Source: Candidatus Multivoradales bacterium
GTDB taxonomy: Bacteria > Acidobacteriota > Thermoanaerobaculia > Multivoradales > JAHEKO01
Direction: 5' to 3'
Assembly: GCA_965223855.1 (NCBI GenBank)
Contig: CBDCXM010000009.1
Span: forward strand, 1,856,001-1,920,000
DNA: 64,000 bases
Part shown: piece by piece, positions 1 to 64,000 of the stretch
Layout of the letters: every line of letters begins with the position of its first letter
Position numbering within the stretch: position 1 is the first letter of the stretch
Notes under the pieces: generated by a model
Database searches by the model: none
What the model saw: only the letters and a program-made list of their open reading frames with translations
What the model was told of the DNA's origin: nothing
Made by a program: the position numbers and the translations under genes

Positions 1-230
1 CCGGGCTGAGCAGGGGTTCTCCGGCGGGCAGGCTCGCCAGTGGCAACAGAACCGTCGGATTCATTCCGAAAGTGGTGGCGCGTACGACTGCCGATCGCGG
101 TCCCGGGAGGGGGTGCGCGTCGTTACCGTGGTCTGGGGGGGCGAGCCGTGGTGCGGTTGAGCGGGTTCAGGGGGTTCGTCCATCAGTGCTGGCGGGATCG
201 TACCACGCAGACACCGCCTGCCGGGGGTCG

Positions 231-3200
231 TCAGTCAGGAGTCCCGCTGCATCTGAGAGCCTCGGCGAAGGGACGATCGTCGACCGCGCGGCCCGGTGCG
301 GGCGGGTGGGCGACGGTTCTGGCTGGCGGATAGGCGGTCATCGCGTGGTAGGGCATCGGTCCGACGGTCTGCGAGGCGGCGGTGTTGAGGTCACCGTCCT
401 TGACCCAGCCGTCGGTGTGGAGGACGAAGTGCCGGCTCCATCCGTCCGGCAGAGGAGGAAGCTCGGTGGCGGGGTAGCGGACGGTGAGAGCGTCCCCGGC
501 GTTCATGACGACGAGCCGGTCGTCGTTGCCGGCGAGCAGGGGCGAGACGGCGCCGTAGGAGGTGTAGCTGCCGATCAGATCGCGGAATCGGACCTCCGTA
601 GTTACGCGGTCTGCGTCGAAGAGATGGGGGCCGAACGCGTCGTCCCGGTAGAGCCTGGAGAAGCCGCGGTAGGAAAGCCGGGCATCCCGTGGCCGCAACC
701 GTGTGAGCCTGGCGTCGATGGTGCGCCGCTCGGCGACGGCGGCGGCGTCCCAGTAGATCTGGAAGTTGGTCGTCAGGCGGAGCTCGAACGGTGCGTCCCC
801 CAAGCCGGGCGGCAGGTCGACCACGACCGCCTTTCGCTTTCCCGCGGGAATCCGGAAGCCGCCGGTGACTTCGGCCCAGTCGCCGCCGAAATGACGGTAC
901 TCGAGGCGCGTCAGCGGCGCTGCGGGCGTGCGCTGCTGGGAGAGGGCGACATTGATGCTGGTGTCGGTCGGGAAGATCCACCCCCACAGGACGAGCTGCA
1001 GGTCACCGTCGCCGCGCCTCGAGACGCGATCGAACTCCAGTTCCAGCGTGTGAGGAGCCGCGACCCCCTGATAGCGGCCCAGCGGCAGTCCTCCGACGTG
1101 ACGACCGTCCCTGGCGGTGAGTCGGCGCGTCACGTCACGGCCGGAGTGATCACGTGCTGCCGTCGGTGGCCGCAGCTCGCCGAGCCAGGAGACGCTCGGC
1201 GCCGCCGGGTGAGGCGGCAGCGAGAAGCTCTCGTCGACGACGAAGCCGACCTCGGCCGGGGCATCGTAGACCCACAGCTCCTGGCGGTCGAGGTAGACCG
1301 CCTCCCACAGCTCCTCGGTGACGATCATCCAGTAGTCCCCCCCGACCGTCTCGAGAGCCGTCGGCGGGATGCGCACGAAGTCTCTACCCGACTGATGGGG
1401 TGCGGCGCTGCCGTCCGGGAAGGTCATCCCGAGCGGAGACTTCCACAGGAGATCGGTGACGAACTCGAAGCGCGACCCGTTCCAGGCGTAGAGGAACGGA
1501 CACGACCCCTTCAGTACCTGCTCCTCGTTCAGAATCTGGTCGGCGGCGAGGGCCGACCAGCTCTGGGCGAGGCCGTTGGTCCACAGCACCCGCAGGAGGT
1601 CCGCCTGGCGGGAGGCGCCGAGTCCGATGTGCAGGATGCGGCCCTCCGATCGCAGGTGCTGGTAGCGCCCTCCGGAGCGGACCTCGACCCGGGAGCCGTA
1701 CCCCTGCGAATGGTTCTTCGCGTTGTTCTCGACTCTTCCGGTCAGCGAGAGGCGGAGCCAGTGATTGAGATTGCCGCCTTCGTTGCGCCACAGGGCGAGC
1801 CCGTCGGCTGCCGATGCGACGAGGTCGAGGTCACCGTCCTCGTCCCAGTCGCCGGCCGAGAGGTGCTCCACGCGATTGTCGAGGGCCGCGACCTCCTCGA
1901 TCTCGAAGCTCCCGCCAAGATTCCTCGCAAAGTGGAAGGAACCGGCGGTGAGAACGGCGATGTCGGGGTCGCCGTCGTTGTCGAAGTCGGCGACCTCTGC
2001 CTCGTGCCAGGGAGTCTCGGCGATCTCGACGATCTCGAAACCGCCCGTCGTTCTACGGACGAGGGAGGCGCCGGAGCTTCCCCAGGCGAGGAGGTCGAAG
2101 AGGCCGTCGTTGTCGAAGTCGGAGACTTCGAGTCCCGCGACGCCCGCGGGATCGTCGAGCGGGATAGCGCTCGCCTCGAAGAGCCCGCGCCGCACGTTCT
2201 CGAGGTAGGAGAGGCCGTCGGCGGTGACAGCGACGGCATCGGAGTCTCCGTCGTCGTCGAAGTCGGCGCTCTCGAAGTCGGTGAGGATGCCGGTTAGGCC
2301 GCCGGGAAGTCCGGTGCCGTCCTTCCAGGCGTCGGCCTCCCAGGTGCCGTCGGCGTTGTTGCGCAGGTAGTGGCTGCGAGCTTCGTCGCTGACGACGAGG
2401 TCGAGGTCGCCGTCGTGATCGAGATCGACAGGCGCCACGAGGCCGACGTCGCCCGACACGGCAGTGAGCTCCACCTGCGCTCCGGTTCGTCCAGAGAGCC
2501 ACCACAAGCTCCCCGAGTGGTCGACGATGCGGTCGGAGCTCCGGTCCTGGTCGAAGTCGAGCCCGCTCCAGACGCGGACATCGACCCCGGCGTCGATCTC
2601 GAGCGCGCCGATCGACGATCCTGTGCCGCGCTGCCACCCCTCCTCGCTCCAGCGCATCTCCTCCACCCGGCCTCCGACGACGGCGAGCAGGATGTCGCCG
2701 CCGCGAACGATCGTCAACGGCCGGCCCGAGAGTTCCACCGGCCACCGGTTGCCGAGACTCCATCCGAAGGAGATGTCGCTCCCCCCCTGGATACTGGCCG
2801 GCAGAGGAGGGACGAAGTCGAGCTGCAGGAAGAAGCCGCGACCGACCTCGCCGCGGCCGACGAGCGGTCGCAGGTGTTGGCGGTAGAGCTCACCCGGCCG
2901 CAGCAGGTTGCGCAAAACCTGGGCTGCCGGTGCCGCGGCGGCTGGGTCTCCTTCCGGCGCGGCGGCATCGAGGATCGCCTCCGCCCACGGAGCCGCCTCC
3001 TCGTCGAAGCCGTCCAACCGGTCCTCGATCGCGTAGAGATCGTCGGCCATGTCGGGGCCGGCGACGGCCGCTGCGGTCACGAGCCGATCGACGAGCAGAA
3101 CCAGGTTCTCGGGGTCGGCCGCGGCGGCCCTCCTCGCCGCTGCGGCCGCAGCCTGCGGGTCGCCGTCCTCGGTGTGCCAGCGACTGGCCAGGTAGTACGG

Positions 3201-3617
3201 CCGCGGATCGCGCGGATGAGCGGCGGCGAACGTCTCGATCGCCGCCGTCCAGGGCCGGCCGAGCTCGCGCTCGAGGCGCGCCCTCAGATGGAGGAGGGAG
3301 GGGTGATTCGGGTCGAGCGCCGCAGCGCGATCGAGGGCGGCGCCCGCCGCTTCGAGATCGCCCGCCTCGAGGTGGCTGATCGCGAGGTTGAGGGGCGGCA
3401 GGAGGTTGTCCGGCAGCAGTGCCTCGAGGACGGTCAGCGCCCTGACGGCTCTCTCCCACTCCCCGGCATCGATGGCGACCAGCGCCTGACCGTGGACCGC
3501 TGCCGCCTCGCGATAGTGCTCTTCGGTCGCAGTCGAATCGGGCGATGTCGCGGCAGCGGTCGAGGTGGCGGCCGCCAGAGCCGCGGCCAGCGCGATCGCG
3601 ATCGGCAGAGACGTCAT
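231..3617 (-). CDS. Secreted TPR + FG-GAP propeller + ASPIC/UnbV protein with extra C-terminal domain (~1128 aa)
   Basis: Start re-called at ATG 3617 (signal peptide MTSLPIAIALAAALAAA). N-terminal TPR-like helices; repeated DxDxDGDxD Ca-binding motifs; ASPIC/UnbV segment (GYGSRVEV...LHIGLG...LRVLW); then SCPFLYAWNG C-terminal domain. Confidence 0.85.
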   Translation of the reverse strand: MTSLPIAIALAAALAAATSTAAATSPDSTATEEHYREAAAVHGQALVAIDAGEWERAVRALTVLEALLPDNLLPPLNLAISHLEAGDLEAAGAALDRAAALDPNHPSLLHLRARLERELGRPWTAAIETFAAAHPRDPRPYYLASRWHTEDGDPQAAAAAARRAAAADPENLVLLVDRLVTAAAVAGPDMADDLYAIEDRLDGFDEEAAPWAEAILDAAAPEGDPAAAAPAAQVLRNLLRPGELYRQHLRPLVGRGEVGRGFFLQLDFVPPLPASIQGGSDISFGWSLGNRWPVELSGRPLTIVRGGDILLAVVGGRVEEMRWSEEGWQRGTGSSIGALEIDAGVDVRVWSGLDFDQDRSSDRIVDHSGSLWWLSGRTGAQVELTAVSGDVGLVAPVDLDHDGDLDLVVSDEARSHYLRNNADGTWEADAWKDGTGLPGGLTGILTDFESADFDDDGDSDAVAVTADGLSYLENVRRGLFEASAIPLDDPAGVAGLEVSDFDNDGLFDLLAWGSSGASLVRRTTGGFEIVEIAETPWHEAEVADFDNDGDPDIAVLTAGSFHFARNLGGSFEIEEVAALDNRVEHLSAGDWDEDGDLDLVASAADGLALWRNEGGNLNHWLRLSLTGRVENNAKNHSQGYGSRVEVRSGGRYQHLRSEGRILHIGLGASRQADLLRVLWTNGLAQSWSALAADQILNEEQVLKGSCPFLYAWNGSRFEFVTDLLWKSPLGMTFPDGSAAPHQSGRDFVRIPPTALETVGGDYWMIVTEELWEAVYLDRQELWVYDAPAEVGFVVDESFSLPPHPAAPSVSWLGELRPPTAARDHSGRDVTRRLTARDGRHVGGLPLGRYQGVAAPHTLELEFDRVSRRGDGDLQLVLWGWIFPTDTSINVALSQQRTPAAPLTRLEYRHFGGDWAEVTGGFRIPAGKRKAVVVDLPPGLGDAPFELRLTTNFQIYWDAAAVAERRTIDARLTRLRPRDARLSYRGFSRLYRDDAFGPHLFDADRVTTEVRFRDLIGSYTSYGAVSPLLAGNDDRLVVMNAGDALTVRYPATELPPLPDGWSRHFVLHTDGWVKDGDLNTAASQTVGPMPYHAMTAYPPARTVAHPPAPGRAVDDRPFAEALRCSGTPD

Positions 3618-3640
3618 GTGTGTGCGCCCGATCGCCGACA

Positions 3641-3840
3641 CTAGCCCGGACTTCTCACGCCGGTGTGGTCTGGTAGGTCGTAGGTTGCTGAAGATACAAG
3701 GCTCCCGGTCGCGAGCACCGCAGGCTCGTCCGTAGCTGCGTCGAGGAGAGCAGCGACCGAAAAACGCAGTAGATTCAGTGACGTACGGCCTACCTGAGTA
3801 GTTCGGTGAGCAGTGCAGCGGCGTGAGAGGTCCGGGCCAG
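3641..3840. repeat. MITE-like palindromic element, copy 1 (200 bp)
   Basis: Ends CTAGCCCGGACTTCTCACGCCG / CGGCGTGAGAGGTCCGGGCCAG form terminal inverted repeats. The body aligns with the reverse complement of 43942-44126. Confidence 0.85.
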
Positions 3841-3915
3841 GAGACTGTAGCAGGCGGAACGGGCGTGGCAGCCACCCGCCCACGGCTGGTCACGGGCTGC
3901 CGGTCGGGGCCCCAG

Positions 3916-6165
3916 TCAGAGACCTGCTACGAGTCGCCACACCTGAGTGACGACGAAGCACAGCGCCAGCCCCATCACCACCGGCAGCAGCGCTGCGACG
4001 GCGGTCCACCGGGCGCTGCGCGTCTCTTTCCAGATGGTGTAGATGGTCGTCGAGCACGGGTTGTGGACGAGGCTGAAGAGCATCAGGTTGACGGCGGTGA
4101 GGAGCGTCCAGCCTCCCGCCTCCAGGAGACTGGCGGTCGCTTCCTGAGAATCGAGCTCGAACATCACGCCGGCGCCGGCGCCGAGATCGGCGCGCCCGAT
4201 CGCCAGCACCGTCAGCATCAGGATCGTCGGGATCACGATCTCATTGGCGGGGATGGCGATCACGTAGGCGAGCAGGATGAGGCCGGAGAGCCCCAGCGCC
4301 ATGGCGAACGGGTCCATGCCGGTCATCAGGATCTCGGCCAGACTGCGCCCGCCGACCTCGATGTTGGCCAGCAGCCAGATCAGCGCTCCCGCCGGCAGAG
4401 CGAAGACGACGGCTCGCCAGAGGACGATCAGGGTGCGATCGATGATCGACGTGTAGATCGTCTGGAGGATCCGCGGCGGCCGGTAGGGCGGCAGCTCGAG
4501 GTTGAAGGTCGACACCTCGCCCCGGAGCACGGTGCGCGACAGCAGCCACGAGGTGGCGAAGGTGAGGACGATGCCGAGCACCGCGATCGCGACGACCGAG
4601 AGGGCCGAGATCAGCCCTGCCAGATAGGCGGGCGCAAGACCGCCGATGAAGATCGAGGCGACGAGGATCTGGGTCGGCCAGCGACCGTTGCACAGCGCGA
4701 AGTTGTTCGTGAGGATCGCGATCAGCCGTTCGCGTGGAGAGTCGATGATCCGGGTCGAGACGATCGCCGCCGCGTTGCACCCCCAGCCCATCGCCATGGT
4801 CAGCGCCTGTTTGCCGTGGGCGCCGACCCGGTGGAACATCCGATCGAGGTTGAAGGCGACCCGCGGCAGATAGCCGAAGTCCTCGAGGAGGGTGAAGAGC
4901 GGGAAGAAGATCGCCATCGGCGGCAGCATCACCGACACCACCCAGGCGGTGGCGAGGTACATGCCGTCGATCAGCAGCCCGTCGAGCCACCACGGCATGG
5001 CGATCGCCTCCGCACCCGCCTTGAGGAGCGGATGCACCTTGTCGACCAGCAGCGTCGCCAGCATCGCCGACGGCACGTTGGCGCCGGCGATCGTGATCCA
5101 GAAAACGACCGTCAGCATGGCGAGCATCAAAGGAAAACCGAACAGGCGGCTCGTCACCAGGCGGTCGAGGGTGCGGTCCCAGTCGAAGCGCGGAGCTTCG
5201 CCGCTGCGGGTGACGGCCCGGTCGGCCAGCCGGGCCGCTTCCGTGTAGACCGCCTCGACGAGCTTCTGGTGAAAGTCCTTGCCGGCCTGCCAGCGCAGGC
5301 TCCTGGCGAGCTGCAGGAGTTCCGCGGCCTCTTCCGGCGCCGGTTCGTGGGCCGCCGGGGCTTCGTCGCCCGGTGTCAATCCCGCCTCGTTCTCCTGCAG
5401 CTCGCCGAGGGCTCCCGAAGTGGCGGCGGCGGCGATTCCCGTGTCGCCGTCGAGCAGGCGCAACGCCACCCACTGAGCGTTCGGCAGCTCCGGGTAGACC
5501 TCGACGACCTTGGCGGCGAGGTCGCGCACGGCGTCCTTCAGGCTCGACGACTGGCCTCCGACTCGCAGCGGCTTGCAGACGGCGGCACCGGTGGCGACGT
5601 CGCGGATCGCCGCGTTGAGCTCCTCGAGCCCCTCGCCGTAGCGAGCCGAGGTAGCGACCACCGGGACGCCGAGGTCACGCGCCAGCCGGCGATCGTCGAC
5701 CACCAGCCCCTTGCGGCGCGCCTCGTCCATCAGGTTGAGGCAGACGACCGCGCGATCGGTGATCTCCAGGACCTGCAGCACGAGGTTGAGGTTGCGCTCG
5801 AGGCGGGTGGCGTCGACCACGATCACCGTGACGTCCGGCTTGCCGAAGAGGATGAAGTCGCGCGCGATCTCCTCGTCGAGGCTCGACGAGAGGAGGGAGT
5901 AGGTGCCGGGCAGGTCGACCAGCTTGTAGCGATCGCCCCCGGTCGAGAATCCCCCCTCCGCCCGGGCGACGGTCTTGCCCGGCCAGTTCCCCGTGTGCTG
6001 ACGCAATCCGGTCAGAGAGTTGAACACCGTGCTCTTGCCGGTGTTCGGGTTGCCGGCGAGGGCGACGACGTAGTCGAAGTCCTCCATGTCGACGCCGAGC
6101 TTGATCAGGTTGCCGACGTGATGCGCCGGGCAGGTGGCACAGTTCTCCGGGCTCGGGCGGCTCAT
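3916..6165 (-). CDS. feoB: Ferrous iron/manganese transporter FeoB
   Basis: GNPNTGKS (G1), [13 protein letters not shown] (G3), NLMD (G4), [17 protein letters not shown] gate motifs and multiple TM segments. Confidence 0.95.
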
Positions 6166-7208
6166 GGCGCCTCTCCCTGTGCGGACGCGGGCTCGAGGGG
6201 CTCGATCTGCACCTGGTCGGCCTGCGACTTCCTCAGGGCGATGACGGCGCCGCGAACCGCGTAGCCGGTCGGATCGCCGCCGGGGCTTCGGATCTCCGCG
6301 CGAACCTCGGTGCCGGGGATGAAGCCGAGGTCGAACATCCGGCGTCGCTGCGGCCCGCGCAGCGCCGGTGTGAAGGCGACCACGCGGCCGCTCTGGCCCG
6401 TCTCGAGGCTCGACAGACGGGTGACGGAGCCGTCGATCGCCTCCTCCGTCGGCAGGGGGACGACCGAGAGGTTGGCGGCGAGCACCGGGGCGAGCACGTG
6501 CTCCTCGGAGTCGGCTTCGAAGGTGATCCGCTGCGGGGTGACCTCGATCACGCGCACCGTCATCCCGAGGTAGAGCCCTTCGGCGACGAGCTGGGCGTAG
6601 ACGGCGTCCGGCTCGTCCTCGATGTGCACGATCTCGCCGATGTCACCCGCTTTCAGCCCGCTCAGCGGCGACCCCTCGCGGGGAGCGATCTCGCCCCCCG
6701 CGGTGGGGATGGGATCGCCGTGGGGATCGAATCTCGGGTGTCCCATGCTCGCCGAGAGCTCCTCGACCTCTTCGCTGGAGAGGGTGTGCTCGAGCTGCTC
6801 GGCACTCTCGTGCCAGACCTCCGGCCTGTGGCCGGTTTCCTCCGAGAGATAGCGTTCCCAGAGCCGGTGGGCGCGCACGATGCGCAGCGCGTAGCGCCGT
6901 CCCTCGCCGGTGAGCCGCAGCCTGCCGGCGTCCTCGACGACGAGCTCGCGCTCCTGCAGCCGGGCGAGAATCTCGGCGGCACGGTTGCCCGACACGGAAA
7001 GGGCCCCCGACAGGCTCTGCAGATTGGCGGTCCGACCGTGGTACTCGCAGTCGAAGAGGTGCTTGAGGGCGTCCTCGCTGAGAACTCGCTCGGTCGCCCG
7101 CCACGCCCGCATCCAACGCCAGTACCAGCCCCGGGTCGGCCAGAACAGCAGGACCGCCAGCGCGACGACGCCGACGGTTGCGAGCAGGGAGAGGAGGGGT
7201 TGAGTCAT
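6162..7208 (-). CDS. DtxR/MntR-family metal-dependent regulator with N-terminal TM segment and two FeoA (SH3-like) domains
   Basis: SEDALK...HRLWERYL...AEQLEH...DPHGDPIP is a DtxR core. Two FeoA-like repeats (GLYLG; [11 protein letters not shown]...SPGGDP...IALRK). 4-bp overlap with feoB. Confidence 0.9.
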
Positions 7209-7250
7209 GGGCTAGGTGCTCATGGGTTGGGTGCCCAAGGGCTGGGTGCC
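7206..7250. repeat. 3 x 15-bp imperfect tandem repeat at the regulator start
   Basis: catgggctaggtgct / catgggttgggtgcc / caagggctgggtgcc. Confidence 0.8.
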
Positions 7251-7270
7251 AGGCGCTTGTACCCGGTCGT

Positions 7271-7305
7271 TTTTTAGAGTACTCAAAATTCTGGGAAATC
7301 GTCAA
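7271..7305 (-). promoter_or_regulatory. Sigma70-type promoter overlapped by a candidate DtxR/MntR operator
   Basis: Minus strand TTGACG-N18-TACTCT. An AT-rich imperfect palindrome TTTTAGAGTACTCAAAA (7272-7288) covers the -10 box, in otherwise very GC-rich DNA. Confidence 0.65.
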
Positions 7306-7386
7306 GCCCTCCCCCCGCCGACGGTTCGCGATCGGGAATACAGTGTGCCGATCCCGCCTCCATGCCCTCGAAGCGGTCGACGGCGG

Positions 7387-9810
7387 TCAGGGACTCGGCG
7401 AGCCGACCGGTGGAGGCGTGACCGGCCGTGCCGTGCCTGCGCCGAATCGCAGCTCGTAGCGCGCGCCGGTCGCGAGCCGCCCGAACCGCTCGCTACTGCC
7501 GTCGGGCCACAGCACCTCGACCTCGACGGAACTGCGCTCTCCCACACCAATATGCACCGAGCCGGCGCGATGACTGAGGTAGCCGCCGCCTCCCGAGACC
7601 GCGCGCCAGGCAGCGAAGCCATCGTCGTCCGTGACGAGGAGCTGCGCACCGATGGCGTCTAGGTTGACGCCGCGCTCGGGCGCGCCCACCAGGTCGAACA
7701 ACAGCCACGATCTCTCGCCGTGCGGCAGCTCGTTGCGGAACAGGCGCGCCTCGGCGTGGAAGGTGCTGACCGCCAGGTCGGGATCGCCGTCGAGGTCGTA
7801 GTCGACGCTCACGGCTCCGCGGGAGTTGTACCCCTGGAGCGCCAGGGCGGTCGCCACCGGCTCGAAGTCGAGCGGCTCGTCCCGGCGCAGCAGCAGGTTG
7901 GCTTCGCGACTGTTGTTGATCGGATAGGTCCTTCCGCTGCCGTCGGGATGGAGGCGGTCCTGCGTGAAGGTGAGGTAGTCGGTGAAGCCGTTGGCGACGA
8001 ACAGGTCCTCGTCGCCGTCGAGGTCGTAGTCGAGGAACTCGCCCGCCCAGGCCCAGCCGGTGTCGTGGGAGAGAAACTCGGAGTCCTCGAAGCGCCGATA
8101 GGTCGGAGGAGACTCCGGCGGGTCTCCGGGGGTCGCAGGGCCGGAGAGCAGCAGGGTGTTGGTCTCGATGGGGCTCTCCTCGATCGGATCCCAGACCCAG
8201 ATATTGGTGACGAAGACGTCGGGCTTGCGATCGCCGTCGAGGTCGGCGAACGACACGTTCATCCCGTGATGGCGATCGTCGGCCCCCGCCTGCTCGCCGA
8301 TCGATTCGAAGCGACCCTTGCCGTCGTTGAGGAGCAGGGCGTTGCGACCGAAGTCGTTGGCGACGTAGAGGTCCTGGTCACCGTCGAGATCGAGGTCCGC
8401 GTGCGAGAGCGCCTGCGCCCAGCCGGTGTTGCCGTCGTCGCTCAGGCGCTCGAACCGCATTCCCCCGAGATTGCGGAAGAGCACGTTCGGCTGCGCGTTC
8501 TCAGCGCTACCCCCGGACCACGGATGGTTGCCCTCGAGGTAGTTGCCGAATCGACCGACATAGAGGTCGAGCAGACCGTCGTTGTCGATGTCGACCGCAG
8601 TTGCGGGCCCGCTGATCGAGCCCGCCTCCCCGAGACCGGACTCGGCGGTGACGTCGGTGAAGCCTCCCTGGCCGTCGTTGGCGAACAGCCGGTCGGAGTC
8701 GCGCGCCACGGTGAAGAAGAGGTCGCGATCGCCGTCGTTGTCGAAATCGGCGGCGACCGCCATCCTCGCCTCGCCGTCGAACTCGAGCCCTGCCGCTTGC
8801 GTGCGGTCCTCGAAGGTACCGTCGCCGAGGTTGCGGAACCAGGAGCAGCCGCGCCCGCCGCAGAGGACGAGGTCGGGCCAGCGGTCGCCGTCGAGGTCGG
8901 CGGCCGTCACGCCGCCGCCGCTGAAGGTCGGCGCCAGGGGGCCGAAGCGCCGGAAGCTCGAAAGCCAGTCGCTGGTGACGTGGCGGAAGTCGAGTCCCGC
9001 AGCGGCGGTGACGTCGAGGAAGTCGTCGGCCGCAGGGTCGGGGACGGTAGGCACGATCTCGCTCGCATCGGCGGCGACGATCGTTCGCGCCGCGGCGCGC
9101 AGGTGCCGGGTGGCGACGTGAGGCTCCAGCTCGCTTCGCGCATGGAGACCAGCGAGACGCAGGACCAGGAGCGCGTAGGCGTTGACGCCGTCGTGAAGCC
9201 GCTCGAGGGCGGCGTCCGACAGGGGCCGCGGATCGCCGGCAGGGTAGAGGGCCCCCTCGTCGAGATCGGACAGGGCGCGCCAGGCGACGCCGGTGGCGGC
9301 GAACGACTCGAGGTCGATCGTCTCGACCGCGAGGCGGCCTGCCGGCGGCGCCGCGGGAAAGAAGATCAGCTCACCGAACTCGTTCGCCGAAGCCGGCAGC
9401 GAGTGGGCGAGGAGGCCGGCGACGAAGTCGGGAGTGACCACCCCCAACCCGGTCTGTCGCGCGCCTTCCTCCAGCGCCTGGAGGAAGCCGGCCGCGACCT
9501 GAGCGGTGATGCGGTGGAGCGTCCCGAGGAGTCGCCGGAACTCCGCCTGGTCCGTCGGCATCGGGTAGCGGGCCCAGTAGCGCGACAGGTTGCGCAGCAG
9601 GAGAGCCTCCGGGGAGTCCGAGAGCCGGGGATCTTCGGCCGCCCGCTCGAGCCGCTCGAGAGAGCGGCCCGAGATCGAGCCGGCGACCGGCTCCGCCACG
9701 CCCGATGCCTCTGTCGGAGTCTGCTGCCCGTGTTGACCGTGCACGCTCGTCGCGGTGACCCCGGCGACGAGCGCGGCGGTCACGACGGCGCGGATGCCGT
9801 CGATGCTCAG
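7387..9810 (-). CDS. CRTAC1/ASPIC-UnbV family protein with N-terminal helical (possible double histone-fold) domain
   Basis: Many DxDxDGxxD repeats; C-terminal NLDAIGA...GGGYLSH...HIGVG...VLWPDG. Start uncertain (CTG 9810 overlapping the upstream stop, or GTG 9783). Confidence 0.85.
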   Translation of the reverse strand: MSIDGIRAVVTAALVAGVTATSVHGQHGQQTPTEASGVAEPVAGSISGRSLERLERAAEDPRLSDSPEALLLRNLSRYWARYPMPTDQAEFRRLLGTLHRITAQVAAGFLQALEEGARQTGLGVVTPDFVAGLLAHSLPASANEFGELIFFPAAPPAGRLAVETIDLESFAATGVAWRALSDLDEGALYPAGDPRPLSDAALERLHDGVNAYALLVLRLAGLHARSELEPHVATRHLRAAARTIVAADASEIVPTVPDPAADDFLDVTAAAGLDFRHVTSDWLSSFRRFGPLAPTFSGGGVTAADLDGDRWPDLVLCGGRGCSWFRNLGDGTFEDRTQAAGLEFDGEARMAVAADFDNDGDRDLFFTVARDSDRLFANDGQGGFTDVTAESGLGEAGSISGPATAVDIDNDGLLDLYVGRFGNYLEGNHPWSGGSAENAQPNVLFRNLGGMRFERLSDDGNTGWAQALSHADLDLDGDQDLYVANDFGRNALLLNDGKGRFESIGEQAGADDRHHGMNVSFADLDGDRKPDVFVTNIWVWDPIEESPIETNTLLLSGPATPGDPPESPPTYRRFEDSEFLSHDTGWAWAGEFLDYDLDGDEDLFVANGFTDYLTFTQDRLHPDGSGRTYPINNSREANLLLRRDEPLDFEPVATALALQGYNSRGAVSVDYDLDGDPDLAVSTFHAEARLFRNELPHGERSWLLFDLVGAPERGVNLDAIGAQLLVTDDDGFAAWRAVSGGGGYLSHRAGSVHIGVGERSSVEVEVLWPDGSSERFGRLATGARYELRFGAGTARPVTPPPVGSPSP

Positions 9811-11761
9811 GGCTCCGTGATCTCGATGATCGACGATATCTCGAGCCCCTCGGTCACCTCCTGCCGCTCGCCGGACGGCCACTCCACGATCACGCGCTCG
9901 ACGGTGTCGGCGCCGCCGAGTCCGAAGTAGAGCGGCAGGGAACTCTGCGAGAGATAGCCGGACTTGCCGTCATGGGTCTCGGTGAAACTGCCGCCTCCCG
10001 CTTCCACCGTGACCCGCGCGCCGAGGCCGTCCCGATTCGACCGGGTGCCGATGAGTCGCACCTTGAGGAAGCGGATGTCCGCACGCTCGCTCAGGTTGCT
10101 CACGAGCACCTGCGGTCGGTCGTTGAACTCGCCGGTGACGATGTCGAGGTCGCCGTCGTCGTCGAAGTCGATCAGGAGTGAGCTGCGGGTGCCGACGTTG
10201 CCCATCACCACGTACTGGCCGCGCCTGGAGGCGCACATCAGATGCGGTGCGTCGGCGCCCTGGCAGTCGATCGTGAACCACGGCTTCTTGGTGACGAGGA
10301 ACGGCATCCGTGGGTCGAACCACTCCCGCTCCACGAGCCTCGCGCGGGCTCGACCCCGAGGATGAACTCGCTGTCGAGAAAGCGCTCGCCGCGGTTGTTG
10401 ATCAGCACGCTGTTGACGCCGTAGTGGTAGGGGAAGTTCATGCTCGAAGCGATGAAGACGTCGTCCCACCCGTCGGCGTTGAGGTCGTCGACGCTCACCC
10501 CCCACGGCCAGTAGTTCTCGGCTCCGATGGCGTCGGACACCTCGGCGAACGAGCCGTCCGGCTGGCGCTCGTAGAAGGCGTTGCCGAAGATGTTGTTGTC
10601 GCCGCCCTGAAGGGTCGCGTCGTCCCACTGCATGAGGGACTTGTACTTCTCGTACCCCGGCGTCACCTTGCGGCTCATGTCGGAGTGCATGTCGGTCAGG
10701 ATGAGGTCCTCACGTCCGTCGCGGTTGTAGTCGAAGAACTTGATCCCCATCGTTCCCCACGGGGTCTTGGGGAAGTAGTCGGCGGTGCGGTCGACGAAAC
10801 GCCGGCCCTCGACGTTCTCGAAGTACTGATCGTCGCCCTGCATGTTGAGCAGGTAGAGATCCTGGTACCCGTCGCCGTTCAGGTCGGTGAGACTGGCGTC
10901 GCCGCTCCAGATTCCGGTCGCGAGGCCGGCCGCCTCGGTCACGTCCTCGAAGCGGCCGTCTCCGAGGTTGCGGTAGAGGATCGACGCCTCCGTCCGGCTC
11001 TCGACGAGGTGTCCGGAGAACGCGTCCTTCTCCGGGTGGTCGGTCGGGATTCCGGCCCAGTACCCGGTGTTGGTCATCTGATCGACGGTGTACTTGCCGA
11101 CGTTGGTGACGAAGAGGTCGAGAAGGCCGTCGTTGTCGTAGTCGAAGAACATCGGCGCCGAGGAGTGCCCGACATGTTCGACACCCGCCTCGGCCGTGAC
11201 GTCGCGAAACCGCCCGTTGCCGTCGTTCTCGAAGAGTGCGTTCCCCATCCGTACCGTGGTGACGACGAGGTCGGGATCGCCGTCGTTGTCGTAATCGGCG
11301 AAGGCGGCACCGGCTCCCAGCCGATCGGCCAGCGCGACGTCGGCGCTGCCCGGCGCGAGCTCGAAGCGCCCGCCACCGAGATTGCGCCACAGTTCGTTGG
11401 CTCCCAGCTGGTTGACGAAGAAGATGTCGAGTCGCCCGTCGCCGTCGATGTCGGCACTGACCAGAGAGTTGCCGTGGTCGTAGTGATTGGGCTGGTAGAA
11501 CTTGCCCGAGTCGGGCGTGCTCCTGTGCTCGAAGGTGATCCCGCTCTCCGGCTGGCGCTCGGCGAAGGTGAAGTCGACGTTGACGTCGAACTGGTCGATC
11601 GTCTGCTTCTGGGCCCACTCGCGCACCTCGAGCATCTCCCAACCCCAGTCGTTCTCGGGGACGGCGACGACGGTGGGCCCCTGTCCCCGAACGGGGGCCG
11701 GGCCTGCGACGGCGAAGGCGAAAGCCGGCACCGCCAAGATCCAGTTGATCCTGGTTCTCAT
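9807..11761 (-). CDS. CRTAC1/ASPIC-UnbV family protein (subfamily A), split by a 1-nt deletion near 10347
   Basis: ORFs 10238..12181 and 9807..10628 join into one paralogue of 27599 and 29853 if one G is added to the GGG at 10346-10348 (GVEPR-ARLVEREW). ATG 11761 with signal peptide. Confidence 0.85.
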
Positions 11762-12033
11762 TCTCTGTTCTCCCTGCTGTCGGAGGCGATACGGGTGAGT
11801 CGGCAGCTCGAGCCGCGCGCGAAGGGACGCGGAGCCCGAAAAGCCTGCTGCCAGCAGGATGCTAGCACGGCATCCGACAGCGAGCTTTCGGGAAGTGCGG
11901 GGCCTCGTGAAGCGTTGTACAGGCGGGCGGAGGCCGCCATGCGGACTGCTAGGATGCACCCTGTCGCAGGCGCAAGGTCCGGGACGGTCCGCGGTTCGAA
12001 GACCCTGCCGCCCTCTGCCCATCGGAGCTGATC

Positions 12034-13803
12034 TTGCACGCGAGTCTTCATCGTCCTCAGCGAGCGCCGGAACGACCCTCGTTTCGCCCTCTGGGTGGAG
12101 CTGTCGTTGCGATTCTGTTGCTCGCCTTTCCCGCCGGCGCGAGCGAGCCGCAGTGGGTCGACGGCAGCGGTGAGACGGCACTCGACTTCGTGCACTTCAA
12201 CGGCATGACCGGCGAGCTCTATTTCTCGGAGATCATGGGGTCGGGCGTCGCGCTTCTAGACTACGACGGCGACGGCGACCTCGACAGCTACTGGGTACAG
12301 GGGGCGATGCTCGAGCCGGGGGACGACCAGGCGACGGCGCTGATCCCTCGGCGCGGCGTCGCGGGAGACCGCCTGCTGCGCAACGACCGGCTCGACGACG
12401 GAGGCCTGCGCTGGACCGACGTCACCGCGGCGAGCGGCCTGGCCGCCGAGGGCAACGGCATGGGGGTGGCGGTCGGAGACGTCGATGGTGACGGAGTTCC
12501 GGATCTCTACGTCACCAACCTCGGTGCGAACCAGCTCTGGCGCAACCGCGGAGACGGCAGCTTCGAGGACCGCACCCGACCGGCCGCCGTCGGCGACCGG
12601 CGCTGGGGGGTCTCCGCTTCGTTCTCCGACTACGACGGTGACGGCCGGCTCGACCTCTATGTCGGCAACTACGTCGGCTTCCGCCGCGCGGTGCACAAGG
12701 AGTGCCTCTCACCGACGGGCATCGCCGACTACTGCGGCCCGCTCTCCTACGAGGCGGAGCCGGACGTCCTCTACCGCAACGTCGGCGACGGCACCTTCGA
12801 AGACGTGACGCAGCGCAGCGGACTCGCGGCAGCCGGCGACGGCAGCACCCTGGGAGTGATCGCGGCCGACTTCGACGGCGACGGTTCGACCGACTTCTAC
12901 ACCGCCAACGATCAGGTGCCCAACCGGCTGTGGCTGCAGCTCGAGCCGGGGAGCTTCCTCGACGACGCGATGGTCACCGGCACCGCCGTCAACGAGGAGG
13001 GGCAGCCTGAGGCGAGCATGGGGCTCGTCGCCGCCGACTTCGACCACGACGGGTCGATCGACCTCTTCCTTTCCCATCTGACTCGGGAGACCAACACCCT
13101 CTACCTCAACGACGGCAACGGCGTGTTCCGCGATTCGACCCGGGACAGTGGGCTCGGCCTGTCGAGCTGGCAGGCGACCGGCTTCGGCGTCGGAGTGCTC
13201 GACGCCGACCTCGACGGCCTCCTCGACCTCTTCATCACCAACGGCGCGGTTCGTCGCCTGCCCGAGCTGGTCGCCGCCGGCGACGCATTTCCCCTGCGCC
13301 AGCCCGATCTTTTCTATCGCAACGTCGGCGCGGGCAGCTTCGAGGACGTGAGCGAGGCTTCCGGTGTCCTCGCTCTCCCGACCGAGGTGGGAAGAGGGGT
13401 GGCGGTCGGCGATATCGACAACGACGGCGATCCCGATCTCGCCGTCTCCAACAACTCGGGGCCGGGACTCTTTCTGCGCAACGAGACCACGGTCGGGAAC
13501 TCGTGGGTCGGCTGCCGGCTGCTCGACAGGACCGGTGCGACGACGCTGGGTAGTACGGTCGAGGCCCGGCGGTCGGGCTTCGTTGCCCGGACGACCAGCC
13601 GCACCGACGGCAGCTACGCCTCGGCGAACGACGCGCGGACCCTGCTGGGCCTCGGTTCGGACGAGGGGCCGCACGAACTGGAGATCGGGTTCCCCTCCGG
13701 TCGGCGTCTCAGGGTGAGGAAGGCCCCAACGGCCCGCTGGCTCACCTTCGACGGCGCCTCGCCCGGCGTTTTCGCAGACGGCGCGGTCGAGGCCGCGCAG
13801 TGA
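12034..13803 (+). CDS. CRTAC1/ASPIC-UnbV family protein (subfamily B, HFNG type)
   Basis: FVHFNGMTGELYFSEIMGSG, FG-GAP repeats, DYCGP, PEASMG, DGSYASAND. Start approximate. Confidence 0.9.
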   Translation: MHASLHRPQRAPERPSFRPLGGAVVAILLLAFPAGASEPQWVDGSGETALDFVHFNGMTGELYFSEIMGSGVALLDYDGDGDLDSYWVQGAMLEPGDDQATALIPRRGVAGDRLLRNDRLDDGGLRWTDVTAASGLAAEGNGMGVAVGDVDGDGVPDLYVTNLGANQLWRNRGDGSFEDRTRPAAVGDRRWGVSASFSDYDGDGRLDLYVGNYVGFRRAVHKECLSPTGIADYCGPLSYEAEPDVLYRNVGDGTFEDVTQRSGLAAAGDGSTLGVIAADFDGDGSTDFYTANDQVPNRLWLQLEPGSFLDDAMVTGTAVNEEGQPEASMGLVAADFDHDGSIDLFLSHLTRETNTLYLNDGNGVFRDSTRDSGLGLSSWQATGFGVGVLDADLDGLLDLFITNGAVRRLPELVAAGDAFPLRQPDLFYRNVGAGSFEDVSEASGVLALPTEVGRGVAVGDIDNDGDPDLAVSNNSGPGLFLRNETTVGNSWVGCRLLDRTGATTLGSTVEARRSGFVARTTSRTDGSYASANDARTLLGLGSDEGPHELEIGFPSGRRLRVRKAPTARWLTFDGASPGVFADGAVEAAQ

Positions 13804-15590
13804 GCGATGGCCGCAAAGGCCTCGCCCGGGGTCTGCTCGTGACGGTCGGAATCCTCGCAGCGGCGGTGGCGCCGGCTCGGGAGACGGTCCGGGAGCTCGA
13901 AGAAGCCGATTTTCCGGGATCGGGCGTCCCGCAACCACCGCTCGACTCACTGGAGCCGGAGGTGCGTCGGCACCTCGACGAGGCGATGGAGCGGGTGGCT
14001 GCCGCCGGGGAGAACCCGGAACTTCTTCCAGAGGCGCTCGGAGCTCTCGGTCAGGTCTACTACCTCTACGATTTCACCGAGTCGGCGCGAGCCGCCTTCG
14101 AGGCCGCGGCCTCGGAGGCTTCCGATGACTTCCGCTGGCACTACTACCTGGGTGCGCTGGCGAGGCTCGACGGGCTTCTCGAGGCCGCCGTCGCTCATCT
14201 CGAGCGGGCGCTCGAGCTGCAGCCGGACGATGTGCCGGCGCTGACGCGCCTCGCCGACGTGCGGCTCGAGCTGGGCGAGCGGGAGAGGGCACGCGAACTC
14301 TACCTGCGCGCCGAGGCGCTCGAGCCGGGGAGCGCAGCCGTCCAGTACGGGCTCGGCCGGATCGCCGAGTACGAGGGCGAGCACGAGAGGGCGATCGAGC
14401 GGTTCGAGCGAGCCCTCGCGCTCCAGCCGGCGGCGACATCGGTGCACTACCGGTTGGGTCTCGCTCATCGGGAGCTCGGTAACCGCGAGGAGGCGCGGCG
14501 CCAGATGAGCCTCAACCGCGGCGATCGGGTTCGCATGCAGGATCCGTTGATCGACGCCATCGGGGCGCTGGTGCAGGGGGGCGAGGTGTACTTCCGAGCC
14601 GGCGTCGAAGCGTCGAAGCGCGGGGAGTTCGAGGAGGCGATCGCGCTCTTCCGCCGGGCCGAAGAGGAGTCGCCCGAGGACGCGCAGGTGCAGTACAACC
14701 TCTCGCTGGCGCTGGGCAGGCTGGAACGGCACAGGGAGGCGCAGGCGGCGCTCGAGCGGGCGATCGAGATCGATCCCGAGTTTCGCAACGCGCACTTCAA
14801 TCTCGGTCTGGCGCTCGCCGAACAGGGCGACCTCGCAGGGGCGGAACGGCACTTCGGCACTGCGCATCGGATCGATCCCGAAGACGTCGACTCTCATCTC
14901 GAGTGGGCGACCGCGCTGGCGCTTCTCGGACGTCGCCCGGAAGCGATCGCCGAGCTCGAGGAGCTGGTCACCCGGGTGCCGGGGGCGGCCGCGGCGCACG
15001 AGCGGCTCGGCCGGCTGCTCGACGGTGTCGGCAGGTCCGAGGCGGCGCTGGACCACCTCGCGACCGCGGTCGAGCTCGAACCGGAACGGATCGAAGCGCG
15101 ATCGACCCTCGCGACCCTTCTGGGCCGCCAGGGGCGCTTCCTCGAGGCCGCCGCGCAGTTCGAGGCCGTGATCGAGGAGGACGGCAGTCGGCTCGAGACG
15201 CATTTCGGAGCGGCGATGGCGAGGCTGCTGGGTGACGACGAGGCCGGCGCGAGACAACGTCTGGAAGCGAGCGTCGCGGCGCTACCGGGGACGACCTCTC
15301 TGGAGCATCTGCTCGCCCGGGTGCTGGCGACCGCCGGCTCGGAGGCGGCGCGTGACGGCGAGCGGAGCCTCGAACTGGCGACTTCGGTGATGGGGCGGGA
15401 GAGGACGATCGAGCACGCCCAGACGGTGGCGATGGCGCTCGCCGAACTCGGGCGCTTCGACGAGGCGGCCGCTTTGCAGGAGCAGGTCGTGCAGCAGCTC
15501 GCCGGCGGCGGCGGAGCGACGACTGCACGGCAGAGACTGGACGGATACCGCAGGGGCGAGCCCTGTCGCCGGCCGTGGAGCGGTTCATGA
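13800..15590 (+). CDS. Secreted tetratricopeptide repeat protein
   Basis: Signal peptide and ~12 TPR-like repeats (e.g. AHFNLGLALAEQGDLAGA). Translationally coupled to both neighbours. Confidence 0.9.
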   Translation: MSDGRKGLARGLLVTVGILAAAVAPARETVRELEEADFPGSGVPQPPLDSLEPEVRRHLDEAMERVAAAGENPELLPEALGALGQVYYLYDFTESARAAFEAAASEASDDFRWHYYLGALARLDGLLEAAVAHLERALELQPDDVPALTRLADVRLELGERERARELYLRAEALEPGSAAVQYGLGRIAEYEGEHERAIERFERALALQPAATSVHYRLGLAHRELGNREEARRQMSLNRGDRVRMQDPLIDAIGALVQGGEVYFRAGVEASKRGEFEEAIALFRRAEEESPEDAQVQYNLSLALGRLERHREAQAALERAIEIDPEFRNAHFNLGLALAEQGDLAGAERHFGTAHRIDPEDVDSHLEWATALALLGRRPEAIAELEELVTRVPGAAAAHERLGRLLDGVGRSEAALDHLATAVELEPERIEARSTLATLLGRQGRFLEAAAQFEAVIEEDGSRLETHFGAAMARLLGDDEAGARQRLEASVAALPGTTSLEHLLARVLATAGSEAARDGERSLELATSVMGRERTIEHAQTVAMALAELGRFDEAAALQEQVVQQLAGGGGATTARQRLDGYRRGEPCRRPWSGS

Positions 15591-17233
15591 TCGCCGGCCG
15601 TTGCTCTTCGAGCCGCCTCCTTCTCATCGCTGGTCTCGCCCTGGCCGGCGAGGCCCGGGGTGACGACGCCTGGTTTCGCGACGCCGCCGAGGAGTGGGGA
15701 GTGGAGTTCCGGCATCACCACGGCGGCTCCGGTCGCCGCTACATGGTGGAGACGATGTCCGGAGGGGTGGCGATCGTCGACTATGACGGCGACGGCGATC
15801 TCGATCTCTTCTTCGTCGACGGCGGCGTTCTACCCGGCTACGAGGGGGAGGCGCCGAGCTCCCGGCTGTTGAGGAACGACGGCGGGCGCTTCGTCGACGT
15901 GACCGAGGGATCCGGCCTGGAGGTCGCCGGATACGGGATGGGTGTGGCGGTCGGCGATGCCGACGGCGACGGCCGGGTCGATCTCTACGTGACGGCCTAC
16001 GGTGCCAATCAGCTCTTCCGCAACCGCGGCGACGGCAGCTTCGAGGACGTCTCGGAGACGAGCGGGCTGGCGGATCCTCTGTGGTCCGCCTCCGCGGCGT
16101 TCGTCGACGCCGACCTCGACGGCGACCTCGACCTCTACGTCGGCAACTATCTCGACTTCGATCTCGAGAAGCATCGCGAGTGCCGCGACGCCAACAACGG
16201 CGAGCCGATCTACTGTCCGCCCAAGACCTATCCGGGGGTTCCCGATCGGTTCTATCGCAACGACGGGGGCGGGGTGTTCACCTCTGCGCGCGAGGAAGCG
16301 GGGTTGGTGCCGTCCGAGAACATGGCGGCTCTGGGCGTGGTCGTCGGCGACGTCGACGTCGACGGCTGGCCCGATCTCTACATTGCCAACGACGAGGAGC
16401 CGAATCTGCTCTTTCTCGCAAGGGGAGGCGGCCGATTCGAGGACCAGGGGCTGCTCTCGGGCAGCGCGCTGAGCGAGCGGGGCTCCGTCGAGGCCGGCAT
16501 GGGGGTCGATCTGGGCGACATCGACGGCGACGGCCTGCCCGACATCGTCGTCACCAACTTCGAGAAGGAGTCGAACGGTCTCTACCGCAACCTGGGGGGC
16601 GGTCTCTTCATCGACCAACGCTACCCGGCCAACATCGCGGAGTCGTCGCTCCTGATGCTCGGCTTTGGAGTCGCCCTCGCCGATCTCGACCACGACCGCG
16701 ACCTCGATCTGCTGATTGGCAACGGTCACGTGCGTGACAACGCCGACGACTTCGGAGACAGCAGCTACGCGCAGCGCAACCAGGTGCTCGTCAACGACGG
16801 CAGGGGTCGCTTCACCGAGGTGCCCCAGCCCGGATTCGGCCCGCCGCGGGTGACCCGCGGCCTGGCGTACGGTGATCTCGATCGCGACGGTGACCTCGAC
16901 TTCGTTGCGGTGAGCTCCAACGACCGGGCCGAAGCGCTCGAGAACCTGGCGGCGAACGGCGACTGGCTGCAGATCGACCTCGTCGGCGCGGGTGCAAATC
17001 CTCAGGCGCTGGGCGCTCGACTCGTGCTGCACCTGGACGGAGAAGCGATCCATCGCGAAGTGCGGACGACCGCGTCCTACCTGTCGCAGAACTCGAATGT
17101 CGTGCACTATGGCCTCGGTGATTCGGAGGTCGCCGACCGGGTCGACGTCACCTGGCCTCGAGGGCAGCGGCAGCGACTCGTCGCCCTGCCTTCGAACCGG
17201 TTCGTGCGCCTCTCGGAGACTCGATCGAAGTGA
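15587..17233 (+). CDS. CRTAC1/ASPIC-UnbV family protein (subfamily B)
   Basis: ATGA overlap with the TPR gene. HHHGGSGRRYMVET, FG-GAP repeats, EAGMG, SYLSQN...HYGLG. Confidence 0.9.
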   Translation: MIAGRCSSSRLLLIAGLALAGEARGDDAWFRDAAEEWGVEFRHHHGGSGRRYMVETMSGGVAIVDYDGDGDLDLFFVDGGVLPGYEGEAPSSRLLRNDGGRFVDVTEGSGLEVAGYGMGVAVGDADGDGRVDLYVTAYGANQLFRNRGDGSFEDVSETSGLADPLWSASAAFVDADLDGDLDLYVGNYLDFDLEKHRECRDANNGEPIYCPPKTYPGVPDRFYRNDGGGVFTSAREEAGLVPSENMAALGVVVGDVDVDGWPDLYIANDEEPNLLFLARGGGRFEDQGLLSGSALSERGSVEAGMGVDLGDIDGDGLPDIVVTNFEKESNGLYRNLGGGLFIDQRYPANIAESSLLMLGFGVALADLDHDRDLDLLIGNGHVRDNADDFGDSSYAQRNQVLVNDGRGRFTEVPQPGFGPPRVTRGLAYGDLDRDGDLDFVAVSSNDRAEALENLAANGDWLQIDLVGAGANPQALGARLVLHLDGEAIHREVRTTASYLSQNSNVVHYGLGDSEVADRVDVTWPRGQRQRLVALPSNRFVRLSETRSK

Positions 17234-18858
17234 GGCGGCCGAAGGCAACTCTCGCCGCGGCACTGATGGCGACCTGCGCAGTCGGGAGCTTGCCCGGAGA
17301 GACAGGTGCCTCAGGTTCCCTGCGCTTCGAGCCGGCGAGCTGGGGACTCGAGTTCCGGCATCGGCATGGCGGGTCGGGACGTCGCTACATGGCCGAAACC
17401 GTCATCGGAGGTGTGGTGCTCTTCGACTACGACGGCGATGGCGACGCCGACGCTCTCTTCGTCGATGGCGCAGCACTTCCCGGCTATGAAGGGGAGGCTC
17501 CCGCCAGCCGGCTGCTGCGCAACGACGGCGGTCGCTTCGAGGACGTGTCGCAGCGCTCGGGGATCGACTTCGGCGGCTACGGCAACGGGGCGGCCGCCGC
17601 TGACGTCGACGGCGACGGGGACGTCGATCTCTACCTGACCGCCCTCGGCTCGAACGCCCTCTACCGCAATCTGGGCGACGGCCGCTTCGAAGCGGTGCCG
17701 CAAGCCGGCGGTGCCGACTCTTCCGCCTGGAGCACCGGCGCGGCGTTCGGCGACGTCGATCGCGACGGTGACCCCGACCTCTACGTCGCCAACTACGTCG
17801 AGTACTCGATCGAAGAGCACCGTCCTTGCCTCACCCAGGGCATCGAGGTCTATTGTCATCCCGGCAAGTTCCCGGGTTCAGGGGATCACTTCTTCAGGAA
17901 CCGTGGCGACGGCAGCTTCGAGGAGGCAACCGCTCAGGCAGGGCTGGCTACCTCGACGGCGGAGGCGGGTCTGGGCGTCATTTTCTCGGATCTCGACAGG
18001 GACGGCTTTCCCGACCTCTTCGTGGCCAACGATTCCGATCCGAACTTCCTGTTCCGCAACCGTGCCGACGGGACGTTCGAGGACATGTCGCTCCTCTCCG
18101 GCACCTCCTACGGCGACTCGGGACGACCCGAGGCGGGGATGGGGCTCGACGTCGCCGACGTGACCGGAGACGGCCGGTTCGAGATCGTGGTGACTCACTT
18201 CGAGGCCGAAACCAACGCCCTCTACTCCTACCAGGGGCGGTGGGTGTTCAGCGATCTCCGCTGGGCCTCCGGCGTCGCGGAACCGTCTCTGAGCGAGCTC
18301 GCCTTCGGCGTCGGTTTCGCCGACTTCGACCACGATGGCGACTTCGATCTCGCCATCGCCAACGGTCACATCCTCGACAACGCCTCCGAGATCGTAGCCA
18401 CGAGTCGGTTTGCTCAGCCCAACGTGATCCTGGAGAACCTCGGGGAAGGACGATTCGCCCCGGAGCTCGAGGCCGGGCTCGACCAACCGGGTGTCAGCCG
18501 CGGCCTCGCCACCGGCGATCTGGATCTGGACGGCGACGTCGACCTCGTGATCGTCAATTCGAACGATCTGGCCGAGGCTTACGAGAACGTCGGCGCACGG
18601 GGTGGATGGGTGGTGTTCGAGCCCGTCGGCCCGGCGGGGGCTCCGGCGACAGGCGCGATCGTCGAGATTACCGCCGGATCCCGGAGTCGGGTCGACGAGC
18701 TCCACGCCGGCTCGTCCTACCTGTCGCAGCACGAGGCGCGGCTCCACTTCGGTCTCGGCGAGGAGTCCGTCGTCGAGTCTGTCGATCTCTACCGCCCGGC
18801 AGCCGGACGCTCGCGCTACCTCCGACTGCCGGCCGGGCGCCGCTACCGGTTGCCCTGA
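17230..18858 (+). CDS. CRTAC1/ASPIC-UnbV family protein (subfamily B)
   Basis: HRHGGSGRRYMAET, LPGYEGEA, PEAGMG, SSYLSQH...HFGLG. GTGA overlap. Confidence 0.9.
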   Translation: MRRPKATLAAALMATCAVGSLPGETGASGSLRFEPASWGLEFRHRHGGSGRRYMAETVIGGVVLFDYDGDGDADALFVDGAALPGYEGEAPASRLLRNDGGRFEDVSQRSGIDFGGYGNGAAAADVDGDGDVDLYLTALGSNALYRNLGDGRFEAVPQAGGADSSAWSTGAAFGDVDRDGDPDLYVANYVEYSIEEHRPCLTQGIEVYCHPGKFPGSGDHFFRNRGDGSFEEATAQAGLATSTAEAGLGVIFSDLDRDGFPDLFVANDSDPNFLFRNRADGTFEDMSLLSGTSYGDSGRPEAGMGLDVADVTGDGRFEIVVTHFEAETNALYSYQGRWVFSDLRWASGVAEPSLSELAFGVGFADFDHDGDFDLAIANGHILDNASEIVATSRFAQPNVILENLGEGRFAPELEAGLDQPGVSRGLATGDLDLDGDVDLVIVNSNDLAEAYENVGARGGWVVFEPVGPAGAPATGAIVEITAGSRSRVDELHAGSSYLSQHEARLHFGLGEESVVESVDLYRPAAGRSRYLRLPAGRRYRLP

Positions 18859-20582
18859 GCGGCCGCTCCCGGGGCGACGAGTCTCAGGCGCCGACCGGGG
18901 GGGAGGTCGCTCCAACGCTGGCGGGCTCCGTCGGGCCAGGTGACTTCGATGGCGTCGATCCGCTCTGCCGCCCCGAGACCGAAGTGGCGGGTCAGCGGCT
19001 TCTGCGAGAGGTAGGACGTCGCCGTAACCGCCGGCGCCGACTGTCGGCGGCCGGCCTCCACGTGAACGATCGCTCCGATGCCGTCGGTGTTGCTCCCACC
19101 CGAAGACAGATCCAGCTGCACGAAGTCGCCGGCCCCGGTCGTGACGTTCTCGTAGACCTCCGCCAGGTCGTCCGAGTTGACGGCGATCACGTCGAGGTCG
19201 CCGTCGCCGTCGAGGTCGCCGCTGGTCAGCCCGCGGCTGACCCGAACGATGTCGAGGCCGCAATCGAGGCATTCGGTGAACCGCCCCTCGCCGTCGTTGA
19301 CGAGGAGCTGATTGCGCTGTTCGTAGGACAGGCCCGGGAAACTGAGGTGGACGTTGTCGAGGATGTGCCCGTTGGCGATCAGCAGGTCGAGGTCGCCGTC
19401 CTGGTCGAGGTCGGTGAAGTCGGTGCCGAAGCCGAGCATCGACAGAGAAGGTTGCGCCACGCCGAGCAGGTGCCGGGCATCGGTGAAGAGACCGCCGCCG
19501 ATGTTTCGGTAGAGGGCGTTCGTCTCGAGGTCGAAGTTGGTCACGTAGAGGTCGAACCGCCCGTCGCCGTCGATGTCCCCGACGGTGACCCCCATCCCCG
19601 CTTCGGCCTTCATCCGGTCGCCGTGAGAGGTTCCGGAGAGGAGCGAATCGTCCTCGAACGTCCCGTCGCCGCGGTTGCGGAAGAAGTAGTTGGGGGTCGT
19701 GTCGTTGGCGACGTAGACGTCGATCGTGCCGTCGCCGTCGAGATCCGCGGTAACGATGCCGAGGCCCTTGCCGGAGGCCTCCGCGAGCCCGGCGGCAACA
19801 GTCACGTCCTCGAAGCCGCTTCCGCCGACGTTGCGGAAGAGCTGGTCCTGACCGCCCTCGAAAACCTCAGGGTGGCAGAAGCCGACGATCCCCTGGGGGC
19901 TCTTACAGACGGGCGCGTCCTCGAGTGAGTAGTCGAGATAGCTGACGGCGTAGAGGTCGAGGTAGCCGTCACCGTCGAAGTCGGCGAACGCCGCCGACGA
20001 GGTCCAGCGGTCGCCGGCGGCTCCGAAGCGATCGGTCGCATCTTCGAAGGAGCCGTCGCCCCGGTTGAGGTAGAAGCGGTTGGGGCCGTAGGCGGTGAGA
20101 TAGAGGTCGAGGTCGCCGTCTCCGTCGACATCACCGGCGGTGCCGCCGTTGAGGTAGCCCTCGATCGATCCGAGAGCAGAGTCGGTGACGTCGCGGAACG
20201 CTCGGCCGCCTTCGTTGCGGTAGAGGATCGTGCGCCCGGCCTCACCTTCGTAGCCGGGCAAGGCTCCCGCGTCGATGAACAGAGGATCGACGTCGCCGTC
20301 TCCGTCGTAGTCGAAGAGGACGATGCCCCCAGAGTTGGTCTCCATCATGTAGCGGCGGCCCGAACCACCGCTGTGATGTCGGAAGACGAGCCCCCACGCC
20401 TCGGACACTTCCCTCAGGGTGATTGCGGCTTCCTCGGGTTCGGCCGGCTGTGCGCCGGTCGGTGCGCTGTCTGACAGCGCGAGGGCCGGAATTGCGAGGA
20501 TCGCTGCGACGGCGACGACCGGCGCGGTCGCAGCGCGGCACCGGCAATACCCGACGGTGCCAGGATTCCCTGGGATGAGCAT
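18843..20582 (-). CDS. CRTAC1/ASPIC-UnbV family protein (subfamily B)
   Basis: HHSGGSGRRYMMET, LPGYEGEA, AEAGMG, TSYLSQ...HFGLG. Convergent 16-bp overlap with the previous gene; start approximate. Confidence 0.9.
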   Translation of the reverse strand: MLIPGNPGTVGYCRCRAATAPVVAVAAILAIPALALSDSAPTGAQPAEPEEAAITLREVSEAWGLVFRHHSGGSGRRYMMETNSGGIVLFDYDGDGDVDPLFIDAGALPGYEGEAGRTILYRNEGGRAFRDVTDSALGSIEGYLNGGTAGDVDGDGDLDLYLTAYGPNRFYLNRGDGSFEDATDRFGAAGDRWTSSAAFADFDGDGYLDLYAVSYLDYSLEDAPVCKSPQGIVGFCHPEVFEGGQDQLFRNVGGSGFEDVTVAAGLAEASGKGLGIVTADLDGDGTIDVYVANDTTPNYFFRNRGDGTFEDDSLLSGTSHGDRMKAEAGMGVTVGDIDGDGRFDLYVTNFDLETNALYRNIGGGLFTDARHLLGVAQPSLSMLGFGTDFTDLDQDGDLDLLIANGHILDNVHLSFPGLSYEQRNQLLVNDGEGRFTECLDCGLDIVRVSRGLTSGDLDGDGDLDVIAVNSDDLAEVYENVTTGAGDFVQLDLSSGGSNTDGIGAIVHVEAGRRQSAPAVTATSYLSQKPLTRHFGLGAAERIDAIEVTWPDGARQRWSDLPPGRRLRLVAPGAAAQGNR

Positions 20583-20611
20583 CGACGCGAGGACAGTGAA
20601 GGAGCGGCCGA

Positions 20612-22270
20612 TCAGCCCTGATCGAGGCGCTCGAGGTTGGCGGCCGCCAGATCGTCGTCCGGTCGGATCTCGAGCGCCCGCTGCAACAGCTCTCGGGCCT
20701 CGTCCTCCTTGCCGGTTTCCATGAGCAGCACCGCGAGATCGTTGAGAGCGGCGGTGTGATCGGGAGAGCTCTCGAGAGCGGTCCGGAAATCGGCCTCCGC
20801 GCCGACGAGGTCGTCCGAAGCCATCCGGATCAGCGCGCGCAGGTAGTGGGCATCGGGGTGTCCCGGCGCCGCCTGCGTGAGCTGGTCGGCGAGCTGGGCC
20901 GCCTCGTCCTTGCGTTCGGCCATCAGCAACACTCGCCCCTCGACGAGCCGCGGCCGGATGTCTTCAGGGGCGAGTGCGGCCTCGCGCCGGGCGACACCGA
21001 GGGCGCGGTCGTACTCCTCCTCGGCGGCGAGTCGCATCGCTTCGCGGAGCTCACGGCCCGTCGGATCCTCGAGGTCTTTCTCGAGCTGAACACTTCGCAG
21101 GGAGGAGGGGACTTCCGAGGAGACGATCTTCTGGAAGCGATCGAGCGCTGCGCGAGCCTCGTCACGACGCCCTACCGCGGCGAGCGCCTGACCGAACTGG
21201 TGCCAGCTCTGCTTGTTCTCCGGTGTCATGCGGGTCGAAAGCTCGAGGTAGTCGAGCGCGTCCTCGTGCCGGCCTCCGGTGACGAGAAGCCTGCCGTACT
21301 CGAGGACGATCGAGGCCGCGATGCGCGGGTCGGGAGCCTGCCCCCCGGCGGCCAGGACCGGCTTGGCGAACGGCTCGAGCGTAGCCAGGGCTCCGTCGAG
21401 ATCGCCGCTCTGATAGCGCGCCTGGCCGAGCTGAAGCGCGACCGCTGGGTTGCTGCCGACCCAGCCGTCGAGCAGAGTCACCGCCTCCGCCGCCTGGCCG
21501 ACCGACGCCTGGGCGTCGGCGAGTGTGCGCCGGACATCGAGTGCCATGTTGTCCGGCGAGTCCTCCAGAAGCGGTTGCAGGGTGCCGATGGCTCCGAATG
21601 GATCGCCCTTCAGCAACAGCAGCTTGCCCCACAGCAGGCGGACCTGAGGGCGCTGCTGGGGGAGGTCGGAGAGCAGTGTCTCGGCATCGTTCGGCCGCTC
21701 GATCTGAAGTGCCGAGAGGGCGGCGATCAGGCGTGCGTCCTCGTCGTTCGGGGCGTTGCGAACCCAGGGCCTCAGAAGCAGGAACGCCTGCTCGTAGCGT
21801 CCGGCTCCTCCGTAGAGCATCCCCAGCTCCCGTGCGGCGGGACTTTGCGGCGAGAGCTCGACTGCACGTTGAAGGAAGGCCTCAGCCCTGGGGAAGTCTC
21901 TGAGGTTCAGTGCGGCACGTCCGGCGTTGTAGAGGAGGCCGGCATTGTCCGGTTGTGTCTCCGCCAAGGGTTCCAGAATCTCGAGCGCCTCAGCAGCGCG
22001 GCCCGTTTCCAGATAGAGCACTCCGAGAAGGCCGAGACCGCGATCGGGAATATCGCCGCGACCTCGAAGAGACTCGAGAGTGGAGATCGCCGCCGCCGTA
22101 TCTCCCTGCTCGAACTGGCGGGCAGCCTCGGCCGCAATCGCGATCGGGTCGGTCGCCTCTTCCGCTTCCTGAGCGCGCAGCGATGCCGGAGTGATCGGGA
22201 GCATTGCGGTCGCGACGGTCGCAGCGAGAGTGAGCCTGGCGAAAGAGGAACTGTCGAATCTCAGCTTCAT
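20612..22270 (-). CDS. Secreted tetratricopeptide repeat protein
   Basis: Start re-called at ATG 22270 (ATGA overlap). Signal peptide ending LRA-Q; continuous TPR repeats. Confidence 0.88.
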   Translation of the reverse strand: MKLRFDSSSFARLTLAATVATAMLPITPASLRAQEAEEATDPIAIAAEAARQFEQGDTAAAISTLESLRGRGDIPDRGLGLLGVLYLETGRAAEALEILEPLAETQPDNAGLLYNAGRAALNLRDFPRAEAFLQRAVELSPQSPAARELGMLYGGAGRYEQAFLLLRPWVRNAPNDEDARLIAALSALQIERPNDAETLLSDLPQQRPQVRLLWGKLLLLKGDPFGAIGTLQPLLEDSPDNMALDVRRTLADAQASVGQAAEAVTLLDGWVGSNPAVALQLGQARYQSGDLDGALATLEPFAKPVLAAGGQAPDPRIAASIVLEYGRLLVTGGRHEDALDYLELSTRMTPENKQSWHQFGQALAAVGRRDEARAALDRFQKIVSSEVPSSLRSVQLEKDLEDPTGRELREAMRLAAEEEYDRALGVARREAALAPEDIRPRLVEGRVLLMAERKDEAAQLADQLTQAAPGHPDAHYLRALIRMASDDLVGAEADFRTALESSPDHTAALNDLAVLLMETGKEDEARELLQRALEIRPDDDLAAANLERLDQG

Positions 22271-24528
22271 GGTAGGGAACTCCGGTGTGCCCGGTGCGCG
22301 GCCGAGGAGGTCCGACCGAGCGAGAGCTTTGGGATTTCGAGGGGTTCGAGTACGGCGGCGCCCTGGCGGGCGAGGTAGAAGCGATCGGGTTGGACTCCGG
22401 GAAACGTCTGAGCAGCGGTAGTGCCCGGCCACCGGACCTCCACCGAGTCTATCGAGATTGCGTCACCCAGGCCGACTTCGAGTTGCAGACTCGAGCCGCC
22501 GAAGGAGCCGCCCGTGCCGACGATTCGGTGGACGCTTCGTGCACCGGCAGGGGAGCTGAGGTGGACGGTGACTCGAGCGCCGATGGCGAAGCGATTGGCA
22601 CCGTCACCATGGAAGCGCAGTACCAGCCATCTGCTCTCGGTTCCGGGGTTCTCGTAGAGAACGTTCGCGTAGGCGTCGTACGGGTAGGCCCCGCCCATCT
22701 GTTCGAACACGTCCTGGTCGCCGTCGTTGTCGATGTCGGCGAAGGCGACGCCATGCCCCTTCTGAAGATGGCCGAAACCGAACTCGAAGGTCACCTCCTC
22801 GAAGGCCCGGCCTTCCAGATTGCGGTAGAGAGCGTTGGGGAGGATCGCCCCGAAGTTCGGGAGTCCGGTTCCGAGGTAGAAATCGAGCCAGCCGTCGTTG
22901 TCCAGGTCGCCGAAGTTTGCGCCCATGGGGAGCAGCGGGCGGGTCAGGCCGGTCGAACGAGCGACCTCGGTAAAGCGTCCTCCGTCATTGCGGTAGAGCA
23001 GCGGATGTCCGGTCGGGACGACGATGTCGAAGTAGGAGGCGGCGACCTGGTCGAAGGGCGTTCCGTAGTCGGCAGCGAACAGATCCAGGTCGCCGTCGTT
23101 GTCGTAGTCGAAGAACCAGGTCGGGAAGCTGCCCTCGGGTTCTGTGACTCCGAGTTCGACGGCGACGTCGACGAATCCGCGTTCCCGGTCGTTCCTGTAG
23201 AGGCGGTTGGCGCCGAAGTTGGAGACGTAGAGATCAGGGTCACCGTCGTCGTCGTAGTCACCCCATGCGACGCCTTTCGCAAAACGCTGGTTCTGCACGC
23301 CGACCGCGCGGGCTACGTCGGTGAATGTGCCGTCGCCATTGTTGCGGAAGAGCTGCGAGGGGTATGGCTTTCCCACTCGTCCTATCAGGGTGGTCGGGTC
23401 GGCTGACCCGGACGGCGACTCATTGCCGACATAGAGATCCAGATCGCCGTCGAGGTCGAAGTCCGCCCAGGCTGCCGTTTGAGTGGGATAGGCGGGATGG
23501 GCGACTCCCGCTGCGGACGTCACGTCGACGAACCGCCCCGCATCGGTCCGGAGCTCGTTGCGCAGGAGTGAGTTCCTGATCCTTCCACCTTCGCCCCACC
23601 AGGCGCCGCGTAACACGAGAAGGTCGATGTGACCGTCGCCGTCGTAGTCGGCCTGCACGAGGTTGAGTCCACCGTACTGGCTGTCGAGGCCCCAGTCGGA
23701 CGAGACATCGAGGAACGTTCCGTCGCCGTTGTTGCGATACGCCTTCATCGCGGCGCAGGGATCGAGGGTGGAGCTGACGATGTCGAGCAGTCCGTCACCG
23801 TCGAAGTCGTCGATGGCAGCTCCTCCCGCGAGGTCGAAGGCATCGACCCCCAGGAGTGGAGCGATGTTGACCCAGTCCCTCTCGGTTTGGTTGAGAATCA
23901 TGTCCTCGCGAAGCCGGGCCGAAGCCGGCACTCCCTCGGGAAACTGGCCGGCGATGGCGCGAGACACGTTGAGCAACCAGCGCGCAGCATGGTCGCTGGG
24001 ATACTCGTTGACGAGAGAGGCGTAGAGGTCTCCCGCTCGGCGGGCCGGGAGCGGGTCACGATGCACGGCTTCCGGAGACAGCGGCAGAATGCAGCTCGCC
24101 GCGTTGTGGTCGTCGACGCAGTTCGCCGCCTCACCCTGTATCAGGTGACTGATCGCCAGGTTCGAAACCACCCATCGCCTGAGTTCGCGTTCCTCAGGCG
24201 TGGTCGCCCCTTCGAGCAGAGTTCTCGCTTTCAGGAGGGCCTCGACCGCCTCTTCGAGTCGCCCGAGTCTGATGAACTCCTGACCGAGTTGCGCCCGCAT
24301 CAGCGCCTCCTGCCGGGGCGCCGGACCTGCCTCGAGTCGCTCCTCGATGAGGGACACGATGCGCCGACCGAAGTACGGGTTGGAGACCTGGAGGTCCTTG
24401 CAGATTCGCTCGAACTCCGCGGCGTTCGCAGGGAACGCCGGCCTCGCCTCCGGCACCGATGGGGCAGTGGTCAGCAGGGCGACCAGGAGGGCGGGAAGGG
24501 CGGGCGCCAGGCTCATCTGACGGATCAT
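22267..24528 (-). CDS. CRTAC1/ASPIC-UnbV family protein with N-terminal TPR/Cys-His region (subfamily C)
   Basis: NCVDDHNAASCILPL, FG-GAP repeats, GHLQKGHGV, GGSFGGSSLQLEVGLG. Start 24528 or 24516. Confidence 0.88.
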   Translation of the reverse strand: MIRQMSLAPALPALLVALLTTAPSVPEARPAFPANAAEFERICKDLQVSNPYFGRRIVSLIEERLEAGPAPRQEALMRAQLGQEFIRLGRLEEAVEALLKARTLLEGATTPEERELRRWVVSNLAISHLIQGEAANCVDDHNAASCILPLSPEAVHRDPLPARRAGDLYASLVNEYPSDHAARWLLNVSRAIAGQFPEGVPASARLREDMILNQTERDWVNIAPLLGVDAFDLAGGAAIDDFDGDGLLDIVSSTLDPCAAMKAYRNNGDGTFLDVSSDWGLDSQYGGLNLVQADYDGDGHIDLLVLRGAWWGEGGRIRNSLLRNELRTDAGRFVDVTSAAGVAHPAYPTQTAAWADFDLDGDLDLYVGNESPSGSADPTTLIGRVGKPYPSQLFRNNGDGTFTDVARAVGVQNQRFAKGVAWGDYDDDGDPDLYVSNFGANRLYRNDRERGFVDVAVELGVTEPEGSFPTWFFDYDNDGDLDLFAADYGTPFDQVAASYFDIVVPTGHPLLYRNDGGRFTEVARSTGLTRPLLPMGANFGDLDNDGWLDFYLGTGLPNFGAILPNALYRNLEGRAFEEVTFEFGFGHLQKGHGVAFADIDNDGDQDVFEQMGGAYPYDAYANVLYENPGTESRWLVLRFHGDGANRFAIGARVTVHLSSPAGARSVHRIVGTGGSFGGSSLQLEVGLGDAISIDSVEVRWPGTTAAQTFPGVQPDRFYLARQGAAVLEPLEIPKLSLGRTSSAAHRAHRSSLP

Positions 24529-24695
24529 AGGCCGAAGCGACCGGCTCTGCCGGAGCGGGTCGCACGCCGGGCATCCGATACGGTTGGCGGGCAGGAGAGG
24601 GTCTCGCCGCTTACGGTATCCTCGTCGCTGACTGCGGCTGCGACGAGCCGACGTATGAAGGTCGCCGTCGCGGTGGTGGCTTGTTCGCTCATCCA

Positions 24696-27290
24696 ATGAG
24701 GCTTCGTTCTCTCGGTCCGCCGGGGCTTCTCGCTGCGGTCGGTTTCGTTCTCGTCAACGCGACAGCGCGCGGTGACGTTCCCGGCGTGGCAGAAGCCGAG
24801 CGCCGGCTCGAGGACGGCGACAGCTCTCGAGCCGAGCTGCTCTTCGCTGAGGCCGCACGAGAAGGGCTGACCACCCGCATCGTCGATGGCTGGGTGCGCT
24901 CGGTGCTGGTTCAGGGGCGGATCGAGGAAGCGGTCGACCTGGCGAAAGCACTGGCGGAGGAGGCAGGGGAGAGGGAGCAGTGGCACATCTCGGCTGCCGC
25001 CCTGGAAGCGGTAGCTGAATCGAGAGTGGCGAACGGCGCTCTACACGCCGAGTTCGGTGTGTTTCTGGCGCTTGCCGAACGGTACAGAGACGCCGTCGAT
25101 GCGCTCGAGAAGGCCAGGGACGCGGGGCTCGACCGCCTCGACGTGGGCTTCTACCTCGGGTCCGCATTGTGGGAAGTCGGCAAGCCGGCTGAGGCGCTCG
25201 AGATCTTCGAATCGGCGCTCGACCGCCACGGCAGGCATCCGGCTCTTCTCGGCCAGTACGGCCGGTTGCTCGTCTGGTCGGGGAAGTTCGCAGAGGCGGT
25301 CGAGCCGCTCTCGGCAGCTGCGAGGGCTCGTCCCGGCGACGTCACCGTCAGGATCGATCTGGCGCGGGCTCTCGATGGAGCGGGTGAGACAGAGCGCGCC
25401 CTCGCTGAGTACACGCGAGCGGTCGCCCTCGCACCGGCACATGGCGAGTTGCGCTACCAGCTCGCTCGACTCGCGCGCGCCACCGGACGTGACGAGAGGG
25501 CGCTCCAGGAACTCGAAACCTACCGCCACCTCTATCGCGAGGAGCAGGCGCGGGTACGTCGCGAAGGATTGGCAGCTCTCGTCTCCCCTGGCGAGGAGCG
25601 GAGGAGCGTGGAGGGGGAGGCGACCCCCCCCGGCGCCGCCGGTGAAGCCCTCAAGCCGGGGATCGACGGCGAATGCGAGATCCGGCTCCACGACGTCGCT
25701 CCCGACGTCGGTCTCGACTTCGTCCACGATCGCGGTACCTCGCCGGCGCGGCACCTGCCGGAGACAATGGGTGCCGGGCTCTCGTGGCTCGACTTCGACG
25801 GCGACGGCTGGCTGGATCTTTACGCCGTCGATTCAGGCTCGCTCATCGGAGAGGGTCGCCCTCCCGACCGGCTGTACCGCAATCTCGGAGACGGCCGTTT
25901 CGAGGACGTCAGCGAAAGGGCGCGAACCGGCGGTGGGGCGGTCGGAGAGGTTGGCGGCCCCGGTATCGGCCACGGTGCCGGTCCTGGCGTCGGACAGGGC
26001 AGTCTGGCGGCGGACTTCGACGGCGACGGCGACGTCGACCTCTATCTCAGCAACTTCGGCCCGGACGAGCTTCTGCGCAACGACGGCCGCGGCGGCTTCG
26101 AACCGCTTCCGGTGACGGCTTCCGGCTCGGGCGCGGCCGGCTCCGCCGGATGGAGTTCGTCGGCCGCCGCCGCCGATCTCGACGGCGACGGCGATCTCGA
26201 TCTCTACGTCACCGGCTACCTCGACTATGCGCTCGATCACGGGCTCGACTGCCGCGATCGCCGGACGGGGGAGAAGCGCTACTGCGACCCTTCCCTCTTC
26301 GAGGGGGGTGCCGACCGGCTGCTCCTCGGAGACGGTGCAGGCGGATTCGAGGACGCGAGCGCCGCGGTCGAGCCCACGACCGGTGCCGGCAGAGGGCTGG
26401 GGGTCGTCCTCGTCGATCTGGATGGTGATCGCGACGCCGAAATCTACGTTGCCAACGACCTGACCCTCAACTTCCTGTTCGAAAACCTCGACGAGGGAAC
26501 GTTCGGCGACGCGACGCTGCTGTCCGGCACGGCGGTCAACGCGAACGGGCGCCCCGAGGCGGGGATGGGGGTTGCGGTTGCCGATGTCGACTCGGATCTC
26601 GATCCCGATCTCGCGGTCACCAACTTCGATGTCGAGACGAACACGCTCTACGAGAACGGCGGTCGTCTCGGCTTCGAGGACGTCTCGGCGACCTCGGGAT
26701 TCGGGGTCCCCTCGTTCAATCGGCTCGCCTTCGGCATCACCGCTTCCGATCTCGACTTCGACGGCGACCTCGACTACTACGTCGCCAACGGACACATCTT
26801 CGAACAGCCGGGACGCGACGATGTCGACTTCGCCCAGCCCGACCAGATCTTCGTCGGCGACGGTGCCGGCCGCTTCGAGGCCGTCGACTGCTTCCGACCG
26901 CGACCGACCGTCGCGCGCGGTCTCGCCCGAGCGGACTACGACCGGGACGGCGACGACGACATCGCCGTCCACGAGAACGGCGGGCCGCTTGGCCTTTTCC
27001 GCAACGAGGGGGCGGCCGAGCGCTGGCGGGGAGTGTCGCTGCGTGGCAGGGGCCGCAATCGCGGCGCGATCGGCGCCGTCGTCACTCTGAGGACCGACTC
27101 AGGGGACGCGCGGCGTTGGGTCGTGGCCGGTGACAGCTACCAGTCCTCGGGAGACCCGGCCGTCCTGCTCCATCCGGCGGAGGGAAGCGAGGTCCGATCA
27201 CTCGATGTCGAGTGGCCGCTCCGCGGCATGACTCGGATCGTCCATCCTCCGATGGGGCGATATCTGGTGCTCCCCGAGCAGGAGGAGTAG
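24696..27290 (+). CDS. TPR-CRTAC1 fusion protein
   Basis: Signal peptide, ~280 aa TPR region, then HLPETMGAG, FG-GAP repeats, YCDP, PEAGMG and GDSYQSS. Confidence 0.88.
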   Translation: MRLRSLGPPGLLAAVGFVLVNATARGDVPGVAEAERRLEDGDSSRAELLFAEAAREGLTTRIVDGWVRSVLVQGRIEEAVDLAKALAEEAGEREQWHISAAALEAVAESRVANGALHAEFGVFLALAERYRDAVDALEKARDAGLDRLDVGFYLGSALWEVGKPAEALEIFESALDRHGRHPALLGQYGRLLVWSGKFAEAVEPLSAAARARPGDVTVRIDLARALDGAGETERALAEYTRAVALAPAHGELRYQLARLARATGRDERALQELETYRHLYREEQARVRREGLAALVSPGEERRSVEGEATPPGAAGEALKPGIDGECEIRLHDVAPDVGLDFVHDRGTSPARHLPETMGAGLSWLDFDGDGWLDLYAVDSGSLIGEGRPPDRLYRNLGDGRFEDVSERARTGGGAVGEVGGPGIGHGAGPGVGQGSLAADFDGDGDVDLYLSNFGPDELLRNDGRGGFEPLPVTASGSGAAGSAGWSSSAAAADLDGDGDLDLYVTGYLDYALDHGLDCRDRRTGEKRYCDPSLFEGGADRLLLGDGAGGFEDASAAVEPTTGAGRGLGVVLVDLDGDRDAEIYVANDLTLNFLFENLDEGTFGDATLLSGTAVNANGRPEAGMGVAVADVDSDLDPDLAVTNFDVETNTLYENGGRLGFEDVSATSGFGVPSFNRLAFGITASDLDFDGDLDYYVANGHIFEQPGRDDVDFAQPDQIFVGDGAGRFEAVDCFRPRPTVARGLARADYDRDGDDDIAVHENGGPLGLFRNEGAAERWRGVSLRGRGRNRGAIGAVVTLRTDSGDARRWVVAGDSYQSSGDPAVLLHPAEGSEVRSLDVEWPLRGMTRIVHPPMGRYLVLPEQEE

Positions 27291-27598
27291 CGTAGGGAAG
27301 CCGATGGGAGGGGTTGTCACCCCCGTACTGCGCCCCTTCCCGCAAGGCCGATCGCTGTTGAATCTGCGCACCGCCGTTCTTCCGGGTAGGACGGCAAGTT
27401 GAGTTCGTCAGCGCGAGCGGCCGCCCTCGCTGGGCGTCGACCGCTGATGTCCCCTTCTCGAGTGAAGGCATCTCGAACACGTGGCTGCTTCGAGAAGGGC
27501 CTCCAGGAGGGACTTCCTACCTGGAAGCCGTTCTCGTGGAAGAAGCACACGCCGGTTACGGTGTTCTCCGCACCGACCGCCTCAAACAGCGGGTCGGC

Positions 27599-29593
27599 TC
27601 AGCCCGCCTCTTCGATCTCCATCAGCGTGTTGATCCCGAGTCCCTCGGTCACGGTCTGCACGGTCCCGGAAGGCCAGGTGACCTCGACCCTGTCGATCGT
27701 GTCGTGCTCTCCCAGCCCGAAGTAGAGCGGCAGGCCGGCACTCTGGGACAGGTACCCCGACTTGCCGTCGTGGTAGCGCAGGTAGACGTCGTCGCCGGCA
27801 AAGACCTTCACCCAGGCGCCGAGGCCGTCACGGTTGGACGCGGTGCCGACCAGTCGGACCTCGAGGTACCGCAGATCGAGCGCCTCTGAGAGGTCGCTCA
27901 CGAGGACCTGCGGCACGTCGTAGAACTCGTTGGTCACGATGTCGAGGTCGCCGTCCCCCTCCAGGTCGAGGACGACAGAGGAACGGGTCCCGAGCGTGCC
28001 GGTGACGACGACCGGTCCCTCTCTGCCTTCGCAGTCCTGATGCTCTACGTCCTCGCCGGAACAGTCGAGCTCGAACCAGTCGATGCGGTAGCGGCCGTCG
28101 CGCCGCGGCTCGACCCCGAGAATGAACTCGCTGTCGACGAACCGCCGCCCGCGGTCGTTGAGGAGCAGCGAGTTGACGCCGTAGCGGAACGGGAAGCTCA
28201 TGCTGGAAGCGATGAACATGTCCTCCCAGCCGTCGGCGTTGAGGTCGGCGGCGGAGAGGCCCCACGGCCAGTAGTTCTCGGCGCCGACCGGGTCGGAGAT
28301 CTCCCGGTACGAGCCGTCTTCGTTCCGCTCCCAGAAGGCGTTGCCGAAGATGTTGTTCGAGCCGTCCTGGAGGTGGTCGTCGCTCCACAACATGACCGAC
28401 TTCAGGTGCTCCTCGCTCGGCCCGACTTCGCGGCTCATGTCGGAGTGCATGTCGGTGATGACGAGGTCGAGCTGCTGATCCCTGTTCCAGTCGAAGAACT
28501 GGATTCCCATGGCCCCCCAGGGATTCCGGGGGAAGACCTCGGCGGTGCGCTCGACGTAGCGGACGCCTCCGTCGGCGTCGATCTCGCTCTCGAAGTAACG
28601 GTCGTCACCCTGCATGTTGAGGACGTAGACGTCGGGATGGCCGTCGGCGTCGAGGTCGGCGAAGCTCGCATCGCCGCTCCAGCCGGGGTCGACGAGGCCG
28701 GTCGCTTCGGTGACGTCCTCGAAGCGGAGGTCGCCGAGGTTGCGGTAGAGCGTGCTCGTCTCGGTCCGTTCCGGGAAGAGGTGGCCGCTGAAGGCGTCGA
28801 TGCGCGCCACGTACTGTCCGTCGGGCCCGATCCGGTCGTGGGTGTAGACGCCGACGTTGGTGACGAAGAGGTCGAGCAGCCCGTCGAGGTCGTAGTCGAG
28901 GAAGATCGCACCAGACGAGTGCTTGTCGTCCAGGAGGCCCGCCGCCTCGGCGACGTCGGTGAAGCGGCCCTTGCCGTCGTTGGCGAACAGCAGATTGCCC
29001 TGACGGACGGTGGTCACGAAGAGGTCCTGGTCGCCGTCGTTGTCCACATCGGCGAAGCTGGCCCCGATCGAGATGCGGTCGGCGACGGCGACTCCGGCGG
29101 TAGCGGTGACGTTCTCGAATCGGCCCTCCCCGAGGTTGCGCCACAGCTCGTTCTCGCCCGCCTGGGTGACGAAGTAGAGATCGAGCCGGCCGTCGCCGTC
29201 GACGTCGGCGGTCGCGACGCCGTTGCCGTGGTCGTAGTGGGAGGCCTTGAGGTTCTTGCGGTTGTCGTCCGTGATCAGGTTGCGGAAGGTGATGCCGCTC
29301 TCGGGCTGCCGATCGGTGTAGCGGAAGCCGTAGGGGACCGAGAAGCTGGTGGCCGTCTCGAGCTGCTCCTTCGCCCGCGTCTCGAGCGTCGAATAGCCGA
29401 CGTCCTCCGGAGGCACGTGGGCGATCGTCGGTGCTGAGGCCGCTGCTTCGGGGACCTCGGCCTCCGCCGTCTCCTGGGCCTGAGACGGCGCGGACACGGC
29501 GAGGAGCGAGGCGGTGAGGACGCCGGTCAGCATCTGCCGGGAGGGGTGGCGGGCGGACGTGTTTCCGGTTCGACTCCGGTGAGCGGCAATCAT
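27599..29593 (-). CDS. CRTAC1/ASPIC-UnbV family protein (subfamily A)
   Basis: HYDHGNG, NMQGDD, TDMHSDMS, GAENYWPWG, HDGKSGYLSQS. ATG 29593 with GGGAG RBS. Confidence 0.9.
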   Translation of the reverse strand: MIAAHRSRTGNTSARHPSRQMLTGVLTASLLAVSAPSQAQETAEAEVPEAAASAPTIAHVPPEDVGYSTLETRAKEQLETATSFSVPYGFRYTDRQPESGITFRNLITDDNRKNLKASHYDHGNGVATADVDGDGRLDLYFVTQAGENELWRNLGEGRFENVTATAGVAVADRISIGASFADVDNDGDQDLFVTTVRQGNLLFANDGKGRFTDVAEAAGLLDDKHSSGAIFLDYDLDGLLDLFVTNVGVYTHDRIGPDGQYVARIDAFSGHLFPERTETSTLYRNLGDLRFEDVTEATGLVDPGWSGDASFADLDADGHPDVYVLNMQGDDRYFESEIDADGGVRYVERTAEVFPRNPWGAMGIQFFDWNRDQQLDLVITDMHSDMSREVGPSEEHLKSVMLWSDDHLQDGSNNIFGNAFWERNEDGSYREISDPVGAENYWPWGLSAADLNADGWEDMFIASSMSFPFRYGVNSLLLNDRGRRFVDSEFILGVEPRRDGRYRIDWFELDCSGEDVEHQDCEGREGPVVVTGTLGTRSSVVLDLEGDGDLDIVTNEFYDVPQVLVSDLSEALDLRYLEVRLVGTASNRDGLGAWVKVFAGDDVYLRYHDGKSGYLSQSAGLPLYFGLGEHDTIDRVEVTWPSGTVQTVTEGLGINTLMEIEEAG

Positions 29594-29852
29594 GGGGTGA
29601 CTCCCGTGGGACGTTCTGAACGTTGGGTGGAGCTTGTGGGTCGGAAGTTGCTCAGCGCCGAGAGCGCCGTTTCCGGGTGAAACCCCGACGGGCTTGGGGG
29701 GATTCCAGCGTAGCATCCCGGTGTGGCGCCGTGGAGGGGGAATCGCCGGGAAGAGGCAGGGCTCGCGGGCGCGTTAGGATGTCCGAACCCTGCCTCACGT
29801 CTTGCCATCGGGCCGGAATCGGCCCTCCAAATCTCCTCGGAGGATCTACACC

Positions 29853-31790
29853 ATGTGTCGCCGCAACCTCACCGGATCCCACATGAAACTGCTGTGCGTC
29901 GCTCTCTTGGCAGGCGGTGCAATGTCCACGGCCGCGGCGTCGCAGGAGACCGCCGTCGGGGAGGCGGAGAGCAGCACGGTTCTTTCCATTCCGGAGAACG
30001 ACATCGGCGAGCGCCTCCTCGAGGCCCGGCAGACGGCGCAGGAGCGGACCCGCGGACGTTTCCGGGTGCCCCACGAGTTCGGCTTCACCGACACGATCGA
30101 AGCGAGCGGTATCGACTTTCTCCATCGGGTCGTCGACGATGCCGGGCGCTACTACAAGATGGTGCACTACGACCACGGCAACGGCGTGGCGGCCGCCGAC
30201 GTCGACGGCGACGGCCGCCTCGACGTCTACTTCGTCTCCCAGTTGGGGGGCAACGAGCTGTGGCGCAACCTCGGGGAGGGCCGCTTCGAGAACATCACCG
30301 AGAGCGCGGGAGTCGCTCTCGGCGAGAGAGTCAGCGTCGCGCCTGCTTTCGCGGATATCGACAATGACGGTGATCCGGATCTCTTCGTCACCACGGTGCG
30401 GGGAGGCAACGCGCTCTTCGAGAACCTGGGTGAGGGGAGGTTCCGCGACATCACGAGCGAGGCGGGCGTCGGCTACGTCGGCCACTCCTCGGGGGCGGTC
30501 TTTCTCGACTACGACCTCGACGGGCTGCTCGACCTGTTCGTCACCAACGTCGGCACCTACACGACCGAGGAGAAGGGCGCCGGCGATTACTGGGTCGGCA
30601 TCGAGAACGCCTTCGACGGCCACCTCCACGCCGATCGCAGCGAGCGAAGCCTCCTGTACCGCAACCTGGGCGGCAACCGCTTCGAGGAGGTCGCCCTGGC
30701 TGCCGGCCTGAACGACGAGAGCTGGAGCGGCGATGCCACGGCGGCCGACCTGGACGGAGACCGCTGGCCCGAGCTCTACGTTCTCAACATGCAGGGGGAC
30801 GACCACTACTGGGTCAACGCCGACGGGCGCTTCGAGGAGCGAACGGCCGCTCACTTCCCCAGCACGCCGTGGGGGTCGATGGGGGTCAAGTTTTTCGACT
30901 GGAACAACGACAGCCGCCTCGACCTCATCCTCACCGACATGCATTCGGACATGAGCCAGGAGGTCGGTCCGGACGCCGAGAAGCTCAAGTCCGAGATCAC
31001 CTGGCCCGAAGACTACGTCCAGGACGGCTCGAACAACATCTTCGGCAACGCCTTCTACGAGGCGGGGGAGGAGGGCTTCGACGAAATCTCCGACCTCGTC
31101 GGCGCCGAGAACTACTGGCCGTGGGGGCTGTCGGTCGCCGATCTCAACGCCGACGGCTGGCAGGACGTAGTGATCGCCTCGAGCATGAGCTTCCCGTGGC
31201 GCTATGGCATCAACACCGTGCTCCTCAACAATCGTGGGGAGTCGTTCCTGGACAGTGAGTTCCTGCTCGGCGTCGAGCCGCGGGCCGGCGGTCGCACGAA
31301 GACCCCCTGGTTCGAGCTCGACTGCTCGGGCGCCGATCGCGACTATTCCCGCTGCGCCGAGCGTGAGGGGAGTTTCTCGGTACTGGGAAACCTGGGCACC
31401 CGATCGACGGTGATCTTCGACCTCGAGGGGGACGGTGATCTCGACATCGTGACCAGCGAGTTTCACGCTCCTCCTCAGATCCTCTCGAGCGATCTCGCGG
31501 ACGACGGCGGGGTCAACTGGGTGGGAGTTCGTCTCGTCGGCACGGCTTCGAATCGGGACGGTCTGGGTGCGTTGGTCGAACTCCACGCCGGAGGCCAGGT
31601 CCAGGTGCGCTATCACGACGGCAAGTCGGGCTATCTGGCGCAGAGCGCCATGCCGCTCTACTTCGGCCTAGGCGAGGCGACGACGGTCGAGCAGCTCGTC
31701 GTCCGGTGGCCCTCCGGTAGCGTCGACACGCTGGAGAATGTCGCGTCGGGCGAGGTGCTCGAGGTGGAGGAGTCGGAGGGAGACGGCTAG
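29853..31790 (+). CDS. CRTAC1/ASPIC-UnbV family protein (subfamily A)
   Basis: Same motifs as 27599. ATG 29853 preceded by GGAGGA; divergent from its close paralogue. Confidence 0.9.
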   Translation: MCRRNLTGSHMKLLCVALLAGGAMSTAAASQETAVGEAESSTVLSIPENDIGERLLEARQTAQERTRGRFRVPHEFGFTDTIEASGIDFLHRVVDDAGRYYKMVHYDHGNGVAAADVDGDGRLDVYFVSQLGGNELWRNLGEGRFENITESAGVALGERVSVAPAFADIDNDGDPDLFVTTVRGGNALFENLGEGRFRDITSEAGVGYVGHSSGAVFLDYDLDGLLDLFVTNVGTYTTEEKGAGDYWVGIENAFDGHLHADRSERSLLYRNLGGNRFEEVALAAGLNDESWSGDATAADLDGDRWPELYVLNMQGDDHYWVNADGRFEERTAAHFPSTPWGSMGVKFFDWNNDSRLDLILTDMHSDMSQEVGPDAEKLKSEITWPEDYVQDGSNNIFGNAFYEAGEEGFDEISDLVGAENYWPWGLSVADLNADGWQDVVIASSMSFPWRYGINTVLLNNRGESFLDSEFLLGVEPRAGGRTKTPWFELDCSGADRDYSRCAEREGSFSVLGNLGTRSTVIFDLEGDGDLDIVTSEFHAPPQILSSDLADDGGVNWVGVRLVGTASNRDGLGALVELHAGGQVQVRYHDGKSGYLAQSAMPLYFGLGEATTVEQLVVRWPSGSVDTLENVASGEVLEVEESEGDG

Positions 31791-31812
31791 CCGAGGCAGC
31801 CGGAAGCGGTTC

Positions 31813-34041
31813 TCAGCCGCCCGCCAGCGCGGCGAGGTTCTCCGCCTCGGGCCAGCGGTTGCGGGCCTGACGCAACAGCGCCTCGGCGGACGCCGGGTCA
31901 CCCATGGCCCGTAGCGCCTTGACCGCCTCTCCGTGCGATCGCGGGCCGGGATTCGCCTCCACCATCGCCTGCAGCGTGCGCCCCGCCTCGGCACCCCGGT
32001 TGCCGAGAGCGTAGAGGAAGGCGAGGTGGGTATAGCTCTCCAACTGGTCGGGAAAGCGTTCGATCTCGCCGCGAAACGCGCTCTCCGCCTCTTCGAGCCG
32101 ATCGAGCTCGGCCAGCGCCCTGCCGCGGATGAAATCGACCCCGCGCAGGATCTCGGCGTTCTCGGGGTCCTCGACGCCGGCGAACGCCCGGTCGGCGAAG
32201 TCGAGCGCCTCGGCGGCCCGTCCCTGCGCCAGTCGGAGCTCCGCGGCCGTGATGAGCGGACTGACCCGGCTGCCGCGCTGTTCGAGAAGTCGATCGATCA
32301 GTTCTTCTGCCGCTTCCAAGTTGCCCAGCCGGAGCTGAGCTTGCGCTGTCACGTCGAGTGCGATCGGCATCCCTTCGCCGGCGAGCTCGGCGTGGGCGAG
32401 GGCATCCTCGAACCGGCCCAGTCGAAGCAGGGTGCTGGCGATCGGGATGGCGGCGTGGGGCGGCCGGCCGCCGAGCTCGAACGCCTGCCGGTAGGCGGTC
32501 AGCGCCTCCTCCGGCCGGCCCTCGGCGAGGCGGGCGTCTCCCAGATACTTCCAGGCATCGACGAGTCGCGGCTCTTCCCGGGCGACCGTTTCGATCAGCC
32601 TTGAAGCTTCGGCGGTGCGGCCGGCGGTGAGTGCGCGAACCCCCTCGGCCAGCGCTTCCAGGACATGGACGCGGCTCTTGGGATCGGGGAGGGCTCCTTC
32701 GAGGATGTCGGGCGCGGCGCCGACGTAGCCGAGAGCGGCGAGCTGGCGCAGCGTCTCCTCGTCTTCGCTGCCGGGCGGCGCGAGTTCGCGGTCGATCGCG
32801 TCGAGGGCCTTGCGCAGCTGGGTCGTCCTCTGGCGACGCTCGCGGACGAGGTTGCGCGTCTGTCCCGGATCGTTCGACAGGTCGTAGAGTTCCGGATCGG
32901 GCCCATGGATGTACTGCTCGGGATAGCGGACGATCGAGGCGAGGTCGTTCCAGCCGAAGTGGAGGCGCGGGAAGAAGGTCTCGGCGTAGATGTCGCGACT
33001 CGCCGCGCCGTCCTCCAGGCGGAGCAGTGAGGTTCCTGCCTGCGGTGCATCCTTGGTGTCGCCGTCGTCGAGTCCCAGCACCTCCAACACGGTCGGCAGG
33101 ATGTCGATGTGTTGCGAGGGTGCGTCGACCGTCTCGCCCGCCCGCCGGTTGCCGGGCAGCTTGACCAGCAGCGGCACCTGAAGTGCCTCCCGGTAGAGGA
33201 ACGGCCCGTGCTCGAGGTAGCCGTGTTCTCCGAGTCCCTCGCCATGGTCGGAGGTGAGGAGGATGAACGAGTCTTCGTAGACTCCCAGACTCCGAAGCTC
33301 CTCGAGGAGAGCGCCGACCACCGCATCGGCGGCCGCTACCTCGCCGTCGTAGGCCGATTCGTAGCGGGAACGGTAAGGCTCCGGCGGGCTGAACGGCGTG
33401 TGCGGCTCGTAGAGGTGGAAGAAGAGGAAGAACGGGCCGTCCGCCGCGTCCGCGAGCCACGGCAGGGTCCGCTCCAGCGTCTCCATCCCCGACCGTTGGA
33501 CCCTTCCGAGATCGTCCGACTCCCAACCCTGAGCGATCTGATCCTCGAAGAAGTCGAAGTCGCTGGAGATTCCGCTCGCACCGCGCAGGACGAAGGAAGA
33601 GACGGCGGCTCCGGTCGCGTAGCCGTGCTCGCGGAGGATCCGGGGCAGGTAGGGGATCCCCTGCGGGTCGAACGGATAGCCGACGTTGTCTCTCACACCG
33701 TGGTCGGGCGGCAGCGCTCCCGTCAGCATCGACGCGTGGCTCGGCAGCGTCAGCGGAATGTGGCTGTAGGCGTGCCGGTACAGGATCGCGTCGGCGCGGA
33801 AACGGTCGAGGTGAGGGGTGTCGACCTCCTCGTAGCCGTAAGCCGGAAGCCGGTCGGATCTCAGCGTGTCGATCGAGATCAGGACGACCGGCGGGCGACC
33901 CCGCTCCGTGCCGATGCGGTCGGATTCGGGTACAGAGTCGCCGCCGCAGCCGACGAGTCCTGCCGCCAGCAGAATGCCGACAGCGGCAGCGACCGCCGGA
34001 CGGACCACGCTCCTGCCCGCGCCGGCAGCGGGTTCAAGCAT
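31813..34041 (-). CDS. Sulfatase-like (alkaline phosphatase superfamily) hydrolase/transferase + TPR, lipoprotein
   Basis: Lipobox LVGC; ISIDTLRSD, TLPSH, HLYEPH, SDHGE, VPLLVK; LAALGY linker; C-terminal TPRs. Start re-called at ATG 34041. Confidence 0.88.
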   Translation of the reverse strand: MLEPAAGAGRSVVRPAVAAAVGILLAAGLVGCGGDSVPESDRIGTERGRPPVVLISIDTLRSDRLPAYGYEEVDTPHLDRFRADAILYRHAYSHIPLTLPSHASMLTGALPPDHGVRDNVGYPFDPQGIPYLPRILREHGYATGAAVSSFVLRGASGISSDFDFFEDQIAQGWESDDLGRVQRSGMETLERTLPWLADAADGPFFLFFHLYEPHTPFSPPEPYRSRYESAYDGEVAAADAVVGALLEELRSLGVYEDSFILLTSDHGEGLGEHGYLEHGPFLYREALQVPLLVKLPGNRRAGETVDAPSQHIDILPTVLEVLGLDDGDTKDAPQAGTSLLRLEDGAASRDIYAETFFPRLHFGWNDLASIVRYPEQYIHGPDPELYDLSNDPGQTRNLVRERRQRTTQLRKALDAIDRELAPPGSEDEETLRQLAALGYVGAAPDILEGALPDPKSRVHVLEALAEGVRALTAGRTAEASRLIETVAREEPRLVDAWKYLGDARLAEGRPEEALTAYRQAFELGGRPPHAAIPIASTLLRLGRFEDALAHAELAGEGMPIALDVTAQAQLRLGNLEAAEELIDRLLEQRGSRVSPLITAAELRLAQGRAAEALDFADRAFAGVEDPENAEILRGVDFIRGRALAELDRLEEAESAFRGEIERFPDQLESYTHLAFLYALGNRGAEAGRTLQAMVEANPGPRSHGEAVKALRAMGDPASAEALLRQARNRWPEAENLAALAGG

Positions 34042-34067
34042 CGTGCGAACCCTCGAAGACCGCGCGG

Positions 34068-35207
34068 TCAGCTGCCCGATTCGAGGAACGCGAGGAAGTC
34101 GCGAGCCTCCTGCGCCCGCTCCCCTTCGGGATCGAGCTCCAGGAGCTTGTTGAGGTCCGCCGCAGCCTGCTCGTTGGCACCCTTGCTCAGATGCACCAGC
34201 CCCCGGTAGTAGTAGACGTCGGCGAGAGCCGGATTGTCCTCGACGGCGCGATCGAAGAGCGAGAGCGCCTCGTCCATCTCGTTCTCGTTGTAGTGCCGGA
34301 TGCCCATGTTGAGGAGCATGTCGGCGGGGAGCTTCGTCCCCTCCGGAAGTTGCGCCAGATAGGCCTGCGCTTCCTCCTCGCGTCCCTCCCTGGAGAGGAG
34401 GTCGGCGATCACCTGCAGGATGGCGGGATCGCCCGGTGTGGCCTCTAGGGCCCGCTCGAGAAGCGCCACCGCCTCGGAGCGTCGGTCGACCTGGTCGTAG
34501 GCGCGCGCCATCGCCATCAGCACCTGGGAGCTGCCGTCGGCGCCGAGCAACGGCAGGGTGTCTTCGTAGGCGGTCATCGCCTCGTCCAGGAGCCCTTCGC
34601 GCTGGTAGCTCGAGGCGAGCTGCAGCCGCACTGCGACCTGTTCCGCCGGCGGGATGACCGGAATGGCCATCTGGTACTGCTCCCGCGCCGCGACGTAGTT
34701 GCCCTCTTCCAGGTAGGTGTCGCCGATGCGGGTGCGCAGCCTGGCCGCGCCTTCCTCGTTCATGTTCGGCAGCGCCCGCTCGTACTCGGCACGGGCCTCT
34801 GCATACTGACCGGCTTCGAGCATCGCCTCGGCCTCGTTGATGAAGGCGTAGGGATCGGGCGTGAGCGCCACGGTCACCGGCTTGGAGGCGCTGAACTCGT
34901 TGACGCGGACCGAGCCCTGCGACGGAAGATAGCCCTCCGTGTCGATGAGGACGTTCCACAGGCCCCCCTTGAGGCCTCCGACGACCCACCGGCCCTTCTT
35001 GTCCGTCCGGGTCGCTTCCGGGCCTTTGCCGTCTGCATCGACGCCGGGCTGGCGCATGCGGATCAGTACGCCCTCCATCGGCTCGCCCTTTTCATTGTTG
35101 ACGACGCCCTGAGCCCTGCCCTTGCCGGTCCAGTCCTGGGCGACCGCGGGGACGGCGACGAGAAGAGCGACGGCTACGAGCAGAGACGATACGGATCGAA
35201 GGAGCAT
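34068..35207 (-). CDS. Carboxypeptidase-regulatory-like (Ig/transthyretin-like) domain + TPR protein
   Basis: Signal peptide; GVVNNEKGEPMEGV...TDKKGRW...GLKGGLW...GY motif followed by TPRs. ATG 35207 with AAGAGG RBS. Confidence 0.85.
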   Translation of the reverse strand: MLLRSVSSLLVAVALLVAVPAVAQDWTGKGRAQGVVNNEKGEPMEGVLIRMRQPGVDADGKGPEATRTDKKGRWVVGGLKGGLWNVLIDTEGYLPSQGSVRVNEFSASKPVTVALTPDPYAFINEAEAMLEAGQYAEARAEYERALPNMNEEGAARLRTRIGDTYLEEGNYVAAREQYQMAIPVIPPAEQVAVRLQLASSYQREGLLDEAMTAYEDTLPLLGADGSSQVLMAMARAYDQVDRRSEAVALLERALEATPGDPAILQVIADLLSREGREEEAQAYLAQLPEGTKLPADMLLNMGIRHYNENEMDEALSLFDRAVEDNPALADVYYYRGLVHLSKGANEQAAADLNKLLELDPEGERAQEARDFLAFLESGS

Positions 35208-35483
35208 TGGAGTTCCTCTTGGGACATGAGCTCTTGAGACAGCGTGCTCTCGAGACAAGGGCTCTTGGTAGCGATTGGCGTTGAGTTCTCGGGAACCCGG
35301 CTCGCCGGAGAGCGACGGTGGATGGCCGGGGACGGCCGCTGCCGGGGACGTTCGAGCTGGCCGGGCCAGCCGGGCGCTCTCGATTGTAACAGCAGCGGCG
35401 ATCCGGGCATGCCCAGGCGATCGGGTCCGGACGACGCGCGATCGCTCCGGGGGCCGCGTCCTGCGGCCGTCTTTCGGAGCAAG

Positions 35484-35513
35484 AAAAAAGCCGGGGGGTT
35501 GCCCCCCCGGCTT
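35484..35513 (-). terminator. Rho-independent terminator of the TonB receptor gene
   Basis: Minus strand AAGCCGGGGGG-GCAA-CCCCCCGGCTT followed by a T-tract. Confidence 0.85.
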
Positions 35514-35545
35514 CGGATCACTTCGCTAACGAAGTGGGAACCGGC

Positions 35546-38536
35546 TTACCGCCAGTTCACCCGGACGCCGAAGCGGTAGATGCGCGGCGACAGGGTCTCC
35601 GTGAGGTTGTCCGCAGTCGAGGCGTCGAGACGACGGCGACGCTGCAGGACAGTGGTCTCGTCGAGCACGTTGAAAATGTCGATCGAGGCCGAGAAACCGA
35701 CGTTACCGGTCGACGCGAACTCCTTCTCGAGTCGCAGGTCGAACGTGGTGATGTCGGGGGCGCGGAACGAATCCAGATTGGACGTGACCTGAACGTCACG
35801 GCTGAGGCCGTCCGCCGGGCGCACGTTGTCGTAGTACGGCAGCGGAGTGCCCTCACGACTGTACAGGTTACCGGCGACGTTGAAGCCCCACGGCTGGTCC
35901 GGAGCAACCTGGTACATACCGTTCAGGTTGAACTGGAAGCCGCTCTCGAGGAAGACGTCCTGCTTGGCGCCAGAACCGGCAGCCTGGACAGCGAAGAGAC
36001 CACCCTCGTTGTCGAAGCCACCCTCTTCGTCAGTGGGATCGTAGTTGGCGATGTAGCTCGAGCCAAGGCTGTAGGTGCCCTCACCGGAGGTGAAGTAACC
36101 ACGCAGCATCCACTGGTTGGAGAGGCGCTTGGTGAAGTTGACGCTGATCCCCTCGTACTCCACCGAACGGTCGGTGTTCTCGAGGAGGGTGCCGCCCGTA
36201 CGGGAACCCGCGGGAAGCGAGTAGTACGGGGCGCTGTACGGCGTGCCGTCCGGCAGGATGCCGTTCAGCGTGCCGGCGAGCTCGTAGTCGGCCGCCGTCG
36301 AAGGACGGGGACCGTTGCCGAGGTCGATCATCTCGCGAGTGCCGAGAAGGTCATCGGTCTCACGCAGGGTGACCGTCGCACCGGCGACGAACTCAGGCGC
36401 GAAGGCGTGCTCGACGCCAACGATGAGCTCGGTGATCATCGACGGATCCAGACCCGGGTCCGTGACGTTCACGCTCTCGATGGAGGTCGGGTCCGAAGGA
36501 TCGAAACCGACGTTGCCGGCGAAGAGAAGGTCCGACTCGTTGAAGTCGTCCCAGATGCCGTTGCCGTTGACGTCATCGAAGATGAACGTGGCGTAGGCAC
36601 GGCCGGCGGGGTTGGTGCGGTTGATGTTGGCCGTCGACAGCTGCTCCGGGAACTGCGAGAAGCTACCGCGGAGAAGCGTCTTGCGCTCCTCACCGAGGGC
36701 GTAGGTCACACCAACGCGCGGGGTGATGGTCGACCACTCGAACGGAGCGGCCGCACCCGGGTACGAGAACGCCGGGAGGATGTTCGGAACCTCGACCGCG
36801 GCCGGGACCGAAGCAGGCAGGTTCTCACCGTCCTGGAGGTCGTAGCGCAGGCCGACGTTGACCGTCAGGTTGCCCGTGGAGATCGTGTCCTGCACCCACG
36901 CCGACTGGTAGGACGTCGTGTTGGGCGGGCCATCGATACCGCGGAAGTGCACGGTCAGCGGAACACCGAAGAAGTTCTCGTTGATGTGGAAGAGATCACG
37001 GCCCGGCCAGAAGAAGTCGGAGCGCTGGTCGAAGTCACGCTGACGAGCACCGAACTTGATCTCGTGGCCGGCGTTGCCGGTGTTGAAGAAGTAGGAGCCG
37101 TCGATCTTGACTTCCTCGGACGGGCGGCTGGAGCTACCCGAGAGGTAGCTGCCACCCCAGCTCTCCGCGGTCCAGAAGGTCTCGGGAGCCGCGGTGATGG
37201 AACCCGCGCCGATGACCGCCTTGGACGTCAGCGAGAAACCGCCGTCGACCTTCGACAGGGTACCGCCGATGAAGAAGTTGGAGTTCACGACGTGCGTGTC
37301 CTCGAACTTGATGATGGCGGACGGACCACGCTGATCCCACGTCGTGGGCTGCGGGCGCGTCGGGCCGGCGTTACGGCCGAACTTCTTCTTGTCGCCGTTG
37401 TTCCACGAACCGGTGAACGAGTTCGAGCTGCCGAGCTGACCGTTGATCTTCAGCGCGGTGTTCTCGAGGATCGTGTCATCAGCCTGGACGGCGTCGGGCG
37501 AAGCAGCACCAGTGCGGTTCTTGATGTCGTTCGAACCGAACGAACCCCAGAACCACAGCTTGTCCTTGACGGCGGGGCCACCGGCCTCGAAACCGTACTC
37601 CTGGACCTGGTTGATGGTGTTGCCGATGAAGCGCGTCTGCGGCGCGCCCTGCGGCGAGCCGGTGCCGTCGCCGGTGTTACCGACGTTGTCGCCGCCAAGA
37701 ATGCCGCTCGAGGCGTTGAAGTCCGGCACGTTCTGCTCCAGGGCACCGTTGAAGAAGTTGTCATCGGTGCGGAGGAACCGGGCGCTGCCACGGAACTCGT
37801 TGGTGCCGCGCTTCGTCACGAGGTTCACGGAGACGCCGGCGTTCGACTTGGTGACGTCGGTGCCGCCGGTGGTGAACTGCATCTCGGTGAACTGGTCGAA
37901 GTCGTAGTACGTCGCCGAAGCGCCGACTGCGGCCATGTCGGTGGTCTCGACACCGTCGATGAGGAAAGCGTTCTCATCGTCGCCGACGCCGGGGCCGGTG
38001 AAGGTGGACTGCTGCCCACTCTCGTTACCGCCGACGTTGATGCGATCGACCATGACGCCCGGGGTCTGAGAAAGCACAGACCAGGGGTCGCGGGCCGTCG
38101 GGATCTTCTCGAGCTCGACCTGACTGATCGTTGTACCGGTGGTGAGCTTACGCTCGTCGAGGAGCGGGCTCTCCGAGGTGACGGTGATCGTCTCCTCGAC
38201 GGCCGGGGACATCGACAGTTCGATGGTCGTGTTGAGACCGACACGAATGTTGACGTTGGGATACTCGATGGTCGAGAAACCCTCGAGCTCCGAAGTGAGC
38301 TGGACGTTACCGGGGTCGATCGCCAGGAAGCGAGTCTGACCGTTTCCGTCGGTGACCTGGACACGCGGCGCGCCTGCGCCAGTCATCGTCACCGTAACGC
38401 CCGGCAGGGGAGCACCCTCGTTGTCCACGGCGCGGACGTAGAGGTTACCCGTAGCCGACTGTGCCGACACCATACCGACGGTGCCGAGCAGCAGGACAAA
38501 GCCCGCGGCCACGATCTGCCATTTACTGCGATTCAT
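35546..38536 (-). CDS. TonB-dependent receptor (Oar-like, N-terminal carboxypeptidase-regulatory domain)
   Basis: Signal peptide; GAPLPGVTV, ETITVT, plug motifs (IPTARDPWSVL...TPGV; VTKRGTNEFRG), NVGLRYD, PRVGVTY, C-terminal beta-strand RFGVRVNWR. AAGGAGG RBS before ATG 38536. Confidence 0.93.
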   Translation of the reverse strand: MNRSKWQIVAAGFVLLLGTVGMVSAQSATGNLYVRAVDNEGAPLPGVTVTMTGAGAPRVQVTDGNGQTRFLAIDPGNVQLTSELEGFSTIEYPNVNIRVGLNTTIELSMSPAVEETITVTSESPLLDERKLTTGTTISQVELEKIPTARDPWSVLSQTPGVMVDRINVGGNESGQQSTFTGPGVGDDENAFLIDGVETTDMAAVGASATYYDFDQFTEMQFTTGGTDVTKSNAGVSVNLVTKRGTNEFRGSARFLRTDDNFFNGALEQNVPDFNASSGILGGDNVGNTGDGTGSPQGAPQTRFIGNTINQVQEYGFEAGGPAVKDKLWFWGSFGSNDIKNRTGAASPDAVQADDTILENTALKINGQLGSSNSFTGSWNNGDKKKFGRNAGPTRPQPTTWDQRGPSAIIKFEDTHVVNSNFFIGGTLSKVDGGFSLTSKAVIGAGSITAAPETFWTAESWGGSYLSGSSSRPSEEVKIDGSYFFNTGNAGHEIKFGARQRDFDQRSDFFWPGRDLFHINENFFGVPLTVHFRGIDGPPNTTSYQSAWVQDTISTGNLTVNVGLRYDLQDGENLPASVPAAVEVPNILPAFSYPGAAAPFEWSTITPRVGVTYALGEERKTLLRGSFSQFPEQLSTANINRTNPAGRAYATFIFDDVNGNGIWDDFNESDLLFAGNVGFDPSDPTSIESVNVTDPGLDPSMITELIVGVEHAFAPEFVAGATVTLRETDDLLGTREMIDLGNGPRPSTAADYELAGTLNGILPDGTPYSAPYYSLPAGSRTGGTLLENTDRSVEYEGISVNFTKRLSNQWMLRGYFTSGEGTYSLGSSYIANYDPTDEEGGFDNEGGLFAVQAAGSGAKQDVFLESGFQFNLNGMYQVAPDQPWGFNVAGNLYSREGTPLPYYDNVRPADGLSRDVQVTSNLDSFRAPDITTFDLRLEKEFASTGNVGFSASIDIFNVLDETTVLQRRRRLDASTADNLTETLSPRIYRFGVRVNWR

Positions 38537-38714
38537 ACACAAACCTCCTTGTTTGTGAACGATGGAAACTCCGACAGTCGGAGTTCCACGCTTCTTACTT
38601 GGTTGCTGGATACGCTGAGGCCGAGCCGCATCGCCGAAGGCGAATGCGACGTTCCTGTGTCCGTCTCGCTACGGAGAGGCAGCGCGACGACACTCCAAAC
38701 CCGGCTTGCAGCGA

Positions 38715-38759
38715 AGCTTACAAATCCCACACCCCTAGGTCAAGCAAGGGGGTTGCCAA
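38715..38759 (-). promoter_or_regulatory. Abutting sigma70-type and sigma54-type promoter motifs upstream of the TonB receptor
   Basis: Minus strand TTGACC-N17-TAAGCT (38743-38715) and TGGCAACCCCCTTGCT (GG-N10-GC; 38758-38743). Confidence 0.6.
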
Positions 38760-39072
38760 CTCGGCCGCTGGTGACTGGGGGCGAGAGCACCCAATGACTA
38801 GCTGGATAATCACTCGGCGCGATGGCGATCGGGGCCGTCCCGGGCAGGCCGGGATGCGGCAGTTTGGAGGCTGGAGTTCAATGCGTTGAATTCGCGGGCG
38901 CCCACCGCCCATCCCGGAAGCGACGACAGGCGTACCCACAAGGGATCGAACCGGAGGCTGGAATGTCGATCGGGCGGGCAGACGTTTTGCAGAGGTTAGG
39001 CTACAGACTCGACCACTACGGGCGGCCCGCGCTACCGGGGTCGGCCGAGAGGGACAACTTGTTGGAGGTCAG

Positions 39073-40218
39073 ATGAGTTCAGCGCGGTTCGCGGCGTGGA
39101 GGCCGTCGGCGGTGGTTGCCGTGGCGGCGATGACCGTTGCAGCGGGAGGTTGTTCGCAGTACCAGCCCTTCGATTCGAGGGCGCATGTCGTGTCCGATCT
39201 CGAGAGCCGCATTCCGGCCGAGCTCGCGGGATACGTCGAGGTTCCGTACTTCCTCGAGGAGGAGGCGAAGGTCGAGATCCGGGCCGAGCTCAACCCGACC
39301 GGGAGCGAGCGGCGGCGCACCGAGGAGATCGTCGACTACATCTTCAGCGGTATCGAGCTCGAGTACTCGCTCAACCCGACGCGGAACGCGACCGACACCT
39401 ACCGCGCTCGCCAGGGGAACTGCCTCTCGTTCGTCAACCTGTTCGTCGCCATGGCGCGGCTGCAGCGCCTCAACCCGTTCTACGTCGAGGTCGAGGACTA
39501 CCAGCGCTGGCACTACTCGGACGGTGTGGTCGTCAGTCGCGGGCACATCGTCGCCGGGATGACCGTCGACGGCGAACTGTCGACCTTCGATTTTCTGCCC
39601 TACCGCACCAAGGGCTACCGGGACTTCGAGCCGATCGACGACCTGATGGCGATGGCGCACTACTACAACAACCTCGGCGCCGAGGCGCTGATGGTGGGTG
39701 ACCTGCCGCGCGCGGAGCCGAATCTCAGGATCGCGACGACGCTCGCTCCCGATTTCGAGAAGGCCGTCAACAATCTCGGGGTCGTCTATCTGCGGCAGGG
39801 ACGCGCCGACAAGGCGCTCGAGCTCTACGAGGACGCCCTCGAACTGCACCCCGGCAACGTGCCGCTCCTGACCAACCTCGCCCGCGCCTACCAGGACCTC
39901 GGCCGCGGGGACGAGGCGATCGCCGTGATGGCCCAGATCGAGGACGTCAACCTCAGCAACCCCTTCTTCTTCGTCTATCGCGGCGAGCTCGCGCTGGGGA
40001 TGGGCGAGACGGCCGAGGCGCTCGACTACATGCGCCGGGCGCTCAAGATCGACAGCGAGCAGCCCGAGGTGCACGTCGGGCTTCTCAAGGTGTTCCTCGC
40101 CCTCGGAGACATGTCGAAAGCGCGCCACCATCTCCAGCGGGCTCTGCGGCTCGACGCGACGCACGACGAGGCACGCAAGTACGCCGCGATGCTCTCGGCG
40201 GGGGCCACCGGCCCGTGA
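39073..40218 (+). CDS. Transglutaminase-like domain + TPR lipoprotein
   Basis: Lipobox-like AGGC; GNCLSF (Cys), GHIVAG (His), TFDF (Asp); C-terminal TPRs (NNLGVVY). Confidence 0.8.
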   Translation: MSSARFAAWRPSAVVAVAAMTVAAGGCSQYQPFDSRAHVVSDLESRIPAELAGYVEVPYFLEEEAKVEIRAELNPTGSERRRTEEIVDYIFSGIELEYSLNPTRNATDTYRARQGNCLSFVNLFVAMARLQRLNPFYVEVEDYQRWHYSDGVVVSRGHIVAGMTVDGELSTFDFLPYRTKGYRDFEPIDDLMAMAHYYNNLGAEALMVGDLPRAEPNLRIATTLAPDFEKAVNNLGVVYLRQGRADKALELYEDALELHPGNVPLLTNLARAYQDLGRGDEAIAVMAQIEDVNLSNPFFFVYRGELALGMGETAEALDYMRRALKIDSEQPEVHVGLLKVFLALGDMSKARHHLQRALRLDATHDEARKYAAMLSAGATGP

Positions 40219-41693
40219 CGCGGCGTCGCGTGCGTGCCTTCACACGGGCTTTCGGCGCGGTGCTGGCGCTGATCGTGGCGCTCCCGGCGGGCGCCGCCGA
40301 ACTCTCGCCGTCGGAAGGCTACGGCCTGGTGGCCGATCTCCTCTCGCTCGACGGCAAGGTTCGCAAGGCGGCCGCGGACCGTCTCGTCGAGAGCGGCGAT
40401 CTTTCACTCGTCGCCGGCATCGTCGACGCGATCTTCTTCTCGCCCCGGTCCGCACGCGGCGAGCTCTATCGCGCTCTCGAGGGGATGACCGGCGAGGCGA
40501 TCGAGGGCTACCACGACTGGATCGAGTGGGTCGGCGCCCATGACGAGATCGACCCGAAGCCCGGCTACGGAGAGTGGAAGCAGATCCTCTTCTCCCGCAT
40601 CGACGAGGGGTACCGGGCGATCTTCGGCCCCGGAACGGTGTCCCGGATCCGGCTGGAAGAGATTCTCTCCGGCGGGGTCGGTGTGGCGGGGATTCCGTCG
40701 CTCGACCATCCGCCGACGATGCCGGCGGCCGAGGCCGGCTACCTGAAGAAGGACGAGCTGGTCTTCGGCATCGAGATCGGCGACCAGGCGCGGGCGTACC
40801 CGGTGCGGTTCCTCTCCTGGCACGAGATGTCGAACGACGTCGTCGGAGGTGAGCCGATCACGCTCTCCTTCTGCACGCTTTGCGGCTCGGGGATCGTCTA
40901 CTCCGGCCGACATCCGACGCTCGGCACGCTCACCTTCGACACCTCAGGGCTCCTCTACCGCAGCAACAAGCTGATGCTCGACCGTGAGCACGGATCGCTG
41001 TGGAGCAACCTGACCGGTGAGCCGGTGGTCGGCGAGCTCGCCAGATCGGCCGGGCCGCTCGAAGTGCTGCCGTCGACGCTCACCACCTGGTCGGCCTGGG
41101 TGGAGCGCCATCCCGACACCGACGTCCTCGACCTCAACGCGATCGAGAAGCAGGTGAGGCCGGAGTACGGCTTCCGCTACGTGCCGGGGGCGGCCGATCG
41201 GGCACGCTCCGGCGTCGCCTTCCCGGTGTGGCGCAAGAACGATCGGCTGGAACGCAATGCCGAGGTCTATGCGCTTCGCTGGAACGGCGTCGCCAAGGCC
41301 TATCCGCTGGAGGTCGTCTTCGACGAACGCGTCGTGAACGACGTGCTCGGCGGGAGCGGCCTCGTGCTCGTCGGCGACCGTGAGGCCGGCGCGATCCGGG
41401 CCTTCGAGCGCGGCGAGAAACGCTTCTCGGTCGATGGAGATGGAGCGCTCGTCGACGAGGCGGGCGGACGCTGGGAGGTCCTGGAAGATCGTCTGCAGCT
41501 CATCGGAGCCGACACGCGGCTGCCGAGGCTGCCCGGACACGTCGCCTTCTGGTTCGGCTGGTACGCCTTCTACCCGAAGACCGAGCTCTACGAAGGGGCG
41601 GACGAGTCGACTGTTAGCATTCGCGGCACCCAGGCGGAGGAACGCCGGGTGTCGTCGCAACCCCAACCCCGCTCAGAAGCGGGCCGGAGGTAG
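40215..41693 (+). CDS. DUF3179 domain protein with CxxC
   Basis: GIPSLDHP, ARAYP..LSWHE..ND, FCTLCGSG, SGLLYRSNKLM.D....SLW, FWFGWYAFYP. Confidence 0.85.
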   Translation: MTRRRVRAFTRAFGAVLALIVALPAGAAELSPSEGYGLVADLLSLDGKVRKAAADRLVESGDLSLVAGIVDAIFFSPRSARGELYRALEGMTGEAIEGYHDWIEWVGAHDEIDPKPGYGEWKQILFSRIDEGYRAIFGPGTVSRIRLEEILSGGVGVAGIPSLDHPPTMPAAEAGYLKKDELVFGIEIGDQARAYPVRFLSWHEMSNDVVGGEPITLSFCTLCGSGIVYSGRHPTLGTLTFDTSGLLYRSNKLMLDREHGSLWSNLTGEPVVGELARSAGPLEVLPSTLTTWSAWVERHPDTDVLDLNAIEKQVRPEYGFRYVPGAADRARSGVAFPVWRKNDRLERNAEVYALRWNGVAKAYPLEVVFDERVVNDVLGGSGLVLVGDREAGAIRAFERGEKRFSVDGDGALVDEAGGRWEVLEDRLQLIGADTRLPRLPGHVAFWFGWYAFYPKTELYEGADESTVSIRGTQAEERRVSSQPQPRSEAGRR

Positions 41694-41696
41694 GAA

Positions 41697-43865
41697 ATGA
41701 AAGCGTTGCGCCGTTATCTGATCGTGCTGCTGGCCCCGGCCTTGTGGCTGGGGCCTTTCTGTCTGCAGGCGCAGGAGCTCGACGAGAGTTTCGATGCCGA
41801 GGCGGACGTGATCGAAGTCGAAATCCCGGTCAATGTGGTGGCGCGCAACGGCGAACCGTTGCGCGGTCTGACGGCGGAGGATTTCGAGATCGTCGACGAA
41901 GGAAAGAAACAGACGATCACCGGCTTCCGGGTCGTCGATCTCAGCCTGGTCGAGCCGGGCCGCACCCGCACCGAGGTCGAAGCCGCGGTGCCCGCTCTGG
42001 CGAGACGGCATTTTCTTTTTCTTTTCGATCTGAGCTTCTCGCGTCCTCCCGCTCTGCTCAGGGCACGCGAGGCGGCGCGCAAGTTCGTACTCGAGAATCT
42101 GCATCCGACGGATCTCGCGGCGGTGGCAACGCAGTCGGTCGAGGGAGGTACGAAGCTACTCGTCACCTTTACTCCCGACCGGGCTCAGATCGCACGCGCT
42201 CTCGACACCCTCGGTGCTCCGCGCCTGCTGAATCTGGCGCGTAGGGATCCGCTGCGTTTCTTCATCGAGGACCCCGAGACCGATTCCCTGCGAGCGAGTC
42301 AGGAGCTCAACGATCTCTCCAACATCCAACAGACGACGGGCCTGCAGCAGAGCGTGCTGGCCCACTTGCGGGTGATCGGCAAGGAGATGGCGAAGCAGGA
42401 GAAGAACTTCGCCCGCGGCCGGATCGGTTCGTGGTCTCGCTCGATGGGGGAACTCGCCCGCTACCTCGACAGCATCCAGGGCCGCAAGCATGTGGTGCTG
42501 TTTTCAGAAGGCTTCGACGGACGTTTGCTGCTCGGGCGCCAGCCTAACGCCGAAGACCGCGATGCCGTAGAAGATCAGCAGAATCTGCTGCGTGGTGACC
42601 ACTTTCTGGTCGACACGGACGACCTGTATGGCAATACCGATCTGCAGTCGTCGTTCCGCGACATGCTCGACGAGTTCCGGCGTGCCGATTGTGTGATCCA
42701 GTCGGTCGATATCTCGGGTTTGCGCGCCGACACCGGTGCGCAAACCCGAGTCGCCAACACCGGTCAGGACGCTTTGTTTTACATTGCAAACGACACCGGC
42801 GGGACGCTGTTCGAGGATGCCAACAATTTCGGCGACCAGTTGGAGGATGTTCTCGAGCGATCGAACGTGACCTATCTATTGAGTTTCGAGCCGAGCCACA
42901 TCGAGTACGACGGTGCCTATCATCGGTTGAAGGTCAAGGCGGACCTTCCGCGAGGCGCCAAGATCGCAGCTCGCGCGGGCTACTACGCGCCGCGGCCCTA
43001 CGATCAGCTCCATCCGCTCGAGAAGGGACTCATGGCGTCCGATGCGATCGCGAAGGTCGAAGAGGTCGACGACGTCGAACTCAACGTGCTGACGGCGGCG
43101 TTTCGCGCGAGCGACTCGGAGGCCTACGTGCCGGTCATCATCGAGGCGCGCGGAGCCGGACTTCTCGAAGGCCACGACCAGGATGAGCTGCCGGTCGAGA
43201 TCTTCACCTACGTGACCAACGAACACGGCGAGATGAAGGATTTCTTCACCCAGCGCGTGGCTCTCGACCTGTCGCGGACGCGCGAAGTTTTCGCCGAGAC
43301 CGGCCTCAAGTACTACGGCCACCTCGAGCTGCCGCCCGGGGAGTACCGGGTGCGCGTGATGACGAGGAACGCCGTCACCGGCCGCGCCGGCGTGACCGCC
43401 GTGCCGCTCTCGGTGCCTGCCTATGCAACCGCCGAGGCGGTGCTCCTGCCGCCGTTCTTCCTCGAGAGTCAGGGACAGTGGTTCCTGGTGCGCGAGCAGT
43501 TGCAGAGCGACTACCAGAAGTCGGTGGTCTACCCCTTCACGGTGAACGGCGAGCCTTATGTCCCGGCGGCGCGACCGGAGTTCTCGCAGCCCGAGGAGAA
43601 GCAGGTCTGCGTCGTGGCGTACAACCTCACCAGCGAGAGCCCGAAGCTCGACGGCACCATCGTCGACGAACAGGGGAAGGTGGTGAGGAGCGTGTCGCTC
43701 AACGGCGCGGAACGCACGGTCACCGGGATCGACGGCCTGGACAAGTTCCTTGCGACCTTCAGCCCCGGCGGTCTCGACGTCGGCAGCTACACGCTGCAGG
43801 TCGCCGTGACCGACATGGGCAACGGGAGCACCCAGACGGCGTCGATTCCCTTCGACGTCAACTGA
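41697..43865 (+). CDS. Secreted VWA domain protein (acidobacterial VWFA type)
   Basis: GEPLRGLTAEDFEI, DLSFS (MIDAS DxSxS), GRKHVVLFSEG, TGG...YLLSF, RAGYY, C-terminal Ig-like domains. Confidence 0.88.
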   Translation: MKALRRYLIVLLAPALWLGPFCLQAQELDESFDAEADVIEVEIPVNVVARNGEPLRGLTAEDFEIVDEGKKQTITGFRVVDLSLVEPGRTRTEVEAAVPALARRHFLFLFDLSFSRPPALLRAREAARKFVLENLHPTDLAAVATQSVEGGTKLLVTFTPDRAQIARALDTLGAPRLLNLARRDPLRFFIEDPETDSLRASQELNDLSNIQQTTGLQQSVLAHLRVIGKEMAKQEKNFARGRIGSWSRSMGELARYLDSIQGRKHVVLFSEGFDGRLLLGRQPNAEDRDAVEDQQNLLRGDHFLVDTDDLYGNTDLQSSFRDMLDEFRRADCVIQSVDISGLRADTGAQTRVANTGQDALFYIANDTGGTLFEDANNFGDQLEDVLERSNVTYLLSFEPSHIEYDGAYHRLKVKADLPRGAKIAARAGYYAPRPYDQLHPLEKGLMASDAIAKVEEVDDVELNVLTAAFRASDSEAYVPVIIEARGAGLLEGHDQDELPVEIFTYVTNEHGEMKDFFTQRVALDLSRTREVFAETGLKYYGHLELPPGEYRVRVMTRNAVTGRAGVTAVPLSVPAYATAEAVLLPPFFLESQGQWFLVREQLQSDYQKSVVYPFTVNGEPYVPAARPEFSQPEEKQVCVVAYNLTSESPKLDGTIVDEQGKVVRSVSLNGAERTVTGIDGLDKFLATFSPGGLDVGSYTLQVAVTDMGNGSTQTASIPFDVN

Positions 43866-43941
43866 GTCGGGCAGAGGCTTTCGAGGTTTCCCGGCGTCGC
43901 CACGCCGGCGGAATCGGGCGTAGGATGGGACTGTTGTGAAG

Positions 43942-44126
43942 CTAGCTCGGACTTCTCACGCCGCTGCAGCCTGGTAGGCCGTATGTCACTGAATCTACTT
44001 CGTTTTCCGGTCGCTGCGCTCCTCGACGTAGCTACGGCTATGTCTCCAGTGCTCGCGACCGGAAGCCTCGCATCTTCAGCAACCTACGACCTACCAGACC
44101 ACTCCGGCGTGAGAAGTCCGGGCTAG
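43942..44126. repeat. MITE-like palindromic element, copy 2 (185 bp)
   Basis: 22-bp terminal inverted repeats CTAGCTCGGACTTCTCACGCCG / CGGCGTGAGAAGTCCGGGCTAG (1 mismatch). Homologous to 3641-3840. Confidence 0.88.
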
Positions 44127-44155
44127 CAACGAACCGAACTCGGGAGGATTTCGCC

Positions 44156-46273
44156 ATGCCGCGTAGCTCGTTTTCTCTGGCGCTCGCCGCCATCACGCTC
44201 TCGGCGTCCATTGTCGTCGCTCAGGACCGCTTCGGGGACGCCACCGACGTCGTCGTCGTCGAGGTTCCCGTACAGGTGCTGCGCGACGGCAAGCCGGTGC
44301 GAGGGCTGACGAAAGACGACTTCGAGGTTCTCGACGGTCGCAAGGAGGTCGACATCATCGCCTTCGACGTCATCGACCTCACGATCAGCGAGCCCGGGAG
44401 CGACGACTGGGAGCCCCAGACGGTACCCGCCGCCGGCCGGCGGCACTTCCTCCTTTTCTTCGATCTCTCGTTCTCGAACCCGGCGTCGATCGTCAAGGCG
44501 AGGGAGGCGGCGAAATCGCTCGTGAGGACTTCGATGCACCCCTCGGACCTGATCGGCGTGGCGACCTACTCCGCCTCAGAAGGGGTACGCTTCCCGCTCG
44601 GTTTCACTTCGGACCGGCGCCAGGTCGTCGTCGCGATCGACACCCTCGGGCTGCCGCAGATGGTCGAAACGGTGCGTGATCCGCTCGGCATCATCCTCGC
44701 CGACAACGAGGGGCTAAGGGAGGTCGAGATCTTCGGCCAGGACGCCGGCGGCGGCAATGCCGCCGGCATCGACGCCGAGGCGGAGATCCGTGAGGTTCTC
44801 GAGAGAATCGAGCGCGACGAGCAGGCGGCCACGAGCCGCAACGAGATCCTTGCTCTGTCGAGCGCGATGGGTGGCCTCGCCGATGCCCTCAACAGCATCG
44901 ACGGCCGCAAGCACGTCCTCTTCCTGTCGGAAGGCTTCGACAGCACCGTGGTGGTGGGCAGCGCCCGCGGAGCGACCTTCGAAGAGCAGCGACGGATCCA
45001 GCAGGTCAACGAGGCGGCGGCGTCGGGCCGTGTGTGGGAGGTGCAGTCGGACGAGCGCTTCGGCAATACCCAGACCCAGAACCAGCTCACCCAGATGCTC
45101 GACGAGTTCGTGCGGGCCGACGCGACGATCGAGGCGATCGACATCGGCGGGCTGCGCGACGCCTCCAACACTCGCAACGAGGACGGGCTCTTCCTGATGG
45201 CGAACGAGACCGGCGGCCAGTTCGTGAGCAATTTCAACGATCTGGGAGAGGCGATCGGAACGGTGCTGGAACGCACCAGCGTCACGTACCTGCTGGCCTT
45301 CTCGCCGCGGGAGGTGCGCTACGACGGCAAGTTCCGTGAGATCAAGGTGAAGCTCACGGACGGCGGTCGTGGCACGCGGGTCGTGCACCGCCCGGGCTAC
45401 TTCGATCCGCAGCCGATGTCCGCGATGTCTGGGATCGAGCGCCAGCTGTCCGCCGCGAACGCGATCATGGCGGGCCGGGCGGGGGGCGCGGTTTCCACCG
45501 CGGCGATCGCCGGCGCCTTCCCCCACGACGGCGACGTCTCCTACGTGCCGGTGCTCGTCGAGGCGGACGGACGCTCCCTGATCGGCAAGTTGAAGGGCAA
45601 GGTCCTGCCGACCGAGGTGTTCGCCTACGCCATCGACTCGAGCGGCGAGGTGCGCGACTACTTCTCGCAGACTCTCGGCCTCGACCTCGCCAAGGCGAGA
45701 GCGGCGCTCGAACAGACCGGCTTCAAGTTCTGGGGCAACCTCGAGCTGCCGCCGGGCGACTACGAGATCAAGGTGCTCGTCCGCAATGCCGAGACCGGCG
45801 ATTCCGGTCTGAGCATCGCTGCCGTCACCGTGCCGGGTAACGAAGCGGGCATGTCCCTGCTGCCGCCTTTCCTGCCGGAGCCCGGTGGGAAGTGGCTGCT
45901 GGCGCGCGAGCAGGGGGTCGACCCTTCGACCTACAGCTACCCCTACATGCTCGGTGATCAGGCGTTCATCCCCGCAGCCCGCCCGGCGCTGGGCGGCAGC
46001 GGCGCGCAGACCGTGAGCCTCGTCGGCTACCGGCTCGGGGGGGAGTCGATCGCAGCGCGTGCGGAACTGATCGATGCGAGTGGCAACAGCATCGAAGGTG
46101 TCGCCTTCCAGCTCACCGGCCGCTTCGCCGGCCGCGACGGGCTCGAGCAGCTCGTCGGTGATCTGTCGCTGGAGTCGATCCCGGCCGGCAGCTACGAGCT
46201 GAGGATGTCGGTGCGCGACATGGAGAGCGGTGCCACCGTGTCGAGTTCGGTCCCGGTCGACGTAGCGCTCTGA
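44156..46273 (+). CDS. Secreted VWA domain protein (paralogue of 41697)
   Basis: GKPVRGLTKDDFEV, DLSFS, GRKHVLFLSEG, ETGG, RPGYF. GGGAGG RBS. Confidence 0.88.
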   Translation: MPRSSFSLALAAITLSASIVVAQDRFGDATDVVVVEVPVQVLRDGKPVRGLTKDDFEVLDGRKEVDIIAFDVIDLTISEPGSDDWEPQTVPAAGRRHFLLFFDLSFSNPASIVKAREAAKSLVRTSMHPSDLIGVATYSASEGVRFPLGFTSDRRQVVVAIDTLGLPQMVETVRDPLGIILADNEGLREVEIFGQDAGGGNAAGIDAEAEIREVLERIERDEQAATSRNEILALSSAMGGLADALNSIDGRKHVLFLSEGFDSTVVVGSARGATFEEQRRIQQVNEAAASGRVWEVQSDERFGNTQTQNQLTQMLDEFVRADATIEAIDIGGLRDASNTRNEDGLFLMANETGGQFVSNFNDLGEAIGTVLERTSVTYLLAFSPREVRYDGKFREIKVKLTDGGRGTRVVHRPGYFDPQPMSAMSGIERQLSAANAIMAGRAGGAVSTAAIAGAFPHDGDVSYVPVLVEADGRSLIGKLKGKVLPTEVFAYAIDSSGEVRDYFSQTLGLDLAKARAALEQTGFKFWGNLELPPGDYEIKVLVRNAETGDSGLSIAAVTVPGNEAGMSLLPPFLPEPGGKWLLAREQGVDPSTYSYPYMLGDQAFIPAARPALGGSGAQTVSLVGYRLGGESIAARAELIDASGNSIEGVAFQLTGRFAGRDGLEQLVGDLSLESIPAGSYELRMSVRDMESGATVSSSVPVDVAL

Positions 46274-46283
46274 GCCGGCGGGA

Positions 46284-48245
46284 TCAACGCCAGGGCGACC
46301 GGACGGGAGAGCCGTTGCGGTAGCGGTCGAGGTCTTCGGAGAGGGCGGCCGCCAGCCCTTCGTCGCCCGCGTTCCGTGATTCGACGAGCAGCCTCTCGGC
46401 CAGCCCGACGGCCTCCTCGAGCTGGCCGACCTCCGCGAGCGCCATCGCCAGGGTGCGGCCACGATCGAGGGTCGGTGCCGAGCGGATGAGTCCGCCGGCG
46501 ATCTCGAGCGCCCCTGGGCCGTCGCGCACGGAGTCGTCGTCGGAGGTGGCCAGCAGACGTGCGAGGGTGTTCTGCACCTCCGGCTGTCCGGGTTCGAGCC
46601 GAAGGCTCGATTCGAGGTGACTCCGGGCGTCGCGGTCGCGGCCGGCGAGCAGGAGGGCGATGGTGCGTCCGAGGCGACTCTCCCGGTCGCCAGGGTCGAT
46701 TTCCAGTGCGGCCGCGAAATGGTCCGCGGCCTCCGAGAAGCGCTGTTCGCGCCCTGCGATCGTCGCCAGCAGCCGGTGCGCGTCGATGAGTTGCGGTGTC
46801 AGCTCGAGGGCTCGCTCCAGACTGCCGCGGGCCGCGCCCAGATCACCCCGGCGCATGGCGATCGTCGCCAGCTGGAACTGCGCCGCCGCCTGCGACGGCT
46901 CGTCTGCCGTCGGCGCCAGATCCCGGAGGGCCCGAGCGGCGTCGTCGTCGCGTCCGATGGCGGACAGCACCTGGGCGATCCCGAGCACGACCTCGGCGTC
47001 GCCGGGGGCGCGTGCCAGGAGCGCGTCGAGGTCCTCGAGGGCGTCGTCGCTGCGGCCGAGGCGCGCCCATAGGAGATTGCGCTGCACCCGGCTCGAACGG
47101 TCCTGCGGGTCGATCGCGATGGCCGATTCGTAGTGCGTCAGCGCCTCCTCGAACTCGCCCTGTGTCGCCAGCAGTCCGGCGAGATTGACGTGCGAGTCCG
47201 AGTGGTTCGGGTCGAGTGCCAGGGCACCTTCGAGGTGCTCCCGTGCCTCTCCGAGCCGACCCACCCGACCGAGAAGGGTGCCGAGGTTGTAGCGCGCGCT
47301 GATGTCTTGCGGGGCACGTCGAATCGCTTCCTCGAACTGTGCGATCGCCTCGTCGACCGCACCGAGCTCGGCGAGAACGTCGGCGAGGGCGAGCCGGGCG
47401 TCGAGCAGGTCGGGTCGCTCCCGCAGCGCCAGCCGGTAGGCATCGATCGCCGTTTCGAGGTCGCCGGCGATCCGCGACTGCGCTGCCAGGGTGACGTAAC
47501 GCGAAGCGCCTCTCATCAGTGAGCCGAGCACCTCGATCGGCGGGTCGGGGAACCTCACCGGCTCGCGCCCCTGCCGGGAGAGCAGCTCGCGGGCGCGTTC
47601 GCGATCGCCGAGAGCCCGGTAGGCGAGGCCGAGCTGATAGGCCGCGGCGGTGGCCTGAGGCTGTTCCCTGAGGACCTCCTCGAGCAGGGGGGCAGCGATC
47701 TCCGGCTCCCCCTGCATCGTCGCGATCTGGGCGATGCCGTATCGGGCCGCGGCGGTTCCCGGCACCCGCTCCAGCACCGCCTCGAACTGCAGGCGAGCGT
47801 CTTCGAGCCGGCCGGCAGTGAGCAGAACCCGGGCGAGTCGGATCTGTGCCGGCAACCAGTCCGGCCGCAGTTCCAACGCGCGACGGAACCTCGCCTCGGC
47901 AGCCGCCGGGCGGCCGTCCTGCTCGTCGAGCACGCCGAGGTAGTACTCCCACAGAGGGTCGTCCGGCGCGCCCTTCGCCGCCTCCTCGAAGGCATCCCGA
48001 GCCGCGTCGAGCAGTTCGTAGGCGAGGAGCACGCGGCCGAGCTCGCCGTGGGCTCTAGCAGCGTCGTCGGCCTCGGCGCCGCTCGCGAGGGCGAGCATCT
48101 CCTCGACATGAGCCCGGATCGCCGGCTCCATGAGAGACAGGTCGGGTCGCGGGACGTCGGCCACCGCCAGGGTGGCAGACGCGATCCACGCGACGGCAGC
48201 GGCGCAGATCCGGCCCATCCGGGTGAAGGGGCGCCTGCCGGTCAC
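46284..48245 (-). CDS. Secreted tetratricopeptide repeat protein (paralogue of 13800)
   Basis: GTGA overlap with the upstream CRTAC1 gene; TPRs; C-terminal LARLLATS...RDG...TLAMALAE...Y..G.P.R.PW. Confidence 0.88.
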   Translation of the reverse strand: MTGRRPFTRMGRICAAAVAWIASATLAVADVPRPDLSLMEPAIRAHVEEMLALASGAEADDAARAHGELGRVLLAYELLDAARDAFEEAAKGAPDDPLWEYYLGVLDEQDGRPAAAEARFRRALELRPDWLPAQIRLARVLLTAGRLEDARLQFEAVLERVPGTAAARYGIAQIATMQGEPEIAAPLLEEVLREQPQATAAAYQLGLAYRALGDRERARELLSRQGREPVRFPDPPIEVLGSLMRGASRYVTLAAQSRIAGDLETAIDAYRLALRERPDLLDARLALADVLAELGAVDEAIAQFEEAIRRAPQDISARYNLGTLLGRVGRLGEAREHLEGALALDPNHSDSHVNLAGLLATQGEFEEALTHYESAIAIDPQDRSSRVQRNLLWARLGRSDDALEDLDALLARAPGDAEVVLGIAQVLSAIGRDDDAARALRDLAPTADEPSQAAAQFQLATIAMRRGDLGAARGSLERALELTPQLIDAHRLLATIAGREQRFSEAADHFAAALEIDPGDRESRLGRTIALLLAGRDRDARSHLESSLRLEPGQPEVQNTLARLLATSDDDSVRDGPGALEIAGGLIRSAPTLDRGRTLAMALAEVGQLEEAVGLAERLLVESRNAGDEGLAAALSEDLDRYRNGSPVRSPWR

Positions 48246-50047
48246 GGCGCCGCGAGGTCGGCCCACACGAGCACCCTGGCGGACGGAACTCCGCTCAGCC
48301 GGATCGAGCGCGCTCCCGGCCGGGTCAGTGTGACGCTCTCGATCGGAGTCGAAGCGCCGAGAAACACGCGCGGATCCCGTGCCGAAGCGTAGCTGCCGTC
48401 TCGCCTCGAGCGGCGCCACAGGGTCTCTCCCGAGGCGGTCTCGGCGCGAGCCTTCCAGCCGGTGCCGCCATCGCGCGAAGAGATGCCGAGCCATGGATTG
48501 GCAGGTGGAGCGCCGAGGAGGAGTCGGACCGGGCCGTCGTTGTTGCTGACCGCGATGTCCTCGTCGCCGTCGTTGTCGACGTCGCCGAAAGCGGAGCCGC
48601 GGCTGACCTCCGAGACGGCGAAGGCGGGCGCCGTGCCGCTGACCTCCTCGAATCGCCCGTCCCTCAGATTGCGGAAGATCTGGTTCGGCTGGTGGAGCGG
48701 GAACGGGTCTCCCGCCTCGACGAGCTCCTCGATCGCCCGAACGGCACCGTTGGCGACGAACAGATCGAGCCGGCCGTCGCGGTCGAAATCGATCCAGCCG
48801 GTGCCGAAGCCGGTGGCGACCCAACTGGTGCTGCCGAGGCCGGAGGTGACTGTCGCGTCATCGAAGACGCCCGTGCCGTCGTTGACGTACAGGGTGTTCG
48901 TCTCCCCTGTGAGGTGCGCCATGAAGAGGTCTTCGTCGCCGTCGCCGTCGAAGTCCCCGGCATCGACCCCCATCGACGCCTCGGGCTTGCCTTCCCAGTT
49001 GACGGCGGCACCGGCGAAGACCGCGTCGTTGAGAAACGAGCCGTCGCGCTGGTTGATCCGCAACTGGTTGGCCGTCATGTCGTTGGCGACGTAGAGGTCG
49101 ATCCAGTCGTCGCCGTTGAAGTCGGTGGCGACGACCCCCAGGGCGCCGCCGAACTCCTCCAATGCGCCTGAGGCAGGCGTGCCGTCCTCGAAGGTGCCGT
49201 CGCCGCGGTTGCGCAACAGACGGTCGGGAAAGGGACGGAAGGCGAGCGGCCCGCAATAGTCGGGTGCCCCGGTCGCATTGGTGCACGACGAGCCGGAAGT
49301 GAAGCGCTGGTCGACGTAGTTGCCGACGTAGAGGTCGAGGTGCCCGTCCCGATCGAAATCGGCGAAGGCTGCGGAGACGCTCCACCGGATGTCTCCGGCG
49401 CCGGAGGTCTCGGTGACGTCGGAGAAGGTGCCGTCGCCGTTGTTGCGCAGCAACTGATTGGGGCCGAAGTTGGTGACGTAGAGGTCGGTGTCGCCATCCC
49501 CGTCGTAGTCGCCGGCCGCGACGCCCATGCCGTAGTGAGGGGCGTCGATCGCGCTCGCCTCGGTCCGATCGACAAAGGCCAGCCGCAGCGCACCGTCGGC
49601 GTCGGCCCAGGCGTCGTTGCGATAGAGCCGGTCGGTCAGGGGCAACGAGCCGTCCGCCGGGGAGACGAGGGCGTCCTCGAGGGACTCTTCCGGGTTGGGA
49701 ATCCCCCCCTGGACGAGATAGAGATCGAGGTCACCGTCGCCGTCGAAGTCGAGCAGGCCGAGACCCGAACCGGTCACCTCGACGAGGTAGAGCCCGCCCG
49801 TGCGACCGTTGAAGTGGCGAAAGTCGAGGCCGGCCGTCTCGCCGACCTCCTCGAAGAGCGGTTTCGCCGCGCCTTCGGCGCGAGCGACTCCGGAGCCCAC
49901 GCCGGTGATGATCGCGAGAAGGGCCGCCAGCGCAAGTCGGGCCGGGCCTCGGGGGCGGGTCGCCCGCGACTGCGTCCGGGGGGACTGCGACTGCGACTGG
50001 GGCTGTGGCTGGGGCTGGGGCTGGGGCTGCGAGACGGGCTCCGACAC
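48242..50047 (-). CDS. CRTAC1/ASPIC-UnbV family protein (subfamily B, HFNG type; paralogue of 12034)
   Basis: FRHFNGRTGGLYLVEVTGSG, DYCGP, PEASMG, DGSYASARD. N-terminal (PQ)n(SQ)n hexamer repeat at 49983-50030. Confidence 0.9.
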   Translation of the reverse strand: MSEPVSQPQPQPQPQPQSQSQSPRTQSRATRPRGPARLALAALLAIITGVGSGVARAEGAAKPLFEEVGETAGLDFRHFNGRTGGLYLVEVTGSGLGLLDFDGDGDLDLYLVQGGIPNPEESLEDALVSPADGSLPLTDRLYRNDAWADADGALRLAFVDRTEASAIDAPHYGMGVAAGDYDGDGDTDLYVTNFGPNQLLRNNGDGTFSDVTETSGAGDIRWSVSAAFADFDRDGHLDLYVGNYVDQRFTSGSSCTNATGAPDYCGPLAFRPFPDRLLRNRGDGTFEDGTPASGALEEFGGALGVVATDFNGDDWIDLYVANDMTANQLRINQRDGSFLNDAVFAGAAVNWEGKPEASMGVDAGDFDGDGDEDLFMAHLTGETNTLYVNDGTGVFDDATVTSGLGSTSWVATGFGTGWIDFDRDGRLDLFVANGAVRAIEELVEAGDPFPLHQPNQIFRNLRDGRFEEVSGTAPAFAVSEVSRGSAFGDVDNDGDEDIAVSNNDGPVRLLLGAPPANPWLGISSRDGGTGWKARAETASGETLWRRSRRDGSYASARDPRVFLGASTPIESVTLTRPGARSIRLSGVPSARVLVWADLAAP

Positions 50048-50083
50048 GGCGGGACTCTACCAGCCGTCGGCTATCATGCCGGG
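50048..50083. promoter_or_regulatory. Compact bidirectional promoter, probably leaderless in both directions
   Basis: TAGAGT (minus, 50059-50054) lies 6 nt from GTG 50047; TATCAT (plus, 50072-50077) lies 6 nt from GTG 50084. No SD on either side. Confidence 0.55.
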
Positions 50084-52297
50084 GTGACGCCGAAGGCTCT
50101 TGCACTGGTCGTCGGGGGCTTCGCAGCGACGCTGTGTGGGGGCTTCGGCTGCGGCTCCGGGGACGCGCCGCCCTCCGCATCCGACGCCGTGGACAGCTCC
50201 TCCGAGCTTGCGTCGCCGGCAGCTGCCGAGTCGAGCGAATCGGGCGGGATCGTGGCTGCGCCCTTGCCGAGCATCGAGGTCGAGAACCTGGTGCTGATCA
50301 CGATCGACACCCTGCGCGCGGACCGGCTCGGCTTCGCCGGCCACGAGACCGCATCGACGCCGTGGCTCGACCGGCTCGCGTCCGCCGGCTGGGTGTTCGA
50401 CTATGCGCATTCTCACGGTGTCATGACCTTGCCCACCCACACCTCCATACTGACCGGGCGCTTGCCCTACGAGCACGGGGTGAGGGACAACAGCGGCTTC
50501 GTGCTCTCCGCTGAGGTTCCGACGGCGGCGACGCTTCTCGGGGCCGCCGGGTTTTCAACAGCGGCAGTGGTCGGAGCCTTCCCGCTCGACCGGCGGTACG
50601 GTCTCGCCCGTGGCTTCGACCTCTACGACGACGCTTATCCCGAGGGCGGCGGGCCGGGAGCGGTCGATCCCCAGAGGCCCGGATCGGAGGTCGTCGGCCG
50701 GGGCCTCGAATGGTGGCGCGACAACGTCGGGAAGCGGCGTTACCTCTGGCTTCACCTCTACGACCCGCACGCGCCCTACACGCCGCCCGCTGACGCTGCC
50801 GCCCGCGCCGGGGGAGACGCCTACGACGGCGAGGTCACGGTCGTAGACGATGCGCTGGCGCCGCTTCTGAGTCTCTTTCTCGACGGGGAGGAGCCGTCGA
50901 CCCTCATCGTCGTGACGTCGGACCATGGTGAGGCGCTCGGCGAGCACGGCGAGGTCACACACGGCCTCTTCGCCTACGAACCGACCCTCAGAGTGCCGCT
51001 CGTCCTGTGGGCGCCCGGGCTCGGATCCGGCCGGTCGAGCCGTCAGGTGCGGCACGTCGATCTGCTGCCGACGATGCTCGAGGCGGCCGGGGTCGAGGCC
51101 TCCGGGGTGCAGGCCGCCGAGCTGGCGCCGGGCGCCGCGGCAGGCGCCGGCGAGCTGGCCGGGACCTCGCTCTTCGAGCCGCCCTCCTCGTCGACGGCCA
51201 CCTACTTCGAGGCAATCACGGCGAGTCTCGACCGTGGATGGGCGCCGCTGCGGGGCGTGGTGCGCGGCTCGCGCAAGTTCATCGAGCTGCCGATCACGGA
51301 GCTCTACGATCTGTCGAGCGATACCTCCGAGAAGGACAACCTCGCCCCGGAGCGCCCGGAGGAGGTGGCCGGCCTCAGGACGGTGCTCCCGCCGGCTTCG
51401 GCCTGGCCGCCGGAGCGCGGCTCGGTCTCGGCGGAAGAGGAGCGCAAGCTTCGGAGTCTCGGCTATCTCGGAGGCTCGGCGGCGCCGAAGAAGGACTACA
51501 CGGCCGACGACGACCCGAAGCGGCTCGTGCATCTCGACCGTCAGGTGCACACCGCCATCGACCGCTACCATCGCGGCCGCCTCGACGAGGCGGAGCGGCT
51601 GTTGCGCGGAGTGCTGGCGGAGCGCCCCGACATGGGTGTGGCGTCGTACTACCTGGCGCAGACGCTGCTGGAGGACGGCCGTCTGAACGAGGCGGTGGAG
51701 GTGATGTCTCGGGCTCAGCGCCGGGGCTCGGCGACCACCGCGCTGCGCCGCCAGCTCGGACTCTCCCTCGGCGCCCTCGGACGGTTCGACGAAGCGATCG
51801 ACGCCCTCGAGCCGTTGGCGGAGGCCGGGGAGACGGAAGCGATGCGGGCGCTCGGACAGGTGCTTTCGGATGCCGGGCGGCTGAGGGAGGCGGAGGCGAT
51901 CCTCAACCGCATCTTCGAGATCGACTCTCGCTCCCCCGAAGCTCACGAAACGCTCGCCCTGAACGCTCTGCGCGCCGGCGACTGGCCGACGGCCCAGCGG
52001 CAGGCACGGCTGGCGCTCGATCTCAACGACCGCCTCGACCAGTCCTGGAACTACCTGGGATCGGCGCGCTATCAGCTCGGGGATCGGCGCGGTGCGTTCG
52101 AGGCGTGGCGTCGTGCGGTGGAGCAGGGAATCGAGAATTTCGACGCGCTCTACAACCTCGCGATCGTCGCGCGCGAACTGGGGGAGAGTGACGCGGCCCG
52201 CTCCGCGCTGCGGCGCTTCCTCGCCGGTGCGCCCCGTGGGCAGTACGGCGAGGACCTCGCGACGGCGCGGCGGTGGCTCGACGAACTGGGCGGATGA
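50084..52297 (+). CDS. Sulfatase-like hydrolase/transferase + TPR, probable lipoprotein
   Basis: Start re-called at GTG 50084; GFGC lipobox-like; ITIDTLRAD, TLPTH, HLYDPH, SDHGE, LRSLGY; C-terminal TPRs. Confidence 0.88.
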   Translation: MTPKALALVVGGFAATLCGGFGCGSGDAPPSASDAVDSSSELASPAAAESSESGGIVAAPLPSIEVENLVLITIDTLRADRLGFAGHETASTPWLDRLASAGWVFDYAHSHGVMTLPTHTSILTGRLPYEHGVRDNSGFVLSAEVPTAATLLGAAGFSTAAVVGAFPLDRRYGLARGFDLYDDAYPEGGGPGAVDPQRPGSEVVGRGLEWWRDNVGKRRYLWLHLYDPHAPYTPPADAAARAGGDAYDGEVTVVDDALAPLLSLFLDGEEPSTLIVVTSDHGEALGEHGEVTHGLFAYEPTLRVPLVLWAPGLGSGRSSRQVRHVDLLPTMLEAAGVEASGVQAAELAPGAAAGAGELAGTSLFEPPSSSTATYFEAITASLDRGWAPLRGVVRGSRKFIELPITELYDLSSDTSEKDNLAPERPEEVAGLRTVLPPASAWPPERGSVSAEEERKLRSLGYLGGSAAPKKDYTADDDPKRLVHLDRQVHTAIDRYHRGRLDEAERLLRGVLAERPDMGVASYYLAQTLLEDGRLNEAVEVMSRAQRRGSATTALRRQLGLSLGALGRFDEAIDALEPLAEAGETEAMRALGQVLSDAGRLREAEAILNRIFEIDSRSPEAHETLALNALRAGDWPTAQRQARLALDLNDRLDQSWNYLGSARYQLGDRRGAFEAWRRAVEQGIENFDALYNLAIVARELGESDAARSALRRFLAGAPRGQYGEDLATARRWLDELGG

Positions 52298-53949
52298 GTC
52301 GAACGACGGCGATCGTGCGACTGGCCGCGCTCATGCTGGCCGTCGCCTGTGTCGCGGCGGGCGGCGCTGTCGAAGGCGCCGCAGCGTCGTCACGGCTCGG
52401 GGACGAGTTCGATGGCTGGATCGAGCAACGCCGCCGAGTCGCCGAAGCCCTCGCAGCCGGAGGGTCGCTCGCGCCTGAGCGGCTGGCGGCGATGTACGGG
52501 GCGTTGGCTCGCACCTACCTGCTACGGGCGGATCTTGCCGCGGCACGAGCGCACTTCGACAGGGCCGCCGACCTCGCGCCGGGGGACTTCCGCTGGGCTC
52601 ACTACCTCGGCGTCGTGGCGGCCCGGATGGAGGATCGCGCCGCCGCCGTGAGGCGCTTCACGAGCTCTTCAGAACTCGCCCCGTGGTTCGAACCGTCTCG
52701 GGAGTGGCTGTCGAGGCTCGAAGGCGATGGGGTGGTCGATGCGCCGACGCATGCGACCTCCGACCCTCTCATCGACGGGTTGGCCGCCTTCGGGCGGCGA
52801 CTGCGGGTCGAGTTCGCGCAGGACAAGCTGGAAACAGGTGACGTCGACGGGGCGCTCGCGGAGCTCGAGACGGTGTTGACCTTCGATCCCGGAGACTCGA
52901 GGGCGCGCTACCAGCTCGCGGTGGCGCAGTTTCGCGCCGGCAGAGCCGCGGAAGCCCTCGCCAACGTCCGACGGGTGGTGGAGGAGGAGCCCGACTTCGG
53001 CGAGGCGCACTTCAGCCTCGCGTCGGTGCTCGCGGCTCGCGGCGAGCGCGACGAAGCGCTCCTTCACTTTCGCCACGCTTTCGCCGCGGACCGGGGCAAC
53101 TCCGCGGTCCACGAGCGTCTGGCGAGCGAGCTCGCTGCCAGAGGCGAGGTCGAAGAGTCCGTGGCGCTTTACTCGACCCTCGTCGCCCGCGAGCCGCATC
53201 GGGTGGGCGCGGTGCGCGACTACGCGAGCCTCCTTGCAGGCGCGGGCCGGGCGGAAGAGGCGGTCCGCCAGCTCCGGCGTTCGGTCGAGGCCGTTTCGGC
53301 GGCGGAGGCTCGAGCGGTCCTGCTGCTCGACGCCGGACGGATCGGCGATGCGGCGGGACACGGCGATGCGGCGATCGCGGACCTCGAGCAGGTCGTCGCC
53401 CTCGTCCCTCGGCAGGCGACGGGTCATGCCGAGCTGGCGGCCGCGCTGGCCCGATCCGGTCGCTTCGACGAAGCCGCCGAGAGCTACGGCCGGTGGATCG
53501 AGATCGAGCCGGAGAGCGTCACGCCGTGGTTCTCGAGGGCGCTGGCTCTGCTGCTGGCCGGCCGGGACGCTCCGGCTCGCGAGACCCTGGAGGCGGCGCT
53601 CGACCGACTGCCCGGGGAGACATCGCTGACTCACCTGCTGGCGCGATTGCTGGCCACGAGCGAGGACGCGGCGGTACGCGACGGCGCCAGAGCGCTGATT
53701 CTCGCGCGATCGGTTCTCGCCGGCGCATCCTCGCCCGAGCATGCCGAGACGGTCGCCATGGCGCTCGCCGAGACCGGGAGCTTCGACGAAGCGGTTCGGT
53801 GGCAGGAGCGGATCGTCGAGACCCTCGGCGGGGCGGAAAGCCCTGCCGCGAGTGCGGCCGCCGGACGGCTGGAGCTCTACCGGCGCGGCGAGGCTGCCCG
53901 ATCGCCCTGGGCGCCGCCGGCAACCTCCACCGGCGCTGCCGGACGGTAG
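52294..53949 (+). CDS. Secreted tetratricopeptide repeat protein (paralogue of 13800/46284)
   Basis: ATGA overlap; PGDFRWAHYLG; shared C-terminal LARLLATS...RDG...HAETVAMALAE...RSPW. Confidence 0.85.
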   Translation: MSRTTAIVRLAALMLAVACVAAGGAVEGAAASSRLGDEFDGWIEQRRRVAEALAAGGSLAPERLAAMYGALARTYLLRADLAAARAHFDRAADLAPGDFRWAHYLGVVAARMEDRAAAVRRFTSSSELAPWFEPSREWLSRLEGDGVVDAPTHATSDPLIDGLAAFGRRLRVEFAQDKLETGDVDGALAELETVLTFDPGDSRARYQLAVAQFRAGRAAEALANVRRVVEEEPDFGEAHFSLASVLAARGERDEALLHFRHAFAADRGNSAVHERLASELAARGEVEESVALYSTLVAREPHRVGAVRDYASLLAGAGRAEEAVRQLRRSVEAVSAAEARAVLLLDAGRIGDAAGHGDAAIADLEQVVALVPRQATGHAELAAALARSGRFDEAAESYGRWIEIEPESVTPWFSRALALLLAGRDAPARETLEAALDRLPGETSLTHLLARLLATSEDAAVRDGARALILARSVLAGASSPEHAETVAMALAETGSFDEAVRWQERIVETLGGAESPAASAAAGRLELYRRGEAARSPWAPPATSTGAAGR

Positions 53950-55115
53950 CCGACGCCGCCGTACCCCTCGGCTCGCGGCACCCACGCATCATCGAAGTCC
54001 GGCGCCAAAGGCTGGAAGCGGTTGAGTGTTTCCGAGACGGTCCCGCGGAGGTCGGGCGTCGCACCCCCGAGCACGCAGCCGGTGACGGTAGCGGAGGGCG
54101 GCACGTCCAGTTCGTAGCGGCTTCCCGGCGCGCTCCCGCCCGCGAGCGTGTTGTCCCAGAAGATGCTCTCCTCGAAGACGCTGCCGTTCCCCCGGTCGTC
54201 GACGCCGTTCCAGTTGCCGGTGAAGGTCGATCGACGGACCTCGACCCGCGAACCCTCGAAGACGGTGAGCGCCCCCGAGCCGTGTTCGCGGTTGTAGACC
54301 GAGGTGAAGTCGGGCCGCGGTCCGTCGATCAGCGGGACGGGGGCGACGTTCGAGATGTTGCCGACGAACAGGCAGTTCTCGAACACCGCGGCACTGCCGT
54401 GGAGCAGATCGACCGCCGAGCCGGTCAGCCTCGCCCGGTTGCCCTGAAAGATCACGTTGCGGAAGGTCGCCGCCTGCTCGTCGAAGCCCCGATGCTCGAC
54501 GGAGACGCCCGCTCCGCACGGGCTGGCGAAGTTGTCGCGGATCACCACGTTCTCGACGGTCGGGTACGAGCGTCCGAAGATCTTGATCGCGCCGCCGTCG
54601 GAATGGATGTAGAGGTGGTGCGAGAGTTCGGGGATCGAGTCGATCGCGGGGTCGAAATCGGTCGGCTGGTCGCCTGCGTCGGCGTGGTAGTTGTTGGCCC
54701 CGGTCAGGGTGACCCCTCGAAGCACGGTACGCGGCGAAATGCCGTCACCGAAATAGACGACGTGATTCACCACCGCCGGGAAGCTGGCGGCGAACGGGTC
54801 GGCGATTCGCGGATTGGCGGCGGTCAGCACGGCCTCTCCCTCACCCTCGAGCACCAGCCCGTCATGCCGGGCGACGAAGGTCACGAGCGCCTGACCGGGT
54901 TCGGCCGGCCGGTGGACGCCCGCCTCGAGCACGACCCGGTCGATGTCCGGGTCGGCGGCCGCCGCGTCGAGAGCCGCCTGAATCGACTCGCCCGGCCGCA
55001 CCCTCAGAGGGGAAGAAGCGGCGCCGGGCGCCGAAGCGGCAAGGAGGGCGATCGGCAGCCAGAAGCTGACCGCCTTCCTGGAGGGCGCGCGCCCTCGGAA
55101 CCTCGGGATTGACAC
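53877..55115 (-). CDS. Secreted right-handed parallel beta-helix (pectin-lyase-like fold) protein
   Basis: VRPGESIQAALD N-cap, DGGAIKI, N.A...GAGV, F.NC.F.GN repeats. Start approximate. Confidence 0.75.
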   Translation of the reverse strand: MSIPRFRGRAPSRKAVSFWLPIALLAASAPGAASSPLRVRPGESIQAALDAAAADPDIDRVVLEAGVHRPAEPGQALVTFVARHDGLVLEGEGEAVLTAANPRIADPFAASFPAVVNHVVYFGDGISPRTVLRGVTLTGANNYHADAGDQPTDFDPAIDSIPELSHHLYIHSDGGAIKIFGRSYPTVENVVIRDNFASPCGAGVSVEHRGFDEQAATFRNVIFQGNRARLTGSAVDLLHGSAAVFENCLFVGNISNVAPVPLIDGPRPDFTSVYNREHGSGALTVFEGSRVEVRRSTFTGNWNGVDDRGNGSVFEESIFWDNTLAGGSAPGSRYELDVPPSATVTGCVLGGATPDLRGTVSETLNRFQPLAPDFDDAWVPRAEGYGGVGYRPAAPVEVAGGAQGDRAASPRR

Positions 55116-55138
55116 TCTTTCTCGCCCCTTGCTAACGT
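55109..55138 (+). promoter_or_regulatory. Sigma70 promoter of the tRNA-Val/thrS unit
   Basis: TTGACA-N18-TAACGT with extended -10 TG and a GC-rich discriminator. Confidence 0.65.
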
Positions 55139-55182
55139 CTGCGCCCCGGCGGTGCCGGAAGGCTTTGCCGGAGCCATTCTAA

Positions 55183-55259
55183 AGGCCCGTAGCTCAGATG
55201 GTTAGAGCGCTACGTTGACATCGTAGAGGTCAGCGGTTCAAGTCCGCTCGGGCCTACCA
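55183..55259 (+). tRNA. tRNA-Val(GAC)
   Basis: Cloverleaf AGGCCCG/CGGGCCT acceptor, CTACG-TTGACAT-CGTAG anticodon arm, TTCAAGT T-loop, encoded CCA. Confidence 0.97.
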
Positions 55260-55377
55260 GGCTCTCCCCGAGAGCCCCCAGAGACAGAAGCAGACGACGA
55301 CGAGCGAGCCCCAGGATGGAAGCATGGACTACCCACGCCGGCTCCGCGTCCGCCGAGAGTCCGTCTGCAGCAACAGC

Positions 55378-55454
55378 AGGCGCTTAGCTCAGCTGGTTAG
55401 AGCGCTACCTTCACACGGTAGAGGTCAGCGGTTCGAGTCCGCTAGCGCCTACCA
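55378..55454 (+). tRNA. tRNA-Val(CAC)
   Basis: AGGCGCT/AGCGCCT acceptor, CTACC-TTCACAC-GGTAG anticodon arm, TTCGAGT T-loop, encoded CCA. Confidence 0.97.
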
Positions 55455-55478
55455 AACTCCGCTCTCCGGAGGTTGGAC

Positions 55479-57398
55479 ATGATCGAACTGACCCTTCCCG
55501 ACGGGTCGGTGCGCGAGGTCGCGCCCGGCCAGACACCCCTCGACGTCGCGACCGCTATCGGCCCCGGCCTGGCGAAGGCGGCGATCGGCGCCGAACTCAA
55601 CGGTGTGCCCGTCGACCTGCGTCAGCCGCTTGTCGAAGGAGGCGCCTTCCGCATCTTCACCAACCGCAATCCGGAGGCGGGCGACTTCCTCCGCCACAGT
55701 GCCGAACACGTGATGGCCGATGCGGTGAAGCGACTGTGGCCGGAGGTCGAGATCGACGCCGGGCGGCAGGACCACTCCGAGAAGTTTCAGTACGACTTCC
55801 GCTTCCCGCGGGCGTTCACCCCCGAAGACCTCGAGGCGATCGAGGAGAAGATGCGCGAGATCCTCGCCGAAGACAGCGCCTTCGAGCGCATCGAGGTGAC
55901 CCGCGACGAGGCGCGCGAGACCTTCCGTGAGATGGGGGAGACGCTCAAGCTCGAGCGCCTCGAGGACATTCCGGAAGGCGAGGCGATCACCCTCTACCGG
56001 CACGGCGACTTCGTCGACCTGTGCCGCGGGCCGCATGCGCAACGGGCGTCCCAGATCGGCGCCGTCAAGCTGCTGGAGGCGTCCGGGGTCTACTGGAAGG
56101 GCGACGAGTCGAACGAGCGCCTGCAGCGGATCTACGGCACCGCCTTCGCCTCCGAAAAGGAGATGAAGGCGTGGGAAGAGCAGCTCGAACAGGCCAACGC
56201 GCGCGACCACCGGCGCCTCGGCCCTGAGCTCGATCTCTTCAGCTTCAGCGATCTGGCGCCGGCGAACCCGTTCTTCCACCCCAAAGGGGCGGTGGTCTAC
56301 AACGAACTGATGGACTTCGTCCGTGAGGTGCAGGAGGAGAACGGTTTCGAAGAGGTGATCACGCCGCAGATCCTCGACGTCGATCTGTGGCACACGTCGG
56401 GCCACTACGCGAACTACAAGGAGAACATGTTCTTCACCGAGCTCGACGAGCGGGAGTTCGCCGTCAAGCCGATGAACTGCCCGACGCACTGCCTGATCTA
56501 TTCGACCGGGCTGCGCTCGTACCGCGACCTGCCGATCCGCTACGCCGACTTCGGGCGGCTGCACCGCTACGAGCGAAGCGGTGTCACCTCGGGCCTCACC
56601 CGGGTGCGCTCCTTCTGCCAGGACGACGCGCACGTCTTCTGCACCCCCGAGCAGGTCGAGGAGGAGGTGCTCACGATGGCGTCGATGATCCGCCGGATCT
56701 ACGACACCTTCGGCTTCGAGGAGCTGCTGATCGAGCTCTCGACCCGGCCGGAGAAACGGCTCGGCTCCGAGGAGCTGTGGGACCGCGCTGAGGCGGCGCT
56801 GGCGGCGGCTCTCGACAGCCAGGGGATCGACTACGAGGTCAACGCCGGCGACGGTGCCTTCTACGGCCCCAAGATCGATTTCCAGGTCAAGGACGCGATC
56901 GGACGCTCCTGGCAGCTCGGCACGATCCAGCTCGACTACCAGCTGCCGGAGCGCTTCGAACTCGAGTACATCGGCGACGACGGCGCCGAGCACCGCCCGG
57001 TGATGATCCATCGCGCCATGCTCGGCTCACTCGAGCGCTTCATGGGGATCCTGATCGAGCACACCGGCGGCGCGTTCCCGGTGTGGCTGGCGCCGGTGCA
57101 GGCGCGGGTGATTCCGGTGTCGGAGAAGCAGGCCGGCTACGCCGACAAGGTGCGGCAGGAACTCGCCGCCTCGGGGGCGCGGGTCGAGGCCGATCTGCGC
57201 AACGAGAAGCTCGGCTACAAGATCCGCGAGGCGCAGGTGAACAAGGTGCCGTACATGATCGTCGTCGGCGGGCGCGAAGAGGAGGCGGGCCAGGTGGCGC
57301 CGCGCCTGCGCACCGGCGAGGATCTGGGCGCGATGGCGGTCGACGATTTCCTGGACCGCCTCCGCGATCGCACCGCCACAAGGTCCCTGGAGCTCTAG
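55479..57398 (+). CDS. thrS: Threonine--tRNA ligase
   Basis: TGS domain, RHSAEH, DLCRGPH, RDHR, KPMNCP, HRYE.SG, GAFYGPKID, IHRAMLGSLERF. GGAGG RBS. Confidence 0.98.
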   Translation: MIELTLPDGSVREVAPGQTPLDVATAIGPGLAKAAIGAELNGVPVDLRQPLVEGGAFRIFTNRNPEAGDFLRHSAEHVMADAVKRLWPEVEIDAGRQDHSEKFQYDFRFPRAFTPEDLEAIEEKMREILAEDSAFERIEVTRDEARETFREMGETLKLERLEDIPEGEAITLYRHGDFVDLCRGPHAQRASQIGAVKLLEASGVYWKGDESNERLQRIYGTAFASEKEMKAWEEQLEQANARDHRRLGPELDLFSFSDLAPANPFFHPKGAVVYNELMDFVREVQEENGFEEVITPQILDVDLWHTSGHYANYKENMFFTELDEREFAVKPMNCPTHCLIYSTGLRSYRDLPIRYADFGRLHRYERSGVTSGLTRVRSFCQDDAHVFCTPEQVEEEVLTMASMIRRIYDTFGFEELLIELSTRPEKRLGSEELWDRAEAALAAALDSQGIDYEVNAGDGAFYGPKIDFQVKDAIGRSWQLGTIQLDYQLPERFELEYIGDDGAEHRPVMIHRAMLGSLERFMGILIEHTGGAFPVWLAPVQARVIPVSEKQAGYADKVRQELAASGARVEADLRNEKLGYKIREAQVNKVPYMIVVGGREEEAGQVAPRLRTGEDLGAMAVDDFLDRLRDRTATRSLEL

Positions 57399-57403
57399 TC
57401 GAA

Positions 57404-58105
57404 GTGGACCCGAACCAGCTCATCGACGGCCTCGTCTTCTACGTCGTCTTCCTGTTCTCGGTCACTCTCCACGAGGCGGCTCACGCCTGGGCCGCCAAGC
57501 GGGGCGGCGACCTGACGGCCTATCTCGGCGGCCAGGTGAGTCTCGACCCGATGCCGCACATCCGGCGCGAGCCGTTCGGCATGGTGCTGCTGCCGCTCCT
57601 GTCGGTGTTCCTGATCGGCTGGCCGTTCGGCTTCGCCAGCGCCCCCTACGATCGCAACTGGGCGGTGCGCTACCCGAACCGCGCCGCCTGGATGGCGCTC
57701 GCCGGCCCCGGAGCCAACCTCTTGCTGGTCGCCGTCGCCGCGATCCTGATCTTCGTCGGCACCCTCGCCGGCCTCTTCGGCCCGCCGGAGGCGGTCAGCT
57801 TCAGCCGCGTCGCCGTCGCCGAAGGGGCGCTCTCGCCCCTGGCCTTCTTCTTCAGCGCCCTGCTGTCGATGAACCTGCTGCTGGCGATCCTCAACCTCGT
57901 CCCGGTACCGCCGCTCGACGGCAGCGCCGCCCTGACGTTGTTGATGCCCTCCAGCGTGGTGCCGAAATACCAGCAGTTCCTGTGGACCAACCCGATCCTC
58001 GGCTGGGTCGGGATTCTCGTCGCCTGGCGGGCACTTGACTACGTCTTCCAGCCGGTCTGGCTGGCGCTCGTGAACCTGATCTATCCCGGCGTCTCCTACG
58101 GCTAG
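57404..58105 (+). CDS. Site-2 protease family (M50) intramembrane metallopeptidase
   Basis: HEAAH, ALAGP..NL, NLVPVPPLDG and hydrophobic segments. GTG 57404 lies just after the thrS stop. Confidence 0.92.
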   Translation: MDPNQLIDGLVFYVVFLFSVTLHEAAHAWAAKRGGDLTAYLGGQVSLDPMPHIRREPFGMVLLPLLSVFLIGWPFGFASAPYDRNWAVRYPNRAAWMALAGPGANLLLVAVAAILIFVGTLAGLFGPPEAVSFSRVAVAEGALSPLAFFFSALLSMNLLLAILNLVPVPPLDGSAALTLLMPSSVVPKYQQFLWTNPILGWVGILVAWRALDYVFQPVWLALVNLIYPGVSYG

Positions 58106-58137
58106 ACCTCGGAACAGCCCGGTAGTGCCCGGCCCTC

Positions 58138-58584
58138 CTCCCGCGCTCGGGCTGTTGTCCCCGAGGGGGACGTCGCGCGTACTCGGTTGGACGACCGGCA
58201 GCGCGCGCTCTCTCACCTTCGGGCGACGACCTGCTCGAGAAACACGGAGTGCTTTCGGCCCTCGGCATCGCCGGCCGCAGGTCGGCGCGGGAACACAGCC
58301 CCTGGGCTGGCTTGGCCAGCCCCCTCGGCCGACAACACCCCGAACGCGGGAGAGAGCGCCTATCGTTGTCGCAGTAGCGAGACGACGGGGGTCTCGTGGC
58401 AGAGCTTGTGGCTAGGCGCCCGGGAGGCGGAATGCCCTTGCAGGGGGGCTCTCGCCGAGGCCCGAAGGCATCTCACTAGCCTGCAGCGGCTGTCGGCCGA
58501 CGGCGAGAGAGCGCGCGCTGCCGGTCGTCCAACCGAGTACGCGCGACGTCCCCCCTGCGGGGGCATTTCGCCTCCCGAGGCGCC
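58138..58584. repeat. Inverted pair of structured ~170-215 bp elements sharing a perfect 50-bp core
   Basis: 58165-58214 is the exact reverse complement of 58505-58554. Each unit has its own closing stem (58138-58169/58320-58352 and 58415-58448/58550-58584). Confidence 0.85.
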
Positions 58585-58628
58585 GGCGGAAGCACCCCGA
58601 TCTCTCAGCGACGGTCCACACAGGGGGG

Positions 58629-58657
58629 TTGTCTGGCTTCCCACACCCCCCTATAAT
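58629..58657 (+). promoter_or_regulatory. Sigma70 promoter of rpmI-rplT-pheST
   Basis: TTGTCT-N17-TATAAT, 26 bp before the rpmI GTG; AAGGAG RBS. Confidence 0.75.
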
Positions 58658-58683
58658 CAGCGGCCGTTTGGAAGGAGTACGCC

Positions 58684-58878
58684 GTGCCGAAGATCAAATC
58701 CCATCGTGGCGCCAGCAAGCGCTTCAAGACCACCGGAACCGGCAAGGTCCGGCGCCATCACGCGGGACATTCCCACATCCTCACCAAGAAGACCCAGAAG
58801 CGGAAGCGCAAGCTGCGTTCGAGCACGCTCGTCAAGGGCAAGTTTGCCCATGACATCAAAGAGCGCATCAGCGACTGA
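58684..58878 (+). CDS. rpmI: 50S ribosomal protein L35
   Basis: [21 protein letters not shown]...HILTKK. Confidence 0.97.
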
Positions 58879-58992
58879 CGCTTCGGTAGCTGTACGAACC
58901 GACGGCGGAACGAACCTGTCCGTCGCGGTCGCCATCGGCTTCGCCCTGAAGCCTGAACCGCCCACCCCGGGCGAGATGAAACGAGGTTCACG

Positions 58993-59397
58993 ATGAGAGT
59001 CAAGCGCGGAAACAAGCGCACGAACAAGCGCAAGAAGGTCCTGAAGCTAGCCAAGGGCTACTACGGACGGAAGTCGAAGGCCTACAGGGTCGCCAAGGAG
59101 GCGGTCGATCGGGCGGGGCAGTTCGCCTATCGCGACCGCCGCAACAAGAAGCGGTCGTTCCGGCGGCTGTGGATCGTGCGCATCAACGCCGCGGCGCGCC
59201 TCAACGGCATTTCCTACAACCGCCTGATCGAGGGACTCAGGAAGGCGGGCGTCGAGGTCAACCGCAAGATGCTCGCCGATCTCGCGGTGCGCGACCCGCA
59301 GGGCTTTACGCAGTTGGCCGAGATCGCCAAGAAAGAGGTGAGCTCGACGGCGAGCTCCCCGGCGATCGCGGCGGACGCGAGCTCCGAGGAGGAGTAG
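58993..59397 (+). CDS. rplT: 50S ribosomal protein L20
   Basis: MRVKRG...LAKGYYG...[22 protein letters not shown]...NRKMLADLA. Confidence 0.98.
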
Positions 59398-59400
59398 CCG

Positions 59401-60471
59401 ATGGCCGGAGGTGAGACTCCGGACCTTCTGGCGACGATCGAAGCGGATCGCGACCTGTTCGACCAGGAGGTCGAAGAGGCGACGGCTGCGCTCGACGGCG
59501 ACGCTGCCGAGGCCGCTGCCGGCCGCGAGGCGCTGCGCCTTCGCTGGATGGGGCGGAAGAACGGCCGGGTACGGCAGCACCTGAAATCCCTCGGCGCTGC
59601 GGCTCCGGAAGAGCGAGCTGCCCTCGGCAAGGCGATCAATGACCTCAAGACGGAGGTCGACCGCAAGCTCTTCCTCCTGGAGGAGCTTGCGAGTTCCGGC
59701 TCCGGCGGGGCAGAAGCCGGCCTCGACGTCACGCTACCCGGTCGGCGCCCACAGCTCGGCTCGCTCCACCCGGTCTCGATCGTCACCCAGGAGATCGTCG
59801 AGATTTTCGCCTCGATGGGCTACTCGGTCGCCGAGGGGCCGGAGGTGGAAGAGGACTACTACAACTTCGAGGCGCTCAACTTTCCGCCGGATCACCCGGC
59901 GCGCGACACCCAGGACACCTTCTTCGTCGAGGGTGGGAAGCTGCTGCGCACCCACACCTCGCCGGTGCAGATCCGCACGTTGCTCGAGCGCGGCTCGCCG
60001 CCGATCCGGGTGATCTGCCCGGGGCGGGTGTTCCGCAACGACAACGACCTGCGGCACTCGCCGATGTTCCACCAGGTCGAGTGCCTGGTGGTCGATCGGG
60101 GCATCACCTTCGGGCACCTCAAGGGGACGCTCGAGGCGTTCGTCCAGAAGCTCTTCCGGCCCGACACCGGGGTGCGCCTGCGCCCGAGCTACTTCCCGTT
60201 CACCGAGCCGTCGGCGGAAGTCGACATCACCTGTCCCTTCTGCCAGGGGGGCGGCTGCCAGACCTGCTCGAACTCGGGCTGGATGGAGATCCTCGGTTCC
60301 GGGATGGTCGATCCCCGAGTGCTGGTGGAGTGCGGGGTCGATCCTCGCGAGTACAGCGGCTTCGCCTTCGGCCTCGGTCTCGACCGGGTGGCGATGATCC
60401 GCTTCGGTATCCCGAACATCCGGACGCTCTTCGACAACGACGAGCGGCTGTTGCGGCAGGTGAGGGGGTAG
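59401..60471 (+). CDS. pheS: Phenylalanine--tRNA ligase alpha subunit
   Basis: HPARDTQDTF, LRTHTSPVQ, HSPMFHQVE, RPSYFPFTEPS, GFAFGLGLDR. Confidence 0.98.
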   Translation: MAGGETPDLLATIEADRDLFDQEVEEATAALDGDAAEAAAGREALRLRWMGRKNGRVRQHLKSLGAAAPEERAALGKAINDLKTEVDRKLFLLEELASSGSGGAEAGLDVTLPGRRPQLGSLHPVSIVTQEIVEIFASMGYSVAEGPEVEEDYYNFEALNFPPDHPARDTQDTFFVEGGKLLRTHTSPVQIRTLLERGSPPIRVICPGRVFRNDNDLRHSPMFHQVECLVVDRGITFGHLKGTLEAFVQKLFRPDTGVRLRPSYFPFTEPSAEVDITCPFCQGGGCQTCSNSGWMEILGSGMVDPRVLVECGVDPREYSGFAFGLGLDRVAMIRFGIPNIRTLFDNDERLLRQVRG

Positions 60472-60474
60472 GCG

Positions 60475-62537
60475 ATGGATCTGTCGCGTAACTGGATCGG
60501 CCGCTACGTCGAGCTGCCTTCGCTCGACGAGCTGTGCGACGCGCTCACCACCGTCGGCCTGGCGGTCGAGGGGCGCGAGGAGCGGGGTGACGACGTGCTG
60601 CTCGACGTCGACGTGACGACGAACCGGCCGGACTGCATGTGCCATCTCGGTCTCGCGCGCGAAGTGGCGGTGCACCGGGATCTTGCGCTCCAGGTGCCGG
60701 AGGTCGAACTGCACGGAGACCGACGAACAGGCCGCCGACGTGGTGCGGGTGTCGATCGAGGACGGCGAAGGGTGCCGCCGCTTCGTCGCCCGGGTGGTGC
60801 GGGGTGAAGGTCGGGCCGAGCCCGGACTGGCTGCGTGAGGCGCTCGAGTCGATCGGCCAGCGGTCGATCAACAACGTCGTCGACGTCACCAACTTCGTCC
60901 TCTGGGAGAGCGGTCAACCGGTGCACGCGTTCGATCTCGGCAAGCTCGGTGGTGGCGAAATCCGTGTACGTCGGGCGGGAGCCGGAGAGACCCTGACCAC
61001 CCTCGACGGCGAGGAGCGCGAGCTCGACGGCGACCTCGTGGTCGTTGCCGACGCCGAACGCCCCGTGGCGCTCGCAGGCATCATGGGTGGTCTCGACAGC
61101 GAGGTGACGGAGGGGACGGCCGACGTCCTGATCGAGTGCGCCCACTTCGACCCGACCCTGATCGGCAAGGGAGCGCGCAAGCTCGGCATGCACACCGACG
61201 CGAGCCACAGGTTCGAGCGTGGTGCCGACCCGGAGGCGCCGGTGTGGGCCAGCGCCCGCGTCGCCCAGCTGGTTCTCGAAGTCGCAGGCGGAGAGGTTTG
61301 CGCCGGCGCGGTCGACGTCCGCTCCGAGCAGTATCCGCCGGTGCTTGCCGGGCGGCTCGACTTCGACCGACTGCAGGCGTTCTGCGGGCTCGAGCTCGAG
61401 CGTTCGGAGGTGGTGCGGATCCTGACCGGCCTCGGTTTCGGGCTCGACGATCTCGACTCGGAAGGTGGAGACGGCTGGCACGTATCGGTCCCCTCCTGGC
61501 GCTATCACGACATGCGCTACACCTCCGCCGACGGCTCGGTCTACGAGGCCGATCTCTTCGAAGAGGTGCTTCGTCAGGTCAGTTTCGATCGGGTTCCTTC
61601 GGCCCTGCCGCCGTTCGACCTTCCCGACCCGGGCAGCAGCGAGGCGCACCACCGGCGGCAGACGATCCGCCGTCAGCTCGCCGCCAGCGGCCTGGCGGAG
61701 ACGATCAGCTACGCCTTCCACGCCGGCGCCGCCGACGGCAGCTACGGCATCTGGTCGAGGGCGAGCCGGTGCGGCTGGCGAATCCGCTCTCCGAGCTCTA
61801 CGACGTCATGCGGCGCTCGCTTGATGGTGGGGCTGGCGGATCGGGCGCGGTACAACCTTCATCGCCAGGCCGACGCCGTGCGGCTCTTCGAGTGCGGGGT
61901 GGTCTTCCCCGGCCCCGACCTTCCCGAGGTCGAAGTGGTCGGTGTCGTGATGGGCGGCGCGCCCGGCTTCGAGTGGCAGTATCCGCGGACCGAACCGCGG
62001 GTTTTCGACCTCTACGATCTCAAGGGGTGTTTCGAGTCGCTCGCGGAGCGTTTCGGCACACGGTTGGAGGTGGAGCCGGCGGCGCTCCCCGGTGTGATCG
62101 ACGGCACCGGTGGAAGGCTGTCGACCCCCGGAGGAGCCGTGTGCGGCTGGATCGGCCACCTCGATCTCGGCGATGCGCCCTTCCCCGTCTTCGGCGGTGA
62201 ACTCGAAGTCGCGCCGCTCGCCGCGGGCGACCGTTTCGTCGCCGTCGAGACGCCCTCGCGGTTCCCGGCCGTGACGATGGACCTCACCCTCACGCACTCC
62301 GGGAGCACGCCATGGAGTGACTTGCGGGCCGCGGTCGAGCATGCCGGGCAGGAGGACCTCGTCGACTGCCTGTTGAAGGACCGCTACGAGGGCAAGGGTG
62401 TCCCGGAAGGCGCCGTCAACACCACGATCCACTTCGTCTACAATTCAGTCGATCGCTCGCTGACCCAGGAGGAGGTCAACGAGCGGCACCAGCGGCTCTC
62501 GAAGGCCCTCGAAGAGAGGTTCGGCTGGAGCGGCTGA
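60475..62537 (+). CDS. pheT: Phenylalanine--tRNA ligase beta subunit (short form); four apparent indels
   Basis: NRPDC, INNVVDVTNFV, GQPVHAFD, LAGIMGG, TDASHRFERG, LANPLS...MRRSL, SRFPAV..DL, YEGKGVPEG. Frame changes near 60715, 60803, 61751 and 61820. Confidence 0.92.
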
Positions 62538-62572
62538 CCTACGACGCTCGCGCGAACAGGTGGGAGGCAACG

Positions 62573-62842
62573 ATGGCGGCGAACCCCAAGTGGCTCAAGG
62601 ATCTCGACTCGAACGTCGCGGCAGCCGTCAAGGAGCTCGCCAACCTCCGGCGGCAGAACAAGAGCCTCAAGACGCAGCTCGACAAGGCCAAGGCGGCGAC
62701 CTCGGCGGCCGAGAAGAAGGCCAAGGCAGCCGCTGCAACCGCTGCAGAGCCCGACCCGCAGATCGAGGCGTGGAAGACCGAGCGCAAGGAAGTGCGGCGC
62801 AGAGTCGTGCGGCTGGCGAAGAAGCTCGAAGAGCTGGCCTGA
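62573..62842 (+). CDS. Small coiled-coil protein (ZapB-like position downstream of pheT)
   Basis: GGGAGG RBS; heptad pattern LDSNV..AVKEL..LRRQNKSL; W..ERKEVR.RV..L..KL. Confidence 0.65.
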   Translation: MAANPKWLKDLDSNVAAAVKELANLRRQNKSLKTQLDKAKAATSAAEKKAKAAAATAAEPDPQIEAWKTERKEVRRRVVRLAKKLEELA

Positions 62843-62978
62843 CGGCCCTCCGCTGAATCCGGCGCGCTGAGATCGGACGCCGAGGCCAGGCGGCTGACTC
62901 GTTCGCCCGAGGCCGGTCCGCGCATGCCGGGAGGCTGCGTGAGCTCCCTGGTGGAGCAGGGCCTACCCGAAGCCGTTC

Positions 62979-63004
62979 GGAACTTCCGTTCTCCTGACTG
63001 CGTA
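62979..63004 (+). promoter_or_regulatory. Candidate ECF sigma factor promoter
   Basis: GGAAC-N17-CGTA, 25 bp upstream of the DUF4097 gene start; GAGGAGG RBS. Confidence 0.5.
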
Positions 63005-63029
63005 GATTGCCTCAGAGGAGGAACGTCCG

Positions 63030-63989
63030 ATGCCTGAATCACGCCTGTCCCGACTTCGCCCGGCCGCCCGGCTGATCGTCCTGTCCGCCTTGCTGCCGGT
63101 CGTCCCGGCGACGGCCGCCGTCGCCGGTACCGTCGACCGCGAGTACTCCGAGTCGTTCGACGTCTCCCCGGGAGCGACCCTGCGGCTCTTCCACGACGAC
63201 GGCGACGCGACGATCACGCCATGGTCCGAGGATCGGCTCGAGGTCGTCGTCCGCTACCACGTCGTATCGCGCGGCATCGGAGGGCCGCGCGACTTCGAGG
63301 TCGACTTCGACCGCTCGGGCGACACGATCACCGTGGAGGGGCGGGAGATCGGTAGCAACCTGTCGTTCGGCAGCTCCCGGACCCACGAGTACACGTACGC
63401 GGTGAAGGCGCCGTCGTACGTCACCCTCGAGCTCTCGGGCGACGACGGGGACGTCGCCGTCCGTGGCTGGGAGGCTCCGATCGACATCGACATCGAGGAC
63501 GGCGACGTCAGGATCGACGGCCTCGACGGCGACCTATCGGTGAAGAGCGACGACGGCGATCTCGAGCTGTCGGACATCCGCGCCGGCAGCGCGACGGTGA
63601 TGCTGCAGGACGGCGACGTATTCCTGCGCGGAGGCTCCGGAGAATGGAGGCTCACCCTCGATGATGGCGATTTCGACGCCACCGGGCTGGAGGCGACCGC
63701 GCTCGACATCGAGACGTCCGACGGCGACGTGGACATCGAACTCGCTCCGACCGCGAGACTCGAGGCCAGCGTTCGCACCAGCGACGGCGATGTGACGATC
63801 GTCCTTCCGCCGTCAGCGGCACTCGAGTTCGAGATCGAAGTCGACGACGGCCGGGTCTCGCTGCCGGACTCGGGGGCGATCGTCGGCAGTCGCAGCGGGG
63901 ACCGCACTCTCGGGCGAGTTGGCGACGGCAGCGGCGGCCGGCTCGACATCCGCACCCGCGACGGGAACGTCACACTGCGGGATCAGTAG
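63030..63989 (+). CDS. DUF4097-family beta-strand repeat protein (secreted)
   Basis: Signal peptide; ~20-aa repeats with (T/S/D)xDGD(V/L)x(I/L); ends IRTRDGNVTL. Confidence 0.85.
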   Translation: MPESRLSRLRPAARLIVLSALLPVVPATAAVAGTVDREYSESFDVSPGATLRLFHDDGDATITPWSEDRLEVVVRYHVVSRGIGGPRDFEVDFDRSGDTITVEGREIGSNLSFGSSRTHEYTYAVKAPSYVTLELSGDDGDVAVRGWEAPIDIDIEDGDVRIDGLDGDLSVKSDDGDLELSDIRAGSATVMLQDGDVFLRGGSGEWRLTLDDGDFDATGLEATALDIETSDGDVDIELAPTARLEASVRTSDGDVTIVLPPSAALEFEIEVDDGRVSLPDSGAIVGSRSGDRTLGRVGDGSGGRLDIRTRDGNVTLRDQ

Positions 63990-64000
63990 TCGGCTGCACT

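Follow-up and report, generated by a model that had tools for sequence, protein, structure and literature searches.

Murine CRTAC1, solved by crystallography (9etn), combines an FG-GAP calcium-loop propeller with a following UnbV_ASPIC domain (PF07593). Enediyne biosynthetic clusters are the known context of UnbV, and a full-text literature search found no described function for bacterial propellers of the CRTAC1/UnbV type. TonB-dependent transporters (TBDTs) with an N-terminal CarboxypepD_reg domain are characteristic of the SusC/SusD PULs of Bacteroidota, where they stand beside helical-repeat proteins and lipoproteins with a potential role in substrate capture and processing. Proteins of the transglutaminase (TGase) fold occur beside VWA and TPR proteins in the known MoxR-VWA-transglutaminase-like and Bat-type operons.

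Likenesses to all of these systems are found in approximately 25 adjoining genes for exported proteins at positions 231-55115 of the window, the 64,000-nt stretch of DNA analyzed here, from an uncultured marine Acidobacterium (Table 1). The cluster propellers share the two-domain arrangement of vertebrate CRTAC1 but are bacterial, carry Sec-type export signals, occur as 12 copies in a row, are paired with or fused to TPR proteins, and lack an EGF-like domain in Pfam searches. No polyketide synthase or enediyne tailoring gene is among the Pfam matches of the window ORFs. Unlike the MoxR-VWA-transglutaminase and Bat operons, the cluster has no Pfam match to a MoxR AAA+ ATPase or DUF58 gene, its members possess signal peptides or lipoboxes, and its VWA proteins belong to TIGR03436, an acidobacterial type. 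In contrast to SusC/SusD PULs, the genes belong to the phylum Acidobacteriota and form many transcription units, and the cluster ORFs include no SusD-family match and no ECF, anti-sigma, or hybrid two-component regulator (Pfam and NCBIfam scans). No CAZyme was found, either in the cluster by Pfam or in gap ORFs from its counterparts in two other genera (genomes G014 and G020), and none of these three clusters contains a glycoside hydrolase, lyase, SusD-type protein, ECF regulator, or hybrid two-component regulator. The nearest approach to a CAZyme is the beta-helix protein g27, an accessory member that adjoins the conserved core described below in only 1 of 48 loci.

The best reading of the cluster as a whole is a vertically inherited envelope gene neighborhood of a Thermoanaerobaculia lineage. 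Its 55 kb constitute 1.2% of the 4.52-Mb genome and contain 11 of the 20 UnbV_ASPIC matches. The genes occupy both strands and make up at least 11 transcription units. Stop/start overlaps of 4 bp occur at seven junctions, four of which join a propeller to a TPR gene, in line with the original prediction of interleaved propeller and TPR genes (TPR genes at 13800, 20612, 46284, and 52294). FeoB and DtxR-FeoA genes identified by Pfam at 3916-7208 are a lineage-specific insertion. All cluster products carry a signal peptide or lipobox, as had been predicted for nearly all of them; these were called by a hydrophobicity heuristic and reading by eye rather than by a dedicated predictor, and the lipoboxes of g16 and g25 were read by eye. 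The predicted partners, i.e., two sulfatase-fold-TPR lipoproteins, a TBDT, a transglutaminase-TPR protein, a DUF3179 protein, two VWA proteins, and a beta-helix protein, were all recovered with Pfam or NCBIfam. TPR is fused with four partner types in this one cluster. Three of them, the propeller, the alkaline-phosphatase (AP) fold, and the TGase fold, score above Pfam cut-offs; the fourth, a CarboxypepD_reg-like domain in g17, scores below its own.

Table 1. Genes of the cluster, with coordinates in the window (AP, alkaline-phosphatase superfamily).
Gene	Product	Coordinates	Strand	Evidence
g01	Signal peptide, TPR, FG-GAP propeller (5 Ca loops), UnbV_ASPIC, 429-aa C-terminal region without Pfam match	231..3617	-	Pfam; G014 orthologue 44% over 1103 aa
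g04	Propeller + UnbV_ASPIC, ~300-aa N-terminal extension; start uncertain, 9783 or 9882	7387..9783	-	Pfam; G014 orthologue 47%
g05	Propeller + UnbV_ASPIC, subfamily A, two frames in window	9807..11761	-	Pfam
g06	Propeller + UnbV_ASPIC, subfamily C, opens g06-g09 operon	12034..13803	+	Pfam, fold model
g07	Secreted TPR protein, start overlaps g06 stop by 4 bp	13800..15590	+	Pfam
g08	Propeller + UnbV_ASPIC, subfamily B, 4-bp overlap with g07	15587..17233	+	Pfam, phmmer
g09	Propeller + UnbV_ASPIC, subfamily B, 4-bp overlap with g08	17230..18858	+	Pfam
g10	Propeller + UnbV_ASPIC, subfamily B	18843..20582	-	Pfam; G020 orthologue 56%
g11	Secreted TPR protein, start overlaps g12 stop by 4 bp	20612..22270	-	Pfam; relatives adjoin core in many loci
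g12	~230-aa helical N-terminal region (TPR sub-threshold), then propeller + UnbV_ASPIC	22267..24528	-	Pfam; orthologues in G014, G020, G022 54-57%
g13	TPR fused to propeller + UnbV_ASPIC	24696..27290	+	Pfam
g14	Propeller + UnbV_ASPIC, subfamily A	27599..29593	-	Pfam
g15	Propeller + UnbV_ASPIC, subfamily A; start possibly 29853	29883..31790	+	Pfam
g16	Lipoprotein, AP (Pfam Sulfatase) domain with T-L-P-S-H, then TPR	31813..34041	-	Pfam, motif alignment
g17	Secreted CarboxypepD_reg-like domain (28.4 bits, cut-off 32.3), then TPR	34068..35207	-	Pfam
g18	TonB-dependent transporter, CarboxypepD_reg + Plug + large barrel	35546..38536	-	Pfam, fold match
g19	Lipoprotein, transglutaminase-fold domain (Cys117-His158-Asp173), then TPR	39073..40218	+	Pfam
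g20	Secreted DUF3179 protein, 4-bp overlap with g19	40215..41693	+	Pfam
g21	Secreted VWA protein (TIGR03436), DxSxS MIDAS; C-terminal region with sub-threshold Ig-like matches only	41697..43865	+	NCBIfam
g22	VWA paralog of g21 (38% identity), MIDAS intact	44156..46273	+	NCBIfam
g23	Secreted TPR protein, paralog of g07 (35%), start overlaps g24 stop by 4 bp	46284..48245	-	Pfam
g24	Propeller, subfamily C, UnbV_ASPIC sub-threshold	48242..50047	-	Pfam
g25	Second AP-fold (T-L-P-T-H) + TPR lipoprotein, 35% identical to g16	50084..52297	+	Pfam, motif alignment
g26	Secreted TPR protein, g07/g23 type, 4-bp overlap with g25	52294..53949	+	Pfam
g27	Secreted right-handed beta-helix protein (Beta_helix)	53877..55115	-	Pfam

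All 12 predicted propeller genes were found at the expected positions or within start-codon choice of them. FG-GAP_3/FG-GAP is above the Pfam cut-off in each, and UnbV_ASPIC (cut-off 23.4 bits) is above it in 11, with scores between 24.1 and 65.5 bits; the exception, g24 (14.4 bits), is 52% identical to g06 over its full length. Each of the 12 contains between 4 and 7 Dx[DN]x[DN]G loops. The model of g06, the sole propeller modelled, is an all-beta propeller (pLDDT 82.8, pTM 0.86) with CRTAC1 (9etn) as its top Foldseek match (E 2.5e-30, TM 0.67/0.71, 20% identity) and with fungal GlcNAc lectins and integrin alpha next in rank; g08 matches 9etn in phmmer (E 3.1e-18). Residues conserved in at least 85% of 38 aligned propellers are confined to repeat and calcium-loop positions, and therefore the family has no shared catalytic site. 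The paralogs of the window are 23-62% identical to each other, and each possesses orthologues in other genera, with which they cluster in the tree; thus, the paralogy is old, rather than a recent species-specific expansion. Propellers of this type are common: of 41 genomes searched, 40 encode them, with 1-37 copies each. The two frames of g05 probably result from a one-base assembly error (a missing G), since position 10345 is followed by an additional G in contigs from two runs of one sample, which yields a single 651-aa frame, and the orthologue occupies one frame in three of the four congeners searched.

The stop/start overlap within propeller-TPR pairs is kept in several genera. Of the TPR-propeller fusions predicted originally, those at 231 and 24696 are clear, and that at 22267 (g12) has only a sub-threshold TPR match (E >= 0.014). 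In G020 and G014, two neighboring frames encode what g13 joins in one protein, and this fusion argues for contact between propeller and TPR protein. The complex check that had been suggested for adjacent propeller-TPR pairs was run on g06 and g07 and gave a score of 0.37 (runs 0.32, 0.37, and 0.42), the best of three controls scoring 0.00, with a pLDDT of at least 84 for the partners and at least 48% contact agreement between runs. This result falls in a weak band: the mark is passed by 116/157 solved complexes and 2/215 mismatches, but passes with scores up to 0.60 comprise only 18/157 solved complexes and both passing mismatches. The predicted binding of g06 and g07 is thus weakly supported in silico.

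Conservation was surveyed in 67 related loci anchored on g19 orthologues, in genomes that are kin, so that the counts overstate independence. G014 and G020 possess nearly the whole cluster with local order kept and 45-64% amino-acid identity, in the same chromosomal slot between CNNM and thrS. A six-gene core, consisting of the transporter, CarboxypepD_reg-TPR, AP-fold-TPR, and divergent TGase-TPR genes and two VWA genes, is present in most of the 67 loci. Near g19 orthologues, the TBDT was found in 47/48 loci, CarboxypepD_reg-TPR in 43/48, AP-fold-TPR in 39/48, and the two VWA genes in 52/56, and the DUF3179 gene (g20) is variable (16/56). Since the partners are syntenic in G014 and G020, the paralogs are old, and the core recurs, there is good support for a functional connection among these types of gene. 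The stronger claim of the original prediction, a single machine, is not supported, given the number of transcription units and the occurrence of the modules apart from each other.

The transporter g18 exceeds the Pfam cut-offs for CarboxypepD_reg and for Plug (PF07715, 24.4 bits against 23.9; 25.7-29.8 bits in its paralog and orthologues). Its barrel is of the CarboxypepD_reg/OMP_b-brl_4 type; the barrel family PF25183 exceeds its cut-off in the orthologues from G014 and G020 as well as in the 96% paralog, with no match in g18 itself. A profile match to PhuR has E 1.3e-4, and the Foldseek matches listed are TBDTs throughout, for a poor query model (pLDDT 56.4) with a low-confidence plug. TBDT paralogs of this kind number three in the host genome, and their downstream cassettes differ: g18 is followed by CarboxypepD_reg-TPR and AP-fold-TPR genes; the second (95.9% DNA identity to g18 over the ORF alone) by a small wHTH-like ORF assigned by eye, a propeller, and a TPR gene; and the third, an 80% copy, by Trans_reg_C, a Zn peptidase, and an M13 peptidase. 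Comparison of the cassettes therefore places the propeller-TPR pair where substrate-processing enzymes stand.

The lipoproteins g16 and g25 score 159.8 and 122.6 bits with Pfam Sulfatase (PF00884); a further match, to the Type I phosphodiesterase family, lies in their N-terminal part. They keep the fold and metal-site motifs (SDHGE, GEHG) of Type I sulfatases, and their best solved relatives are sulfatases, but they differ in bearing a C-terminal TPR region and a lipid anchor. T-L-P-S-H in g16 and T-L-P-T-H in g25 align with the sulfatase nucleophile motif C/S-x-P-x-R; in its place, formylglycine cannot form. The "sulfatase" label is thus misleading, formylglycine sulfatases are ruled out, and an annotation trap is corrected. 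Transglut_core in g19 scores 25.6 bits (cut-off 23), and C117, H158, and D173, a triad assigned by position and by eye, are invariant in three aligned sequences. For g21 and g22, TIGR03436 scores 175.1 and 141.9 bits (cut-off 81.25), Pfam finds no VWA, and both contain the MIDAS motif DLSFS.

Our best explanation, held tentatively, is that the cluster encodes a TonB-dependent system of capture and import. Its core is the TBDT, CarboxypepD_reg-TPR, and AP-fold-TPR operon facing the divergent operon of the TGase-fold-TPR lipoprotein, an optional DUF3179 protein, and two MIDAS-VWA proteins. Around it, the bacterial family has assembled CRTAC1-like calcium propellers of ancient divergence, each coupled or fused to an exported TPR protein. 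These propellers may serve as lectin-like binding modules with faces differing between subfamilies, and the TPR proteins would associate with them physically, either as scaffolds or as partners in fixed stoichiometry. Both AP-fold lipoproteins may be phosphoester-type hydrolases with a Thr nucleophile that trim a bound substrate, and g18 would import the trimmed product; the cluster genes point to no particular substrate. What the analysis observed is gene content, export signals, conservation, old paralogy, active-site motifs, and folds; association of the proteins, ligand binding, the direction of transport, and the substrate are inferences from these. PUL-like uptake was the better of the two functions proposed originally, although the analogy with a utilization locus is thin because of the missing glycoside hydrolases and other CAZymes, lyases, SusD-type proteins, and PUL-type regulators.

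MIDAS-VWA proteins, a transglutaminase fold, and integrin-like propellers are as suited to adhesion or the building of a matrix as to uptake. VWA proteins and propellers might be adhesins or matrix components, cross-linked or trimmed by the TGase-fold lipoprotein and assembled on a TPR scaffold, with the TBDT-type barrel as anchor or export port. This is unlikely in our estimate: DxSxS is kept in both VWA proteins, the Cys-His-Asp triad is invariant, the fold matches of g06 include integrin alpha chains and lectins, and exported products come without a catabolic enzyme set in the cluster scans, but the TGase-VWA operon has as its steadiest neighbor a TBDT whose plug is intact and whose fold is that of an importer, peptidases lie downstream of a paralogous TBDT, and Pfam detects no sortase, pilus, or polysaccharide-export genes in the cluster. 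A bolder form, which we rate as quite improbable, would make the cluster a bacterial counterpart of the integrin head, in which propeller and MIDAS-VWA heterodimers bind ligand, with TPR proteins retaining them at the outer membrane and the TGase-fold lipoprotein cross-linking or processing them. As in the integrin alpha/beta head, an FG-GAP propeller and a MIDAS VWA-type domain are encoded together, but here as separate secreted proteins in different operons. If true, the cluster would encode an apparatus for adhesion or matrix sensing that shares its two folds with animal integrins and is diversified by propeller swaps. A role in export, in which the CarboxypepD_reg-type barrel would let propellers or VWA proteins out through the outer membrane, as proposed for the Oar protein of Myxococcus, is highly improbable; the barrel type and the many secreted proteins encoded alongside agree with it, but all fold matches listed are importers and no test here favors export.

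It is somewhat unlikely that there is no single system and that independent conserved modules (propeller and TPR; TBDT, CarboxypepD_reg-TPR, and AP-fold-TPR; TGase-TPR and VWA pairs) merely share one old slot. Besides the multiple transcription units, 19 of the 44 fully flanked loci have no propeller within 10 kb of the core, propeller-TPR pairs are kept without an orthologous g19 or core in G017 and G022 (complete genomes of the same family), internal rearrangements differ between genera, and the unrelated FeoB and DtxR-FeoA genes can sit within the cluster. Against this, at least one propeller lies within 10 kb of the core in the other 25/44 loci, far above a rough expectation of ~7% from 8-37 copies per genome; G017 and G022 show the TBDT, AP-fold-TPR, and propeller-TPR pattern together in diverged versions; the TPR fusions span four partner types; and the same gene types reunite elsewhere in the host genome, where 7 of the 13 propeller matches outside the window, counted by eye, have a partner-type gene within 10 kb.

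According to one paper (PMC3174227), members of the phylum Acidobacteria are difficult to cultivate, and little is known about their ecological roles. The cluster is the richest context seen here for bacterial CRTAC1/UnbV-type propellers, with twelve old paralogs, dedicated TPR partners, and one fusion. These propellers are repeatably tied to one transporter family, the other copies of which bear a propeller-TPR pair or peptidases at the same place. This leads to the testable proposal that CRTAC1-like propellers may serve TonB-dependent uptake in Acidobacteria as accessory binding modules.

Because the window has a G+C content of 64–70%, mechanical ORF lists are crowded; reading frames were picked by codon-position G+C and then checked with Pfam and NCBIfam. 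The Pfam scan recovered all 12 predicted FG-GAP_3/FG-GAP propeller genes at their predicted positions. The UnbV_ASPIC domain ascribed to each of them exceeds the Pfam cut-off (23.4 bits) in 11, but the gene at 48242 (g24) reaches only 14.4 bits; over its whole length it shares 52% identity with the gene at 12034 (g06). The four free-standing TPR genes, the two lipobox-bearing proteins combining Sulfatase and TPR domains, the CarboxypepD_reg/Plug transporter, the Transglut_core-TPR lipoprotein, the DUF3179 gene, and the beta-helix protein were likewise confirmed. Both VWA proteins were recognized as TIGR03436 by NCBIfam (175 and 142 bits; cut-off, 81), whereas Pfam detected no VWA domain in either. 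Identities of the TPR proteins as PEP-CTERM/PrsT, MamA, PilW, Tgl, or GltE were rejected, since all matches fell far below the NCBIfam cut-offs and thus reflect generic TPR likeness. The 55 kb of the cluster contain 11 of the 20 UnbV_ASPIC matches of the genome (assembly of 4.52 Mb). Rfam reported only two tRNAs in the whole window, and neither a riboswitch nor a leader close to the transporter.

Start codons were placed where a hydrophobic signal-like N-terminus follows, signal peptides and lipoboxes being judged by eye. With the starts so chosen, the predicted 4-bp stop/start overlaps are found at seven junctions of the cluster, including four between propeller and TPR genes. The TPR-propeller fusion proposed for three genes is clear at 231 (g01) and 24696 (g13), but at 22267 it is supported by sub-threshold matches only. 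The whole g01 protein is conserved in G014, a genome of another genus (44% identity over 1103 aa), although its last 429 residues form an unassigned domain. In g24, a Pro/Gln-rich stretch of approximately 35 aa precedes the hydrophobic segment. The divergent lipoprotein gene g25 begins at 50084, only 36 bp away from the g24 start, and therefore one of these two starts may be wrong.

Coordinates of features in the window and in one related genome
Feature	Position	Strand	Remarks
g01, C-terminal region	231–1520	-	Last 429 of 1128 aa of the TPR-propeller protein; no Pfam match at E ≤ 1
FeoB (749 aa) and DtxR-type repressor fused to FeoA	3916–7208	-	Pfam
g05, split propeller gene	9807–11761		Break near 10280–10340
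g18, transporter	35546–38536		
g18 part matching the contig C8 copy	35552–38495		L099, 5984–8930; 95.9% DNA identity over 2954 bp
Conserved intergenic stretch AGGTCAAGCAAGGGG	about 38737–38751		Best 12-mer GTCAAGCAAGGG at 38739
Start region of g24 and divergent start of g25	49900–50120		
Two tRNA genes	55183–55256 and 55378–55451	+	Between cluster and thrS, at the right border of the cluster
Marker counterpart, genome G024, contig C9	115639–116562		Three pieces, in-frame TGA

The propeller gene g05 is spread over two frames. Four congeneric genomes were searched, and three have the orthologue in one frame. In addition, two runs of a single sample, probably that of the window, gave contigs with one more G after position 10345 (GGG to GGGG), and adding this base yields a single frame of 651 aa. 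A pseudogene was therefore rejected; the frameshift is probably a homopolymer assembly error in the window, and hence all 12 propeller genes are probably intact. Other frames of this genome may carry similar errors.

UnbV_ASPIC genes were detected in 40 of 41 related genomes, with 1–37 matches each (a tally that includes G005), while genome G028 has neither these genes nor an orthologue of g19, the TGase-fold-TPR lipoprotein used as the marker gene. Two nearly closed genomes from other genera contain hotspots, with 10 matches in 38 kb (G020) and 8 in 42 kb (G014). As the original prediction expected, these hotspots hold counterparts of almost all window genes, at 45–64% identity and with local order kept; DUF3179 is absent from the G014 cluster. 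In all three genera the cluster is flanked by a CNNM/CorC transporter gene and thrS, a shared slot that indicates vertical descent with internal rearrangement. The same slot rules out a horizontal island bounded by tRNAs, so the two tRNA genes are not an integration scar. The FeoB and DtxR-FeoA genes, which overlap by 4 bp and are flanked on both sides by propeller genes, are a lineage-specific insertion, since the orthologues of g01 and g04 are adjacent in G014, without Feo genes between them. The DtxR-FeoA fusion has a hydrophobic N-terminus.

Pairwise identities among the window propellers range from 23 to 62%. Three subfamilies were distinguished: A (g05, g14, and g15; about 60% identical), B (g08, g09, and g10; about 51%), and C (g06 and g24), each member of the last being followed by a TPR gene (g07 and g23, respectively; 35% identity). 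A quick maximum-likelihood tree built from 38 propellers, with 13 of 35 inner forks unresolved, places each window paralog or subfamily with sequences from other genera. These identities and groupings rule out one recent species-specific tandem expansion, part of the outcome that would have spoken against the original prediction; the paralogs are old.

The core around the marker was assessed in 67 loci fetched from species-representative genomes and scanned with the window proteins. Among loci with enough flank, which come from kin genomes and do not provide independent counts, the marker is accompanied by the transporter in 47 of 48, by the CPDreg-TPR gene in 43 of 48, and by the AP-fold (Pfam Sulfatase)-TPR gene in 39 of 48, the exact order of these three being kept in 36 of 48; two VWA genes lie downstream in 52 of 56 and DUF3179 is nearby in 16 of 56, and at least one propeller is located within 10 kb in 25 of 44, compared with a rough expectation from copy numbers of about 7%. 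Of 24 genomes in the same family, 18 carry a high-scoring marker orthologue (over about 370 bits, paralog-level matches reaching 240 bits or less), as do 8 of 16 belonging to other families of that order; G017 and G022, both complete genomes, have none. The fragmented counterpart in G024 may be a broken copy.

The transporter g18 exceeds the Pfam cut-offs for CarboxypepD_reg and Plug. The barrel family PF25183 is above cut-off in its 96% paralog (70.5 bits) and two orthologues; for g18 itself Pfam gave no such match even at E ≤ 1, presumably an effect of HMMER speed filters. A phmmer comparison of g18 with solved structures gave no match, and a profile search gave a weak PhuR match only. With a pLDDT of 56.4, its AF2 model deserves little confidence and served solely to establish the class of fold matches, those listed being all TonB-dependent transporters.

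Three alternative cassettes follow members of this transporter family: the CPDreg-TPR and AP-fold-TPR genes in the window; behind the copy on contig C8 of this genome, a small ORF that looks winged-helix-like by eye, followed by a propeller and a TPR gene; and, behind a further paralog in this genome at 80% protein identity, a Trans_reg_C protein and then two peptidases (a Zn metallopeptidase and one of the M13 type). The propeller-TPR pair therefore occupies the position of processing enzymes. The DNA likeness between g18 and the contig C8 copy ends at the ORF ends, the neighboring genes being different, suggesting that a recent duplication or gene conversion affected the transporter gene alone. 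No small regulator gene was found between g18 and the CPDreg-TPR gene (g17), nor any Trans_reg_C relative in the window. Propeller-TPR pairs also occur three times each in G017 and G022, near diverged transporters (24–26% identity) and AP-fold-TPR genes, and G022 additionally has a TGase-TPR gene at 30% identity and VWA-like genes. A partner-type gene lies no more than 10 kb from 7 of the 13 propeller matches that this genome has outside the window (manual count). By eye, most propellers and TPR partners in the pairs from G022, G017, and contig C8 (L094–L098) have a Cys following the hydrophobic segment and so seem to carry signals of the lipoprotein type; the window pairs g06/g07 and g24/g23 have ordinary signal peptides by appearance.

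The divergent region between g18 and g19 is 536 bp long. Of 57 orthologous intergenic regions between transporter and TGase genes, 28 contain its best 12-mer with up to two mismatches (shuffled control: maximum 16, mean 3.5), and the conserved stretch may serve as a promoter or operator element.

The model of the propeller g06 (pLDDT 82.8, pTM 0.86) matches best the fold of murine CRTAC1 (E 2.5e-30), followed by fungal GlcNAc lectins, integrin alpha chains, and rhamnogalacturonan lyase YesW. Residues conserved in at least 85% of the 38 propellers are confined to repeat and calcium-loop positions, which suggests varied binding faces rather than a single catalytic site. Propeller and TPR genes overlap or abut in four genera. 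The true fusion g13 has a hydrophilic linker, and its counterparts in G020 and G014 are split into separate frames, the G020 propeller frame having its own signal-like N-terminus. For the proposed propeller-TPR coupling, a complex prediction of the adjacent pair g06 (34–589) and g07 (153–596) scored 0.37, compared with 0.00 for the best control, and lends it weak support. The AP-fold proteins g16 and g25 have T-L-P-S/T-H at the nucleophile position, and hence are not formylglycine sulfatases; they may be Thr-nucleophile phosphoesterases. The TGase-fold residues Cys117, His158, and Asp173 do not vary among three aligned sequences, and DxSxS is intact in both VWA proteins.

UnbV is known from the enediyne context, and roles of CRTAC1 are known in vertebrates. 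A literature search found no paper naming both '9ETN' and 'CRTAC1'. Of the papers found to mention the family, roughly half deal with bacteria. The ASPIC/UnbV (CRTAC1) family is listed among Solibacter paralog families (PMC3174227), is present in multiple copies in Poribacteria (PMC3909097), and has a member adjoining hydrazine-synthase homologues (PMC12758564); the passages concerned in these three papers give it no function.

Taken as a whole, the cluster is tentatively regarded as a transporter-centred capture and import system, the reading that we rate most likely. The window links TPR-CRTAC1 modules and a TGase-lipoprotein-VWA operon with a single transporter family. Weighing against the import reading, no catabolic enzymes or PUL-type regulators were found in the cluster, the genes form many transcription units, and the core and the propeller-TPR pairs are separable. 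That the locus merely brings together independent modules is rather unlikely. The VWA proteins, the TGase, and the integrin-like propellers would also suit an adhesion or matrix system, which we consider the least probable of the three.

Follow-up and report, generated by a model that had tools for sequence, protein, structure and literature searches.

What is a histone-like helical domain doing at the N-terminus of a bacterial protein that continues as a CRTAC1-type β-propeller? The question is raised by a minus-strand gene in the window, the 64,000-nucleotide stretch of a Candidatus Multivoradales genome analyzed here, in which an earlier sequence-only reading had picked out two similar helix-loop-helix segments and proposed a tandem histone fold fused to a secreted propeller. 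Histone folds outside chromatin are known from TAFs, SOS and DUF1931 proteins, and histone doublets formed by one chain have recently been reviewed; those reported from bacteria until now are, to our knowledge, small stand-alone proteins with no assigned role. Translation of the minus strand at 9079-9615 yields 179 residues without a stop and contains both segments letter for letter.

The open reading frame (7387-9882) has 831 codons counted from its first GTG, and the called gene has 798, with its start at 9783. The true start is uncertain and may lie between 9784 and 9882, since the h-region of the putative export signal runs on upstream of the called GTG. Residues 1-33 have pLDDT values below 50 in the full-length model. 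A promoter and terminator scan of 7000-12600 gave none scoring above shuffled sequences. The features of the gene, all on the minus strand, are as follows ("model" numbers are those of the AlphaFold2 model).

7387..9783, minus strand: double-histone-fold CRTAC1-like gene, 798 aa (P0002), from the ORF list and translation; the 798-aa form was matched at 100% identity
9736..9783, minus strand: putative hydrophobic signal for export at the N-terminus, 16 residues with VHG as the last three and Q following, from the sequence and the clear signal peptides of relatives
9637..9675, minus strand: extra N-terminal helix preceding histone fold 1 (model 9-21), from DSSP of the AlphaFold2 model
9394..9612, minus strand: predicted histone fold 1, H2B-like, with α1 (model 30-42), α2 (51-83), L2 and α3 (90-100), from models and HMMER
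9322..9393, minus strand: conserved insertion between the folds with three short β-strands (model 103-105, 110-113, 123-126), from DSSP and column counts
9070..9321, minus strand: predicted histone fold 2, H2A-like, with the α1' region (model 127-151), α2' (162-189) and α3' (197-210), from models, HMMER and conservation
9022..9069, minus strand: low-complexity Ala/Pro-rich linker from doublet to propeller, from low pLDDT and relatives
7657..9021, minus strand: FG-GAP β-propeller of integrin-alpha / CRTAC1 type, from Pfam, model blades and the 9etn_A match
7456..7656, minus strand: UnbV/ASPIC C-terminal domain, from Pfam (PF07593, E 2e-12, residues 743-809 of P0001)

The C-terminal part is CRTAC1-like, as had been supposed. 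It matches FG-GAP_3 (E 1.1e-38) and FG-GAP (E 1.1e-14) in Pfam ahead of the UnbV/ASPIC domain, forms β-strand blades in the full-length model, and has murine CRTAC1 as its best match among solved structures (9etn_A, Foldseek E 1.5e-24, TM 0.72 on the target). Its C-terminal 540 residues thus show the succession of FG-GAP propeller and UnbV/ASPIC domain that characterizes the CRTAC1 / ASPIC-UnbV family, as in murine CRTAC1 (9ETN); unlike animal CRTAC1, which carries an EGF-like domain, the 7387 protein has none that we detected. The preceding linker has pLDDT values of 53-54 in the domain model and below 50 in the full-length model (residues 240-251), and is A/S/P/G-rich and variable in length in 51 relatives.

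The N-terminal domain is far less easily placed. Pfam and NCBIfam searches with the N-terminal 294 residues returned no family at E ≤ 10, an ESM Atlas look-up gave no usable match, and neither the window's own domain nor its relative P0047, each searched as a single sequence, matched any PDB histone at E ≤ 10. It takes profiles, or the predicted fold, to bring out the histone likeness. A four-sequence profile obtained four PDB matches at E ≤ 10, two of which were histone entries (6k00_D, E 0.32; the Marseillevirus doublet 7lv8_C, E 0.79). HMMER here placed query residues 191-235 without gaps on H2A α2-L2-α3 (133-177 of 6k00_D), reproducing the ungapped fit of the second segment that had been made by eye. 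With 40 sequences, the profile had 339 matches at E ≤ 10, and the best 60 comprised 59 with histones and one Cdc6 lid. Eleven single-chain H2B-H2A chimeras were matched at E 3.9e-5 to 2.1e-4, half 1 aligning to α2-L2-α3 of H2B together with the subsequent LP and half 2 to α2-L2-α3 of H2A, in matching order. H2B alone was matched at E 0.005-0.04 across query 12-110, and single halves scored weakly (per-domain i-Evalues 0.33-2.4). At the level of sequence, the double histone fold is therefore recognized by the 40-sequence profile, and not by single sequences or by one half.

Searches with less material or against family models agree with this. A profile of the insertion and half 2, built from ten natural fragments with untidy tails, gave no significant match to histones (E 0.74-3.5) or to Cdc6 (E 0.58), and had pilins as best matches via the fragment tails (E 0.14-0.24). 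None of the 40 members reached the gathering cut-off of the Pfam histone models; PF00808 (CBFD_NFYB_HMF) was matched by two of them (best E 0.0051) and PF00125 (Histone) by one (E 0.05). DUF1931 (PF09123) was absent among the 19 families matched by these members at E ≤ 10, a search in which HMMER filters may hide very weak matches.

In the AlphaFold2 model, the first segment is α2-L2-α3 of half 1 of the module and the second segment that of half 2. Comparison of the half 1 profile (33 rows) with the half 2 profile (40 rows) by hhalign gave an E-value of 4e-5 and a probability of 70%, with L1-α2-L2-α3 in register over 54 columns. Judged by these profiles, the likeness of the two halves exceeds chance.

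The domain model (pLDDT 91.8, pTM 0.87) has the same helices as the full-length model and consists of two consecutive α1-L1-α2-L2-α3 units with long central helices, which pair in the manner of a histone dimer and superimpose on solved doublets over both halves. Among the first 30 rows listed by Foldseek against the PDB, there were only H2A-H2B chimeras and Melbournevirus doublets, with a best E-value of 3.1e-3 and no match at E ≤ 0.001; in a viral structure library, most top rows were giant-virus histone doublets or histone-like proteins. The H2B-H2A profile matches, the high-confidence model and the structure searches topped by doublets, all of which share one family alignment, thus support the proposed tandem histone fold. 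The outcomes that would have spoken against it, a predicted non-histone bundle or a lack of profile likeness to histone folds, did not occur. According to the models, residues 58-238 of the 798-aa protein constitute a double histone fold, a one-chain pseudodimer whose first half resembles H2B and whose second half resembles H2A.

The module has several conserved particulars. Histone fold 1 has a β-bridge at model position 88 in L2 and, after α3, a conserved Leu-Pro pair, whose P102 is kept in 35 of 40 rows. The insertion carries an FFP motif, with F114 present in 39 of 40 rows. In histone fold 2, D129 and W140 are near-invariant within the α1' region (127-151), which is a broken helix, L1' has a β-bridge at 160, and R181 is invariant within the L-R-L-A-G motif of α2'.

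Set beside known doublets, the module is a known fold in a new form. DUF1931-type bacterial doublets (T. thermophilus 1WWI, A. aeolicus Aq_328 1R4V) are not known to have a signal peptide and are stand-alone proteins of about 150 residues with no other domain; the present family, which is neither stand-alone nor matched by PF09123, adds the N-terminal helix, the conserved β insertion and the following FG-GAP propeller. HMk of Methanopyrus kandleri (1F1E), an archaeal acidic doublet with 10% sequence identity to the module, is a cytoplasmic chromatin protein with neither a signal peptide nor a fused domain. The giant-virus H2B-H2A doublets (Marseillevirus, Melbournevirus: 7LV8, 7N8N, 9CVT) and the engineered single-chain H2B-H2A proteins are basic proteins that wrap DNA into nucleosomes, whereas the module is acidic and apparently exported, and lacks the Arg and Lys residues of the loops, the docking domain of H2A and the C-terminal helix of H2B.

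The family, which comprises 110 or more clusters at 50% identity, is absent from Pfam and NCBIfam. FG-GAP repeats follow the module in 45 of the 46 long members, the sole exception being a spurious match, and we found no doublet joined to a CRTAC1-like propeller in the literature searched. Short matches end in the linker, at the propeller start or in frameshift-like tails, and we take them for fragments, not stand-alone modules. In 51 longer relatives, a second copy of the whole module lies upstream of the first, giving two doublets in tandem; the upstream and downstream copies align over 195 columns (hhalign probability 97.8%, E 9.1e-13), and this long form occurs in 19 of 35 genomes of one family within the class. 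In the window, at least eight CRTAC1-type paralogues lie within the same 25 kb, and the histone doublet is confined to the 7387 paralogue, a search of the full 4.5-Mb genome having yielded this one match. For the paralogue at 22267-24696, a second doublet in its N-terminal extension was considered and ruled out (hhalign probability 0.4%). Gene context was dropped as a clue to function, as it differs between the forms: the neighbors of short forms are CRTAC1 paralogues and a TPR-FG-GAP gene, whereas in two long forms a DUF255/Thioredox_DsbH gene comes next. In the window the TPR-FG-GAP gene lies at 231-3893, and one relative, P0011, unites TPR, doublet and propeller in a single chain.

Export is supported for the family by an N-terminal hydrophobic 12-mer in 36 of the 47 members of at least 700 residues; a few members have lipobox-like motifs. 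For the window's own protein the claim of secretion is weaker, since from the called start it has a weak signal peptide with no charged n-region; we nevertheless infer that it, too, is exported.

Does the module still look like a DNA-packaging histone? Such proteins, whether eukaryotic, archaeal, viral or of the bacterial HBb type, are net basic, have basic L1 and L2 loops and α1 N-termini with an RKT or RT motif, and share a compartment with the chromosome. The doublet core has a median net charge of −5 and a median pI of 5.47, and is net positive in 4 of 33 rows. In the family alignment, half 1 has G-x-x-L-I-R as its L2, and L2 of half 2 has no position with a Lys/Thr majority (40 rows), so that the absence of RKT noted in the single sequence extends to the family. 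Position 161 in L1' carries an acidic residue (Asp or Glu) in 29 of 40 rows; L1' as a whole is 9% basic and 20% acidic, the α1' N-terminus 0.4% basic and 31% acidic, and the loop regions 0.4-14.8% basic. Strong conservation is seen outside the loops, in the insertion and the α2' core (F114, D129, W140, R181, G184). The module thus has neither the charge nor the contact residues of a DNA-packaging histone and, as far as sequence can tell, does not share its compartment; we count it among the histone-fold superfamily, though not among chromatin proteins.

We consider it likely, with a probability of about 0.7, that the exported acidic doublet, stripped of its DNA-contact residues, is an accessory platform docked on the CRTAC1-type propeller, where it aids binding. 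In the models, the two histone folds of one chain pair as a pseudodimer, with the β-sheet insertion between them and the extra helix in front; the module, acidic and without basic DNA-gripping loop residues, would leave the cytoplasm with the rest of the protein. The results above show the fold, the family, the fusion, the charge and the missing DNA-contact residues, and the reading goes beyond them in the export of this copy, the docking and the role in binding. Held by a short disordered linker to the FG-GAP propeller, it may act as a rigid accessory platform that probably packs on the propeller and helps to bind an extracytoplasmic ligand or partner. The docking is suggested by a single value: the full-length model has a pTM of 0.85 although the linker has pLDDT values below 50, and by our own estimate a freely oriented 180-residue domain would hold the pTM near 0.65 at most. 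A parallel may be drawn to the histone domain of Son of Sevenless (1Q9C, 3KSY), which is eukaryotic and cytoplasmic, is joined to DH-PH and Ras-exchange domains, and docks on and regulates this non-chromatin multidomain protein; no sequence relation between it and the module was detected.

That the module serves in dimerization or binding had been proposed at the outset, and of these two we infer binding as the more probable. If it served in oligomerization instead, one-doublet proteins would pair via a histone-type four-helix bundle and unite two propellers, mimicking the arrangement found in the single chain of the two-doublet relatives. The second upstream module of the 51 longer relatives, in 19 of 35 genomes of one family, speaks in favor of this, as does the solved M. 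kandleri doublet, which reportedly dimerizes through such a bundle. Archaeal "quadruplet" histones, described in PMC13260811, offer a precedent. However, the full-length monomer is modeled with a high pTM, which points to an intramolecular partner, and we consider oligomerization unlikely; both models hold the module as a monomer by construction, and a complex prediction with two copies of the module (scores 0.00 and 0.00) carries no weight for or against a homodimer.

Alternatively, histone-like electrostatic binding could have been kept in the matrix or periplasm, the doublet binding an extracellular polyanion or polycation such as DNA, polyphosphate, an acidic polysaccharide or a basic protein. 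The module is, after all, a histone fold that appears to be exported, and an acidic surface, by analogy with the acidic patch of H2A-H2B, could offer a binding site to basic partners. Net charge by itself is compatible with nucleic-acid binding, since acidic archaeal doublets are predicted, in PMC13260811, to retain a basic DNA ridge. Against this stand the negative median charge, the acidic or neutral residues at the DNA-contact loop positions, and a strong conservation that falls on the insertion and α2' core and not on the loops, which together make such binding very improbable. About as improbable is a mere resemblance to histone doublets, in which a helical bundle without histone ancestry was duplicated, through convergence or descent from the helix-strand-helix unit of an AAA+ lid. 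Of the 40 members, 10 weakly match the Cdc6 AAA+ lid in Pfam; the module is not a four-helix lid directly following a P-loop AAA+ core.

The docked accessory platform remains our preferred reading, and to it may be added a speculation on origin. The halves could be specifically H2B- and H2A-like, in the order of giant-virus H2B-H2A doublets. The family would then be a bacterial relic of an H2B/H2A-type pair that predates eukaryotes, or would have been acquired long ago from a eukaryote or a giant virus; either way, it would have been re-used outside the cytoplasm as an acidic platform docked on an integrin-like propeller. We think this rather doubtful; if true, the modules would be the first extracytoplasmic histone-fold family, including two-doublet ("quadruplet") forms.

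The module differs from the bacterial doublets described in being, by its predicted signals, exported, in its tie to a CRTAC1-type FG-GAP propeller, and in its one- and two-doublet forms. For histone-fold evolution it adds a new branch that is easy to express and matches H2B and H2A best in sequence, and for the poorly understood bacterial CRTAC1/ASPIC proteins it provides a handle on one subfamily. If the predicted export holds, the histone handshake would be stable enough for use outside the cytoplasm.

The minus-strand translation of window positions 9079-9615 runs for 179 residues without a stop and holds the two similar segments on which the sequence-only reading had based its proposal of a tandem histone fold fused to a secreted CRTAC1 propeller; both lie within an open frame at 7387-9882. 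The gene product is 100% identical to a 798-residue protein of the public protein collection (P0002), which starts at a GTG at 9783. Pfam places FG-GAP_3 (1.1e-38), FG-GAP (1.1e-14) and UnbV_ASPIC (2e-12) in its C-terminal two thirds. As the first 294 residues have no Pfam match at E ≤ 10, this is a CRTAC1-type protein with an unannotated N-terminal module. NCBIfam gave no match to the product.

A word-index search with residues 60-295 returned the doublet gene itself and three relatives, all of 779-882 residues and with the same Pfam domains. The profile of these four sequences (A1), scored against 1.84 billion representative proteins, had 110 matches at E ≤ 0.001; tightening the threshold to 1e-10 left 80, and 1e-30 left 12. 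Against the PDB it had four matches at E ≤ 10, two of them histone entries (6k00_D, an H2B-H2A fusion, E 0.32; 7lv8_C, a Marseillevirus histone doublet, E 0.79), and the A1 search aligned the second segment without gaps to alpha2-L2-alpha3 of H2A, as had been read by eye for archaeal histones. An alignment of 40 module sequences (A2) yielded 339 PDB matches at E ≤ 10; the best 60 comprise 59 entries with histones and a single Cdc6 lid. Among the matches were eleven single-chain H2B-H2A chimeras (E 3.9e-5 to 2.1e-4), and in every one half 1 fell on alpha2-L2-alpha3 of H2B, including its Leu-Pro, and half 2 on alpha2-L2-alpha3 of H2A. Matches to H2B alone reached E 0.005-0.04 across query positions 12-110, and the per-domain i-Evalue for either half alone was just 0.33-2.4. 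In the PDB, a rough profile of half 2 alone found nothing significant and single sequences found no histone. The two halves are themselves alike, aligning in register over 54 columns in hhalign (E 4e-5).

A Pfam scan of 40 single members gave, all below the cut-off, the Cdc6 AAA+ lid in 10 and histone models in 2 and 1. As a helix-strand-helix unit common to AAA+ lids and histone folds has been proposed, the Cdc6-lid matches are no argument against a histone fold.

AlphaFold2 with the A2 alignment modelled 231 residues at a mean pLDDT of 91.8 and a pTM of 0.87, with the following elements.

Predicted elements of the module (numbering of the AlphaFold2 domain model)
9-21, leading helix
30-42, 51-83 and 90-100, histone fold 1: alpha1, alpha2 (33 residues) and alpha3
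103-126, insertion of three short strands
127-151, 162-189 and 197-210, histone fold 2: broken alpha1', alpha2' and alpha3'

Single-residue bridges at positions 88 and 160 fall at the L2-L1' pairing sites of histone dimers. When the model was aligned with representatives of 48,161 PDB clusters, one per cluster, the best nine chains were all one-chain histone doublets. The best 30 Foldseek rows in the PDB were exclusively H2A-H2B chimeras or Melbournevirus doublets, at a best E of 3.1e-3 and none ≤ 0.001, and in a viral structure library giant-virus histone doublets and histone-like proteins ranked top. Profile matches to H2B-H2A, predicted structure and structure matches together support a genuine double histone fold, in line with the original proposal.

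In the full-length model, built from a 14-row alignment (A3; mean pLDDT 82.6, pTM 0.85), the doublet was again confident, and pLDDT fell below 50 for residues 1-33 and the linker 240-251, which in 51 relatives is variable and rich in A, S, P and G. The remainder matched the murine CRTAC1 crystal structure (9etn_A) at E 1.5e-24 and a TM of 0.72 on the target, followed by fungal GlcNAc lectins and integrin alpha heads. As the pTM of 0.85 exceeds what we would expect with 180 of the 798 residues placed at random, the model hints that the doublet may dock on the propeller.

The family's sequences indicate that the module is not a chromatin protein. Its core has a median net charge of -5 and a median pI of 5.47 and is net positive in just 4 of 33 rows; regions matching histone DNA-contact loops and helix ends are 0.4-14.8% basic. 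The RKT motif, already noted as missing, is replaced: L2 of half 1 reads G-x-x-L-I-R, in contrast to G-R-K-T-I in histones. In L1', an acidic residue (Asp or Glu) fills position 161 in 29 of 40 rows. Conservation peaks in the insertion and alpha2', at F114, D129, W140, L178, R181 (invariant) and G184. This reading carries a caveat, as a 2026 archaeal histone survey (PMC13260811) reports a basic ridge that acidic archaeal doublets may retain.

FG-GAP repeats occur in 45 of the 46 relatives of at least 700 residues, in most together with UnbV_ASPIC; the sole exception (P0112), eukaryote-like and matched via a short repeat, was taken as spurious. In many relatives of about 1,050 residues, the module match was preceded by a second, weaker one. 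The upstream parts of 51 of these long proteins aligned to the module profile over 195 columns (hhalign probability 97.8%, E 9.1e-13), so the long forms have a tandem pair of modules. Their first doublet has one conserved Cys, in the motif D-P-K-C (47 of 51).

The named close relatives are metagenome-assembled genomes of Thermoanaerobaculia (Acidobacteriota), Candidatus Multivoradales among them. The module is single-copy in the window's genome (4.5 Mb, 9 contigs, 92% complete) and was matched in 6 of 301 genomes of a phylum sample and 23 of 151 of a class sample, both totals including the window's genome; within the class sample, one family accounts for 19 of 35, with the long form, and the window's own family for 2 of 5, the window's genome excluded. 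One 2.4 Mb genome of another family in the phylum (G004) has four frames of about 1,013-1,091 residues that together hold five weak matches (L011, L013-L016; E 4.5e-7 to 1.5e-5), which hints at a branch of the module family that has diverged and occurs in several copies.

CRTAC1-like FG-GAP/UnbV genes, at least eight of them, form an island at 231-24696 of the window, with two TPR-only genes interleaved.

Genes at 231-24696
231-3893, CRTAC1-like gene with N-terminal TPR (TPR-FG-GAP)
3916-6165, minus, feoB
6162-7208, minus, DtxR-type iron repressor/FeoA fusion gene
7387-9783, minus, doublet gene
9807-12181, minus, CRTAC1-like paralogue directly upstream of the doublet gene
12034-13803, CRTAC1-like gene
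13800-15590, TPR-only gene
15575-17233, CRTAC1-like gene
17230-18858, CRTAC1-like gene
18843-20582, CRTAC1-like gene
20612-22432, TPR-only gene
22267-24696, minus, CRTAC1-like ORF

Only one of the eight CRTAC1-like genes, 7387-9783, has the histone doublet. The DtxR/FeoA-FeoB pair (3916-7208, minus) separates it from the TPR-FG-GAP gene, which in two related loci (L004 and L006) lies directly downstream of the doublet gene and encodes 1,222-1,283 residues. A relative of 1,104 residues (P0011) joins TPR repeats (about 107-383), a histone doublet (406-638) and an FG-GAP propeller in one chain, thus linking the TPR-bearing and doublet-bearing CRTAC1 paralogues that are neighbours in the window, L004 and L006. 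In locus L003, a doublet-less paralogue lies directly upstream of the doublet gene. Long forms (about 1,040-1,070 residues) in L017 (6137-11253, genome G329) and L018 (9205-15081, genome G361) are followed by a same-strand DUF255/Thioredox_DsbH gene of about 600 residues, with stop/start overlap in L017. Comparison of the window, L003, L004, L006 and these two long-form loci gave no firm functional clue.

The upstream paralogue is split into two overlapping frames with a break near 10340-10346: ORF 10238-12181 corresponds to residues 23-473 and ORF 9807-10628 to residues 472-649 of the intact, 650-residue L003 orthologue, a single frameshift that marks either a pseudogene or an assembly error. 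At the far end of the island, ORF 22267-24696 has about 290 residues without a Pfam match ahead of its first FG-GAP repeat. A histone doublet was ruled out there, as hhalign with the family profile gave a probability of just 0.4%; the extension could be a different accessory module, or the ORF may have been called too long.

Export, the remaining part of the proposal, holds for the family better than for the window's copy. Within residues 1-60, 36 of 47 members of at least 700 residues have a hydrophobic stretch of 12 residues (mean Kyte-Doolittle ≥ 1.8, the measure used here in place of a signal-peptide predictor), typically followed by Ala-x-Ala-like sites, and a few members have lipobox-like motifs. 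From its called start, however, the window's product has 16 residues ending in VHG before a Q, with no charged n-region. The frame is open upstream, past the stop of the preceding gene and up to a GTG at 9882, and the true start is therefore uncertain. The stop of the upstream paralogue (9807-9809) lies just before, or within, this start region.

The 2026 review of double histone folds (PMC13088155) covers M. kandleri, viral, SOS, ABTB2, SPT3, HSIH and Thermus/Aquifex bacterial doublets, and its main text has none of the terms secreted, propeller, extracellular, periplasm or DUF1931. The text of Schwab et al. 2024 (PMC11390915) lacks "signal peptide", "secreted" and "propeller", and three of its four supplementary files lack FG-GAP, UnbV, VCBS, CRTAC1, ASPIC and Thermoanaerobaculia; ten supplementary files of Hocher et al. 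(PMC10627809) gave no match. In full-text searches, histone fold with FG-GAP occurred only in an unrelated paper, and histone fold with CRTAC1, or with periplasmic and Acidobacteria, in none; papers on UnbV/ASPIC in bacteria were, going by their listing, judged unrelated. Within the literature searched, which leaves subscription journals outside, the histone-doublet/propeller fusion is not in print.

As to its role, the doublet might serve in dimerisation or in binding a polyion, both of which are live rivals to the reading we favour, in which it would act within its own chain as an accessory to the propeller. The module defines a new, probably exported, propeller-bound family of double histone folds.
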